Shown here: positions 1 to 64,000 of the stretch, in pieces
Layout: every line of letters starts with the position of its first letter
How positions within the stretch are numbered: position 1 is the stretch's first letter
Source: Octopus sinensis
Lineage: Eukaryota
NCBI RefSeq assembly: GCF_006345805.1
Contig: NC_043026.1
Location: 7,936,001-8,000,000 of the forward strand
Length of the DNA: 64,000 nt
Direction of reading: 5' to 3'
The notes under the pieces: generated by a model
What the model was told of the DNA's origin: nothing
The model's database searches: none
Seen by the model: only the letters and a program-made list of their open reading frames with translations
Program-made: the position numbers and the translations under genes

Positions 1-2361
1 AATGACGTTAAATGAGATGACCTTAAATAACGTTAAATGACATGACCTTAAATGACCTTAATTATCGTTAACTAACATGACGCTAAATGACGTTAAATAA
101 ATTTAAAAGACATGACGTTAAATGACATGACGTTAAATGACGTTAATTGACGTTAAATGACATGACGTTAAATGACGTTAAATGATATGACGTTGAATGA
201 CATGACGTTAAATGACGTTAAATGATATGACGTTGAATGACATGACGTTCTATGACATGACGTTAAATGAGTTTAAATTACATGACGTAGAAGGATGTTA
301 AATGACATTAAGTTAAATGATGTTGAATGACGTTAAATGACATGACGTTAAATGACAAGAGGTTAAATGACATGACGTTAAATGACGTTAAATGATGTTA
401 AATGACCTGACGTTAAATGACGTTAAATGATGTTAAATGACGGTAAATGACATGACGTTAAATGACGTTAAATGACATCGTTAGATGAATTTAAATGACA
501 GAACGTTAAATGACAAGCCGTTAAATGACATGACGCGAAATGACTTTAAATTACGTTACCTAACATAACGCTAACTGCAAGTAAATGACGTGACGTTAAA
601 TGACGTTAAATAATGTTAAATGACACGTTGTTAAATGACGTTACATGACACGACGTTAAATGACGTTAAATGATATGACGTTAAATGACGTTAAATGACA
701 TGACGTTAAATGTCGTTAAATGACGTTAAATAACATGACGCTAAATGACGTGAAATGATATGACGTTATATGACGTTAAATAACGTTAAATGACATGACA
801 TTAAATGTCGTTTAATGACATGACGTTAAATGACATGACGTGAAATGACGTTAAATGACATGACCTGAAATGGCGTTAAATGAAGTTAAATGACATGACG
901 TTAAATGACGTTAAATAACGTTAAATGACATGACGTTAAATGAAATGTCATGACGTTAAATGACGTTAAATGAAATGACATGACGTTAAATGAGTTTAAA
1001 TGACATGACGTTAAATGAGTTTAAATGACATGACGTTAAATGACGTTAAATGAAGTTAAATGACATGTCGTTAATTAACGTTAAATGACATGACGTTGAA
1101 TGACATTAAATGACATGACGTTAAATGACTTTAAATGATATGACGCTAAACGACGTTAAATGAGGTTAAATTACGTTAAATGACACGACGTTGAATGACG
1201 TTAAATGACGTTAAATGACATGACGTTAAATGACGTTAAACTACCTGAAATGACATGATGTTAAATGACGTAAAATGACCTTACATTACATGACGTTAAA
1301 TGACGTTAAATGACATGACGTTAAATGAAGTTAAATGACATGACGTTAAATGGCGTTAAATGACATGTTGTTAAATTACGTTAAATGACATGACGTTAAA
1401 TGACGTTAAATAACGTTAAATGACATGACGTTAAATGACATGACGTTAAATGACGCTAAATGACGTTAAATGACATGGCGTTAAATGACGTTAAATTACC
1501 TGAAATGACATGACGTTAAATGACGTTAAATGACATGACATTAAATGAGTTTAAATGACATGACGTTAAACGACGTTAAATGACGTTAAATGAAGTTAAA
1601 TGACATGAGGTTAAGTGACATGTCGTTAATTGACGTTAAATGACATGACGTTCAATGACATTAAATGACATGACGTTAAATGACACGACGTTGAATGACG
1701 TTAAATGACATCACGTTTTATGACGCCAAATGTCGTTAAATGACATGACGTTAAATGACGTTAATTGACAAGACGTTAAATGACGTTAATAGACATGACG
1801 TTAAATGACGTTAAATGTCATGACGTTTAATGACATGACGTTAAATTACTTTAAATGACGTTATATGACGTTAAATGGCGTTAAATGACGTTAAATGAAA
1901 TGATGTTTAATGTCGTTAAATAACATGACTTTAAATGACGTTATTGACGTTAAAGGACATGACGTGAATTGACATGACGTTAAAACACCTTTAATGACAT
2001 GATGTTAAATGTCGTTAAATGACATGACGCTAAATGACGTTAAATGACATGACGTTAAATGACATGACGTTAAATGACATGACGTTATATGACGTTAAAT
2101 GACCTTAAATGACATGACGTTAAATGTCGTTAAATGACATGACGTTAAATGACGTTAATTGACGCTAAATGACATGAAGTTAAATGACTTTAAATTACAT
2201 GACGTTAATGACGTTAATTGACGTTAAATGACATGACGTTAAATGCCGTTAAATGACTTTAGATGACGTTAAACGACATGACGTTAAATGACTTTAAATG
2301 ACATTACGTTAAATGACGTTAAAGGACATGCGCTAAATGACGTTAAATGACGTTCAATGAC
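1..2361. repeat. Satellite array built from 5-bp modules (AAATG/ACATG/ACGTT) giving 10- and 15-bp units; runs off the left edge of the window
   Basis: Continuous AAATGACGTT and AAATGACATGACGTT units with scattered substitutions, ending near 2361. Confidence 0.95.
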
Positions 2362-2532
2362 ACCACTGGAAAATATGAAAGCTAAAAGAGGCAGCACACA
2401 TGCTAGGACATAATAACCTCCTAAGCAAACCTAGTTTATTTGTGATTAGCATATGGGAACCTGTATTAAGGAAGAATAAGAAAACTTTAGATTTATAAAC
2501 CCTAAAATTTACTTCATAGTTGTCCACAGGCA

Positions 2533-2745
2533 TATGACGTAGTGGTTAAGAACGTGGGCTACAAACCCAAAGATTATGAGTCTGATTCCAGTCAGCGACC
2601 TGAATAATAAAAATAACAATAACATCGGAAAATTACCGTAGGAATGAGAACCCAAGTTTGAAATTCCCCCAGGACACCTGATGAAGGCTGGAGAGTACAT
2701 CAGCTGAAACGTGTTAACAACAAACAAGATGAGGAGGAAAATGTA
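2533..2745 (+). mobile_element. tRNA-derived SINE-like element with a hammerhead-like (Penelope-type) 3' portion
   Basis: A-box-like TAGTGGTTAAG and a degenerate B box at the 5' end; CTGATGA-A-GGCTG...CAGCT-GAAACG at 2678-2711. Confidence 0.5.
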
Positions 2746-2930
2746 CATAATTCCTTATCTCTCAAGTATAGAACTGAGTTATAAATTTATTCAACATATT
2801 CCCTGCTCAGATTCGCACGCTTATTGCAGTGGTCTCTTAGTTTTTTTAAGTCCTGTAAAAGAACTCGACCAGGTCTTTCATGAAACCCCTAAAGTGAAGA
2901 AATTTCCAGCTCCTGCTTGTGTGTGTGTGG

Positions 2931-2972
<42 letters not shown>

Positions 2973-3231
2973 CAGAAATGGCAAGAAATTAATGTATATT
3001 ATTCGTGCGAGTTTACACATGTTTCTAATAAGGTTGAAGGAGCACAGTTCCCTAGTCTGATGCCATAATTGATTGATTGAATAAAGTAGTGAATAGGCTT
3101 TCTCCATTTATCTTCATCGGAGCTGAAATCCTTTTAGTTGCAATGAAAGATATGTGAGCAACATAATATATATGAATGCTTACACTTAGCTTCATGCTTT
3201 TGCTTGGTAGGGCTGGAGTCATCTCAGGTTA

Positions 3232-3784
3232 ATGGTCTTAGAGAGGTCATTGTGCATAGATCTGACCAGGTCCACTGATGCTTCCCATCCCTGGCAACCC
3301 TGTACCAGTGCCTCTGCATCACCAAGATTATATCAAACCTCTGGAGATCATCGTTTATCATGTTCAGCCATCTGGTGCAGGGCTTGCCATGGGGCCCCTT
3401 CCAGCCTGTAGCTGAATGGTCTTAGGGAGGTCATCGTGCATAGAGCTGATCAGGTCCAATAATGCTTTCCATCCCTGGCAACCCTGTACCAGTGCCTCTG
3501 CATCACCCAAGATTATATCAAACCTCTGGAGATCATCGTTTATCATGTTCAGCCATTGGTGCAGGGCTTGCCATGGGACTCCTTCTAGCCTGTAGCTGAA
3601 TGGTCTTAGGGAGGTCATCATGCATAGAGCTGACCAGGTCCAATGATGCTTCCCATCCCTGGCAACTCTGTACCAGTGCCTCTGCATCACCCAAGATTAT
3701 ATCAAACTTCTGGAGATCATCGTTTATCATGCTCAGCCATCTGGTGCAGGGCTTGCCATGGGCCCCTTCCAGCCTGTAGCTGCT
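3232..3784 (-). repeat. Three tandem copies of a 184-bp unit, probably derived from the C-terminal end of an RTE-type LINE ORF
   Basis: GCATAGA recurs at 3254, 3438 and 3622; the minus strand reads WLNMINDDLQRFDIILGDAEALVQGCQGWKALL, similar to RTE ORF ends. Confidence 0.75.
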
Positions 3785-3974
3785 GTGTCAAATGAGAGTG
3801 AGGCCCTGGTAGACTCCCTGGCAAGAAGAAGACAGTGTGTTTATATTTACACATATTTGTATATATGTGTGTGTGTGTGTGTAATTACACATAAAAATGC
3901 ATGTGTACATATCTGTGTTGTATCTTTGAAGATGGTCTCTGGGCATTTTCAGTCTTTATTGAACCAGAGCATCT

Positions 3975-5071
3975 GCCACATACAAAACTTATCTTCCTAG
4001 TTAGCCTTCTTTTGACATTGCTGCACCTCTTATGTGTCCATAGCTTACACTTGGTGCATCTTATAGAGTTCCTACCTACGAATTTTCTACAGATCGAGCA
4101 GGGCCATCTACCTGAAGGGGTTAAGATTTGTCTACCTTCCTACTTATTAGGACTTTGGTTTTAGCTAGATTGACTCTAAGGCCCTTCGATTCTAATCCTT
4201 GCTTCCACGCCTGAAACTTCTCCTCGAGTTCTGATAGTGATTCAGCAATTAGAGCAAGGTCGTCAGCATAGAGGAGCTCCCTGGGGCATCCTGTCTTGAA
4301 TTCCTCCGTTATTGCCTGGAGGACTATGATAAATAGGAAGGGGCTGAGGACTGAGCCTTGGTGGACCCCAACCTCCACCCGGAATTCTTCACTGTACTCG
4401 TTGCCAACCCTCACCTTACTAACAGCGTCTCTGTACATGGCACGCACAGCTCTCACTAACCATTCATCTATCCCTAGTTCCTCATTGACCACCAGATAAA
4501 GGATCGGGGGACCCTGTCAAAGGCTTTCTCCAAGTCAACGAAAGCCAGGTACAGAGTTTTATCTTTGGCTAGGTATTTCTCCTGCAGCTGTCTCACCAGA
4601 AATATGGCATCAGTGGTGCTTTTCCCTGGCACGAAACCAAACTGCATCTCGTCTAGGTTGACTCTCTCTCTAATCAGTTGGGCTATGACCCTTTCCGTAA
4701 CCTTCATTACCTGATCCAACAGCTTAATACCTCTGTAATTACTTGTATCTAGGGCGTCACCTTTACTTTTGTAGCAGTTGACTATTATGCTACTACACCA
4801 GTCATTGGGTATGACTCCTTCGTGTATCACCTGGTTAACTATACGGGTGACTAGGCTATAGCCGACACTGCCAGATATTTTGAGCATCTCAGCAGTAATT
4901 CCTGATGGGCCTGGGGCTTTCCCTGTCTTCATGCTTCCAATTGCCTTAACTACCATGGAACTGTCAACTCGGATAGCTGGTCCCTCTATTGGGTCGACAT
5001 TCGGCAGACTCTCTTTATCCCATTCATTCTCTTTGTTGAGCAACCTTTCATAGTGGCATCTCCAAACCTCT
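3975..5071 (-). mobile_element. RTE-clade LINE fragment (reverse transcriptase domain, frameshifted, 5'-truncated)
   Basis: ORFs 4474-5124 and 4121-4492 contain YRGIKLL, QFGFVPGKST, FVDLEKAFDRVPR, GVHQGSVLSP and LLYADDL; same family as 44180-48030. Confidence 0.95.
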
Positions 5072-5500
<429 letters not shown>

Positions 5501-5834
5501 CACCATCGAGACCAGGAGGGGCATAGTAACGTTTATTCTTAAGGTGGCATTGCTGGTGTAAATTTCATAGTAGTGTAGTGACGTCATTCTTCAGTGTGCG
5601 TGTGCGGGGTTGGAACCTTCTGGAAAGGCCTAAGGAGTTCCCTCATGCACATGGGAAAAAATTCTATCGCGTTCCTTGTTAGCGTCGGTGACTTGAGACA
5701 CGGCTATTGAAGAGAGAAGACGTGTTTAACGTGTTACCAGCCTATGCTCCTGTCCCAGACGCTTGGGATTTGACCGGCTCTGTTGCTGCTGGAGTTTTTG
5801 TGAGATTTATCTTTACAAATGTTTAACTTCAGTC

Positions 5835-6345
5835 TTGCTGTACCTACACCAAGTGGTTACCAATTTACCAGCGTGCCTTCTTTATGTAAATAACGAAATA
5901 AAGTGTCATATTTTCTAATGTTGCTTTCTTGTTCCTAACGCCGGTAGTTTTTGGAAACAAAGAAGGAAATTGTGTTGCATCCAAACAGTGCAAAAGACAC
6001 AACCTGTTCCAGACAGTTCTTTTACAGTAGTTATAGAGTCCGGTGTCAGAGGTGATGGAGATGGAACCTTTTAATCTTCGACAGTAAAGATGCCTGCATA
6101 GCATCCGACAATGATTTCTGTACATTCTTTGGGATTGTCAGTAATCTGGCCTGTGTGGGGATTGCGAAGGGGGCTAATTGGAGAGTGATGTCTCTGCTTT
6201 GAATGTACATGCTTCCAGAACACTTTGCTGTCAGGGCTGGTTGCTATGCGCTGTTCGAATTCAAGCACTGCCTTTTTTGTCACCTGCTTGAGATGGTTGG
6301 ATGATCTATTGCGCTTTTTCCTGTTGATCTCTGATTTGTGCATTT
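5835..6345 (-). mobile_element. CR1-group LINE fragment (endonuclease-RT linker region)
   Basis: ORF 6071-6343 KAVLEFEQRIATSPDSKVFWKHVHSK...QITDNPKECTEII resembles the CR1-type linker. Confidence 0.65.
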
Positions 6346-6700
6346 TGTATTCCTGTTCAGCATTACGACGTACCCATCCGTACCGTAGTACAAAGGTTTA
6401 AAAAAAAGACGTGAAGATATAGCACACTTGTTAGGGAGATATATAAGGTGTTTTATTTTTTGGTGGTTAACTGTTCCCGCTTTTCTCATTGTAGTATGTG
6501 TGTATACAAAAAGATACAATTATATATATATATATAATCAAGAGATGTAAGGAGTTGTAGCGTGCCAGTTTCAGCCATTTTGAAATATGACTATAGCGAT
6601 TTCTAATATCTTCACTGTGTGAAAGGCAAGGCAGAAATGATCTCGTTTGAGGTTACAACCATCTTTGGCCAACTTGTTCTTGTTCTAAACACTAACTTGA

Positions 6701-6936
6701 TTGGTCGACAGGTGACACTAGTGGTCTCTGCGTGTTTCGCGCCACTGGTCGACATGTGACACGAGGGTCTCTACATAGTCCGCGCCACTGGTTGACACGT
6801 GACGCGAGTTGTCTCGACTTGTTTCGCGCCGCAGTCGCGAATCAACCAATCAAGACTTTCGGTTAAAATTCCATTTCTGAAGTTCGGTGAACCAACCAAA
6901 CAGTATATAAAGCAGGGTTCACAGACACTTTTGTCT
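6701..6936 (+). promoter_or_regulatory. CpG-rich promoter-like segment: three 43-44-bp tandem units each with an E-box, then CCAAT and TATA boxes
   Basis: Units start near 6702, 6746 and 6789 and carry CAGGTG, CATGTG and CACGTG; CCAAT at 6846; TATATAAA at 6904; sequence then enters the gap. Confidence 0.45.
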
Positions 6937-7036
6937 NNNNNNNNNNNNNNNNNNNNNNNNNNNNNNNNNNNNNNNNNNNNNNNNNNNNNNNNNNNNNNNN
7001 NNNNNNNNNNNNNNNNNNNNNNNNNNNNNNNNNNNN
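6937..7036. other. Assembly gap (100 N)
   Basis: Run of n. Confidence 1.
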
Positions 7037-7091
7037 ATATGGCTTCATCGAATCCTGTAGAGACTTCTTTTGTCATATATATATATCAGTA

Positions 7092-7282
7092 CAGTTTTTC
7101 AACCAGTATTCCGCGGAACCTTAGGGTTTCGCAAGAAGTTAAAAGCTGCTAATCGGCAGTAATTTTTTAATTCTCTGTGCAGATATGTGTGCATAAGACT
7201 ATTAAATATTGCACAGGGGTTCCTCGAGCCAGTGGAATGTTTCCTTGGGGTTCCGCTCCAGCAAAAGGGTTGAAAAGCACTG
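7092..7282. mobile_element. Small hAT/Charlie-like MITE remnant
   Basis: Imperfect terminal inverted repeats CAGTTTTTCAACC ... GGTTGAAAAGCACTG; right flank CTCTAGAG; left TSD does not match. Confidence 0.4.
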
Positions 7283-7366
7283 CTCTAGAGAGACTGCCTT
7301 TTTACCCACACAGAAAAGAATAAATTCATCAATTTCTCTATTCTCTTTTATTATAAATTCATTCGA

Positions 7367-8500
7367 CATTATCATCATCATTCAACGTCTGCTTTCTATG
7401 CTGGCATGGGTTGGACGGTTTGACTAACTGCTGTTTTCTACTGTTCTAAGTAAAAGCAAGCAGAACTGCATACTCCATTGTATACCACTTCTCCTTCTCC
7501 TCACAACCCAGAATCTTTCCACTTTTTATCCATCTTCCTTTCTTAATACTGTCCTCTCCACTCATTCGTTGCATTGATCACCCTTCTGAGTCACCCAATT
7601 ATCTCCCCTCCACCATCATATAGCTCTCACTCTCTCTTGCTTCATTCTCTATACCTTCCCCACATTCTTACAATCTCCCTAACAACACAGCACCTCTTCT
7701 TCTTCTTCCTCACTCTTTCTCCCATCCCTTCTTCCTTACCATAGCTACGATAATTATTCCACCCCTTTCATGTCCCCTGCATTCAATGCCCCTGTCTCAC
7801 TGCCATGCAGCATCACACTTCTGACACAAGCATCCCACAATCTACCCTTAACTCTGAGAGAAAAGACCATTGTTGTCAGCCGTGGTAGGAGCTCTCTGAA
7901 TGTTTTCAGATCTGTTCTTACCCAGGCTTCAGTACATTCACAGCAACACCCTGCCCTACTGGTAACACCTCCTGGGTAACATAAACTATCAACTATTAGT
8001 GAGTCAACAGCTTTTGAGAGAACCTATTTCTGGTCTGTTCAGAGAGGGCACAGCTTCAGGGCATCAATCACATACAGAGCCTACTTCCTCCCTTTCTAAT
8101 GCTGTGAGTCCACTACATCTTTCTTGTGTCCATAGCTTATATTGTGTACAGCATATACAGTTTACGCCTCATCCGTTTCAGCATTTCAAACGAGTTCGTT
8201 CGCCCGAAGGTACCAGGTTCCTGCCTTCTTTCCTGCTTATTGAAACCTTAGTCTTTGTCGAAGTTGATCTTGACATCTCTCCATTCCAGGTTTAGCTTCC
8301 ATGCCTGAAATTTTCCTCTCTCATTCCCCGAAAGATTCAGCTGTGAGGATTCGATCCCCAGCCAATAAGGGTTCTCATCGACTGCCAATAAAGGTTCTCA
8401 TCGACTGCCAATCTCAACCTCGTCTGTGACAGCTTGTAGCTCTACGATGAATGGGAAGGGGCTGAGGATTGAACCCCGATCGACTCTTGCATGTAGGACT
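7367..8500 (-). mobile_element. Decayed RTE LINE 3' portion with (GAT)n tail
   Basis: Minus strand has FSLRVKGRLWDACVRSVMLHGSET-like remnants; the CATCAT-TCAACGTC...ATGCTGGCATGGGTTGGACGG tail is shared with other RTE copies. Confidence 0.75.
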
Positions 8501-8502
8501 CA

Positions 8503-8504
8503 TG

Positions 8505-8537
<33 letters not shown>

Positions 8538-8745
8538 TTGGTGTCCGTTGTCCATGCTGGCATGGGTTGGGTCGTTTGACCGGAGACGGCAAGCTGGAAG
8601 GCTGCACCAGATTCCGGTTTGATTTGGCATGGTTTTCTACGGCTGGATGCCCTTCCTAATGCCAACCACTCCGAGAGTGTAGTGGGTGCTTTTTATGTGC
8701 CACCGGCACGAGTGCCATTTGCATGATGCCAGAGTCTGCCATAAC
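8503..8745 (-). mobile_element. RTE 3' UTR/tail-only copy
   Basis: (CAT)n followed by CCATGCTGGCATGGGTTGG...GGCTGGATGCCCTTCCTAATGCCAACCACTCC, matching 44180-44400. Confidence 0.85.
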
Positions 8746-8749
8746 TGCA

Positions 8750-9562
8750 ATGTGTGTGTGTGTGGGGGGTGTATGTGTTGTGTGTGTGTATGTGAGTGTG
8801 TGTGTGTGTATGTATGTGTGTGTGTATGTATGTGTGTATGTGTATGTGTGTGTGTATGTGTGTGTATGTATGTGTGTATATGTGTGTGTGTATGTGTGTG
8901 TATATGTGTGTGTGTGCATGTGTGTGTATGTGTGTGTGTATGTGTGTGTATGTGTATGTATGTGTATGTGTGTGTGTATGTGTGTGTGTATGTGTTTGTG
9001 TGTATGTGTGTGTGCATGTGTGTGTATGTGTGTGTGTATGTGTGTGTGTGTGTGCCATAACATGCTTGAAAAATCAGTGTAATGAAAAAAAATAGACGTG
9101 AAGCCATATTTGAAGATGTTGATGATGATGTTGATGATGATGATGATGGTGCTGGTGGTGGCAAGGATGATGCTGACAATGATGATGGTGATGACGACGA
9201 CGACGACGATGACGATTATGATGATGATTATGATTATGATGACGATAATGTATTTGTGTGTGAGGAGTGCCATACTACGTTTCAAAAAGACCCACTGAGT
9301 TATAAAAGCGAAACAGAAATCGCAGAGAAGTGAAGCCGCATATTTCTAAAGAGTGTTGGTCATTGTTGGAGGAGAGAGAAAGCAGCAAGAACACAAGAAA
9401 GCGAAATGTCAGGAGCAGACGTGTTTTTAGGAATCGTTGGCTAATGTTTAGCTGGGAAATGTTAAAAAAACAAGTTAACAGGTATCAATGGCTTGGCTGG
9501 TCCCATTGTGGCCAGATCCAGTTACAATACACACTAACATGTATATAGATGTATATATGATG

Positions 9563-9593
<31 letters not shown>

Positions 9594-9798
9594 CATACAT
9601 ACAAACACACATATACACATACACACACACATATATGTATATATATCTATATCCATCTATCAATCTATATATACACAATATATATATATATATATATATA
9701 ATATATATATATATATACATACATTATATGCACACACCACACACACACACACACATATATATATTATATAATACATGTATGTATATATGTATTATATG

Positions 9799-9839
<41 letters not shown>

Positions 9840-9914
9840 AGACATATGCATGAATATACATAAGTACATATACATGCATATATACATATATATATATATA
9901 TGTATGTATATATA

Positions 9915-9945
<31 letters not shown>

Positions 9946-10072
9946 GTATATATATATTGTATATATTATTTTATATTATGTGTATAATATATATATATGT
10001 ATACACACACACACACACACACATTATATATATATATATTATATATATATATGTATATATACATGTATAATA

Positions 10073-10103
<31 letters not shown>

Positions 10104-10200
10104 GTGTGTGTGTGGAAATATATATATGTATATGTATGTATGCATGTATGTATGTATATATGCGTATGTGTGTGTAGATGTAGATAGCATGTATATGTAT
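8750..10200. repeat. Microsatellite block: (GT/GTAT)n, (GAT)n, (TA)n, (CA)n
   Basis: Simple repeats visible directly. Confidence 0.9.
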
Positions 10201-10416
10201 TTAAAGAAAAAAAAACAGAAGAAGGAAGAAGGAAAAAGAGTGACGGATGGTGGCTCTCTGATTGTGTACCACCCAAAAGCTGACATTGAAACAAAATACT
10301 AACCAGGACAAACGTTGGGGTGGAGGAAGGGGTGGGCAGTGAGGGGCGGGGGGGGGGGAGAGAGAAATATTTCACAGAAGTAAATTTAATATAAAAACTA
10401 CAATTTTCGGGTTTCT

Positions 10417-10447
<31 letters not shown>

Positions 10448-11090
10448 GCGAGGGGGTTGGGGGTTGGGGTTGGAATGCAGAATGGAGGACAAATGCATTC
10501 TGACTGAAATTCGTGGGTAGAAAAATGTGCCAGAGATTCCCATGTGCCATCTCTTGTTTGCCTCCTGTTTCAGTCATCATATATATATATATGTGTGTGT
10601 GGAAATATATATATGTATATGTATGTATGCATGTATGTATGTATATATGCATATGTGTGTGTAGATGTAGATATGCATGTATATGTATTTAAAGAAAAAA
10701 AACAGAAGAAGGAAGAAGGAAAAAGAGTGACGGATGGTGGCTCTCTTGATTGTGTACCACCCAAAAGCTGACATTGAAACAAAATATCTACCAGGAACAA
10801 ACGTTGGGGTGGAGGAAGGGGTGTGTAGTGAGGGGGGGGGGGGGCGGGGGGGGGGGGGGGAGAAATATTTCACAGAAGTAAATTTAATATAAAAACTACA
10901 ATTTTCGGGTTTCTGAGTGTGTGTGTGTGTGTGTGTGTGTGTGGCGAGGGGGTTGGGGGTTGGGGTTGGAAATGCAGAATGGAGGACAAATGCATTCTGA
11001 CTGAAATTCGTGGGTAGAAAAGTGTGCCAGAGATTCCCATGTGCCATCTCTTGTTTGCCTCCTGTTTCAGTCATCATATATATATATATA
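10090..11090. repeat. Near-identical direct tandem duplication, period about 487 bp
   Basis: GGAAATATAT...GTCATCATATAT block present twice (starts near 10114 and 10601); differences are mainly small indels. Confidence 0.9.
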
Positions 11091-11094
11091 CTTA

Positions 11095-11385
11095 AAAATG
11101 TTTCAGTCCGAAGGTCGCGGCCATGCTGGGGCACCACCACTGAATGAGCTACACTAATATGTGAATCCACCTCTGATACGTGGCACTTGGTCAACAAGGG
11201 AGTTCGATGCCGCTGCCCGCACCTGTGTCTCCTGTCGTGAGGTAGGTTCATCTGGGACCCCCAACAAGAAGAGCTTCAGTTTAGTTTTAAAGAAACCCAC
11301 ATCCACACCATGTAAGTCTCTCAGGCATTTAGGGAGGATGTTGAAGAGCTGTGGTCCTCTGAAACCCAAGCTGTTGCAGTATATG
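11095..11385 (-). mobile_element. Short 5'-truncated CR1-group LINE 3' end
   Basis: Matches 11440-11720 with several substitutions; encodes GVPDEP...RAAASNSL. Confidence 0.85.
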
Positions 11386-11439
11386 TATAATATATATATA
11401 TATGTATAATATATATATATATATCCTTAAATCCTTAAA

Positions 11440-13405
11440 AATGATTTAGCCCGAAGGCCGCGGCCATGCTGGGGCACCACCACTGAATGAGCTACACTAA
11501 TATGTGAATCCACCTCTGATACGTGGCACTTGGTCAACAAAGGAGTTCGATGCCGCTGCCCGCATCTGCGTCTCTTGTCGTGAGGTAGGTTCATCTGGGA
11601 CCCCCGACAAGAAGAGATTCAGTTTAATTTTAAGAAACCCACATCTACACCATGTAAGTCTCTCAGGCATTTAGGGAGGATGTTGAAGAGCTGTGGTCCT
11701 CTGAAACCCAAGCTGTTTCAGTATCTGGTCCTGTATTTTGATGGTGATGTTGGAATCTTTGACACCATGCAGTGGCACCCCATTCTGCAGTTGGGGTAAC
11801 TTTGAATGCCAAAGTTTGGGACAAGACCCTCCAGGATTTTCCAGATGTATATCACTGCATATCTCTCCTGCCTTCGCTCTAGGGAGAAGAGTTTTAATAC
11901 TTTCAGTCTTTCCCAGTAGCTGATATGTTGCATTGAGACGATCTTCTTTGTGTAGCTTCTCTGAATTGCTTCGAGTTCTGCTGTTAGTTTTATATTGTGT
12001 GGTGACCATATTTGGGAGCAGTAGTCCAAGCGGCTGAGGACGAAAGTTTTCCACAGGACCATCAGTGTCTCCTTCTCTCTTGTTCTGAAAGTTCGGAGAA
12101 TCCATCCAGCTAGCCGTCTGCATTTTATCACCAGATTAGCAATATGCATTTGGAAAGATGCATCATTGCTCATGTCAATGCCCAGGTCACACACTGATTT
12201 TGACTCAGGGATTGCAATTCTTCCCAGGCCAGTGTATCCAGTCTGCACGTCGTTTACCTTTGTGTGCCGGTAGCGCAGGGCCTGGAACTTCCCTGCATTA
12301 AACTGCATGTTGCTGTCCTCAGTCCACCTGTATATTGCATCCAACTGCCATTGCAGATGTGCAATATTTCCAGGGTTTTGTATTGTGTGGGGGACTTTTG
12401 TGTCATCTGCATAGCTAGCAAGGGTGGCCATCTTAGCAACTAAGGGCATGTCTGAAAGGGCCACTATGAACAGCAGTGGCCCCAAGACAGTGCCCTGTGG
12501 AACACCACATGTTATTCGTGTTTCCTTGGAGATGGTTCCATTGGTCACACCTGCCTGCCTTCTATCTTTTAAGAAGTTGTGCAGCCACTCTCCAAGTTTT
12601 CCGCCTATGCCGAGACCACGCAGTTTGTGACAGATCATACCATGGTCGACTTTATCAAAGGCTTTTGCAAAGTCAAGATATATCACATCTACATTTGAGC
12701 CATTTTGTAGCTGTTTTAACACCCAGTCATAGTGTTGCAGGAGCTGTGTTAGGCAGCTTCTACCTGGTCGAAATCCATGCTGGGTGTCAGTCAGCAAGTC
12801 ATTTTCTTCAAGGAACATGATTAGTTTCTTGCGGACTATTCATTCCATGACTTTGCTGATGTGTGAGGTCAGAGAGATAGACCTATAATTTTTAGCATCT
12901 GCTCTGCTACCTCCCTTATGGATAGGGCATATTACCCCCTCTTTCAATTTGGCTGGGAGCTTACCACTTGCAAGAAAGCTCTGAAAAAGAAGCTGTAGCA
13001 GTTTTGCAAGGGCTCATTTGCACGATTTGCGAAGGATTGCTGGAAATCCATGAGGTCCAGCAGCTGAGTTTGTATCAATCTCATCTATGGCGAGTGTGAT
13101 ATCATCATCTTCAATGTTGATGTATTCAATTTTTGCCTCTTTGGCTACAGGTAAAGTGGCAAAGAATTCTTCTGGGTTGTTTACTTGCCTGTGTCCTAGA
13201 GGTGTAGTGAACACACTTTGGAACTGTTCGTTCAGTATTTCACTTATCCTCATGGGATTTTCCGTGAGGGAGCCATCTTCTTTAAGAGAGGTCCTATTCT
13301 CTGGTGCACTGCGGCTGTCTCTTTGGCAAACTTAAAGAAAGCTTTAGGGTTTGACTTTATATTTTCTATTACCCAAGCTTCTTTATCTGCTCTCTCCTTT
13401 TCATG
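11440..13405 (-). mobile_element. CR1-group LINE, 5'-truncated, RT domain largely open
   Basis: ORF 11718-12818 has QHGFRPGRSCLTQLL, YLDFAKAFDKVDH, GVPQGTVLGPLLF and YADDTK; linker ORFs 13014-13253 and 13250-13400; 3' tail GGTGCCCCAGCATGGCCGC. Confidence 0.95.
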
Positions 13406-13446
13406 AGACTGTATGTGTATACACATATACATATACATATATATAC

Positions 13447-13530
13447 AACGGGAAGCTTTATGAAAATAGACAAAAGACGAAGGCAGGTGGAAAACAAACA
13501 AACAATTGTATTAGTATGGCGCTCAGGAAA
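13447..13530 (-). mobile_element. Fragment of the Penelope-associated terminal repeat also present at 58755-58925
   Basis: ACGGGAAGCTTT...GACAAAAGACGAAGGCAGGTGG...TATTAGTATGGCGCTCAGGAAATATAAAT occurs at both loci. Confidence 0.7.
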
Positions 13531-13577
13531 TATAAATAAAACAAGTCTTTATATATGTATATATATATATATATATC

Positions 13578-13615
<38 letters not shown>

Positions 13616-13632
13616 CATATATATAATACATA

Positions 13633-13699
<67 letters not shown>

Positions 13700-13954
13700 A
13701 TACACACATGAAATTTAAATGTTGAAAAAAAGTGCTGTGTACATTTAGGTAACCTCTGTATATTATGATTCATTCTTACAAAATTGTTGACACACGCACA
13801 CAAACACACATACACATAACCATAGTCACACACACTTCCATAAAACCACATACACATCAGCTACACACACACACACACACACACACACACCAATTTTTTC
13901 CTGTTGTTCGACATTTAAATTTGCCAAAATAAGAGCAAACGTTGGGGGAGTGGG

Positions 13955-14790
13955 AGGTGGTGGTGGTGGTGGTGATGGTGGTGGTGGTGGTGGTGATTGT
14001 TGGTAGTGCTGTTAGTATGGTAGTGATGGTGGTGGTGATGGTGGTTGTTGTTGTTGTTGTTGGTGGTGGTGGTGATGATGATTGTGGTGATGGTGGTGGT
14101 GGTGGTGGTAGTGGTGGTGTTGGTGGTGGTGGTAGTGGTGGTGAGGATGATTGTGGTGATGGTGGTGGTAGTGGTGGTAGTGGTGGTGTTGGTGGTGGTG
14201 GTAGTGGTGGTGTTGGTAGTGGTGGTGATGATGATTGTGGTGATGGTGGTGGTGGTGGTGGTAGTGGTGGTGTGGTGGTGGTGGTAGTGGTGGTGAGGAT
14301 GATTGTGGTGATGGTGGTGGTGGTGGTGGTGGTGGGTGGTGGTGGTGGGTGGTGGTAGTGGTGGTGTTGGTAGTGGTGGTGAGGATGATTGTGGTGATGG
14401 TGGTGGTGGTGGTGGTAGTGGTGGGGTGGTGGTGGTGGTGGTAGTGGTGGTGTTGGTGGTGGTGTGTGGTGGTGGTAGTGGTAGTGGTGGTGGTGGTGGT
14501 GGTGGTGGTGGTGGTGTTGGTGGTGGTGTGGTGGTGGTAGTGGTAGTGGTGGTGGTGGTGTTGGTGGTGGTGGTGGTGGTGGTGGTGTGTTGGTGGTGGT
14601 GAGGATGATTGTGGTGATGGTGGTGGTGGTGGTGGTGGTAGTGGTGGTGGTGGTGTTGGTGGTGGTGGTGGTGGTGAGGATGATTGTGGCAATGGTGGTG
14701 GTGGTGGTGGTGATAGTGGTGGTGGTGGTGGTGGTAGTGGTGGTCATTGTTGGTGGTGGTGGTGGTCATTGTATTGTTGGTGTTGATGTT
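13955..14790. repeat. (GGT)n-based compound microsatellite with higher-order GATGATTGTGGTGATGGT motifs
   Basis: Simple repeat visible directly. Confidence 0.95.
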
Positions 14791-15457
14791 GCTCGTATTT
14801 AACCTCAGGCATCTTCTAACTGGACACTACTGAACCATAACTATGTTTCTGTCATGATCTCATGTGGCCCCGTATGGTCATAACCCATTACAGGGTTTCT
14901 GCACCGACTCTGAACAAAATAAGGCACTTGACTGCCATCTCTAGCACCTTCAGAGTCCACATAGTAACTCAATCAATTACCGACTCTAATGAGTATAGAT
15001 GCATTTGTGCAGTGGCTGTGTATACCTGAGGATGGAAAGTAGTTTTATAGACAGCCAGGATGAAGGAATATGGCCTAGTAGTTAAAGATGTTGGCCCTAC
15101 AATCGGAAAGTCTTAGGTTCAATTCCTGTGCCAGCCAGAATGATACATTTTTCCGCAAGGCACTATATTACTTCAGTATATTCAGCCATAAATGAGTATC
15201 AGTCTGTTGCCAGTGCTCAGGTGAGAGCTGAAGTGTAACCTTGTCCTTTTGTGATTAATGTGGGCCCTAAAACAGTTAACAGGGGCTAATAGGAAGTAGT
15301 TGCTTCCGAGTGATAGGGTGAACATTCTTGAGAAGCAGTTGCTGTTGTAGTAGTAGTTTGTAAGAGATAAGGAGTGGACAAATCCATTGTGGTCAATTTG
15401 CTTTTTATGTCCAATCATTTCATATTTGGACCTTCTATAAGCCGAGAAGCCCCAAGG

Positions 15458-16478
15458 TGGTAGAAGTGTGAGCAGAGGCAGGGCAAAATGCTGGTAGAAT
15501 TGTGAGCAGAGGCTGGGCAAAATGCTGGTAGAATTGTGAGCAGAGGCAGGGCAAAATGCTGGTAGGATTGTGAGCAGAGGCTGGGCAAAATGCTGGTAGA
15601 ATTGTGAGCAGAGGCAGGGCAAAATGCTGGTAGAATTGTGAGCAGAGGCAGGGTAAAATGCTGGTAGAGTTGTGAGCAGAGGCACAGCAAAATGCTGGTA
15701 GAATTGTGAGGAGAGGCTGGGCAAAATGCTGGTAGAATTGTGAGCAGAGGCTGGTCAAAATGCTGGTAGAATTGTGAGCAGAGGCAGGGTAAAATGCTGG
15801 TAGAATTGTGAGCAGAGGCAGGGTAAAATGCTGGTAGAATTGTGAGCAGAGGCTGGGCAAAATGCTGGTAGAATTGTGAGCAGAGGCTGGGCAAAATACT
15901 GGTAGAATTGTGAGCAGAGGCAGGGTAAAATGCTGGTAGAATTGTGAGCAGAGACTGGGCAAAATGCTGGTAGAATTGTGAGCAGAGGCAGGGTAAAATG
16001 CTGGTAGAATTGTGAGCAGAGGCTGGGCAAAATGCTGGTAGAATTGTGAGCAGAGACTGGGCAAAATGCTGGTAGAATTGTGAGCAGAGGCTGGGCAAAA
16101 TGCTGGTAGAATTGTGAGCAGAGACTGGGCAAAATGCTGGTAGAATTGTGAGCAGAGGCAGGGTAAAATGCTGGTAGAATTGTGAGCAGAGGCTGGGCAA
16201 AATGTTGGTAGAATTGTGAGCAGAGACAGGGCAAAATGCTGGTAGAATTGTGAGCAGAGGCAGGGTAAAATGCTGGTAGAATTGTGAGCAGAGACTGGGC
16301 AAAATGCTGGTAGAATTGTGAGCAGAGGCTGGGCAAAATGCTGGTAGAATTGTGAGCAGAGGCTGGGCAAAATGCTGGTAGAATTGTGAGCAGAGGCTGG
16401 GCAAAATGCTGGTAGAATTGTGAGCAGAGGCTGGGCAAAATGCTGGTAGAATTGTGAGCAGAGGCTGGGCAAAATGCT
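15458..16478. repeat. 34-bp minisatellite, about 30 copies (GCAGAGGCTGGGCAAAATGCTGGTAGAATTGTGA)
   Basis: Head-to-tail units with no spacers; a few variant positions. Confidence 0.97.
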
Positions 16479-16784
16479 GCGCTCTTTTTGTTTGTTTGTG
16501 TATGCACATATATGTGTGTATGTATGTATGTATGTATGTATGTATGTATGTATGCGTGTATATGTGTATGCATGTTTGTGTGTGTGTATGCATATATGTA
16601 TTTTGCATATTCTTGTGTGTGTGTGCCTCTGTCCCCTTGTGTGTGCATGTGTACCTATGTACCTATCAATCTGTATGTCTATCTGCTTACATTCATATCC
16701 ATTTATCTACATAGATATGCATGCACACACACACACACACACACACATTCATCTACATAACAGCCCACTAACTATTCTATCTGC

Positions 16785-16847
<63 letters not shown>

Positions 16848-16874
16848 TAAACTGTGGGTGTTGAGGTATGATAT

Positions 16875-17289
16875 TTATTATGCATATTTCCTGTTTAGTA
16901 TTGGGGAAGTTTCATTTTTGAGGATGTACTCCTGTATTTGTTTGAGTGCTGGGTCCTTTGGGTGCTTGGATGAAATGCGGATGTTAAGTTGACCCAGGTT
17001 GCCTCTATGTTGGTCCTTGGTATGTTGGTAGAGTATGGAGGACTGTTTTTTGTCGTCATATTGTCTCAAATGTTCATTCAATCTTTCCACAATTCTCTCA
17101 GATGTCTCACCTATGTATGTCATCTTCTTGTCTTTACAAGCACCTTCTATGCACCTTATGCTGTAGACAACATCTCCAGTTCTACAGTTAATGCCGGGGT
17201 TAATCCTACATACCATGCAGTTATCATTGGTGCAAATGGTATTCTGAAGGTTGTGATCTGCTGGAGTTCTCTGGCTTTTCAAAGATCTT
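16875..17289 (-). mobile_element. Penelope-like element GIY-YIG endonuclease region (inverted copy)
   Basis: ORF 16878-17282 VVYSIRC...TYIGETSERIVERLNEH...ILYQH...LKQIQE is a PLE GIY-YIG pattern. Confidence 0.85.
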
Positions 17290-18466
17290 AATGGCTGGCC
17301 TCTTCTTGACCTCGTGGGACAGAAAACTTAAACAGTGCTTAGCAACTCTTTTACTTTACAGCAGGTATGTAGACGACATTCACATTCTCGTTAAGACCAA
17401 CTCTATTAACGATAATCTAGAGACTGAGAGGAACAAATTAGAGAGCATCCCACGTGTAGCTAACTCCATCCACCAAAGTATCTAGGTAAGCATAGATTAC
17501 TCCACTATGCACCCCAACGACAGACTCCTTGTCCTTGATACTGAAACTTGGTTAGAGACTGTGAACAACAGAGGGCAGCTCCTCCACTCCGGTTACATGA
17601 AACCCATGGCTTAGAAATATGTTGTTCACAAGAACCCAGCTTTGTCACACAACATGGAAATCAACATACTGATAGAAGACTTAGGGTAATAAACAACATG
17701 TCCCCACTGTGCAAACCCTATGAAACGAAGAAACATGTACAGAACTTCATGCACTGCATGCAGTCCTCTGGACATGGTCAGAAAGATAGGGTCCGAGTAT
17801 CCAGCGGGGCTAGAAAGAAATTAGATAACATTATATGTAATGATACCAGTGGTACCTGCCCTAGATATAGAAACAAAGACTGGAATAGGATACAAAGAAA
17901 TTGTGACAAAGCAAACAGGCTGAACACATGGTAGAAGGCCAACAAGTAGGGGTCACAGCCCATGGAGAAGTTGCCCATAGATTTAGGAAAGCTGTGAAGG
18001 AGGCCAAGGTCAACAGTAAGATCGTTGAAAAGCCAAGGAGCTCCATCAGATCACAACTATGTAGGATGTACCCGCTTTGAGAATACCATTTGCACCAGTG
18101 ATAACTGCATGGTATGTAGGATGATCATAGATAAAGGCAGCGAGTTGGCAGAAACGTTAGCACGCTGGGCGAAATTCTTAGCGGTATTTCGTCTGTCTTT
18201 ACGTTCCGAGTTCAAATTCCGCCGAGGTCGACTTTACCTTTCATCCTTTCGGGGTCGATTAAATAAGTACCAGTTACGCACTGGGGTCGATATAATCGAC
18301 TTAATACCTATGTCTGTCCTTGTTTGTACCCTCTGTGTTTAGCCCCTTGTGGGTAGTAAAGAAATAGGTATGTAGGATTAACCCCGGCATTAACTGTAGA
18401 ACTGGAGATGTTGTCTACAGCATAAGGTGCATAGAAGGTGCTTGTAAAGACAAGAAGATGACATAC
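17290..18466 (+). mobile_element. Penelope-like element RT/thumb-to-endonuclease fragment, interrupted by a SINE
   Basis: YSRYVDDIHIL in ORF 17291-17485; 18020-18120 and 18367-18466 are the reverse complement of about 17105-17289. Confidence 0.85.
18123..18366 (+). mobile_element. tRNA-derived SINE (family A) with a 12-bp TSD
   Basis: A/B-box head GGCAGCGAGTTGGCAGAAACG...GAGTTCAAATTCC; body CCTTTCATCCTTTCGGGGTCGAT; GGTATGTAGGAT at 18111-18122 and 18367-18378. Confidence 0.9.
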
Positions 18467-18469
18467 AAG

Positions 18470-18672
18470 TAGACTTGAGAATCGATTGTTGCATTAGGTG
18501 GTAACAATTCAAAGTGAATTACTCCTTTGCAATCCCACCAGACAAAGAGAAGAACCTTTTCCCCATGAAGTTCCCTTCTCGGTTGTGATTGAGCTTTTCC
18601 CCTTTTACCAGGCCACTGTTTACGACGTTTAACATTTCGGTAGAAAATCAGTTTTTTCGTCACCAGTCACAA
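18470..18672 (-). mobile_element. Mariner (Tc1/mariner DD34D-type) transposase fragment
   Basis: LVTGDEK / IFYRNVKRRKQW / LHGEKVLLFVWWDCKGVIHFELLPPNATIDS are mariner signature motifs; frameshifted. Confidence 0.85.
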
Positions 18673-18675
18673 GTG

Positions 18676-18905
18676 CGTTGGTGGGGGGAACAAACACAGA
18701 CACATAAACATATACACAGACATACGTACATACACACACACACACACATATTTTTTCGACGGACTTTCTGTCTACCAAATCTACTAACAAGATTTTTGTG
18801 CGTTCAAGGCTATAGTAGAAGACACTTGCCCAACGTGCCATGCGGTGGGACTGAACCCGGAACCATGTGGTTGGTAAGCAAGCTACTGACAACACAGCCA
18901 CTCCT
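18676..18905 (-). mobile_element. tRNA-derived SINE (family B), partial
   Basis: Head GGCTGTGTT...CCACATGGTTCCGGGTTCAGTCCC and GGGCAAGTGTCTTCTACTATAG, as at 25281-25692. Confidence 0.85.
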
Positions 18906-19623
18906 TATAAAAGAATTTCATTAAAGAGATTTTCCCCAACAAAGGAAGGAAAATGCACACATTTTATATCTACTTTTCAATATATATTTAAAGGATTGAT
19001 TATTATGATGGGTTTCGCGTTTCGCCAACCATGGCACTGAAGTTGGTGAAAATATTGCAGTTTTGTATTTTCTTTCGAAGTTTTTAGTCCACGATGTTTG
19101 TCTGAGAGTTTGGAAAGGAATCAGAATGTGGGACAGATGTAAGGGAGGTAATTGGTAATTGTTATTTTCTGAGACAGGGGAGGTAATTACTCCTTTAGCA
19201 AGGTAAATTTTGTACAGAGACTCATGAAGTAGTGAAATGAATTAATTTATCCAGTTTCGGTTAAGCGTTCATGAATTAGAATATTTACAAAACCCCCAAA
19301 TAGTTCTGTGTTGATATTCAGGCGCGGTTTCTATGTTTCAATAAATATATTTTCTTTATTCAATCTTTCTTGTACAAAAATTGTTTCATTTCACTTGTGG
19401 TTGGGGAAAACCGTGAAGTTTGGTTTCCCGGAACATCTCTCACTCTCTCTCTCTCTCTTGTTCACTCAGTGCTATCTGTCTATACCTTGGCAAACGTATC
19501 TGTTTCTTATAAAGTGAAGTTCTCCGTCTAAGGAATATCCTTGTTTGGCTTATAGAGTTGTGTCGACAACCTGAACAAGTTGTCAAATATATTTAATTCT
19601 CGGGAGCACAAGTGAAACTGGTC

Positions 19624-19878
19624 TTAAACCCGTTCCTGTCGAAATTTTTTCTCGTGAATGAAATTCCCTGGAAATGCACAAATACTCTTGTTTCGACCTA
19701 AATAACAATTCAAAAAAATTTCATTGAAATCCGTTTGATACAGACTGCATACGCGTTAAGAACATGTTTCATTCTTTGATACAAATCATACACAAATAAC
19801 AATTTGTATCAAGTATTTGTTTTACACCCTTATAAATTAAGGGTCAGTTTAAACGGTCGATCGGCATGAATGGGTTAA
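19624..19878. mobile_element. piggyBac-like MITE
   Basis: TTAA(A)CCCGTTCCTGTCGA ... TCGGCATGAATGGG-TTAA: imperfect TIRs starting with CCC and TTAA on both sides. Confidence 0.5.
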
Positions 19879-20393
19879 TTGCAAATCCTTGACCTTGTTT
19901 CACATGGAATTGTGAACCTTCCAGTAGAATGGGGCATGCTCCCTTATTTGGACGCCCGCATCTTTTAGATAATATTTCCGTTGTTGCTGGGTATAGCTTC
20001 GCATTCATCAGTAGACATTTTTAGGGGATTTAAGTTGTTTGTGATGGACTTGTGCATTTGTAGAAGGTGAATAATCTTTGGATCCCTGGTGAACATTGGT
20101 AGATTTTAAATAATGGTGTTGTATGTCTCATTGTATCGATATACAGGGTAATGTTTTTAGATGAGGTGTGTTTCAATTAGTGTTTCGATGCCTGTTTTCT
20201 TGGCACGTTTAATTCCATCATCCATAAGTGAGGGTGGATAGTGTCTCTCGGTTAGCGTTGTTCTCAGGTCTTCAATTCCTTGGTCCCGAGTAATCTGCAT
20301 CAGACACAATTGTGCAAGTACTTTTCGCTGAATTAAAAAGAATATATCTTCGGGTTTCCTGAGCGAAATAGAAGTCTGAGTCCGTTGGTTTCT

Positions 20394-20626
20394 TATTTCT
20401 TTATTGCCCACAAGGGGCTAAACATGGAGGGAACACAGCAGGACAGACAAAGGGATTAAGTCGATTATATCAACCCCAGTACGCAACTGGTACTTATTTA
20501 ATCAACCCCGAAAAGATGAAAGGCAAAGTTGACCTCGGCGGAATTTGAACTCAGAACGTAGCGGCAGACGAAATACCGCTAAGCATTTCGCCCGGCACGC
20601 TAACGTTTCTGCCAGCTCGCCGCCTT
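20394..20626 (-). mobile_element. tRNA-derived SINE (family A), 3' member of the SINE-U6-SINE cassette
   Basis: Full match to the 18123-18366 family. Confidence 0.9.
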
Positions 20627-20629
20627 TTT

Positions 20630-20736
20630 AAAAATATGGAACGCTTCACGAATTTTCGTGTCATCCTTACGCAGGGGCCATGCTAATCATCTCTGTATCG
20701 TTCCAATTTTAGTATATGTACAGCTGAAGCAAGTAC
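20630..20736 (-). ncRNA. U6: Full-length U6 snRNA copy, probably a retroposed pseudogene
   Basis: Minus strand GTACTTGCTTCAGCTGTACATATACTAAAATTGGAACGATACAGAGATGATTAGCATGGCCCCTGCGTAAGGATGACACGAAAATTCGTGAAGCGTTCCATATTTTT aligns end to end with U6 (ACAGAGA box, ISL, oligo-T end); a SINE rather than PSE/TATA lies upstream. Confidence 0.95.
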
Positions 20737-20739
20737 AAA

Positions 20740-20987
20740 ATACCTATTTCTTTATTACCCACAAGGGGCTAAACACAGAGGGGACAAACAAGAACAGACA
20801 TAGGTATTAAGTCGATTACATCGACCCCAGTGTGAAACTGGTACTTAATTTATTGAGCCCGAAAGGATGAAAGGCAAAGTCGACCTCGGCGGAATTTGAA
20901 CTCAGAACGTAGCGGCAGACGAAATACCGCTAAGCATTTCGCCCGGAGTGCTAACGTTTCTGCCAGCTCGCCGCCTTTTTCTCGCCG
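20740..20987 (-). mobile_element. tRNA-derived SINE (family A), 5' member of the SINE-U6-SINE cassette
   Basis: Full match to the 18123-18366 family. Confidence 0.9.
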
Positions 20988-23921
20988 CGTTGGTTTCTGA
21001 TAGATATCGGTTTCAATTTAGTAGTTGACTTTTTAAAACTAAGATATCATGGAACGGGGGTAGTTCTTTGCTGTACTCCATTGTCACCTAAATATTCGGA
21101 TTTATACTATTTAATAACGATTTAAATTCGTAAAGTTTATCAATGGTCTCATTCCAGATGACAAAGCAGCCATCCAGATATATTTTCCAGTTCTCTCTTA
21201 TACAGGGTACAGTATTGAATATGCCAGTGATTAATGCAGTAAGGCTGAGGCTGCCAGCCAGTGCTTGAGCTATTATATGCCTCGGTCGTGCAGGAACAAA
21301 AGTGTGGCATGCTGGCGCGTTGTAACGGACAAACAACTTTCTCTATGTATGCGTGACCGACCTAGGGTCTTACAATGATATCCATTTTTTGCAGTGATAA
21401 TTCAGATATGGTTAATTCTAAATATCCCTTTATCAATTTCGCAAGAACCGGGGTTGCTTTTATTCCCATCACATTGCCACATTTTTGTCTGTAGGGGGTG
21501 TTATCACATAAAAAGTAATTGTTCTGGAGGATAAATTTTGAAGTTTCAATAATAAAATTCTGGTTCGTGCATCCCTGGAAGTTCTTTGGAATAATTTCCC
21601 AGCCAGAATTTTTCTGGCTTCTTTTGCATAATTGTGTGGGATGTTGGTGTATAGATTTACAACATCCGAAAGAAACCACGATGGTCTCTTCAGTTATTAC
21701 TTTTGGTAGGGGGTTTAGCATATCTAGATAGTCTCCTATGAAGCTTTTGAGATATTTCAAAAGGGCTTTCAGTAGGATGTCTAGAACGTTGTTAAGGCGG
21801 TTGATTTCCGACACTGGGCCAACCATAATGGGTTTTAACTCTAAATATGCTGGAGCTCAGATATTGATGTATATGCCTGGTGATTGTGTTGTAGGCTTTA
21901 TTTATTATCTGCTCTTGTGTAATTTAGGTAAGCTGTAGAAAAGTCAGCGGAGGTAAAGAACACCCGCACCACCCGTTTTCGGCGTAACAAAACCCCTAAC
22001 CCTTAACCCCAAACACCGGACGTGCGTAGTCTTTGCCATCGCAGAAAAAAGCCTGCGCTTACATTTAAAGTAGGTGATATAATCTATTTCTCAGTTAAGC
22101 CTTTTCCTTGAAGATGAATTAAAGATGGAAGATTATTTTTATTTATTATTATTATTATTATATTATTATTATTATTATTATTATTGTTGTTGTTGTTGTT
22201 GTTGTTGTTGTGTGTTTGTAGCATTCAACGTTTTCGTACAAAGTATCGTTTTCAAATATAGGTTTTTGTAGTATTCTGTGTTCACCAGGCAGGACTACAG
22301 CACTTCTTTGTCGGTTTCTTGGATTGCCAGTTCTTTGTCGCTTTGCAATCGAATTATGCCATTCCATGTAGTTGAGGCTTGCGTAAAGTCTTCGAGAAAT
22401 TCAGGAATATGGGCGCATAAATCATGCAGTGTTTGATTCCTAACTTTCGGTGGAAGATAATCGCCTTCGACTTGTGATTCATCCTCGTTGTCATAATCAA
22501 TTTCTTCCGGAAGTCATTGTTTTCTGAAAAATTTCTTAAGATGGCTTCTATACTTTACATTATCGAGCGATTAGTGTTTCAATCTCATTCTGAGATTTAA
22601 TTATGCTTACTGTTCGTTTTTCGACATCAGTGGCAGACGCCATTAGAAAAACTTATATCTATTTGCAAAGGAGCCTTCACTTTCATCGCTACCTGGTGGT
22701 TACCGCCCGTTGACGAGGGACAACAATCCCGAAACTAGTTCAAGCGTATCACTCAGGCTTGCGAGGAAGGGATGGCCTCCCTTTGAAAATACTCCAAAGA
22801 CACAGATATTGTGTTTAGAGCCAGCTAGAGACGAAGATCTCTTGGGGCTATAAAGCTACAGTAACAACCTCCTCCCCAATGTGGTTAGCCATGATAAGAT
22901 GGCTTCTATACTTTACATTCGTAAGATCTGTTGCGGTAAATTTTAATCCTTTTGGAAGTACATTGACTTTTGGTGCAGAGAGAGTTTTCTTTGATAAATT
23001 TATTGCTTTGGGTTTCTTCTCTATGTTTTCTTGCAACGCGTCTCCCTGTTTCTCTGCATTGAGTCTAACAGACGTTTGCTGTGACTACGTCGATAGAAAG
23101 CGCCTCTGTTACCAATTATATTTCAATTGTTAAGAGACTGCTTTGCTTTCTCAGTAAATTGCTAAGAATTACGTGGTCTGACTTTCTTCGTTGACAGTTA
23201 AATGTAGTCCACCGGTCGTTTCTAATTGCTGCAGAAAAATTAGTTCATCTGATTCTGGGGTGGATTTTTTCTAGTATTTCATATTTTTAAGGTGTGTCTG
23301 TTCCTAGTTCGAAAACGGTTGTATTTTTTTTAGACGGTGATAGTTTGATCTAGTTGCTTGTTTATCAATTTCTGTATATGTTTCCATACAGGATTTTTTT
23401 CAGGAAGGCCTTATTTCAACTGTACTCTTCTCTGAACTGAGTTTCATAATTAAATTTAAAAAATTAGTCACCGTTGAAGGGAATTTTCCTAGTTTGAGAA
23501 CATTTGTCCTCCACCCGAAGTGCAATTACCTCCCCTGTCCCGAATAATAAAACTTTTACCAATTACCTCCCTTACATCTGTCCCACATTCTGATTCCTTT
23601 CCAAACTCTCAGACAAACATCGTGGACTAAAAGCTTCGTAAGAAAATACAAAACTGCAATATTTTCACCAATTTCTGTGTCATGATTAACAAAAGTTAAA
23701 GGCATGGATCTGTGTAGTATTAGTATTTCGGTCGATAACCGATGAAGAATTACGATCCTTCCGTCTGTCCTACCTGTACGATTTTAAGTACTTACGTAAT
23801 GCCTTCTTCATATGTGTGTGTGTGTGGTGTATCTATAATACGTTAAAAGTCAGTTTCAATTTTGCTTGCTTTACAATCATACTCAGGCAAACTGGCGCAT
23901 AATGGGGAAATACTATGAATT

Positions 23922-24184
23922 AAACAATTGCAGCGTGGAAGGTGTTTGTAAGCCATTTAAGAAACACACAAAAGCCGTTCGATTCACTTCAACATTTCAG
24001 TTTAATTTGTCAAAATATTTTCGTCGCTAAAATCCGCGACCTGTTCACTGACAAAAATCCGATGCAGCACGGATTTTAGCGACGAATATATTTTGACAAA
24101 TTAAACTTAACTATTGAAGTGAATCGAACGGCTTTTGTGTGTTTCTTAAATGGCTTACAAACACCTTCCACGCTGCAATTGTTT
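23922..24184. repeat. Foldback/MITE-like palindrome, arms about 115 bp, 33-nt loop
   Basis: AAACAATTGCAGCGTGGAAGG...AAAATCCG (to 24036) is the reverse complement of CGGATTTT...CCTTCCACGCTGCAATTGTTT (from 24070). Confidence 0.9.
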
Positions 24185-24324
24185 TCGTTCCAGCACACGA
24201 TCTCGGTTCAAGTCACTTGCTATGCGAGTACATCTCCGTAACTATGAATTAAGTTCACTCTGAAATATTAATAGGAACGGATTGAAACAAGTTTCGCGTA
24301 AATTGGAGGTCTTGTAGGTTGTGG

Positions 24325-24798
24325 GCTCATTTGAAGGAGAGGAGGGGTCGGTTAGGGAAGAGGTGTGAAGTGGACGGGTCGGACTGGAGATGCCGGAAAG
24401 CTCGAAGAATGGTGCGTTGGAGAGGTAAGATGGTGGGGTGGTAGGTGAGGGGAAAAGGGAGGCGGGAGACAGCAGGGGTGTGTTCGGGGGGAGAGAGCAG
24501 ATGTACGGTCCACGGAAGGTGCTCTGGCAAGGGCGGTGTGGATGGTGGTGAGGGGATATCCACGTAGGATGAAGTGGAGAGCCATGAGTTGAGACTGAGT
24601 CTCAAAGTCATGGTCGTCACTACAGAGCCTGCGTAGACGGAGGAATTGGGAATAAGGGATGGAAAGCTTGGTGTGTTTGGGGTGGGAGGAGGAGAAGTTT
24701 AGGTATGAGTGTGTGTCTGTGTGTTTGTAGTGAATGGAGGTGGTAAGAGTGGAGTGATGAATGCTGACCGAAATGTCAAGAAAGGAGACAGAGGTGTC
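24325..24798 (-). mobile_element. Penelope-like element RT thumb/C-terminal fragment
   Basis: Minus strand reads SVSFLDISV...YLNFSSSHPKHTKLSIPYSQFLRLRRLCS...RGYP...PFPLTYHP. Confidence 0.85.
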
Positions 24799-25037
24799 TG
24801 TTGTGTCTGGGGAGAGTCATTTTCTTTTTGTGCCTTATATTTTAACACATTCACCAGTAAAATTTCCACTTATTTCTTATTTTTTATTTCCCTAAAATTC
24901 TCATTCCGTCTTGCAACCTTTTCAATAGTCTTGACTCTATTTAGAAAAATATAAAATAAGAAACAAGTGGAAATTTTACCGGTGAGTGTGTTAAATTATA
25001 AGGCACAAAAAGAAAATTACTCTCCCCAGACACAACA
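24799..25037. repeat. Foldback/MITE-like inverted repeat, arms about 85 bp
   Basis: TGTTGTGTCTGGGGAGAG...TTCTTATTTT mirrored by AAAATAAGAA...CTCTCCCCAGACACAACA. Confidence 0.85.
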
Positions 25038-25139
25038 AAATATGCTTCAACACACGAACTCACATAAAGAATCTTGCAAACCAAATCCCAAAATAAAACA
25101 TTTCTATGTATATATATATATATGTACATATATATATAT

Positions 25140-25198
<59 letters not shown>

Positions 25199-25280
25199 CC
25201 ATGCATACATATGAGAAAAGAATGCCGCACTTTCACACATACTCTCACATATACACTCATATATATATATATATATATAT

Positions 25281-25692
25281 ACTCTTTTACTCATTTACTT
25301 GTTTCAGTCATTTGACTGCGGCCATGCTGGAGCACCACCTTTAATCGAGCAAATCGACCCCGGGACTTATTCTTTGTAAGCCCAGTACTTATTCTATCGG
25401 TCTCTTTTGCCGAACCGCTAAGTGACGGGGACGTAAACACACCAGCATCGGTTGTCAAGCAATGCTAGGGGGACAAACACAGACACACAAACATATACAC
25501 ACACACACATATATATATATATATACATATATACGACAGGCTTCTTTCAGTTTCCGTCTACCAAATCCACTCACAAGGCATTGGTCGGCCCGGGGCTATA
25601 GTAGAAGACACTTGCCCAAGATGCCACGCAGTAGGACTGAACCCGGAACCATGTGGTTGGTTAGCAAGCTAATTACCACACAGCCACTCCTG
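25281..25692 (-). mobile_element. Full-length tRNA-derived SINE (family B) with an internal microsatellite
   Basis: tRNA-like head, CORE-like CTTGGGCAAG segment, (TA/TG)n middle and GCTCCAGCATGGCCGC tail; copies at 40970-41305, 43431-43820 and 59770-60115. Confidence 0.9.
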
Positions 25693-25696
25693 TGCC

Positions 25697-25729
<33 letters not shown>

Positions 25730-26199
25730 GCAAACATCTTTTATGCTTTCATGTATCGCTTATGTTTCTGTATATTTATCCCACCCATGCCAGCATGGAG
25801 AAACCAACATCAAACGATGATGATGATGATGATGTGTGTGTATAATTTGGAATATTGCTTTTCTAAATCTCTCAGAGAGACTTATACAGTAGCAGCACGA
25901 TAAAGTGATGGTTTGTTGCCAACTTAATGTGGAAGTCCCATGAAAGGGAAGAATGCTACTGTTATTTAGCCCCAGGAAACATTGTTTCCAGTTGGCTATG
26001 TGACACAAGCTTTCTGTGTCCTTAAACAGGAGATAAGCACTTCCACCCGGCAAAGCCAGCATCCAGAGACTAGTTTCATAGTTATTGCACTTCATCAGTC
26101 TGGTGTAGCTTGGCTTGCTAGCTGAATTCTTTATTACGATAATATATATCGAATACAGAAGGGACATTAACAGGACAATACAAACAAAAAAATGTTATT

Positions 26200-26985
26200 A
26201 TGAGTTCAAATGAACCTTACTTTTAAAAATTGGATATATACACATACAATATATGTTGACCTTTTTTATCAAAGAGGGGGTACACCCAGCAACCTGAAGG
26301 GCCCAGTGGCAATCCCTTCTTTTTCCAATGTCGATGAAGTCAGGTTACTAGCACCCACCTTTCTCATCACAGCCTTCCATCGTTTATCGAACACACTTCG
26401 CGACAGGATTCTCCTCTTCAGCCCTATCATGCTCTTCAGATGGTATCTGAAGTAAAGTAGCAAACCAGGGCCAGAGATTAAGGATCCCGTCACGAATCCT
26501 TGCATTCTTGTCCTCCATACACACTTTTTCAACACTGCAACTGTACAGAGAAAACATGCCTCACCTGCCTTCGAGAGTCCAGCTGGGGGTACAATCTTTA
26601 TCATAGACTCAGCCGATGGCCGTACTCTCTCCAGATGTGACAACACGTGTTGTACGTAAATTATCAAGCTTCACACCTCCCGATATTGTACAAAATTGTG
26701 CTGCACGGTTTCATCTTCCAGCCCACATCTTGGACATGTCAGTGGCACTGATATTCCGTGCCTGGATAACTTATCGCGAACAGGTAAAGAATTACTGTAA
26801 CACTACCAGGTTTGTGAGTTGGTTCTTGTCAAACCCCAGAGCCCTCCTAAGATGTCATCATTTTTGTACTCTACCAGCCCTCTATAGAACACCAAGGTGG
26901 TATTCCTGCTGCCGGCCTTGTGGATAAGCATGAGTGCCTGTTGGCACTCCTTTTGCCATATAGTCAGACTACATCTTTTAATGAA
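26200..26985 (-). mobile_element. Tx1/L1-clade LINE 3' fragment with a CCHC (zf-RVT-like) knuckle
   Basis: Minus strand LPVRDKLSRHGISVPLTCPRCGLEDETVQH followed by AVLKKCVWRTR; stops and frameshifts present. Confidence 0.7.
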
Positions 26986-28005
26986 ACCGGGTTTAAATTT
27001 CTACATAGAGGCAGGTCACTGGAATAAGAATAGCCTGGGCAAAGTTCAGAGAGCTCTTACCTCTACTGGTGACAAAGGGCCTCTCGCTCAGAGTAAAAGG
27101 TAGACTGTATGATGCATGTGTACGAACAGCCATGCTACATGGCAGTGAAACATGGGCTGTGACTGCTGAGGACATGTGTAAGCTCACAAGGAATGAAACC
27201 AGTATGATCTGATGGATGTGTAATGTCAGTGTGCATACTCGACAGAGTGTAAGTACCTTAAGAGAAAAGCTGGACCTAAGAAGTATCAGTTGTGGTGTGC
27301 AAGAGAGACGTTTGCGCTAGTATGGTCATGTGGCAAGAATGGATGAGGATAGCTGTGTGAAAAAGTTCCACACCCTAGTGGTTGAGGGATCCTGTGGAAG
27401 AGGTAGACCCAGGAAGACCTGGGATGAATTGGTGAAGCATGACCTTCGAACATTAGGCCTCACCGAGGCAATGACTAGTGACCGAGACCTCTGGAAATAT
27501 ACTGTGCTCGAGAAGACCCGGAAAGCCAAGTGAGACCTTAACCTCGAGGCCTATGGCAGGGGTGTAACCAGCCCACTTATGCGTACCTTCATAGGACACT
27601 AAACTTTGCATAGATCTGTTGAGGCAAGTGAAATTGAAATCGATATCAAATTCATTGACTGGCATCCGTGCTAGTAGAGCGCTAAGAGCACCATCCGAGT
27701 GTGATTGTTCCAAGAGCAGCTAACTGGTTTCCGTGATGGTGGCAAGTAAAAATCACCATTAAGCATGATCGTTACCGGCGTTGCCTTACTGGCACATGAT
27801 AAAACATTCGAGCGAGGTTGTTGCCAGTGTCGCTCGACTGGCTCCTGTGAAGGTGGTATGTAAAAAACACCATTTGAGCGTGCCAGTTGCCAGTACTGTT
27901 GCCTGACTGGCCCTCATACCGGTGGCACGTAAAAGCACCGACTACACTCTTGGAGTGTTTGGTGTAAGGAAGGACATCCAGTTGTAGAAACACTGCCAGA
28001 TCTAC
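26986..28005 (+). mobile_element. RTE LINE 3' fragment (ORF end plus 3' UTR)
   Basis: KGLSLRVKGRLYDACVRTAMLHGSETW...RGRPRKTWDELVKHDLRTLGL; the UTR matches the other RTE tails. Confidence 0.9.
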
Positions 28006-28036
<31 letters not shown>

Positions 28037-28098
28037 ATGATAACAATAATAATGATAACAACAACAACATGATTCAAGTTTGATATTTCTGAAAATAT

Positions 28099-31000
28099 TT
28101 ATTTGTCATAATAAAAGAAAGCAAAAGATTGAAGTCCAGGAATAATTCCAAAAACAATGAAAGAATTGTCTGAAATATCAAAACCGAGAACTACGAAGAC
28201 TTCATTATCATCCCATCTGAGGAGTAAATATTTTGGATTATCTTCAGATATCAGGATTTCAATATCTTCAGATGTTTCCTCTTCAATATGTCCAGGTATT
28301 TGGAAAATATTGTTGTCTCTATCTGTTATATAAACACATTCACTAATTTTGGTCAGACGAGGTCTTGGAATATAAAATCCCTTACTAATATATATTCCTT
28401 TTATTCTTATCCTCCTCACCAACAACTTTTCTCTGAACCATTCCACAAAACAGAAATCATCAAGCTCTAATCCATCCTCCCACCTCACAACAACAACATC
28501 ACCAAAAGATGTGACTCCCACACCATCCACCCCTGCATCTCCTTCCAACCTTCCATATCTCCCCATCTTCCCACGACACACTTCATCTTTACATTTCCCA
28601 TCTTTGATATCAACCACATCCACATAATAAGGGTCAAAGATGTCAGGGTCGATGCAATAATAGTAATCCTTGTTGTTGTACCTTCTTCTTTGGTATTTCT
28701 TGTCTCTCTCTTCTTGAGTTATGTCTCTAATATAATGACCACCACACACAAGTTGATTGTCGTTGTATTTATAAATCCTGTTGTAGTATTTCTCAGTACT
28801 GATGGTTTTTAAACGACGGAGATCCCTGTTGAAGACCCTCATTTCTCTCCCAAAGGCGACAATGAAACATTCATCTGTCCACCGACATATGTCCAGTGGT
28901 GGTCGTTGTTGTTGTTCATGTTGAAGTATGTCCACTGTTGTTGTTGTTGTTCTGATTAATGTGACACTTCCTCGAAACATCAACACACTCACATTCTCAT
29001 CTAACTTAATTAGTTTACTGTTCCAATCCCTAATGTCCATAAAATCGTAATTAACAGGTTCCTTAAATGCAGGAATGGAAAAAGGGACCATTGCTGTCCT
29101 ATATGGAAGTCTCCTCACTGATATTTCATCAATTCCTGAATTATTAATCTCTGCTATGTAATTACCACATCTCACCTTTAATCTACCTTTACCAATTATT
29201 TCACCTGATTTACCTCTTCTCCCTCCTTCTCCATCTCTTCCTCTGTATTCCAATTTATTAATTAATTCATTACTGAATATTTCCTTGTTCGTTTCAGATG
29301 TAATGGAAGGGAAACGAAGACCAGAATCAAGATTTAATAACGACACAGATTCCAGAATGTTCACTTGGTCCCCATCAATCTTTATGCAATGATATTCAAT
29401 CAATTCATTATGTACACACCAGTAAATACCCGCCACTTTTCTCCCTATTACACCATAAGGGATGAGACTCGACCAAACTTGAGATGTCTGCAAATCTTCT
29501 CCATTCAGTTGAAATATTTCTTCCCTTTTAGGAACCGTGGCCATTATGTGTGATTCTTGTGTAAAACACACACCACCAACTAAACTTGCAACATTTCTGT
29601 GACATAGCAACTGGCCGTCTTCATCGAATATTTTAACATTTCCATTATTGGCTTTTTCACACACAACTGTCTTTCCTTCCTCAGAGACATCAAAATCTTT
29701 CACTTGAACAGGACATTCGTCTGTTTGTAAACGAGCAACCGGGAAGCTGTCTCGATTCACCATAAACAACCCTTCAACATACAATTCATTCTCTCTTCCC
29801 CATTTCCCAAGGCTTCCAACAAACCTTGGTCCTTTACAGTCTATACTGGAGAAAAGTACTTCATCTTTATAAATTCTTTTATTTAAGAATATTCTGTTGT
29901 ATTCCCCTTTCTGGGTCAAACAGAAAATGTTTTTATATCTATTCATACCTAAATATTTATTCCACCTAATATAAACATACAAATAGCTGTCATCAATTGT
30001 CATTCTGTCATCATCATCAATACCATACCCCATGTAGTGTCTGACTGAATGTAAATATTGACCACCACTGTTGAAGAAAATGATGAATCTTTTGTTGAAG
30101 ACAATGATGACATCTTCAGCAGTAACTTTAATATCCTCAATGTCATTAATATATTTTCTACCATCATCTTTGTCCATAGTTAACAATGGTTCAGGTATGT
30201 CTATTTGTTCTATTTCCTCCACACTCGAATGTATTTCATCAATATCAACAAAATACAAATGACCTCCGTCTCTCAATTTACTACAAACCAGTTGATTATT
30301 TGATAAAGAAGCCACACATTTATAATTACTTCTTGTTTGATAAATTACCAACGACAATGGAAATTCCACTTTTAATGTCAACAGTTGGTATTTATTATCA
30401 TCAAAATAATCCCCAGTCGTAATGACCAGTGTGTTTGACTGCCATCGACACATTTTAATATAATTATAAACATTAAATTTGATAGAATTCAAAAGTTGAC
30501 CATCAAATGTGAATATCTTAATGCTTTCACTCCGCGAGTCCCATCTCGCAATGAGGTTATTTCCAGTAAGAACCAAACGATTAATCCTCAACAGTCCTTC
30601 ATCTCCCAAACTTTGAGGGAGAGGAATATGTCTGGCTTTATCAGAAACTGTCAGGTCCTGTAGATATAAAGTGGAAGACAACATTTCACTGACAGAAATG
30701 TTTCTGGAAAATACATCCACCAGGTCGATATAATAATTAAGTTGATTATTAGTAACGAGATCATTAACCAACAAATTCTGATCGTTTATGGTAAACATAC
30801 GGCTTCTGTCTACCAGATAAACAAACGTTTGGTCAATAGATCCACCTTGGAGACTGAGGGGATGTTTCACTTGGGACATTAAAACACTGGGGACCATCTG
30901 ACGACTGCCATGACCACCACCACCTATTCTAGTGTTGTACTGAAAAGCTTTTCCCCTTGTAACAATTAATAGCTTTTCTGTTTTCTTGTCTATTGATAAT

Positions 31001-33495
31001 GATTTTACAAACACAGGGATATTAATTGTCTTAATTACTTCAACTTGATTATAATAATTGATGGCTAAAATGTCTAATTGTGATGGTTTATCACAATAAC
31101 AAACAATTTCACATTCACCCATCTTACACACCCGTACATAAGGCTGCCTTAATGATATACTTCTCACTGTCTTTGATAGGTTTCCGATGACCCTTAATTG
31201 TTTCTGTAGGGGTAATGTGACCCCTATATGATCAGAATCCCATCGACATATATCTGTGGCTGTAGACGGCAGAGGTAATCTGGACACAATGTCTCCTTCC
31301 TTAGAAATGTACAACAAGCAATCATGCTTGATGTCAGACACCACAAACTGTCCATTGGACAGATTACATATTTCGCCAATGACAAGTTTTTGGTCATTCT
31401 CTTTTTCTTTGAGTCGTAGATTTAGATTTCTGATATAAGGATTTTTCGTGTGTAAACAACAGCCAGACGACCAGTCTTGATTCTTGTAAAGAAGAACCCT
31501 GTTGATTTGAGTGTCCGGAACATAAAGAGTTCCTTGGAAAACAGCAATGTGAGGGTGAACAGGGAAAGGCAGTTCCCACTGCCATTTCATTTCTCCATAT
31601 AGATCGTAACATCTGAGAATAGAGTGTCTCTTGAAGAGGACATAGAAATAAACATTATCAGAGTAGATGTGATGAGGGTAGCCATAGAATGGAAGGTATT
31701 TTTGAAAAAGTTCTTCACCACATGTGGAATAAAATACCATTTTATTTTCGTTTCCATCTACGACTACAAAATTAATTGGAGTTGCAGCAATGCTGACATT
31801 ATGATGTCCCAGAGAAATTCTTTCTGCAATGTCAACTTTATCTTCGTTGATCAATAGGATATGGACCTCGATTTTGTTTTCAGTGGTGGTCACAGCCAGA
31901 CACTTATTTGATACAATATGACATATTTTGATGTAACCAGTTTGCACCTTTATTAAAGGGCCTTTTCTTAGTTCAGGACAGGTGATATACTGAAACCCTT
32001 TCATTTCACAATAAAATACCAGGAATCTGTTTGCGTTTATTCTACAACAGAAAGAAGGAAGCTCAAAGAAAACTGAATTATTTTGGTTAATTATTTCCCC
32101 ATTATCAGTGAATAATTTAGCTTTCTTGTTTTTGTAAATTATTAATATAGAAGATGTAGACATAGGTAGAATATTTGTAATGTTGTAGCAATCCTCAATA
32201 TCAATATAGTCTTTTAAACTGGGGGTATGTAGCTGGTGGTTGTATGACAGTTTGGGCCAAAAGTCTTTATTCATTTGAATACCATGTGGTTTGCCGCAAT
32301 AATCTGTAACCAAAATGGTATCTTTACCAACAGAAATAGAGTGGCATTTCCTGCCAATGTCCCTCCTTGTTACACCACCTTTAGCTGAAATCCTATAAAT
32401 TATTTGTCCCTGGAGGACATAGAAATAATTTTGGTACAGAGAGATTTTACTTGGGAGGTGCAGAGAATGGGTCTCTACCTCCCATAACTGTTGGCCATCC
32501 AGTTTGTAACAGATTACTCTGTTGATGCTGGCGAATGTAATTACAAGTATATTCTGGACCCCTACAGCAATATCTGTAGGTGTTTCTTTGGTAATAAATT
32601 GATAGTTAATGGTATTATCCTCCCAATCAAATTGGTAAACTGTCTTACCAAACATTTCTACACCTATAAGTGTAGAATCTTCCAAGTAACTCACCATATA
32701 TAACCCCAACTTTATCCTTTTGATCTTGAAGGTTTTGGGGCTGATAATAAGAATCATTTCTTGGAAGGGGAGGGTTGCCAGAACCATGTCTTCACTGATT
32801 CTTGTGAAACTGGTCACAGAAGATGGACAATGGACATCAATTCTGTCACTGTCTCTTGTTACTAAATTTATTATCTTATAATGGTGGGAATATGTCATCA
32901 CTCCCTCCTCTATGATGACAATATTGGATATTATTGGGATTTCTTCAAATTCTTCTCCAGATTCCTCAATATCTGCTTCTCTGGTCACAACTGGCTGAAG
33001 AGGCCGAAATTTTGTGGTCACTTTTGGTGGTTCAATGTTCTTGTGGTTGTATGGGTTACAGGTGACATAAATGTCAAAGAGTCTTTGTTGAAACCAATCA
33101 AGGTTTTGGTGAACAAAATCATTATTTTGTTTTGCAATTTCCAGAAATCTTGGCATTTTACGTTTGATATTACGTAAAATTCGAGATCCATCTAAACCCA
33201 GAGAGTCCATGTGATTACATTTATCCTTTACATAATCTATAAACGTATTGATGTGGTCTGTTTTGATTAGTGTTCGGTAACATGTCACAATATGAAGATA
33301 TCTTGGTAACATGGACTTTTCCTGTTCTTTAGATTTCTTTGTGTCTTTTCTTTCCTGTTCTTCTGTTTTCTTTGTGTTTTGTGTGTGTAATATTTGGGGA
33401 AGAATTGGTGTAGTTTCCTTATAAATTGCTGTTGTATCACAGACTGTGGCAGGAATGAGAGCCAACATTTTGTTTTCTTCATTAATCTTCTCCAT
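28099..33495 (-). CDS. 1798-aa single-ORF protein: N-terminal helical/charged region, acidic linker, then about six tandem NHL/SMP-30-like beta-propeller domains (similar to mollusc TRIM-like propeller proteins, but no RING or B-box visible)
   Basis: 5.4-kb ORF with no stop in repeat-rich AT-rich DNA; the motif P/A-x-D/S-I-C-R-W-x4-hydrophobic-V-T-L-P recurs about every 260-290 aa (SVTSFTRISEDMVLATLP, LPSFCCRINANRFLVFY, TATDICRWDSDHIGVTLP, YIKMCRWQSNTLVIT, VGGVCFTQESHIMATVP, PLDICRWTDECFIVAF); paralog at 53034-58133; no signal peptide or TM segment evident. Confidence 0.85.
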   Translation of the reverse strand: MEKINEENKMLALIPATVCDTTAIYKETTPILPQILHTQNTKKTEEQERKDTKKSKEQEKSMLPRYLHIVTCYRTLIKTDHINTFIDYVKDKCNHMDSLGLDGSRILRNIKRKMPRFLEIAKQNNDFVHQNLDWFQQRLFDIYVTCNPYNHKNIEPPKVTTKFRPLQPVVTREADIEESGEEFEEIPIISNIVIIEEGVMTYSHHYKIINLVTRDSDRIDVHCPSSVTSFTRISEDMVLATLPFQEMILIISPKTFKIKRIKLGLYMVSYLEDSTLIGVEMFGKTVYQFDWEDNTINYQFITKETPTDIAVGVQNILVITFASINRVICYKLDGQQLWEVETHSLHLPSKISLYQNYFYVLQGQIIYRISAKGGVTRRDIGRKCHSISVGKDTILVTDYCGKPHGIQMNKDFWPKLSYNHQLHTPSLKDYIDIEDCYNITNILPMSTSSILIIYKNKKAKLFTDNGEIINQNNSVFFELPSFCCRINANRFLVFYCEMKGFQYITCPELRKGPLIKVQTGYIKICHIVSNKCLAVTTTENKIEVHILLINEDKVDIAERISLGHHNVSIAATPINFVVVDGNENKMVFYSTCGEELFQKYLPFYGYPHHIYSDNVYFYVLFKRHSILRCYDLYGEMKWQWELPFPVHPHIAVFQGTLYVPDTQINRVLLYKNQDWSSGCCLHTKNPYIRNLNLRLKEKENDQKLVIGEICNLSNGQFVVSDIKHDCLLYISKEGDIVSRLPLPSTATDICRWDSDHIGVTLPLQKQLRVIGNLSKTVRSISLRQPYVRVCKMGECEIVCYCDKPSQLDILAINYYNQVEVIKTINIPVFVKSLSIDKKTEKLLIVTRGKAFQYNTRIGGGGHGSRQMVPSVLMSQVKHPLSLQGGSIDQTFVYLVDRSRMFTINDQNLLVNDLVTNNQLNYYIDLVDVFSRNISVSEMLSSTLYLQDLTVSDKARHIPLPQSLGDEGLLRINRLVLTGNNLIARWDSRSESIKIFTFDGQLLNSIKFNVYNYIKMCRWQSNTLVITTGDYFDDNKYQLLTLKVEFPLSLVIYQTRSNYKCVASLSNNQLVCSKLRDGGHLYFVDIDEIHSSVEEIEQIDIPEPLLTMDKDDGRKYINDIEDIKVTAEDVIIVFNKRFIIFFNSGGQYLHSVRHYMGYGIDDDDRMTIDDSYLYVYIRWNKYLGMNRYKNIFCLTQKGEYNRIFLNKRIYKDEVLFSSIDCKGPRFVGSLGKWGRENELYVEGLFMVNRDSFPVARLQTDECPVQVKDFDVSEEGKTVVCEKANNGNVKIFDEDGQLLCHRNVASLVGGVCFTQESHIMATVPKREEIFQLNGEDLQTSQVWSSLIPYGVIGRKVAGIYWCVHNELIEYHCIKIDGDQVNILESVSLLNLDSGLRFPSITSETNKEIFSNELINKLEYRGRDGEGGRRGKSGEIIGKGRLKVRCGNYIAEINNSGIDEISVRRLPYRTAMVPFSIPAFKEPVNYDFMDIRDWNSKLIKLDENVSVLMFRGSVTLIRTTTTTVDILQHEQQQRPPLDICRWTDECFIVAFGREMRVFNRDLRRLKTISTEKYYNRIYKYNDNQLVCGGHYIRDITQEERDKKYQRRRYNNKDYYYCIDPDIFDPYYVDVVDIKDGKCKDEVCRGKMGRYGRLEGDAGVDGVGVTSFGDVVVVRWEDGLELDDFCFVEWFREKLLVRRIRIKGIYISKGFYIPRPRLTKISECVYITDRDNNIFQIPGHIEEETSEDIEILISEDNPKYLLLRWDDNEVFVVLGFDISDNSFIVFGIIPGLQSFAFFYYDK

Positions 33496-35929
33496 TTTAT
33501 GAATATAGAATTATTATCTTTTTCTGTTAAATATATTATTTTCTGTGGATTTTGTTTTCTTCCTTTCGAATACAATTTATCTCTTCAAAATTCACTAATT
33601 TTTACAGCAAAGCTGAAATAAAATGAAAACTTTATTAGTTTTGTGAAAAGCTTTTGATAAAATGATATTTACTTGATTCATTCAAAGAATTTCAAGGAAA
33701 AAACACATTTCATTAAATATATTAAACAAATTGTTTATTTGACAGTGAAGTTAAACATTTAAACTGTTTTCAATGGAATAATCATTAGAAATAAAACTTG
33801 AAGATATAAATACACCATTATCTTTATTGACTGAATATAAGTGATGGTGAAAAGTTTTGTAGTAAGAAGGAATATAAATATTTTGTTGAGGTTATTTCTA
33901 CAGATATTATCGGTAGAAATTATAACAAGGACTGATTTCCTGCTACAACATTTCATATCGAAATGTCAGACGGAAACAAACAATGAGATCAAAGAGAAAA
34001 ACATCTGTTGTTTGTTCTCATTGTTTATCTCATTGTTTGTTTACATCTGACATCTCGATAGGAAACGTTTTAGCAAGAAATCAGAGCCAACTATAATTTC
34101 TATGGAATATCAATAGAATAATGTGAAAAACACTGCTAACAAAGTAGAATGTGTTGTTGACTTCTAAAACGATTTAATATATTTTACAGGAATTTATGGT
34201 TGCATAATGAAATACCACGTCCCTACAAATCAGGAATATAAGTATTATTAATAATTATATGCACTGGAAATGATGTGACAGTCATGGTTGGCTTGGTTTC
34301 CGTCATATTTACCTGGATTCACAGATACCAATAAAGCTGGAGATGAAACTGTTCTTAACCTGACAAATGCTGTAAATCTCTCGACATTTCAATATAATCC
34401 ACACAATTATCATACACAACATTGATTAACTCGGAAAGCTTATCCAAAGATGGGCTTTCATATAATCACACTGATAGACAGCATGTTGAGAGGATCGTTA
34501 TTATTTGTTGCTGATTGAGATTAATAAAGATTGGTTAATGAATAAGCCCAATTAATGGAAGGTAGGTTCATCTTAATTATCTTTAATATAAGGGACAATG
34601 TTTGGGTAGCAATGAGAAAGATGTGTTTGTATGAAAAAGGGGTTTGACAGGTGAAGTGTGTTTTGTTTTGTGTCAGGTGAGGAGTTATAACTTGGTGTAG
34701 TTTATTATGAAGTATTGGGGGTTTAATGAGGTGGATTAGGTAATATTGGTGGGGGTGTTTAATGACATTCTGGTGACCCATCATTATCAGAATGATCCTC
34801 CACCGCCTCCTTGGTCTATGAAATAATGACTGTTACTCTATTGACCCCAGGAGGAATGAAAAATAAAAGAGACCTTCTTCAGGATGTCAGCTCTTTGAAT
34901 AAACATGGACTAAACAACAACATATTTTTGGGGAAAAGCTGGATAAGGCTATGTTGTTGTTATTGCTGTTGTTGTAGGCAACAAAGTTTATAAAGAGAAA
35001 AGCAGATAATTGCAAATATTTCTATTGTAAAATTAAATTGGAATGAATGTTTATGTTTCATTTGTGCCATTCTACTTGGTTTATTTTGGGGAAGAAAAAC
35101 CTACAAAACCCCTCATAATAATTATATTAGACTTTAATCTAATTGTGTTTGTATTTATATACACATGCATACATATATATGAATGAATGTGTATAATATA
35201 TAGACAAAGAAAGATGCACATATGTATATTTATACATCCATACATCTGTATGTATGTATAATCATCATCATTTTACCCCCACTTTTCATGCTGGAATCCG
35301 TTGGAAGGTTCAGAGAATATCTTGCCTGAAGTTACATTTTCTGGTTTTCTTTCTGCAGCTGGATGCTCTTCCTGACACCAACCACTGCACAATGTGCACT
35401 GGGTGCATCTTATGGCACCGTCACTAGAGACGACCGCCATGTCCTTGACAAAACTAAAGGTTCCCCTCAATCTCTGGGTGTGACATATACCTTGGGATGG
35501 GTGAGAGATCTAGGGTAATAAATATATGAAAAGGAGTGGCTGAGTGTTGGGGAGAGACCCAGGTAGGTCCAGTAACATCCCTAGTTTCATTGGAAGAATG
35601 GTGAAGAGAAGAGATTTACTGCCAATCTTTGTTACAGCAGTAAGATAGTAGAGTAAAAAGAAGAAGAGAGAGTGATTGAGAGATGAAAGATAGAAAGATA
35701 CTTCTGCTAATTATTAATAAGTATATATATATATATATATATACATACATACATACATACATACATACACATATATAGACAGACACATTTTGAATGACTT
35801 CTGACTCCATCAAAAGAGGATAGGTATCTTTATTTTTCACATTTAATCACAGATATCTTTATTCTGATGTATAATTTTATATTTTATATTTGACATTTTA
35901 TACTTGACTTTCTAAGTTTGATAATCATC

Positions 35930-36275
35930 ATCATCATCGTCATCATCGTTTAACGTCCGTTCTCCATGCTAACATGGGTTGGACGGTTCGACCAGGGATC
36001 TGGGAAGCCAGAAGGCTGCACCAGGCTCCAGTCTTATCTGGCAATGTTTCTACAGCTGGATACCCTTCCTAACGCCAACCACTCCGTGAGTGTAGTGGGT
36101 GCTTTTTACGTGCCACCTGCACAGGTGCCAGGCGAGGCTAGCAACGGCCACGGTCGGATTGGTGTATTTTATGTGCCACCGGCACGGAAGCCAGTCGAGG
36201 CGGCGCTGGCATCGGCCACGAGTCGGATAGTGCTTTTTACGTACCACCAGACCAGGGATCCTGGCTGGTTCATGC
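35930..36275 (-). mobile_element. RTE 3' UTR/tail-only copy
   Basis: (CAT)n-CGTTTAACGTCCG...CATGGGTTGGACGG...GTGCTTTTTACGTGCCACC. Confidence 0.85.
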
Positions 36276-36452
36276 TAATTTATATTTATATTTTATAATC
36301 TATAATTTTTAATTCTTAATTTTGTAAAGTTTAATTTTTTAATTTTATAATTTTAATGTTTAATTTAATGCTTAGTTTTAAGGTGATGTAAAATTAGGTT
36401 AACAATATTTTGAAAAAGAACCTGAAGATGGTAGGATTGTAAATCTTATGAT

Positions 36453-36486
<34 letters not shown>

Positions 36487-36523
36487 ACACACACACACAC
36501 ACACACACTCACACACATATATC

Positions 36524-37212
36524 ATTACATGGAAATATGTGAGCATGAAAAGTAATATTCTTAAGATTATAAACCTGGAAAAATACAGGACAAGTTATTA
36601 CACCTGTAAAAGTTTAGGACAAGTTATTACACCTGTAAAAGTTTAGGACAAGTTATTACACCTGTAAAAGTTTAGGACAAGCTATTACTTCAAGTAAAGA
36701 ATAAGAAACTTTTTAATTAAAATATTGCAGCAAGAATTCCAGTTCTTCTAATTTACCATTCTTTACAGTTCTCATCTTTTAAATTTATTGTACAAAACTG
36801 TTCAGCTAATTTGTAAGTTTGTCTAATTAGTCACTTTTTTCTGTATTTAAGGTAGTAAATTAGCTAAATTCTACTTAAATAAGTATAGTGTTATTTGTAA
36901 ACTATAATAAAATAAGTTTTAATATTCAAATTTTTATTTTAGCTGCAATATTTTAAGTAAAACATTTCTTAATCTTTACTTTATTTGAAGTAATAGCTTG
37001 TCCTAAACTTTTACAGGTGTAATAGCTTGTCCTAAACTTTTACAGGTGTAATAGCTTGTCCTAAACTTTTACAGGTGTAATAGCTTGTCCTAAATTTTTA
37101 CAGGTGTAATAGCTTATCCTAAACTTTTACAGGTGTAATAACTTGTCCTGTACTTTTCCAGGTTTATAATCTTGAGAATATTACTTTTCATGCTCACATT
37201 TTTCCATGTAAT
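36524..37212. mobile_element. Foldback element with long TIRs that contain internal 29-bp tandem repeats
   Basis: Left arm 36524-36731 and right arm 36942-37212 are reverse complements; unit GGACAAGTTATTACACCTGTAAAAGTTTA occurs about 3 times on the left and 5 times on the right. Confidence 0.85.
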
Positions 37213-39842
37213 CCATGATTTTTCCAGGCATTGCTCTTATAAGATAATTAATGATGTGTCAATTAATAATTTAGGATTTTACCTTATAAAATACTGGGTA
37301 GGGGCATACATTGACTGCTATTTTTAGCGTGTTGAGCGACCAGATAGAGGCTCTTTTATTGGTTTGATTGCGGGATGAGATTTTTTTTTCAATCTATGTA
37401 TAATATTTATATATATATCATCGGCAGAAGTTAGAAAGTAAGTCAAGAGCTGAGAGTTTCGTGTATTGGCGCTTATCAAACACAAATTTGTCCATTGTCA
37501 CCCAGTAACTTGTGACGAAATAACTTCTAAAATACAAAATTTTGTCAGAAACGTTAAGAGTAAACCCTGTTGTATGTGACACATTCTACCAGTATTGGAA
37601 GTTTGAAAGTGTTTAGTTAAAAAAAAATTAATTAAATAATCTGGACGTCAAATTGAATAGATCCGAAATGGATAAAAAGCAAAGTCGACCTCAGTGGAAT
37701 TTGAACTCAAAATGTAAACAAAGGCGAAATACCCGTAAGCATTTCGCCCTGTGCTAATGTTTCTGCCAGCTCACTCCCTTGGAACAGAAACATTCATTTT
37801 ATGAATTTATTCTTTAATATTCTTATAGCCGAAGCATTACTTCCTTCTCTCTTACTGACACAAAATTTCCTGGCATTTCACCCCATGACTTTTCTTCTAC
37901 GAATTTTTGTTCAGTGCAACTAACGACTCTGAATTCCTCATACATTTTTCTCTCATTTAAGCCTTAGAAAAGTATACTTTTATTTTAAAATTAAAAAGTT
38001 TACGTTAATTGAAGGTGAATAGGTGCCTTACTGCCCCCCACCCCTCTATAGGTCGCAGATATTTTGATGTAACTTTTTCTCCACTGAACCAAATCTAAAA
38101 CTATTTATGCCAAAGTGTAGCCGAGGAGGTGTCCTCTTTAAGACTGTTAACAGTTGGCAATTTAGTTGAGAACTGAATTAGTGGTGAAGCTTGGAAGCTG
38201 CTGCGATTGACGGAATGGTGAACTTAAGAATATATTCAACCACTACCATGGTTGAATGATAACCTTCCAATACTGAAACACGTGTAGTTCATTCCTAATG
38301 ACAATTTTAACTTCAGTAGGAGGTAATTAAGGAAGTATATTGTATATCCTGCCGGTGTACTACTGGTTTCATCCTTAAAGTATTACTTCTTGATGTGCAT
38401 ACAATCTGACCCTACTATACTGTGTAGTCGACAAAATCAAAAACAACCAACCAATGTGTGTGTACGAAATTAGAAATATAAAAGAGCGACAATTTACCCA
38501 TCGCAGCCTGTATGTGACGAGTGTGTGCATATATGATAATACAAATAAGTTATAAAACATATGGAAGCAGCTATTTTCCACATGAGATGTGTTAAGACAG
38601 AGCTCAATAAATATGCAATGAATTCCTGTTGGGATCGATAATATAATGAAAGATAATGATGTCCAAAACTGATGGACATGAGAAATTAAAACCATGAGAA
38701 ACATTTTAAGGTGAAAACAAACCTTACCGTCCCGTACCAAATCCTTGCTCCACGTCACACCTCCTTGCTACTCCACCACCACCATACTTCTCCACATTGG
38801 TCCTCCCCATCCCGTTACACAACCCTCTTCTCTGGATGTGTGTGGTTGGGTGTGAGAAAGAGAGAGAGAGAGAGAGTACATGCTTATACACACAACTATT
38901 TGAATGTATATGCGTATGAATAATACGTGTGTGTGTGTGTGTGTTGGCTGTATATGAGTAAGTATGTAGTTGTGTTGAGTCGTGTCTGGTGCTTGGTAAC
39001 AAAGCATACAGTTTGGCTGTCTGCAGTTTGTTAGGCCAGAGAAGATATTAGCTTGCTTGGAAATAGAGCATCTATCCATAGAAAAAACTGCCTCAATGAA
39101 GTCTCAGTTGACCGGGGGAAGCAGAGAAAAAGTGACCCTTAAACACGATCGTGCGCATGTATATATTTAATACCCTTTCTTGGGGCTCTGAACAACTAAT
39201 GGAGTTGAAAGAGTATCCATGGGACATACAGGGTGTTTAGGGTGTTTTAAATCTGGAAGATCCCTTCTCTCTACATGCGTAACCCCTGTCAATGTCTTCC
39301 ACGGAGAAAGAAAGAAGTAGTTGAGGAGGAAGTGGAAGAACAACGATGACAAATCTTTTGTCTCCTGTGAAAATATACAGAGTGTATCAAATACATATTT
39401 GAGAGTCTGCATAATGATGGGAGGAAATAAATACAAACGTGAATGTGACTGTGTGTGCATGAATATAAGCATTCTTTTATTCTTTTCTATGTACGATGGG
39501 CTTCTTTCAGTTTCCGTCTACCAAATCCATTCACAAGGCTTTGGTTGGCCCGAGGCTATAGTAGGAGACACTTGCCCAAGGTGCCACACAGTGGGACTGA
39601 ACCCAGAACAACGTGGTTGCATAATGCAGGGAAACGGTCGTATAATCAAGTACCTGCATACCTGAAGAACTACATTGCGCAGAAACAATTGTAGTGAATG
39701 AAAAGAAATGTCCAACCATATTTCTTCTTGTTGATCCCAATTTTTTTTTTCAATTACATATTCACGCACAACAGATGCCCAAACGCAAACCTGGAAGTAC
39801 GTTTAATATTACTACTGGATAAGGAGTTGCTAACAGAATATA

Positions 39843-39886
<44 letters not shown>

Positions 39887-40397
39887 GATAGCCAGACAGA
39901 CAGATAGATATAGATATAGTTCCCGTCATTCAAACATACTGTAAATGTGTTAGTACTCTCAATTCAATTAAAATATCTGGTATATTTCCTAACCTAGCAG
40001 TTCGACAATTAGATACAGTTAAAATATTTACCAGACTGAAAAAGTAATACTACAGTTATCCTAAGGTATTTACTCTGGGTTCAAATCCTGGCAAGGTTTA
40101 ATAGCTTCTCGTGTATAATATACTGCTTGAAAATAAAATAATTTTCTGTAGAAGAGCATATTTATGTTTGAAATAGGTCTAATGAATATTTAACAAAGTA
40201 AATGCGTTACTAAATTGTTAATTAAAATAATTATCACAAGAGGACTTACCAAAGTCAATAATTGCGTTTGAATCTCAGCCTGAAGTCTTGGCCTCTGAGT
40301 TCAGTTCGTTCAAAGTGTAGCAAAAATGTAAAAAGAAAAATCACAAGTCACGAGGCAGGAAAAAGTGGGCGTTAACGGCTCGAGTGTGTGTGTATAG

Positions 40398-40442
<45 letters not shown>

Positions 40443-40574
40443 GTAGTGTGTGTGTGTAGTGTGAAACTAGCACACAATCTGTTATGTATTTGATCATGTA
40501 GACAAATGGCAAGTCCTTGACACCAATTATTCTAACAGTGAATGCCAGGAATGTGTGTGTGTTTAGGTGTATGT

Positions 40575-40622
<48 letters not shown>

Positions 40623-40807
40623 CTGTGTGTATACCCATATATATGTGTGTGTGTGTGTGTTTGTGAGTGTACTAGGTTCCCGCTAGAGGTACAAAAAGAA
40701 ACATACTCAGAAACACACATACGGACACATATATAAACGTACATACATTTATCTATCTGTGCGTAGATAGATGCATAATATATATGATTATACATAATAC
40801 ACACACA

Positions 40808-40855
<48 letters not shown>

Positions 40856-40969
40856 TAATGTGTGTGTGTCTGCTAGGGTATATGTATGCCATTTGTGTAT
40901 GTGTGTATACGCACACACACACACACACCCATACACACACACAAATATACACACATATATATAAATAAT

Positions 40970-41305
40970 AGGCACAGCGTGGCTGTGTGTTAAGAAGCTT
41001 GCTTCCCACCCACATGGCTCTGGGTTCAATCCCATTGAACACAGAGTGTCTTCTACTATCGCTTTAGGTTGACCAAAGCCTTGTCAGTGGATCGGGTAGA
41101 TGGAAACTGAAAAGAAGCCCGTCATATATATATATATATTCATCTGTTGGTGTGTTTACATTCCTGTAACTTAGCGGTTTGACAAAGGACACCAATAGAA
41201 AAACTACCAGGCTTACAAAGAATAAGTCCTGGAATTGCTTTGTTCGATTAAAGGCAGTACTCCAGTTTGGCCACAGTCAAATGACTGACACAAGTAAAAG
41301 AATAA
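40970..41305 (+). mobile_element. tRNA-derived SINE (family B), decayed
   Basis: GGCTGTGTGTTAAGAAGCTTGC...GGGTTCAATCCC head and GGCCACAGTCAAATGACTGACACAAG tail. Confidence 0.85.
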
Positions 41306-41454
41306 AGGAGTATAAATATATGTGTGTGTGTGTGGTGTGTGTTTAAACAAAATGATTAATTTTGATAAAAATTATTAACTATAAGGTTTTTATTCTCATA
41401 CTGGCCACTTGATGTGATCGGTATTTTAGATAACAATCTGAACTTGATATATAA

Positions 41455-41502
<48 letters not shown>

Positions 41503-41509
41503 AAAACAA

Positions 41510-42170
41510 TTTTGTTGGCATCCTTTCTGTCTCGGGAGACAATGGAGTTGCGCATTTTTTTTTTTTTTTTCCTAGGTCTAGTTTGGCTGTTATATTTTAT
41601 TTCCTGTTACATTTCTTGCTGTGGCTGTGTAGTCCTATCCTGGACAAACACTCCCTCTGGCAGGTACTGCAAATGTAGCGAAGACTGTTCCTGGCTGATT
41701 GTAGTGCCATGGTCTCTTGTTTACGTCTCTTCCTTTCTTTCCATTTCTCCTCTCTCTCTCTCTGTCACTCCTTTGTATACCCTCTTTTACTGTACGTCGC
41801 CATTCTCCACGGTTGCCGGCGACTGCCTCCCAACCGCTAATGTTGATGTTGCAGGCCTTCATATCCCTTTTGCAAACATCCTTGTAACGCAAGATCGGTC
41901 TACCCACAGACCTAGTACCCCTAGCAAGCTCTCCGTAGAGTATGTCCTTGGGGATTCTGCCATCTTTCATACGGCTAACATGCCCAAGCCATCTCATACG
42001 TCTTTGTGTGAGGAGTGCAAACATGCTTGGTATTCCTGCTTGCCTGAGGACATCTTTGTTGGGGATATGATTCTACCATTTGATGCGGAGGATTTTTCGG
42101 AGGCAGCGCAGGTGAAAGATGTTTAGGCGACGCTCTTGGCGTGTGTATAGCGTCCAGGTCTCATTCAAGT
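41510..42170 (-). mobile_element. RTE/BovB-like LINE 3' fragment (different family from the main RTE)
   Basis: ORF 41635-42024 RRMRWLGHVSRM.DGRIPKDILYGEL...GRP.LRYKDVCKRDMK. Confidence 0.85.
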
Positions 42171-42260
42171 TAGTTCTAATGAATTCACTTGAATGCGGTA
42201 CTTAACTTAGGTGCACCAGAAAAACTATATGGTATTAACCATACAATAATGTCGGGTGAT

Positions 42261-42901
42261 TATAAACGAGAGAAAAGCAACAAGAATGGATTAGTTTTTT
42301 AGTACAATTGTTTCATACAAAGACAGGCTTTATTAAAAGCTGCAAATATTGCAGCAAATATAAGTGTCCCGTACTCATCAGCTAACACATATGAGTTCTC
42401 CAAACATCTTAGTGGGTGAGGCTACACTCATGAAGTATCGGAGAGAAAAAAAGCAAATTCAGGTTGTAAGCGGACTTCCAAAGTTTTATAATGATGACGC
42501 ACAGTTCTATCACAGGTTTTAAAAAAGCTTATTAGCTTCACAGAGAAGGTGAATCAATCCATAATGTAGGTGCAAATTTCCAGAGATATGATGAGATATT
42601 TCATACTCACAGACGATGAATCTATCCATGATCAATCCACAATGAGGTGGGTATAATTTCATGCTATATGACAAGATACTTGTCACACTACTGTTCTCTT
42701 CACAAAACTGCCATGTTAGTATTCTCCGATACTTCATGAGTGTAGCCTCACCAACTAAGATGTTTGGAGAACTCATATGTGTTTTAGCTGATGAGTACGG
42801 GACACTTATATTTGCTGCAATATTTGCAGCTTTTAATAAAGCCTGTCTTTGTATGAAACAATTGTACTAAAAAACTAATCCATTCTTGTTGCTTTTCTCT
42901 C

Positions 42902-42908
<7 letters not shown>
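42261..42908. repeat. Long inverted repeat/foldback, near-perfect arms about 186 bp, spacer about 275 bp
   Basis: TATAAACGAGAGAAAAGCAAC...TATCGGAGA mirrored by TCTCCGATA...GTTGCTTTTCTCTCGTTTATA. Confidence 0.9.
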
Positions 42909-42980
<72 letters not shown>

Positions 42981-43040
42981 TATATACATATATATACTAT
43001 ATATATATATATATATATATATACATACAAATTATACATA

Positions 43041-44000
43041 TATATTTATATAAAGTATAGGTGGTATACAAATGGGTATATATTTATAAAAAACAAGTTT
43101 GAAAACGCACCTATATAAGAGAGATTTTACATGTTTTGGTTCTTGATAAAACGAACCTTATCAAAAATACTTTTAAAAGTTAAGTGTAATAAAAAAGTTC
43201 ATAATTGTTTCTTACTAGTCTCAACAGAGTCCACGTTGTGGTGTTTTGTGGGTGGTGGGAGCATAATGGCTGTCTTGTGTGTTGCCTCGATTCATTGGCA
43301 GTAATTCGGCCACTGGTTATTATCACAATTACAGCCAACGAAACTAGTCAACACACAAGTCAGCCACTATGCTCCCCCCACCTACAAATCACCACAACGT
43401 GGACTCTGTTGAGACTAATAAGAAACAATTACTCTTTTACTCTTTTACTTGTTTCAGTCATTTGACTGCGGCCATGCTGGAGCACCGCCTTTAGTCGAGC
43501 AACTCGACCCCAAGACTTATTCTTTGTAAGCCCAGTACTTATTCTATTGGTCTCTTTTGCCGAACCGCTAAGTGACGGGGAGGTAAACACACCAGCATCG
43601 GTTATCAAGCAATGCTAGGGGGACAAACACACACACACACACACACACATACACATATATGTATATACATATATACGACAGGCTTCTTTCAGTTTCCGTC
43701 TACCAAATCCACTCACAAGGCATTGGTCGGCCCGGGGCTATAGCAGAAGACACTTGCCCAAGATGCCACGCAGTGGGACTGAACCCAGAACCATGTGGTT
43801 GGTTGGCAAGCTACTTACCAATGAACTTTTTTATTACACTTAACTTTTAAAAATATTTTTGATAAGGTTCGTTTTATCAAGAAGAACCGAAACATGTAAA
43901 ATCTCTAAGAAAATAAAATCTATCTTATATAGGTGCGTTTTCAACTTCTTTTTTATAAATATATACCCACTCGTATACCACCTACACTTTATATGAATAT
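43041..44000. repeat. Foldback element whose right arm is split by a family-B SINE (43431-43820)
   Basis: The left arm 43041-43272 is the reverse complement of 43363-43430 joined to 43821-44000. Confidence 0.85.
43431..43820 (-). mobile_element. tRNA-derived SINE (family B)
   Basis: Near-identical to 25281-25692. Confidence 0.9.
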
Positions 44001-44019
44001 ATATGTATATATTTGTATG

Positions 44020-44109
<90 letters not shown>

Positions 44110-44127
44110 ATATATATATATGTATGT

Positions 44128-44168
<41 letters not shown>

Positions 44169-44179
44169 CTATACATATA

Positions 44180-47100
44180 TCATCATCATCATCATCATCA
44201 TCATCATTATCATTTAGCGTCCGCTTTCCATGCTAGCATGGGTTGGACGGTTCAACTGGGGTCTGTGAAGCCAGAAGGCTGCACCAGGCCCAGTCTGATC
44301 TGGCAATGTTTCTACGGCTGGATGCCCTTCCTAACGCCAACCACTCCGTGAGTGTAGTGGGTGCTTTTTATGTGCCACCCGCACAGGTGCCAGAGGAGCT
44401 GGCAAACGTCCACGGACAGATGGTGCTTTTTACGTGCCACCGGCACGGGGCCCGGCGAGGCTGGCAACGGCCACGATCGGATGGTGCTTTTTACGTGCCC
44501 CTGGCACGGGGGCCAGGCGAGGCTGGCAACGGCCACGAACGGATGGTGCTTTTTACGTGCCCTTGGCACGGGGGCCAGGCGAAGCTGGCAACGGCCACGA
44601 ATGGATGGTGCTACGTGCCACTGGCACGGAGGCCAGGCGAGGCTGGCAACGGCCACGAATGGATGGTGCTTTTTACGTGCCACCGGCACGGAGGCCAGTC
44701 GGGGCGGCGCTGGCAACGGCTACGATCGGATGGTTCGCTTACTTGTCACCGGCACTGGTATCACAGCTGCAATTTCCATTGATGTTAATCGACTTCGATT
44801 TTGGTTCTGCTTTCTGATATCTGATTTGATTTGGTTTGATTTTGATTTTGATTTTCACTTGCCTCAATTGGTCTTCACAAGTGGAGTTTTGTGTCCCAGG
44901 AAGAAAAGGTATGTATAAGTCGACTGGCTACATACCAGGTAGAGACCATGGGTTATGGTCTCACTAGTCTTGCCGGGTCTTCTGACGCACAGCATACTTC
45001 CATAGGTCTCGGTCTCTAGTCATTTCCTTGGTAAGACCTAAAGTTCGAAGGTCGTGCTTCACCACCTCGTCCCAGATTTTCCTGGCTCTACCTCTTCCAC
45101 AGGTTCCCTCAACCGCTAGGGTGTGGCACTTTTGCACACAACTATCTTCAGCCATTCTCGTCACACGACCATACCAGCGCAAACGTCTCTCTTGCACACC
45201 ACAACTGATGCTTAGGTCCAACTTTTCTCTCAAGGTACTTACACTCTGTCGATTATGAACACTGACATTACACATCCATCGGAGCATACTGGCTTCATTT
45301 CTTGCGAGCTTACGCATATCCTCAGCAGTCACAGCCCATGTTTCACTACCATGTAGCATGGCTGTACGTACACATGCATCATACAGTCTGCCTTTTACTC
45401 TGAGCGAGAGGCCTTTTGTCATCAGCAGGGGTAAGAGCTCTCTAAACTTTGCCCAGGCTATTCTTACTCTAGCAGTTACACTTTCAGCACACCCACCCCC
45501 GCTACTGACTTGGTCACCTAGATAGCGGAAGCTATCAACTACTTCTAGTTTTTCTCCCTGGAACGAGGTAGAAGTTGATCTCTGCACATTTTCAGTGTTT
45601 ATTGCTCCTGAGCATCTGCCACAGACAAAAACTATCTTCCCAGTTAGCCTTCCTTTGACATTGCTGCACCTCTTATGTGTCCATAGCTTACACTTGGTGC
45701 ACTTTATAGATTTTCTACCTATGCCTTTTCTACAGATCGAGCAGGGCCATCTACCTGAAGGCGTTTGTGATTGGTCTACCTTCCTACTTATTAGGACTTT
45801 GGTTTTGGCTAGGTTGATTCTAAGGCCCTTCGATTCTAAACCTTGCTTCCACACCTGAAACTTCTCCAGTTCTGATAGTGACTCAGCAATTAGAGCAAGG
45901 TCATCAGCATGGAGGAGCTCCCAGGGGCATCCTGTCTTGAATTCCTCCGTTATTGCCTGGTGGACTATGATAAGTAGGAGGGGACTGAGGACTGAACCCT
46001 GGTAGACCCCAACCTCTACTCGGAATTCTTCACTGTACTCGTTGCCAACCCTCACCTTACTAGCAGCGCCTCTGTACATGGCTCGCACAGCTCTCACTAA
46101 CCATTCATCTATCCCTTGTTTCCTCATTGACCACCAGATAAGGGATCGGGGGACCCTGCCGAAGGCTTTCTCCATGTCAACAAAAGCCAGGTACAGGGGC
46201 TTATCTTTGGCTAGGTATTTCTCCTGCAGCTGTCTTACCAGGAATATAGCATCATTGGTATCTCATCTAACTGCATCTCATCTAAACTAACTCTCTCTCT
46301 CTAATTAGTTGGGCTATAACCCTCTCCGTAACCTTCATTACCTGATCCAGCAGCTTGATACCCCTGTAGTTAGACATTCGGCAGACTCTCTTTATCCCAT
46401 TCATTTTCCTCATTCAGCAACCTTTCATAGTGGCGTCTCCAAATCTCTCTCTTTGCATCCTCATTTAGCGCAGGTGAACCGTCATCCTTGCGAACACATT
46501 TCTCTCCTACCACGTCATGATTCTCTCTCACACACTGTCTTGCAACACGAAATACCTCATGTCTTTCATCCTCACGGAGCAGGACATTGGCAATTTTTTT
46601 CTTATCTGCTTCCCCTCTGGCTAAATACACCTGCCTCCTAGCTTCCCTTCTGGCAGTCTGATACACTTCCCTGCAACCACCGTTCTTCCAGTCCTTCCAA
46701 GCCAGTCTCTTTTGTCTAATAGCCCTGTCAACAATATTGTTCCACCACCACGTTATTTTGGGTCTTGAGGGGACTTCTCACCAGCCACAGATCTGGTCAG
46801 TGGCTTTCAGCAGGTTGTCCCTTAGAAGCGTCCAGTTGTCTTCTACCCTATGTGTTGCTATACCCCCTTCTATTACGTCGAAGGCTTCAAGTAACATGTC
46901 TCTAAATCTCTGTCCATTCGCAGGGTCTTTAAGCTTCCAGACCCTTCTTCTCCATGTTGGTCGTCTTCTAGTCGTCCTCTTAGTCCTGATCCTAAAGTCA
47001 CTAACTACCAGTCTATGTTGTGGGGTACATTCTTCGCCTGGGAAGGTTTGGGCATTTATAAGCAGCCATCTTTCCCTTTTTCTGGCAAGGATGTAGTCGA

Positions 47101-48030
47101 TTTGGCTAGTATGCCGGCCCGATCGGAAGGTGACCAGGTGGCTTGTCGGTTTTCTGAAGTTAGTGTTGCAAACCATAAGACTATTCGCATCGCAGAACTC
47201 CAGCAGCCTGATTCCCTCCTCGTTGCGGGAACCATAACCGTAGCCTCCATGTACGCCATGGAAGACCCCAGCATATCGTCCAACATGCCCATTGAAGTCA
47301 CCAGCCACAAAGAGAAGGTCCCTGCCATTCGTCAATGAGGTGGTCTGCAGTAGGGTGTCATAGAAACGGTCTTTCTGTCCATCGGGTAGCCCTGGCTGAG
47401 GGGTATAGGCCGATATAATAGTTGCTAAACTATGATGGAGCACTAATCTAATCTTCAGTATTCTGTCACATACTCTGACTACCTCGATTAACTAATCTAC
47501 CCATTTTTCGGCGATAAGTATACCCACACCCCCGACCCCATCAGTATTCCCAGCCCAGAAAATCTTGTACCTCTGTCCTTTGCCTGTGAGGAACCTAGCA
47601 GAACCTCCTCTCCACCTCACTTCTTGAATGCTGCATATATCAACACACCTCCGTTCAAGCAATTCAACGATCTCGCCAGATCTGCCTTTCAGTGTGCCAA
47701 CGTTGAGGGTGCCAACCCTGAGGGTGTGGGAGGTATTGGCCCTAGTAGCGTCATGAACCTGAAAAGAAAACTCGCGTTTGGCAGGATTCATATACAAACA
47801 ATAAAACTCAAGTTCAAACCGCGTACACTACACTAACATATCTTGCAATGAATGACCACTACCTTTTATGGAAGTAGGTGGGGGTGTCGTAAACTTTGAA
47901 GTGTACATGGGAGACAACAAGGATGAGAAAATTTAGGACTTCCTATACCGGTGGAGTGGGTGGGAGGGCGGGTGCACCGCGAACACTAGCAGCCATGTAC
48001 GCCATTCCTTTCTTGGAAAGGAATACTTAT
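44180..48030 (-). mobile_element. Near full-length RTE-clade LINE (APE endonuclease + RT + PHD-like finger), inactivated by frameshifts and an internal deletion
   Basis: APE motifs LRVGTLNVGTL, IQEVRW, SAYTPQ, AGDFNGHVG, SQIDYIL and QHRLVV (46778-47797); RT second half in ORF 44964-46175; (GAT)n tail near 44180; much of the RT N-terminal part is missing near 46290-46380. Confidence 0.95.
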
Positions 48031-48528
48031 TAATAGGTATAAAATACCTAAATTTGAGAGAGAGATATTTTGCAGATTTATGGGAGATGCGTGAGCTATA
48101 TTTATCTTAGCGATAAGGAGCTATAAAATTATAAATATATTTATTCTATATTTACCGAGACGTGAGGCTGATCGATAAAATTAGGGGGCGAGCTATAGGA
48201 TTATATATATATTTAACACAAGACATGAGACATCGATATATTGAGATGAACTATAGAATTATATATATATATAACACGAGGTGTGTGGCTGAAATAGACA
48301 AAGTCATAACATAATAGAGATAAACAGGGGTAACTAAAGATCAATCAATTGCACAGAAATATTTCTGGTAGGTAGGGGCTGAATTAAATTAATATTGCTT
48401 CGCTGGAATTCATTTTTCGGACGAAGTTGACAGCAACAGTTTGAATCAAAAAGTGGGACCGTTATTAATCAGTCGCTATTGTATATGCATATAGGGTGAT
48501 ATATATATTATATATATATAAATATAAT

Positions 48529-48614
<86 letters not shown>

Positions 48615-48731
48615 CATATATATATATCAGGTTCAGATTGTTATCTAAAATACCGATCACATCAAGTGGCCAGTATGGGAATAAAAACCTTATAGTTAAT
48701 GATTTTTATCAAAATTAATAATTTTGTTTAA

Positions 48732-48799
<68 letters not shown>

Positions 48800-48801
<2 letters not shown>

Positions 48802-49455
48802 CATCATCATCATCATCGTTTATTGTCCGTATTCCATGTTAGCATGGGTTGGACGGTTCAACCGGGGACTGGGAAGCTAGGAGGTTGCACTAGGCTCCAG
48901 TCTGATCTGGCAGTATTTCTACGGCTGGATGCCCTTCCTAACGCCACCCACTCCATGAGTGTAGTGGGTGCTTTTTACATGCCACCGGCACAGGGACCAG
49001 AGAAGGCTGGCAACGTCTATGATCGGTTGGAGCTTTTTACGTGCCACCAACACAGACGCCAGTCAAGGTGGCGCTGGCATCGGCCACGTTTGGATGGTGC
49101 TTTTTATGTGCTACCGGCATGGGTATCACAACTACATTTTCCATTTGATTTTTATTTCGATGTTGATGGACTTGACTCAATAGGTCTCCTCAAGCACAGC
49201 AGGTCACCCTACGATCCAAGGTTAGCACAGAAGGCCGTCCTGCGAGACATGAACTCACTTTATTTGTTGGGTCTTCGCAGTCACAGCATAACTCTAGAGA
49301 TCTCGGTCTTTCGTCATTGCCTCTGTGAGGCCCAACGTTCGAAGGTCATGCTTGACCACCTCATCCCATGTCTTCCTGGGTCTACCTCTACCCTGGATTC
49401 CTTCAACTGCCTGGGAGTGGCACTTCTTCACACATCTCTCCTCATCCATCCGTAG
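48800..49455 (-). mobile_element. RTE LINE 3' end (ORF terminus + UTR)
   Basis: RGRPRKTWDEVVKHDLRTLGL-like remnant and the family 3' UTR/(GAT)n tail. Confidence 0.9.
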
Positions 49456-49610
49456 TACAGATATTCATACACATCCGCATATACATATACATACATACAT
49501 ACATACATACATACATACATACATACATACATACATACATACATACACACGCACACACATATACACATACACATATACATACACACGCACACATACACAC
49601 ATACATAGAT

Positions 49611-49648
<38 letters not shown>

Positions 49649-49744
49649 ATAGATTCCGTGTATGTATCTCTCTATGTGTATATATATATATTCATACACA
49701 TCCGCCTATACATACACACACAGACACACACACATATATATATA

Positions 49745-50080
49745 TAAAAGGGTAAAGACCCCCTTCGGTCATGAGTGACCATGGGTTTGCACCTAGAGAG
49801 TTACCCTCTGAGGCACAAGTCTGGGCAAGGTTGTTTTATGGAAGACCAGTAGTCGCCCATGCATACCGGCCTCCCCTCTCCACGCCACCAGTGTTATCCA
49901 AGGGAAAGACAAAGGTCGATACAGCTTGGCACCTGTGACGTCGCAACTCATTTCTACAGCTGAGTGAACAGGAGCAACGTGAAATAAAGTGTCTTGCTCA
50001 AGAACACAACACGCAGCCCGGTCCGGGATTCGAGCTCACAACCTCACGATCGTAAGCTCGACGCTCTAACCACTGAGCCA
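49745..50080 (-). mobile_element. tRNA-derived SINE (family C)
   Basis: Minus-strand head TGGCTCAGTGGTTAGAGCG...TCGAATCCCGG, then GTGTTCTTGAGCAAGACAC; second copy at 60837-61175 (+). Confidence 0.85.
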
Positions 50081-50817
50081 TCTATACATACAATTACCCG
50101 CCTACGTACACATAAATACATCCATAAATACATACATATACACACACCGTTTACTTCACTCGTGTTCTGTCCAAATCGAAGTTTACCTTTCTTTTTCACG
50201 TCCAAATTAGTTATAATTCCTAATTAATGACTTAATTGTGACACATTTTATGTCATTTAATTCATTAAAATGCTGACAATGTCTCTTTTACTGCAAATAA
50301 ATAATTTAGACAGAGTTTTTAGACTCGGATTTCCCGCTTTTTTCCCCACGTTTTTGTCATTCAAATTGTCGTTGCTAGGCAACGGACAGAAATAATTGAA
50401 CGGGAAGCGGCAGAAGTTATAGAGAGACTCCAGACTGGGCGGTTTGTGTGATACCAGACCCGAAATATCACCAGACACCTTTAAGCATGGGTGGTTACAG
50501 ATGGATTTACCCGTCGTCTTTCCTATGTGTGTGCAAGAAGGCTACGTATAATAATATATAATTATATGTATATATATCTGTAGGTGTATATATATCTGAG
50601 TTTATATATGAATATGCATGTATATATAATATTCTGCTTTCCTGTGAGTATAATTATGATGTATATTTATATTCCTATATAAATGTATCAGCAATCCTAT
50701 ACAGTAGAGTCGGAAATTATCCAATACCTCAAATATTCCAACATCTTTTGATATTTCTTTTTTAAACTTGTACATATACATGAATAAATGTATACACAAA
50801 CACATACATTTCTACAG

Positions 50818-50874
<57 letters not shown>

Positions 50875-51585
50875 CATCCTGTGGCATAACTACAGATGAG
50901 CACCCCATCGACTTTGTTTCCTCATAACTTCCAGGAAAATGGATATTTTTAATGAAACTTCCACTTTCATTTTCTAACAAAAGAAATCAAAAGAAATCCT
51001 CTTTTACAAAGCTCTTATTTAAATCCCTGTGGATAAATCAGCAAGAATCTTCTCAGGCTCTCCAATATTTTACAATTATATAAAGAGAAAGAATCGGGGA
51101 CCAGGAAGTGGGGCTAAAAATAATCATAGATTTTTAAAATGTTCTTTTTAAATTTTTATAACATAAATGTGTTTCTGAGGGAAAAATATTGAAAAACATC
51201 AAAACATTGAATGAGAGAAAGAGAAGACAAGGAGGGTGGGGTGCTAGAAATAACAGCCAAATCTCCCTTAAATCACACACTTTTTCCCTCGAACCCTTAC
51301 AAAATATTTTGCCAACAAATTTCTTTTTAATCGTAATCTACTTCGTTTGAAAGTTATTTCTATAAAATTTCATTCAAAATTACCCAATTTCCTGAAATTT
51401 ATGAGAAGGGAAAATGTCTGGTTGTGTGAATTTCAGAAAATTTTTTTCCAACAAATCCTTACAAAAACTCAATCTACAGGAACTAAACGATTATTTGTTG
51501 AAAGTTTCATTTAAAAAATATCCATTTTTCTGCAAGTTATGAGGAAACAAAGTCGGTGGGGTATATATCTGTAGTTATGTCGAAT
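50875..51585. mobile_element. MITE/non-autonomous DNA-transposon-like element with inverted arms of about 90 bp
   Basis: CATAACTACAGAT...TTTGTTTCCTCATAACTT...ATGGATATTTTT mirrored by AAAAATATCCAT...AAGTTATGAGGAAACAAA...ATCTGTAGTTATG. Confidence 0.65.
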
Positions 51586-53033
51586 TTGCTTCCTCACAAC
51601 TTTCGCAAAATTAAATATTTTTTAATGAAATTTTCTACAAATATTCAGATGGTTTAGATTCCGATTAAATGGAATTATTGTGAAAACCGTTGTCCCTGGG
51701 TGGGAAAAGCAGTTTTAGAAAATTCACAAGATTCGCCTTTGTTATGAAAGAAAAAAAGTTTTTCCAATAAATCCCCATAGAATCGGAATCTACACCATCT
51801 GAAGCATATTGTAGGAAATTCCATGAAAAATATCCATTTCCCTGCGGTATTAGGGAAGAAGCATATACATCATCGAAGAACATTTATACACATGTATATT
51901 TATATATACCTACATTACACACATGTCTTTGCTATGTTTTTAAAACACATAAAACTCATAGATGCATACTTTTATAATATTTTACACTTAAACCGCCACA
52001 GGACAATATTTTTAGAGTTGCTTCTAAAAGTGACCTTCACTTTTTTTATGAAAAACGATACAAATTTCAGAGTATTTGGCTGTTATTTCTAGCATGATGT
52101 TAGGCCATCTATAGGACAATATTTGACATGGATGCTTTGTAAATAAAAATGTGAAGGTTTTTGTGGCTCTTTCTAGCATGAAATGAGACCATATACAGGT
52201 CAATTTTATTTATGAATGCTTCTTAAAGTGTCCTTCAAATTTTATATGAAAAATAAATTGGTTTCTATTTCTAGCGTGGAAAATGACCAGCTATGGGAAA
52301 GCTTTTACTGAATGCTTCTTAAAGTGTCCTTCTCTTTTTTTCTGAACCCCCAACAGCAACAACAACAACAAGAACCCTACGAGGACGAAAGGCAATGTTT
52401 GTGCGTGTGTGCAGTTGGAATGTCACTGCAACAACAACAACAACAATCTATTCTTATTAAACGTTAAAAACTGTCAGATGCAGACTGCACACACGCACAC
52501 ACGACACTGATGACGACGGTGATGATGATGATGGTGATGATGGTGATGGTGACGATGATGATGATGATGATGACGACGACGATGATAATGATGATGATGA
52601 TGATGACGACGACGACGGCGGAGACGACGACGACGACGGCGGAGACGACGACGACGACGGCGGAGACGGCGTTGGTGGTCGTCTGCCTTTTAATGGAGAA
52701 TCAATGATTATGAAAGTCTCTGCTTCGGACCAGACATTCTATACATACATGCATGGTATATAATATATATACACACACAAACATAATATTATAGCCTTTT
52801 TTATACATACATTCCTAAATATGTGTGTATATATATATAACACACATGTACATATACTGTATATAAATATATACACACACACCACAAAGAGAGAGTGTTG
52901 AGGAATGTTACAACAATAAGTGTCAGTGTGTAGATGCAATGTATGCGATGCAGGTTCGATTCCCGGCGAAGCCATTTACAACAACAACAATAATAAGAAG
53001 AAGAAGATTGAAGTTTAATATTTCTGGAAATAT

Positions 53034-56000
53034 TTATTTGTCAAAATAAAAGAAAGCAAAAGATTGAGGTCCAGGAATAATTCCAAAAACCATCAAAGAA
53101 TTGTCTGAAACATCCAAACCAAGAACTTCATAGACTTCATTATCATACCCTCTGAGGAGTAAATATTTTGGATTATCTTTTAATCTCAGGATTTCATCAT
53201 CTTCAGATGTTTCCTCTTCAATATGTCCAGGTATTTCGTAAATATTGTTTATGAAATCTGTTATATAAACACATTCACCAATTATGGTCAGACGAGGTCT
53301 TGGAATATAATATTCCCAACCATAAAACATTCCTCCTTCTATTCTTATCCTCCTCACCAAAGACTTTTCCCTGAACCATTCCACAAAACACAAAACTTCC
53401 CCCCATCCAGACTCATTCTTCATCTCCTTCCTCAAAACAACAACATCACCAAAAGATGTGACTCCCACACCATCCACCCCTTCTTCTCCCTCAAACCTTC
53501 CCCCTCTCCTCTTCTTCCCACGACACACTTCATCTTTACATTTCCCATCTTTGATATCAACCACATCCACATAATAAGGGTCAAAGATGTAGGGGTCTTT
53601 GCAATAATAGTAAAAATGTTGTTCTCCCATATTCTTTGGTATTTCTTGTCTCTCTCTTCTTGAGTTATGTCTCTAATATAATGACCACCACACACGAGTT
53701 GATTGTCGTTGTATTTATAAATCCTGTTGTAGTATTTCTCAGTTTGATGGTTTTTAAACAAAGAGATCCCTGTGAAGACCCTCATTTCTCTCCCAAAGGC
53801 GACAATGAAACATTCCTCTGTCCACCGACATATGTCCAGTGGTGGTCGTTGTTGTTGTTCATGTTGAAGTATGTCCACTGTTGTTGTTGTTGTGTTCTGA
53901 TTAATGTGACACTTTCTCGAAACATCAACACACTCACATTCTCATCTAACTTAATTAGTTTACTGTTCCAGTCCCTAATGTCCCTAAAATCATAATCAAC
54001 AGGTTCCTCGAATGCAGGAATGAAAAAAGGGACCATTGCTGTCCTATATGGAAGTCTCCTCACTGATATTTCATCAATTCCTGAATTATTAATCTCCGCT
54101 ATGTAATTACCACATCTCACCTTTAATCTACCTTTACCAATTATTTCACCTGATTTACCTATTCTTTTTCTTCCCCCATCTCCATCTCCTTCTCTGTATT
54201 CCAATTTATTAATTAATTCATTACTGAATATTTCCTTGTTCGTTTCAGATGTAATGGAAGGGAAACGAAGACCAGAATCAAGATTTAATGACGACACAGA
54301 TTCCAGAATGTTCACTTGGTCCCCATCAATTTATGCAATGACATTCAATCAATTCATTATGTACACACCAGTAAATACCCGCCACTTTTCTCCATATTAC
54401 ACCATAGGGATGAGACTCGACCAACTTGAGATGTCTGCAAATCTTCTCCATTCAGTTGAAATATTTCTTTCCTTTTAGGAACCGTGGCCATTATGTGTGA
54501 TTCTTGTGTAAAACACACACCACCAACTAAACTTGCAACATTTCTGTGACATAGCAACTGGCCGTCTTCATCGAATATTTTAACATTTCCATTATTGGCT
54601 TTTTCACACACAACTGTCTTTCCTTCCTCAGAGACATCAAAATCTTTCACTTGAACAGGACATTCGTCTGTTTGTAAACGAGCAACCGGGAAGCTGTCTC
54701 GATTCACCATAAACAACCCTTCAACATACAATTCATTCCTTCCCCTCCTGGGGCTTCCAACAAACCTTGGTCCTTTACAGTCTATACTGGAGAAATATAC
54801 TCCACCTTTGTAAATTCTTTTATTTAAAAATATTCTCTTGTATTCCCCTTTCTGGGTAAAACACAAAATGTTTTGATATCCAAATGGACGAAAACATTTC
54901 TCCCAATAACCATAAATGTACAAAAAACTGTCATCGATTGTCATCCTGTCATCATCACCATCACCAATATAAGCCTCCATGTAGTGTCTGACTGAATGTA
55001 AATATTGACCACCACTGTTGAAGAAAATGATGAATCTCAAGTTTAAGACAATGATGACATCTTCATCAGTAACTTTAATATCCTGGATTATATCACAATA
55101 ATTTCCATCTTCTCTTCTCCCTATTAATGGTTCAGGTATGTCTATTTTTTTTATTTCCTTCACACTCGAATGTATTTCATCAATATCAACAAAATGCAAA
55201 TGTCTTCCATCTCTCCCTTTACTCAAAACCAGTTGATTGTTTGATAAAGAAGCCACACAATAATATTTATTTCTCGTTTTGTAAATTACCAACGACAATG
55301 GAAATTCCACTTTTAATGTCAACAGTTGGTGTTTATTATAATCAAAACGATCCCAATTCGTAATGACCAGTGTGTTTGACTGCCATCGACACATTTTAAT
55401 ACAATCATAAAGATTCACTTTGATTGAATCCAATAGGTGACCATCCAATGTGAATATCTTAATGTTTCCATTCCTCTCGTCCCATCCTGCAATCAGATTA
55501 TTTTCAGTAAGAACCAAACGATCAATCCCCACTGTTTCTTTGTCTCCCAAATATTTAGGGAGAGGAATACGTCTGGCTTTATCAGAAACTGTCAGGTCCT
55601 GTACATATAAAGTGGAAGACAACATTTCACTGAGAGAAATGTGTCTGGCAAATACATCCACCAGGTCGATATAATAATTAAGTTGATTATTAGTAACGAG
55701 ATCATTAACCAACAAATTCTGATCGTTTATGGTAAACATACGGCTTCTGTCTATCAGAAACAGACGTTTGGTCAAGAAACCACCTTGGAGACTGAGGGGA
55801 CGTTTCACTGGGACATTAAAACACTGGGGACCATCTGACGACTGCCATGACCACCACCACCTATTCTAGTGTTGTACTGAAAAGCTTTTCCCCTAGTAAC
55901 AATTAATAGCTTTTTGTTGTTTTTTCTATTGATAATGATTTTACAAACACAGGGATATTAATTGTCTTAATTACTTCAACTTGATATAATAATTGATGGC

Positions 56001-58133
56001 TAAAATGTCTAAATGTGATGGTTTATCACAATAACAAACAATTTCACATTCACCCATCTTACACTCCGACATAAGGCTGCCTTAATGATATACTTCTCAC
56101 TGTCTTTGATAGGTTTCCGATGACCCTTAATTGTTTCTGTAGGGGTAATGTGACCCCTATATGATTAGAATCCCATCGACATATCTGTGGCTGTAGACGG
56201 CAGAGATATCTGGACACTGTCTCCTTCCTGAGAATGTACAACAAGCAATCATGGATTGATGTCAGACACCACCAACTGTCCATTGGACAGATTACATATT
56301 TCGCCAATGACAAGTTTTTGGTCATTCTCCTTTTCTTTGAGTCGTAGATTAGATTTCTGATATAGGATTTTTAAGGGGTAAAAAAGGCAGGCAGACGACC
56401 GGTTCTTGATTCTTGTAAAGAAGAACCCTGTTGAGTTGAGTGTCCGGGACATAAAGAGTTCCTTGGAAAACAGCAATGTGAGGGTGAACAGGGAAAGGCA
56501 GTTCCCACTGCCATTTCATTTCTCCATATAGATCGTAACATCTGAGAATAGAGTTGTCTCCTGAAGAAGGACATAGAATAAACATTATCAGAGTAGATGT
56601 GATGAGGGTGGCCATAGAATGGAAGGTATTTTTGAAAAAGTTCTTCACCACATGTGGAATAAAATACCATTTTATTTTCGTTTCCATCTACGACTACAAA
56701 ATTAATTGGAGTTGCAGCAATGCTGACATTATGATGTCCCAGAGAAATTCTTTCTGCAATGTCAACTTTATCTTCGTTGATCAAGAGGATATGGACCTCA
56801 CTTTTGTTTTCAGTGGTGGTCACAGCCAGACACTTATTTGATACAATATGACATATTTTCTTGTAACCAGTTTGCACCTTTATTAAAGGGCCTCTTCTTA
56901 GTTCAGGACAGGTGATATACTGAAATCCTTTCTTTTCACGATAAAATACCAGGAATCTGTTTGCGTTTATTCTACAACAGAAAGAAGGAAGCTCAAGGAA
57001 AACTGAATTATTTTGGTTAATTATTTCCCCGTTATCAGTGAATAATTTAGCTTTCTTGTTTTTGTAAATTATTAATATAGAAGATGTAGACATAGGTAGA
57101 ATATTAAGTAATGTTGTAGCAATCCTCAATATCAATATAGTCTTTTAAACTGGGGGTATGTAGCTGGTGGTTGTATGACAGTTTGGGCAAAAGTCTTTAT
57201 TCATTTGAATACCATGTGGTTTGCCGCAATAATCTGTAACCAAAATGGTATCTTTACCAACAGAAATAGAGCGGCATTTCTGCCAATGTCCCTCCTTGTT
57301 ACACCACCTTTAGCTGAAATCCTATAAATTATTTGTCCCTCGAGGACATAGAAATAATTTTGGTACAGAGAGATTTTACTAGGGAGGTGCAGAGAATGGG
57401 TCTCTACCTCCCATAACTGTTGGCCATCCAGTTTGTAACAGATTACTCTGTTGATGCTGGCGAATGTAATTACAAGTATATTCTGGACCCCTACAGCAAT
57501 ATCTGTAGGGTTTCTTTGGTAATAAATTGATAGTTAATGGTATTATCCTCCCAATCAAATTGGTAAACTGTTTTACCAAACATTTCTACACCTAAGTGTA
57601 GAGTGTAGAATTTCCAAGTAACTCACCATATGTAACCCCAACTGTATCCTTTTGATCTTGAAGGTTTTGGGGCTGATAATAAGAATCATTTCTTGGAAGG
57701 GGAGGGTTGCCAGAACCATGTCTTCACTGATTCTTGTGAAACTGGTCACAGAAGATGGACAATGGACATCAATTCTGTCACTGTCTCTTGTTACTAAACT
57801 TATTATCTTGCAATGGTGGGAATATGTCATCACTCCCTCCTCTATAATGACAATATTGGATATTATTGGGATTTCTTCAAATTCTTCTCCAGATTCCTCA
57901 ATATCTGCTTCTCTAGTCACAACTGACTGAAGAGGCCGAAATTTTGTGATTATTTTTGGTGCTTCAATGGTTTTGTGTTTGTCTTGTAGAATATTTCTTT
58001 GTATATAGTGTTCCAGGAACAATTCTAGTTTTCCAAAAATTATAAATTCTTGATTGTAATCGTGTTTTTTAATGTCTTTCGTCAGAATTCCTATTCTCTG
58101 TGTAAAATGTTTTAGAAAAGTATTTTCATCCAT
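53034..58133 (-). pseudogene. Paralog of the 1798-aa multi-propeller gene, fragmented by many 1-2 bp indels (pseudogene or consensus errors)
   Basis: ORFs 57573-58133, 56371-57135, 56349-56687, 56059-56325, 54357-55808, 53782-54315, 53432-53878 and 53034-53630 tile colinearly onto 28099-33495 and end in SFAFFYFDK versus SFAFFYYDK. Confidence 0.9.
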
Positions 58134-58160
58134 TCCAGTTTTTTAAAAAAAAGTACATAT

Positions 58161-58260
58161 NNNNNNNNNNNNNNNNNNNNNNNNNNNNNNNNNNNNNNNN
58201 NNNNNNNNNNNNNNNNNNNNNNNNNNNNNNNNNNNNNNNNNNNNNNNNNNNNNNNNNNNN
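58161..58260. other. Assembly gap (100 N) immediately upstream of the paralog's ATG
   Basis: Run of n. Confidence 1.
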
Positions 58261-58265
58261 ATATG

Positions 58266-58297
<32 letters not shown>

Positions 58298-58682
58298 CAT
58301 GGCACTCCCTCAGTCACGACAATGAGGGTTTCAGCTGATCTGATCAACGGAACAGCCTGCTCATGAAATGAACGTGCAAGTGGCTGAACGCTCCACAGGC
58401 ATGTTTACCTCTAATGTAGTTCTCAGGGAGATACAGTGTGACAGGTTTGGCCCCTTGAAATACAGATACAACAGAAACAAGAAGAAAGAGTGAGAGAAAG
58501 TAACACAGCAGGGTTCACCACTACCCCCTGCCAGAGCCTCATGGAGCTTTAGGTGTTTCTGCTCAATAAACACTCACAACACCTTAACTGGGAATTGAAT
58601 CCATGATCTTCTGACCGTGAGTCTACTGCCCTAACCAGTAGGCCAGGAAAACGGACGCTAAACGATGATGATGATGATGATG

Positions 58683-58740
<58 letters not shown>

Positions 58741-58754
58741 ATACATATATATAT

Positions 58755-59580
58755 ATAACGGGAAGCTTTGTGAAAATAGACAAAAGACGAAGGCAGGTTT
58801 ACGGAAATAAACAAAAGACGAAGGCAGGTGGAATACAAACAAAGAATTGTATTAGTATGGCGCTCAGGAAATATAAATAAAACCAGTCTTTAACGTTTCG
58901 AGCCTACGCTCTTCAACAGAAAGATACACAGAGAAAAAAAACACAGAAAGAAGGAGAGAAAAAAATATGCGTGCAGAAGCTAGCGAATCAACATGGCGAT
59001 CTGATTTCGGCCAGAAGTCAAAGATCAAACATGAGACGCAAGAGCGAAATTAGGGGAGATAATAGGGTTGAAAGACCTCACTCTAACATAAGAGTGTGTG
59101 TGTGTGTATGTATGAGAAGGGTGTGTGTGTGTGTATGAGAGAGTATTAGTGCGTATGAGAGGTCTGAACGTGTGTATGTATATATAATGTGATGTGTAAA
59201 GTCGTATGGTGTAGTGTAGAGAGAAGAGGGGAGGGGGAGGTAAGGAGGGAGGGGGAAAGAAAGGGGAGAAGAGGAAGGGGGAGAAGGAAGAGGAGGGGGG
59301 AGAAAAGAGAAGGGGAGTAAGAGGGAGGGAGAAAGAAGGAAGAAGGGAATAGGAGTAGGGGTGAAAGGATGATGGACTGAAGAGAAGTAGGTGTCGGGGG
59401 GGGGAGAGTTGAGACCAAATGGCGTATAAGAGCGAAGAGAGAAGATTAATTCCTGTTCACGGCGCAAACGGGAATCCGGATGGCCTCTGTGTAAGGACAA
59501 ACCGAACACAGACAGGTGTTGCAAGGAGTGACCAGTGGAGCGGAAATGGCGTGAGACCGGTGTGGCGTTCGCAAGGCGGA
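58755..59580 (-). mobile_element. Penelope-like element 3' end: GIY-YIG C-terminus plus terminal repeat with a hammerhead-like motif
   Basis: HLSVFGL...RLRREQELIFSLRSYTPFGLN is a PLE endonuclease terminus; hammerhead-like fold at 58887-58924. Confidence 0.8.
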
Positions 59581-59640
59581 TGTCACATATCTATATCTAT
59601 ATATATTATATATATATATATAATATATATATATACACAC

Positions 59641-59680
<40 letters not shown>

Positions 59681-59769
59681 GTATATATATATATAAACAC
59701 ACATGTATGTATATACATATGTATACACACACTCACACATATATGCTATGTTGCTGTTTTATACGCTAG

Positions 59770-60115
59770 TCTGTGGCCATGCTGGGGCACTGCCTTCATT
59801 AATTTAAATAATCAAATTGACTGCAGTATTATTGTTTCCTTATTTGGACTGAAAGTCTGACAGTTATTCTATTGCTCTGGTTCGCCAAAATGCAAGGTTA
59901 CATGGACGTAAACAAACCAACACCTGCTTCCAAATAGTGCAAAGGAACAGACAAAAACTCATCAGCCTTCTTTTTAGTTTTAATTCAAAGAAATCCCTTC
60001 TTGAGGATTTGGTTGGTTTTGGGCTATAGTAGAAGACACTTGCCCAAGGTGCCACTTTGTGGGACTGAACCCAGCAACGTGCGGTTGGGAAATAAGCTTC
60101 TTACCAAGTAGCCAT
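59770..60115 (-). mobile_element. tRNA-derived SINE (family B), decayed
   Basis: GGCCATGCTGGGGCAC tail and CTATAGTAGAAGACACTTGCCCAAG head region. Confidence 0.75.
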
Positions 60116-60746
60116 TACTGGAAGCAGCCCAACACTGATTGGGATTCATGATCAAAAGCATTCCATCCATGACCGTCCCAAAATTTTACATCTATTTTGA
60201 ACTGCAGTATCTAAGGGGTCTTATGATATAAGACAAGGGTGTGATTAGCAGCAAAATTGGCTGCTATTTCTTGTGTGTTGATTTACCACGTACATAGCCC
60301 CTCATTAGCTGAGAGTGTATGTTCTGTTTTGCTGATAAGAGAAGACTTTGGTCAACATTGTTAATCTAATCTGCTAAAAACAACAAAGAGAGAAGAGCAG
60401 TTTATCTGGAGATTATGTCATGCGTTGGTAACATTCCTCGTGTGTTGTAAGGTTGCTTAGAGAGTGAGTTGGCGAGGGTGGGCATGGATGGCCCCATTGT
60501 CATTGCTTAACACAGGACGTAATGGAAACAAAGTCATTCCAAAGAACATATTTCAATATCTGAAGTGGTATTTAAAGTGGTGTGTGTCACGTGGAGAGGT
60601 GTCTGATTAACAAGTGCAAGAAAACTATGTGTGTGTATGTGTGTGTACATGTGAATGCATATATGTGGGTATATATATGTGTATGTATAGATAGATATAT
60701 ATATGTGTGTGTGTGTATATATATACACACGCGCGCACACACACAA

Positions 60747-60793
<47 letters not shown>

Positions 60794-60836
60794 ATATATC
60801 CATATATAGATAGATGTCTGTGTGTATATATTTGAA

Positions 60837-61175
60837 GGTGCATGGCTCAGTGATTAGAGTGTTGAGCTTACGATCGTGAGGTTGTGAGCTCAAATCCTGG
60901 ATTGGGCTGCATGTTGTGTTCTTGAGCAAGGCACTTTATTTCACGTTGCTCCATTCACTCAGCCTTAGAAATGAGTTGCAGTGTCACAGGTGGCAATCTG
61001 TATTGGGCCCCTTTGCCTTTCCCTTGGATAACACTGGTGGTGTAGAGTGGGGAGGCTGGTATGCATGGGCGACTGCTGATCTTCCATAAACAACCTTGCC
61101 CAGACTTGTACCTGGGAGGGTAACTTTCTAGGTGCAATCCCATGGTCAGTGTCGTGACTGAAGGGGGTCTCTCAG
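60837..61175 (+). mobile_element. tRNA-derived SINE (family C)
   Basis: ATGGCTCAGTGATTAGAGTG...GTGTTCTTGAGCAAGGCAC...GACTGAAGGGGGTCT, homologous to 49745-50080. Confidence 0.85.
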
Positions 61176-61204
61176 ATATATATATGCATGTACCTAAAGG
61201 GATT

Positions 61205-62555
61205 CGTGATTTGTCTGACTTCTATTTACTAAGATTTTGCTAGGTTAACTCTAAGGCCCTTCTATTCTAGACCTTGCTTCCATACCTGAAACTTTTTCTC
61301 TAGTTCTGGAAGTGATTCATCTATTATAGCAAAGACATCAGCTTAGAGGAGCTCCCAGGCGCAGTCTGTCATACATTCCTCTGTTATTGCCTGGAGAACT
61401 ATGATGAACAAGAGGGTGCAGGGAACCGATCCTTGGTGAATACCTACTTATACCCTGAATTCTTCACTGTACTCCTTGCCAACGATCACCTTGCTGATTG
61501 CGTCCCTGTGCACTGCTTGAATGGCTCACCAACAACTCGTCTAACCCTAGTTTCAGCATTGACGACCAGATAAGGGATCGGGGGCCCCTGTCAAAGGCTT
61601 TCTCCAAGTCAACAAAAGCCAAATACAGAGGTTTATTTTTGGTTACATATTTCTCTTTGTTGTGGAGATCACTAGCATCTAAATCTGTCCAATAGAATCG
61701 AATGGATAGTTGTAGAACCCTCTAGAATATTCTATTGCACAGATTTAGATGCTAGAACTCTCCATAACACTCCTGAAGCTGCCCTTCCAGAAATATAGCA
61801 TCAGTGGTGCTTCTCCCTGGCACCACAAAACCAAAGTGCATCTCTTCTAGACTAACTCTCTCCCTAATTAGTTTGGTTAGGACCCTCTCTGCAACTTTCA
61901 TCATTTGATTCAACAATTTGATACCTCTGCAATTATTCCTATCTAAAGCATCACCTTCCCATTTGTAGCAGTTCACTATGGTGCTGCTACACCAGTCATT
62001 GGGTATGACTCCTTCGTGAACAACTTGATATGAGTGAGTAGACCATTACCCACACACGCCAAGATATTTTAAGGATCTCAGCAGTGATTCCTGATGGGCT
62101 GGGGCCTTTCCCTGTTTACATATTCTTAATTGCTTTCTCTATCAAGATACTGTCGCTTTGGATAGCTGGTCCCTCAGTTGGGTCAACATTTGGCAGAGTC
62201 TCCTCCCATTCATTCTCCACGTCCAGCAGTCTTTCATAATGGAATTTCTAAGCCTCTTTCCTTGCCAAATCATTAAATGCTAGTGAACCATCATCCATGT
62301 GGACACATTTCTCTCCTATGACATCACAAATCTCTCTCATACACTGTCTTGCATTCCAAAACACTTCAAGACTCTGGTTCTCATGTCGCTAAACATAGGC
62401 AAACTTCTTTTCTGCTTCTCTCTTGGCTAGATAGACCTGTCCCCTAGCTTTCCTTCTGGTTATCTGATACGGTTTCCTCCTACCCCCAATCTTCTTTGCT
62501 CTAATGGCCTTGTCAACAGCATTGTTCCTCTACCATGTCACCCTAGGTCTGGATG
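61205..62555 (-). mobile_element. Decayed RTE LINE RT fragment
   Basis: GDALDRNNCRGIKLL...MHFGFVVPGRSTTDAIF, homologous to 3975-5071. Confidence 0.85.
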
Positions 62556-62654
62556 GGACTTTGCACCAGCAGCAGATTTGGTACGTACATATGTAAACAT
62601 ATATATATATGTGTGTATGTATGTATATGTATATGTACAAATATATGTATGTAT

Positions 62655-63630
62655 GTGTATACGTGTGTGTATTAAATTACTGGACCAGCTTATAAATGTC
62701 CCTGCAAGAGCCGTAGCCCAGTTAATGAAGAAGACAGTTAACAATGAGTACAGCGAGATGAATTTAGTGTGCGAGTGCGAGTTCAATCCTGGGTCAGTCA
62801 TGAGACCTCTCTTATTTTTCATAGTCGTCAAGGCCATAACGGAGGAATTTAAAACTGGTTACCCATGGGAACTCCTCTATGATGAAGATCTTGTTCTTAC
62901 AGCTGAAACTTAGGAGAATTAATTTGAGAATTCCAAATGTGAAAACAAAACCAGGAATGAAAGGGTCTTAAAGTTAAGTTGGCAAAGACCCAAGTTCAAG
63001 TTAGCAGAAAAATAGGACAGTAATCCGTTTGGGTAAATGACCCTGTTCCATGTATAGACAAGGTGTAGGCAGAAATTGCTTACAATGTCCTCAGTGCAAA
63101 CCATGGACGCATAAGAGGTGTAGTGGTATGAGAGGAATGTAAAGAGAGAGAGAACAGAAGTTGTTTGTGGCAGATGTGCAGGAGCAATATGTAATAAGAG
63201 AACATGGGAAATAGATGTTGTGGAATACCTAGGAGGCTCCCTAGAAATAGTAGGCAGATTCTGTTATCTAGGTGAGCTAATTAACAGTGGAGGAGGATAG
63301 ACTGAAAGGATAGTTAGTGGAATAAGATGTGAGTGGAGAAAGCTTAGAGAACTTTTATGTAAGTTGGTAATGAAAGACTTTTCTCTCAGAGTGAAAGGTA
63401 GGTTGTACGATGCCTATATACAAACAGCAAAGCTACACAGTTGTGAAAGTTAAGTGTTGAATGCAGAAGATATAGAAAGAGAAGAAACTAGCATGCTCCA
63501 CTGGATGTGCAATACCAGGGTGCTTTTAGGACAAAGAAATGTGCTGAGAAAATTGGAGACATCGGATGTGGTGTACAAGATAGATGACTGCGCTGGCATG
63601 GTCATGTAAGGTGGACAGAGGTGGAGGAAA
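62655..63630 (+). mobile_element. Decayed RTE LINE fragment in the opposite orientation
   Basis: PGSVMRPLLF...AITEEFKTGYPWELLY; PHD remnant; FSLRVKGRLYDA. Confidence 0.8.
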
Positions 63631-63634
63631 TGGT

Positions 63635-64000
63635 CTGATGACATTTTGGCACCTTGGACTGGCAGGTTCTAAGGATCGAGGAGCTCATTCTGTGAACCAT
63701 ATTGACTTTAGTGTTGATGAGAACACTCCAGTCGAGACTGTTTCCAACAGCTACTCCTAAGTCTCTACTTTTGGATGCTGTGAGTAGTTCCTCTGATGGA
63801 AGAGAATATGGTCGGCTGAGGGCATTCTCTTTTGCAAACTGCACGTGTTCAGTTTGGTCTTCTTTGCTGCTTCAGTGTGTGAGACAGTTATGGTCGAGAT
63901 AATATGCTGAGGGTTGACCCCGTTCACATCCCTTGCATCAATATCAGTGGGATCGCTAAAGGCAGGACAGTATTGTTTCTGTAGTACTTGAGCCATGTCT
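63635..64000 (-). mobile_element. CR1-group LINE fragment
   Basis: AQVLQKQYCPAFS linker and KSRDLGVAV...INTKVNMVHRMSSSILRT post-RT motifs. Confidence 0.6.

Follow-up and report, generated by a model that had tools for sequence, protein, structure and literature searches.

The window, a 64,000-nucleotide stretch of scaffold C30 of Octopus sinensis, carries two copies of a long gene on its minus strand, and we consider it fairly probable that both belong to an octopod-restricted array of beta-propeller genes in which gene conversion and the diversification of propeller faces have given rise to a candidate binding repertoire. Judged from the aligned sequences, diversifying selection on one face of propeller 4 and on part of propeller 6, as in the binding surfaces of recognition proteins, appears to be real. 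The family is previously undescribed within the literature searched and has no annotated domain; full-text literature searches delivered no paper describing it or naming its LOC identifiers.

Genes and predicted protein architecture

Copy 1 (P0001) is intact and apparently intronless, with an open frame of 1803 aa from stop to stop. Its exact sequence was not found in a collection of 15 billion proteins, and the absence of this intact 1798-aa ORF from public protein sets is a warning for annotation. The conserved region upstream of it is probably its 5'UTR/promoter. No signal peptide and no transmembrane segment were detected in the ORF as read, which is compatible with a cytosolic product and with the intracellular location proposed in the preliminary description. 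Copy 2 is broken by about 27 frameshifting indels of 1-2 nt and is thus not an intact gene as assembled. The features, in positions of the window, are:

28099..33495, minus strand: copy 1 (P0001), intact single-exon ORF of 1798 aa
33496..34158, minus strand: region upstream of copy 1, about 660 nt, 97% conserved relative to the upstream region of the O. vulgaris paralog P0003
33058..33303, minus strand: N-terminal helical head of type 1, aa 65-146, with AF2 helices at 65-98, 103-123 and 125-146 (pLDDT about 62-77)
32260..32928, minus strand: propeller 1, aa 190-412, 23 predicted strands
31480..32214, minus strand: propeller 2, aa 428-672, 23 predicted strands, under purifying selection
30646..31398, minus strand: propeller 3, aa about 700-950, boundary inferred
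29773..30633, minus strand: propeller 4, aa 955-1241, 24 strands, with 12 hypervariable and 11 invariant loops
29110..29772, minus strand: 'propeller 5', aa 1242-1462, more homogeneous than any other block of the family (dS about 0.02)
28102..29106, minus strand: propeller 6, aa 1464-1798, 26 predicted strands, C-terminal half variable
28240..28419, minus strand: strongest positive-selection patch, propeller 6 aa 1693-1752, omega 4.5
52978..57982, minus strand: copy 2, homology to copy 1 over aa about 150-1798, 92.7% nucleotide identity
54357..55865, minus strand: frameshift-free stretch of copy 2, 502 codons between stops, which spans propeller 4 and the first part of propeller 5
57983..58142, minus strand: end part of the type 2 helical head of copy 2, matching the heads of P0015, P0018, P0024 and P0030
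58161..58260, no strand: assembly gap of 100 N, which cuts off the 5' end of copy 2

AF2 models were built from a shallow alignment of close relatives and reach a moderate quality, with a mean pLDDT of about 62. They combine an all-beta body with helices in the head, and DSSP assigns runs of short strands to the copy 1 protein. Foldseek searches against the PDB matched tandem and triple propellers (E 1e-13 to 1e-21), and a viral NHL protein superposes on one propeller with a TM score of 0.70. The two marks of a beta-propeller, four-stranded blades and likeness to solved propellers, are thus seen in the strand runs and in the Foldseek matches; propeller 4 is read as six four-stranded blades because 24 strands (6 x 4) are predicted. 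With the models cut at aa 899/900, the boundary of propeller 3 had to be inferred; this propeller includes a GGGGHG linker (aa about 858-866) of variable length, with insertions in P0006, P0042 and P0043. The proposed multi-propeller fold holds for most of the protein on the strength of AF2 and Foldseek, but confidence is low for 'propeller 5', whose model is beta-rich with a pLDDT below 50, so that its fold is not established. The N-terminus of copy 1 consists of about 60 disordered, charged residues ahead of the helical head and contains no Cys/His cluster. Heads of two alternative types occur in the family, and the type 2 head of copy 2 is without homology to that of copy 1.

Divergence, selection and paralog exchange

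The DNA alignment of copy 1 (28043-33050) with copy 2 (52978-57982) is 92.7% identical, and no homology exists between the first approximately 148 aa. Identity in 150-nt windows is 96-99% over aa 180-927, 78-89% over aa 927-1270, 99% over aa 1275-1325 and 73-92% over aa 1620-1798, which bears out the mosaic described earlier. That description was also accurate in its details. DKARHIP lies at 30642 in copy 1 (aa 952 of the minus-strand ORF 28099-33495) and DKARRIP at 55583 in copy 2; over the 152 aa of propeller 4 that start there, 38 positions differ, six of them by E/Q-to-K charge swaps, the 105 aa from NELYVEG to LQTSQV differ at one, and the translations contain every loop string that was quoted. 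Where the copies differ by in-frame indels, these are all located within variable loops or the low-complexity stretch.

Less of the evolutionary reading drawn from this pair was retained. The two copies are indeed adjacent but not an isolated pair, since a third member lies 19 kb past the end of the window and the genome has at least 150 family loci. They are also not each other's nearest paralogs: copy 2 is never the closest relative of copy 1, ranking 10-27 of 29 across blocks. Omega between the two is 1.05 over the whole gene and 1.12 in propeller 4, with dS raised about threefold there (0.130 vs 0.046), the very outcome that the preliminary description had named as speaking against positive selection. 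The mosaic of copies 1 and 2 is a family-wide pattern of conserved and variable blocks viewed in two members, and the same pattern includes proteins of O. vulgaris and O. bimaculoides.

Diversifying selection on the loops of propellers 4 and 6, not supported by the pair alone, emerges among ten intact recombining paralogs, for which omega was calculated by Nei-Gojobori counting. These copies are open across 1,366-1,372 codons, sampled in 4.2-kb loci (aa about 433 to stop). Block A (aa 433-860, propellers 2-3) has an omega of 0.36 (95% CI 0.27-0.49). Block B (aa 927-1270) is marginal overall at 1.27 (0.98-1.70), but within propeller 4 the loops of the variable face reach 1.98 (95% CI 1.35-3.08; P = 0.003) and those of the other face 0.22 (0.07-0.60), while dS is similar in the three site classes of this propeller (0.117, 0.083 and 0.073). 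Block D (aa 1621-1798) has an omega of 1.62 (1.10-2.51), and that of the propeller 6 loops is significantly above 1 (CI 1.03-3.35). Within a window chosen post hoc, aa 1693-1752, omega is 4.5 (95% CI 2.5-12.6), and disjoint pairs give Nd 84.2 vs Sd 3.8 (P = 9e-6). Values near 1 were obtained for blocks B0 (aa 870-926), C1 (aa 1271-1400) and C2 (aa 1401-1620) and for the propeller 4 strands. An alignment of 25 homologues from three species shows strict alternation of variable and invariant loops among the 23 of propeller 4 (0.648 vs 0.23, permutation p = 5e-5), each loop of the first set being more variable than each of the second; the variable loops are placed on one face by strand topology, not by coordinates.

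Relaxed constraint, under which unconstrained surface loops drift, conserved blocks reflect purifying selection or recent conversion, and no repertoire function exists, would account for the pairwise omega near 1, for the values near 1 of B0, C1, C2 and the propeller 4 strands, and for a confidence interval of block B that touches 1. We regard it as unlikely, because omega significantly exceeds 1 in the variable-face loops of propeller 4, the propeller 6 loops and aa 1693-1752, because the opposite-face loops of propeller 4 are constrained at similar dS, and because misalignment would draw omega toward 1, not above it. Furthermore, about 30 frames of 1800 aa remain open at a dS of about 0.07-0.09.

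Exchange between paralogs, the other process suggested earlier, is supported at the family level. Each block's tree is rejected on the data of the other blocks (AU tests, p <= 1e-4), and as the block trees are mutually incompatible, gene conversion is indicated. Block C1 has a dS of 0.017 vs 0.064 elsewhere (p = 4e-5), the nearest neighbour of paralogs changes between blocks, and the two head types join the rest of the protein at the same junction. A cross-species mosaic is counted as further evidence of recombination.

Family organisation and alternative origins

The O. sinensis genome contains at least 150 family loci (150 scored matches), of which about 30 have full-length open frames (at least 1700 aa) and many are degenerate. 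About 63 are located on C30, a small chromosome, about 70 on unplaced contigs and a few on other chromosomes; intact members are concentrated on C30 and its O. vulgaris homologue. On C30 the copies are clustered in one orientation at a spacing of about 25-28 kb. A search of 1.84 billion representative sequences gave 29 matches, and family members were found only in octopods (Octopus spp. and Argonauta hians). The homology of copy 2 to an O. vulgaris unit continues for several kb on either side, a sign of segmental duplication. Conserved single-copy members keep the full architecture, and their identity of 99.5% between O. vulgaris and its relative O. sinensis suggests that the family is constrained and functional.

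An ampliconic, germline-expressed or genetic-conflict family, of the meiotic-drive, gamete-recognition or anti-transposon type, would likewise show very many copies crowded on a single small chromosome, conversion between genes, numerous degenerate members and fast turnover. Between species that separated 2.5 My ago, no 1:1 orthologue was found (best O. vulgaris match 88% vs 99.5% for the conserved members), which also fits this alternative; C30 is, however, distinct from the Z chromosome of O. sinensis (chr20), and we consider such a role in place of pathogen recognition rather improbable. The two readings share all sequence evidence and differ in function only.

Assembly or polishing artefacts could in principle create near-identity of the conserved blocks by consensus collapse or cross-paralog short-read polishing, so that the mosaic would not be biological. 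PacBio reads underlie the O. sinensis assembly, in which many contigs are unplaced, and some family copies may therefore be haplotigs or mis-polished. Copy 2 and several others (L014, L019, L020) have private indel-to-substitution ratios of 0.47-0.62, and nearly every one of these indels is a loss of 1-2 nt outside homopolymers, a pattern not typical of true decay. In addition, the frameshifts of copy 2 avoid the uniquely mappable divergent block: the chance that 27 uniformly placed ones would miss 54357..55865 is P = 2e-4. Copy 2 may be a recent pseudogene; it is about equally likely that the gene is intact and that its assembled sequence carries uncorrected long-read deletion errors, and such indel patterns in neighbouring copies call for caution in annotation. 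There is thus roughly an even chance that errors explain the frameshifts of copy 2, but not the family pattern: the same blocks and loops recur in the independently assembled genomes of O. vulgaris (ONT) and O. bimaculoides, and ten copies open over 1,366-1,372 codons and about 30 loci with frames of at least 1,700 aa stand against an artefact on the scale of the family, which we hold to be very unlikely.

That a mobile or selfish element carries the 5.4-kb ORF as cargo and has spread through the genome is very unlikely: the at least 150 intronless copies of 85-93% nucleotide identity, the few on other chromosomes, the LINE fragments between copies and the fusion of some gene models to hAT-like or zinc-finger domains would fit, but the one-orientation clusters, the shared flanks, a block-structured rather than uniform divergence, the existence of conserved single-copy orthologues and an ORF without reverse transcriptase, transposase, integrase or other Pfam domain speak against it.

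The preferred reading is the propeller array with diversifying faces. Copies 1 and 2 would be adjacent members of a head-to-tail array within a large, apparently intronless octopod family, each gene encoding a protein of about 1800 aa with a charged disordered N-terminus, one of two interchangeable heads and about six tandem six-bladed propellers. Segmental duplication and frequent exchange between paralogs would drive the family, the exchange keeping blocks near-identical, above all aa 1271-1400. The scaffold, made up of propellers 2-3 and a single face of propeller 4, would be kept by purifying selection. On the opposite face of that propeller, and in loops within the C-terminal half of propeller 6, diversifying selection would change both residues and loop lengths. 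As a working model, the conserved propellers and the head may serve assembly or signalling, and the variable faces of propellers 4 and 6 may be ligand-binding surfaces of a germline-encoded intracellular repertoire with many specificities.

Comparison with known systems

Three features of recognition arrays are found here: tandemly clustered paralogs that turn over by birth and death (of at least 150 loci, about 63 lie on C30, some 30 are intact and many are degenerate, and O. vulgaris gave no 1:1 orthologue), omega above 1 confined to a putative binding surface on a constrained scaffold (by counting methods), and exchange among paralogs (AU tests, dS heterogeneity, changing nearest neighbours). 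Constraint on the scaffold, hypervariability of a single face, variable loop lengths and conversion together mark the family as a candidate for a new invertebrate recognition or genetic-conflict system and as a clean natural case of face-specific diversification in a six-bladed propeller. A bolder proposal, to be taken as tentative and on balance doubtful, is a new octopod class of germline-encoded intracellular recognition molecules, with propellers 4 and 6 as hypervariable 'paratopes' and selection and conversion acting across about 30-150 genes, which take up a large part of the smallest chromosome. If true, it would be an animal counterpart of the fungal NWD/HET or plant NLR repertoires, directed against viruses, intracellular parasites or selfish elements. 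Adaptive immunity is not known in cephalopods, and what has been described of their innate repertoire is unremarkable.

Two classes were rejected. A STAND/NLR-type receptor does not fit, as NACHT/NB-ARC is absent from the Pfam matches and the sole non-propeller part is the helical head of about 80 aa. On its domain content a transposable element ORF does not fit either: reverse transcriptase, transposase and integrase gave no match in the ORF, and the reverse transcriptase and endonuclease matches lie in separate LINE fragments between the genes.

The term TRIM-like, used in the preliminary description, found no support in the domain searches. No RING or B-box was found by Pfam in P0001 or five homologues, and P0001 had no Pfam match at E <= 10 except DUF4934 (E 1.2); the term can thus denote at most distant propeller ancestry. 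NHL (PF01436) was not found in P0001, and the conserved paralog P0058 scored 18.5 bits, under the cut-off of 20. WD40 was not found in P0001 either, and homologues gave sub-threshold matches to ANAPC4_WD40 or CFAP43. The family profile matches NHL-bearing molluscan proteins weakly (E 1e-5 to 4e-4 in 1.84 billion sequences), and a PDB profile search reached NHL 'Thin' only at E 1.9. These E values and the sub-threshold Pfam matches point to a probable remote kinship of the family propellers with molluscan propellers of the NHL/TRIM type.

TRIM-NHL and expanded TRIM families (TRIM5alpha, the B30.2 of fish finTRIMs, molluscan RING-B-box-propeller proteins) share with the octopus family lineage-specific tandem expansion and positive selection on loops of the binding domain, a putative one in the octopus proteins. 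Outside octopods, the profile matches that are weakest but still significant come from bivalve proteins that carry RING/B-box and/or NHL repeats, and the three predicted helices ahead of the octopus propellers stand where TRIMs have a coiled coil. Unlike these, P0001 has no RING, B-box or Pfam NHL, has six propellers instead of one and about 1800 aa, and an E3-ligase function is not to be assumed.

The best Foldseek matches of both halves, DDB1, IFT-A (IFT121/122/140/144), Utp21/WDR36, CFAP43/44 and EML, also carry tandem propellers in one chain, a likeness generic to the fold because TM is 0.13-0.23 at 7-11% identity. DDB1-type scaffolds are single-copy, slow-evolving, housekeeping proteins with seven-bladed WD40 propellers, whereas the octopus family is expanded and diversifying.

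The described octopus expansions of protocadherins, zinc fingers and GPCRs are tied to the nervous system. The cephalopod protocadherin, C2H2 zinc finger and GPCR families are octopus-lineage tandem expansions on particular chromosomes, as is the present family, which differs from them in its fold and in having no annotated domain.

The STAND proteins NWD/HET-E/HET-D/HET-R of Podospora anserina reportedly carry hypervariable WD40 propellers, in work attributed to Paoletti et al. 2007 and Chevanne et al. 2010. Both systems are paralog families with concerted evolution of propeller sequence and diversifying selection on one propeller face. The fungal products are intracellular non-self recognition proteins, a role for which the octopus proteins are candidates. 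Unlike the fungal proteins, the octopus family gives no Pfam match to a NACHT/NB-ARC NTPase or effector domain, and it combines six separate six-bladed propellers in an animal lineage, whereas fungal NWD proteins have one WD40 propeller of variable repeat number.

The two copies and the surrounding DNA

Two related genes lie about 25 kb apart on the same strand of the window.

Gene copies and their helical heads
28099-33495, minus strand: copy 1, an uninterrupted open reading frame of 1798 aa (from ORF reading; protein P0001, reference for amino acid numbering)
52978-57982, minus strand: copy 2, homologue of copy 1 (BLASTN, aligned to 28043-33050)
33051-33495: head of copy 1, type 1
57983-58142: head of copy 2, type 2

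No exact match to P0001 was found among about 15 billion public proteins, so the intact frame at 28099-33495 seems to lack annotation in the gene set of O. sinensis. The copies share 92.7% nucleotide identity over 5048 BLASTN columns. Globally aligned to copy 1, copy 2 is interrupted by about 27 frameshifts, caused by indels of 1-2 nt and in one case of 4 nt, and also has seven in-frame indels of 3-9 nt each. Homology to copy 1 ends at about its aa 150; further upstream, copy 2 encodes a different helical segment and then meets an assembly gap of 100 N (58161-58260). Sliding nucleotide identity is 96-99% at aa 180-927, 78-89% at aa 927-1270, 99% at aa 1275-1325, 93-97% at aa 1325-1620 and 73-92% at aa 1620-1798. 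The preliminary description had noted a divergent and a conserved stretch by eye, and its details are accurate: the motifs DKARHIP and DKARRIP start at 30642 and 55583, 38 of the 152 residues from there differ (with six E/Q-K swaps), a single residue differs within the 105 aa from NELYVEG to LQTSQV, and all quoted loop strings are present in the sequence.

Between aa 870 and aa 1798, 23 substitutions and 10 deletions of 1-2 nt are private to copy 2, an indel/substitution ratio of 0.48; this ratio is 0-0.11 in intact copies. A similar excess is found in three further loci of the family, L014 (C10205), L019 (C30:4.57 Mb) and L020 (C30:4.63 Mb), which together with copy 2 span 0.47-0.62 and whose private indels are nearly all deletions of 1-2 nt. 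The deletions of copy 2 fall outside homopolymers, and none of its approximately 27 frameshifts is located in its 1.3-kb divergent stretch (P = 2e-4), which is where polishing short reads would map uniquely. A very recent real pseudogene and uncorrected long-read errors are about equally likely explanations for copy 2 itself. As the high ratios, mostly due to 1-2 nt deletions, are common to copy 2 and the three other loci, they are better explained by a systematic fault of assembly or polishing in this family than by ordinary decay.

Fragments of LINE reverse transcriptase/endonuclease and satellites occur in the DNA between and around both copies.

Other features of the window
1-2362: satellite array with a 10-bp unit ATGACGTTAA, higher-order periods of 25 and 35 bp, about 68% matches, GC 0.31
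4474-5124, 11718-12818, 44964-46175 and 46778-47443: LINE-type reverse transcriptase/endonuclease fragments, ordinary interspersed repeats
5072-5496, plus strand: 84-bp tandem repeat, 5 copies, 76% matches
13956-14766: (GGT)n microsatellite, 270 units
15458-16479: 34-bp tandem array, 30 copies, 94% identity, GC skew 0.6
52457-52763: GAT/GAC-rich low-complexity tract

The stretches 3928-4741 and 45571-46372 are copies of one element and 88.5% identical. The consensus of the 84-bp repeat, which adjoins the reverse transcriptase fragment at 4474-5124, can be read as a C2H2 zinc-finger unit of 28 residues and would represent a piece of an expanded octopus zinc-finger gene or pseudogene. The 34-bp array and the microsatellite give rise to spurious overlapping ORFs at their positions. 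The GAT/GAC-rich tract lies approximately 200-500 bp downstream of the copy 2 stop and reads as poly-Asp on one strand and poly-Ser on the other; no such tract was found downstream of copy 1.

Predicted architecture

AlphaFold2 models were built as two halves (mean pLDDT about 62, shallow alignment). They contain a disordered N-terminus followed by three helices at aa 65-146, all-beta regions at aa 190-412, 428-672, 700-860, 955-1241 (propeller 4, P4) and 1464-1798 (propeller 6, P6), and a beta-rich region with pLDDT <50 at aa 1243-1462 (putative propeller 5). The predicted strands of P4 number 24, i.e. six four-stranded blades. Foldseek searches with both halves delivered tandem and triple-propeller proteins (IFT-A subunits, DDB1, Utp21 and axonemal WD proteins) with E values of 1e-13 to 1e-21 and TM-scores of only 0.13-0.23, as expected with multidomain chains; one propeller superposes with an NHL-repeat protein at TM 0.70 (search of viral models).

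Pfam, PDB sequence and PDB profile searches gave no significant match for the family; RING, B-box and NHL models matched none of the octopus family proteins, and neither a hydrophobic N-terminal signal nor a TM-like segment was found in P0001. The propellers are probably derived from a molluscan NHL/TRIM-type six-bladed propeller, since such domains occur in the weak matches from outside the octopods: a Potamilus protein has a B-box above threshold together with sub-threshold RING and six-bladed-propeller (DUF5128, E 0.08) matches, and an unnamed protein has NHL repeats above threshold. A Mytilus protein among these matches is just under threshold.

The helical head occurs in two unrelated versions, which share the body junction 'KTIExPK..KFRP'. 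This arrangement suggests that heads were swapped by domain shuffling among paralogs or serve as alternative partner modules. The GGGGHG linker (aa 858-866, 30898-30924) is a glycine-rich site of large length variation among homologues: P0006 carries a Ser/Gly/Asp-rich insertion of 70 aa there, and P0042 and P0043 have runs of poly-Ser/Arg. In approximately 12 loci homology seemed to be lost upstream of aa ~865, which was traced to BLAST HSP breaks at this length-variable linker; these loci have full-length open frames.

Block mosaic and selection

Copy 1 was compared with 29 other O. sinensis loci of 4.2 kb each, spanning aa 433-1798.

Median nucleotide identity of the 29 loci to copy 1
Block A, aa 433-860: 96.6%
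Block B0, aa 870-926: 97.6%
Block B, first part, aa 927-1080: 87.1%
Block B, second part, aa 1081-1270: 86.9%
Block C1, aa 1271-1400: 98.7%
Block C2, aa 1401-1620: 94.7%
Block D, aa 1621-1798: 87.6%

By closeness to copy 1, copy 2 ranks 10th to 27th of the 29 loci. In the variable blocks it is copy 1 that stands apart, since copy 2 matches the other loci there at 92.5-93% identity. The same block profile is repeated in the amino acid entropy of 25 homologues from three species. The mosaic belongs to the whole family and not to the pair of copies, and it crosses species. The O. vulgaris protein P0003 has flanks collinear with both flanks of copy 2 (85-93% identity), an upstream region and head 97% identical to copy 1, and variable blocks with 87% identity to copy 1 and 92% to copy 2. 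These flanks and variable blocks, compared with 99.5% amino acid identity in true orthologues, rule out P0003 as the copy 2 orthologue, and the annotated O. vulgaris proteins yielded no 1:1 orthologue.

Maximum-likelihood trees of blocks B, C (C1 plus C2, aa 1271-1620) and D from 29 loci are mutually incompatible, each alignment rejecting the other two trees (delta lnL 109-161, p-AU at most 1e-4), and the nearest neighbours of loci switch between blocks. The synonymous difference in block C1 is 0.017 per site versus 0.064 in blocks A, B and D (Fisher p = 4e-5), for which constraint at the protein level is insufficient and homogenisation by conversion sufficient. Paralogs exchange sequence, and both results uphold the gene conversion that had been proposed from the sequence of the two copies. 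Block C1 (29296-29685) is the most homogeneous of the family, and copy 2 is 100% identical to several paralogs there; it also lies in the sole region that AlphaFold failed to model (pLDDT <50). C1 may be a hotspot of conversion or be subject to a further constraint at the nucleotide level. For recent copying of the divergent block of copy 2 from another paralog, no donor was found among 29 loci (of at least 150), the best match being only 94.8% identical.

Codon analyses of the family were limited to aa 433-1798 of the 4.2-kb loci L001-L030; dN/dS (omega) was estimated from ten paralogs with frames open over the loci by all-pairs Nei-Gojobori with codon bootstrap and phylogenetically disjoint pairs.

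Substitution rates by block and site class (95% CI in brackets)
Copy 1/copy 2, aa 150-926: dS 0.046, dN 0.033, omega 0.73
Copy 1/copy 2, aa 927-1270 (P4): dS 0.130, dN 0.146, omega 1.12
Copy 1/copy 2, aa 1271-1400: dS 0, dN 0.0135 (4 nonsynonymous differences)
Ten paralogs, block A: omega 0.36 (0.27-0.49), P(omega<1) = 5e-8
Ten paralogs, block B: omega 1.27 (0.98-1.70)
Ten paralogs, blocks C1 and C2: omega about 1, few changes
Ten paralogs, block D: omega 1.62 (1.10-2.51), P = 0.008
Ten paralogs, aa 1693-1752: omega 4.5 (2.5-12.6), P = 9e-6, window picked post hoc
P4, variable-face loops: omega 1.98 (1.35-3.08), P = 0.003, dS 0.117
P4, other-face loops: omega 0.22 (0.07-0.60), dS 0.083
P4, strands: omega 1.04, dS 0.073

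Positive selection on the loops of P4 and P6, as put forward in the preliminary description, does not emerge from the pair of copies but is found across the ten paralogs (omega >1). In the pair, dS of P4 rises alongside dN, a result that the preliminary description had named in advance as refuting its claim; the blocks of the two copies thus differ in ancestry. The scaffold is under purifying selection.

The 23 inter-strand loops assigned from the predicted strands of P4 strictly alternate between variable and invariant in the ten O. sinensis paralogs. This alternation is repeated in the three-species protein alignment (mean diversity 0.648 vs 0.23, permutation p = 5e-5), where the least diverse loop of the variable set still lies above the most diverse loop of the invariant set; the probability of so clean a split by chance is 1.5e-6. 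Because the loops along a beta-meander emerge alternately on the two faces of a propeller, the variability of P4 would be confined to one face of the modelled fold. The codon site classes confirm this reading. In the C-terminal half of P6, alternate loops have an omega of 1.73 (1.03-3.35). All in-frame indels between copy 1 and copy 2 lie within variable loops or a low-complexity stretch; omega >1 and loop-length variation occur on one face of P4 and on P6 loops. Targeted hypermutation was set aside, as dS of the variable loops is not clearly above that of neighbouring sites (0.073-0.083); with dS similar across the P4 site classes, selection is sufficient and hypermutation unneeded.

Family range and possible role

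A genome search with the conserved 130-aa block delivered 150 scored matches from 171 candidates. Among the scored matches, about 63 family loci lie on C30, the scaffold that contains the window at 7,936,001-8,000,000, where they span 1.49-15.09 Mb, about 70 on unplaced contigs and roughly a dozen across nine further scaffolds of chromosome scale; around 30 of the loci are surrounded by open frames of at least 1700 aa. Z-linkage of C30 was ruled out, the Z of O. sinensis being chr20.

Third member of the local array
C30:8018875-8019264, minus strand: match to the conserved block, 19 kb past the window end, open frame of 569 aa

Its position and identical orientation give the local array a period of about 25-28 kb and extend it beyond the window.

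Word-based searches found homologues in O. vulgaris, O. sinensis and O. bimaculoides, all 'uncharacterized' and without a Pfam domain; the majority of the O. vulgaris members are located on a single 29.2-Mb chromosome. Among 1.84 billion representative proteins, a profile search matched only 29, which belong to Octopus species and Argonauta hians apart from a few weakly matching bivalve proteins. Two conserved single-copy subfamilies are located on large chromosomes. For one of them, P0053/P0079/P0080, identity reaches 99.5% when O. vulgaris is compared with O. sinensis and is 91% to O. bimaculoides; P0053 and P0001 share 41% identity over the full length. No description of the family or its LOC identifiers was found in the literature. 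The family is large, octopod-restricted and clustered, consists of six-propeller proteins and carries modular heads.

The variable faces of P4 and P6 may bind diverse ligands, the head and the conserved propellers may supply assembly or signalling, and the proteins may form an intracellular repertoire for recognition. The parallels with TRIM5/finTRIM and with fungal WD40 genes of the NWD/HET type make an immune role plausible; the sequence data agree equally well with a role in the germline or in genetic conflict. Both architecture and lineage are new, and the evolutionary mode, that of a diversifying, converting receptor array, is of a known kind.
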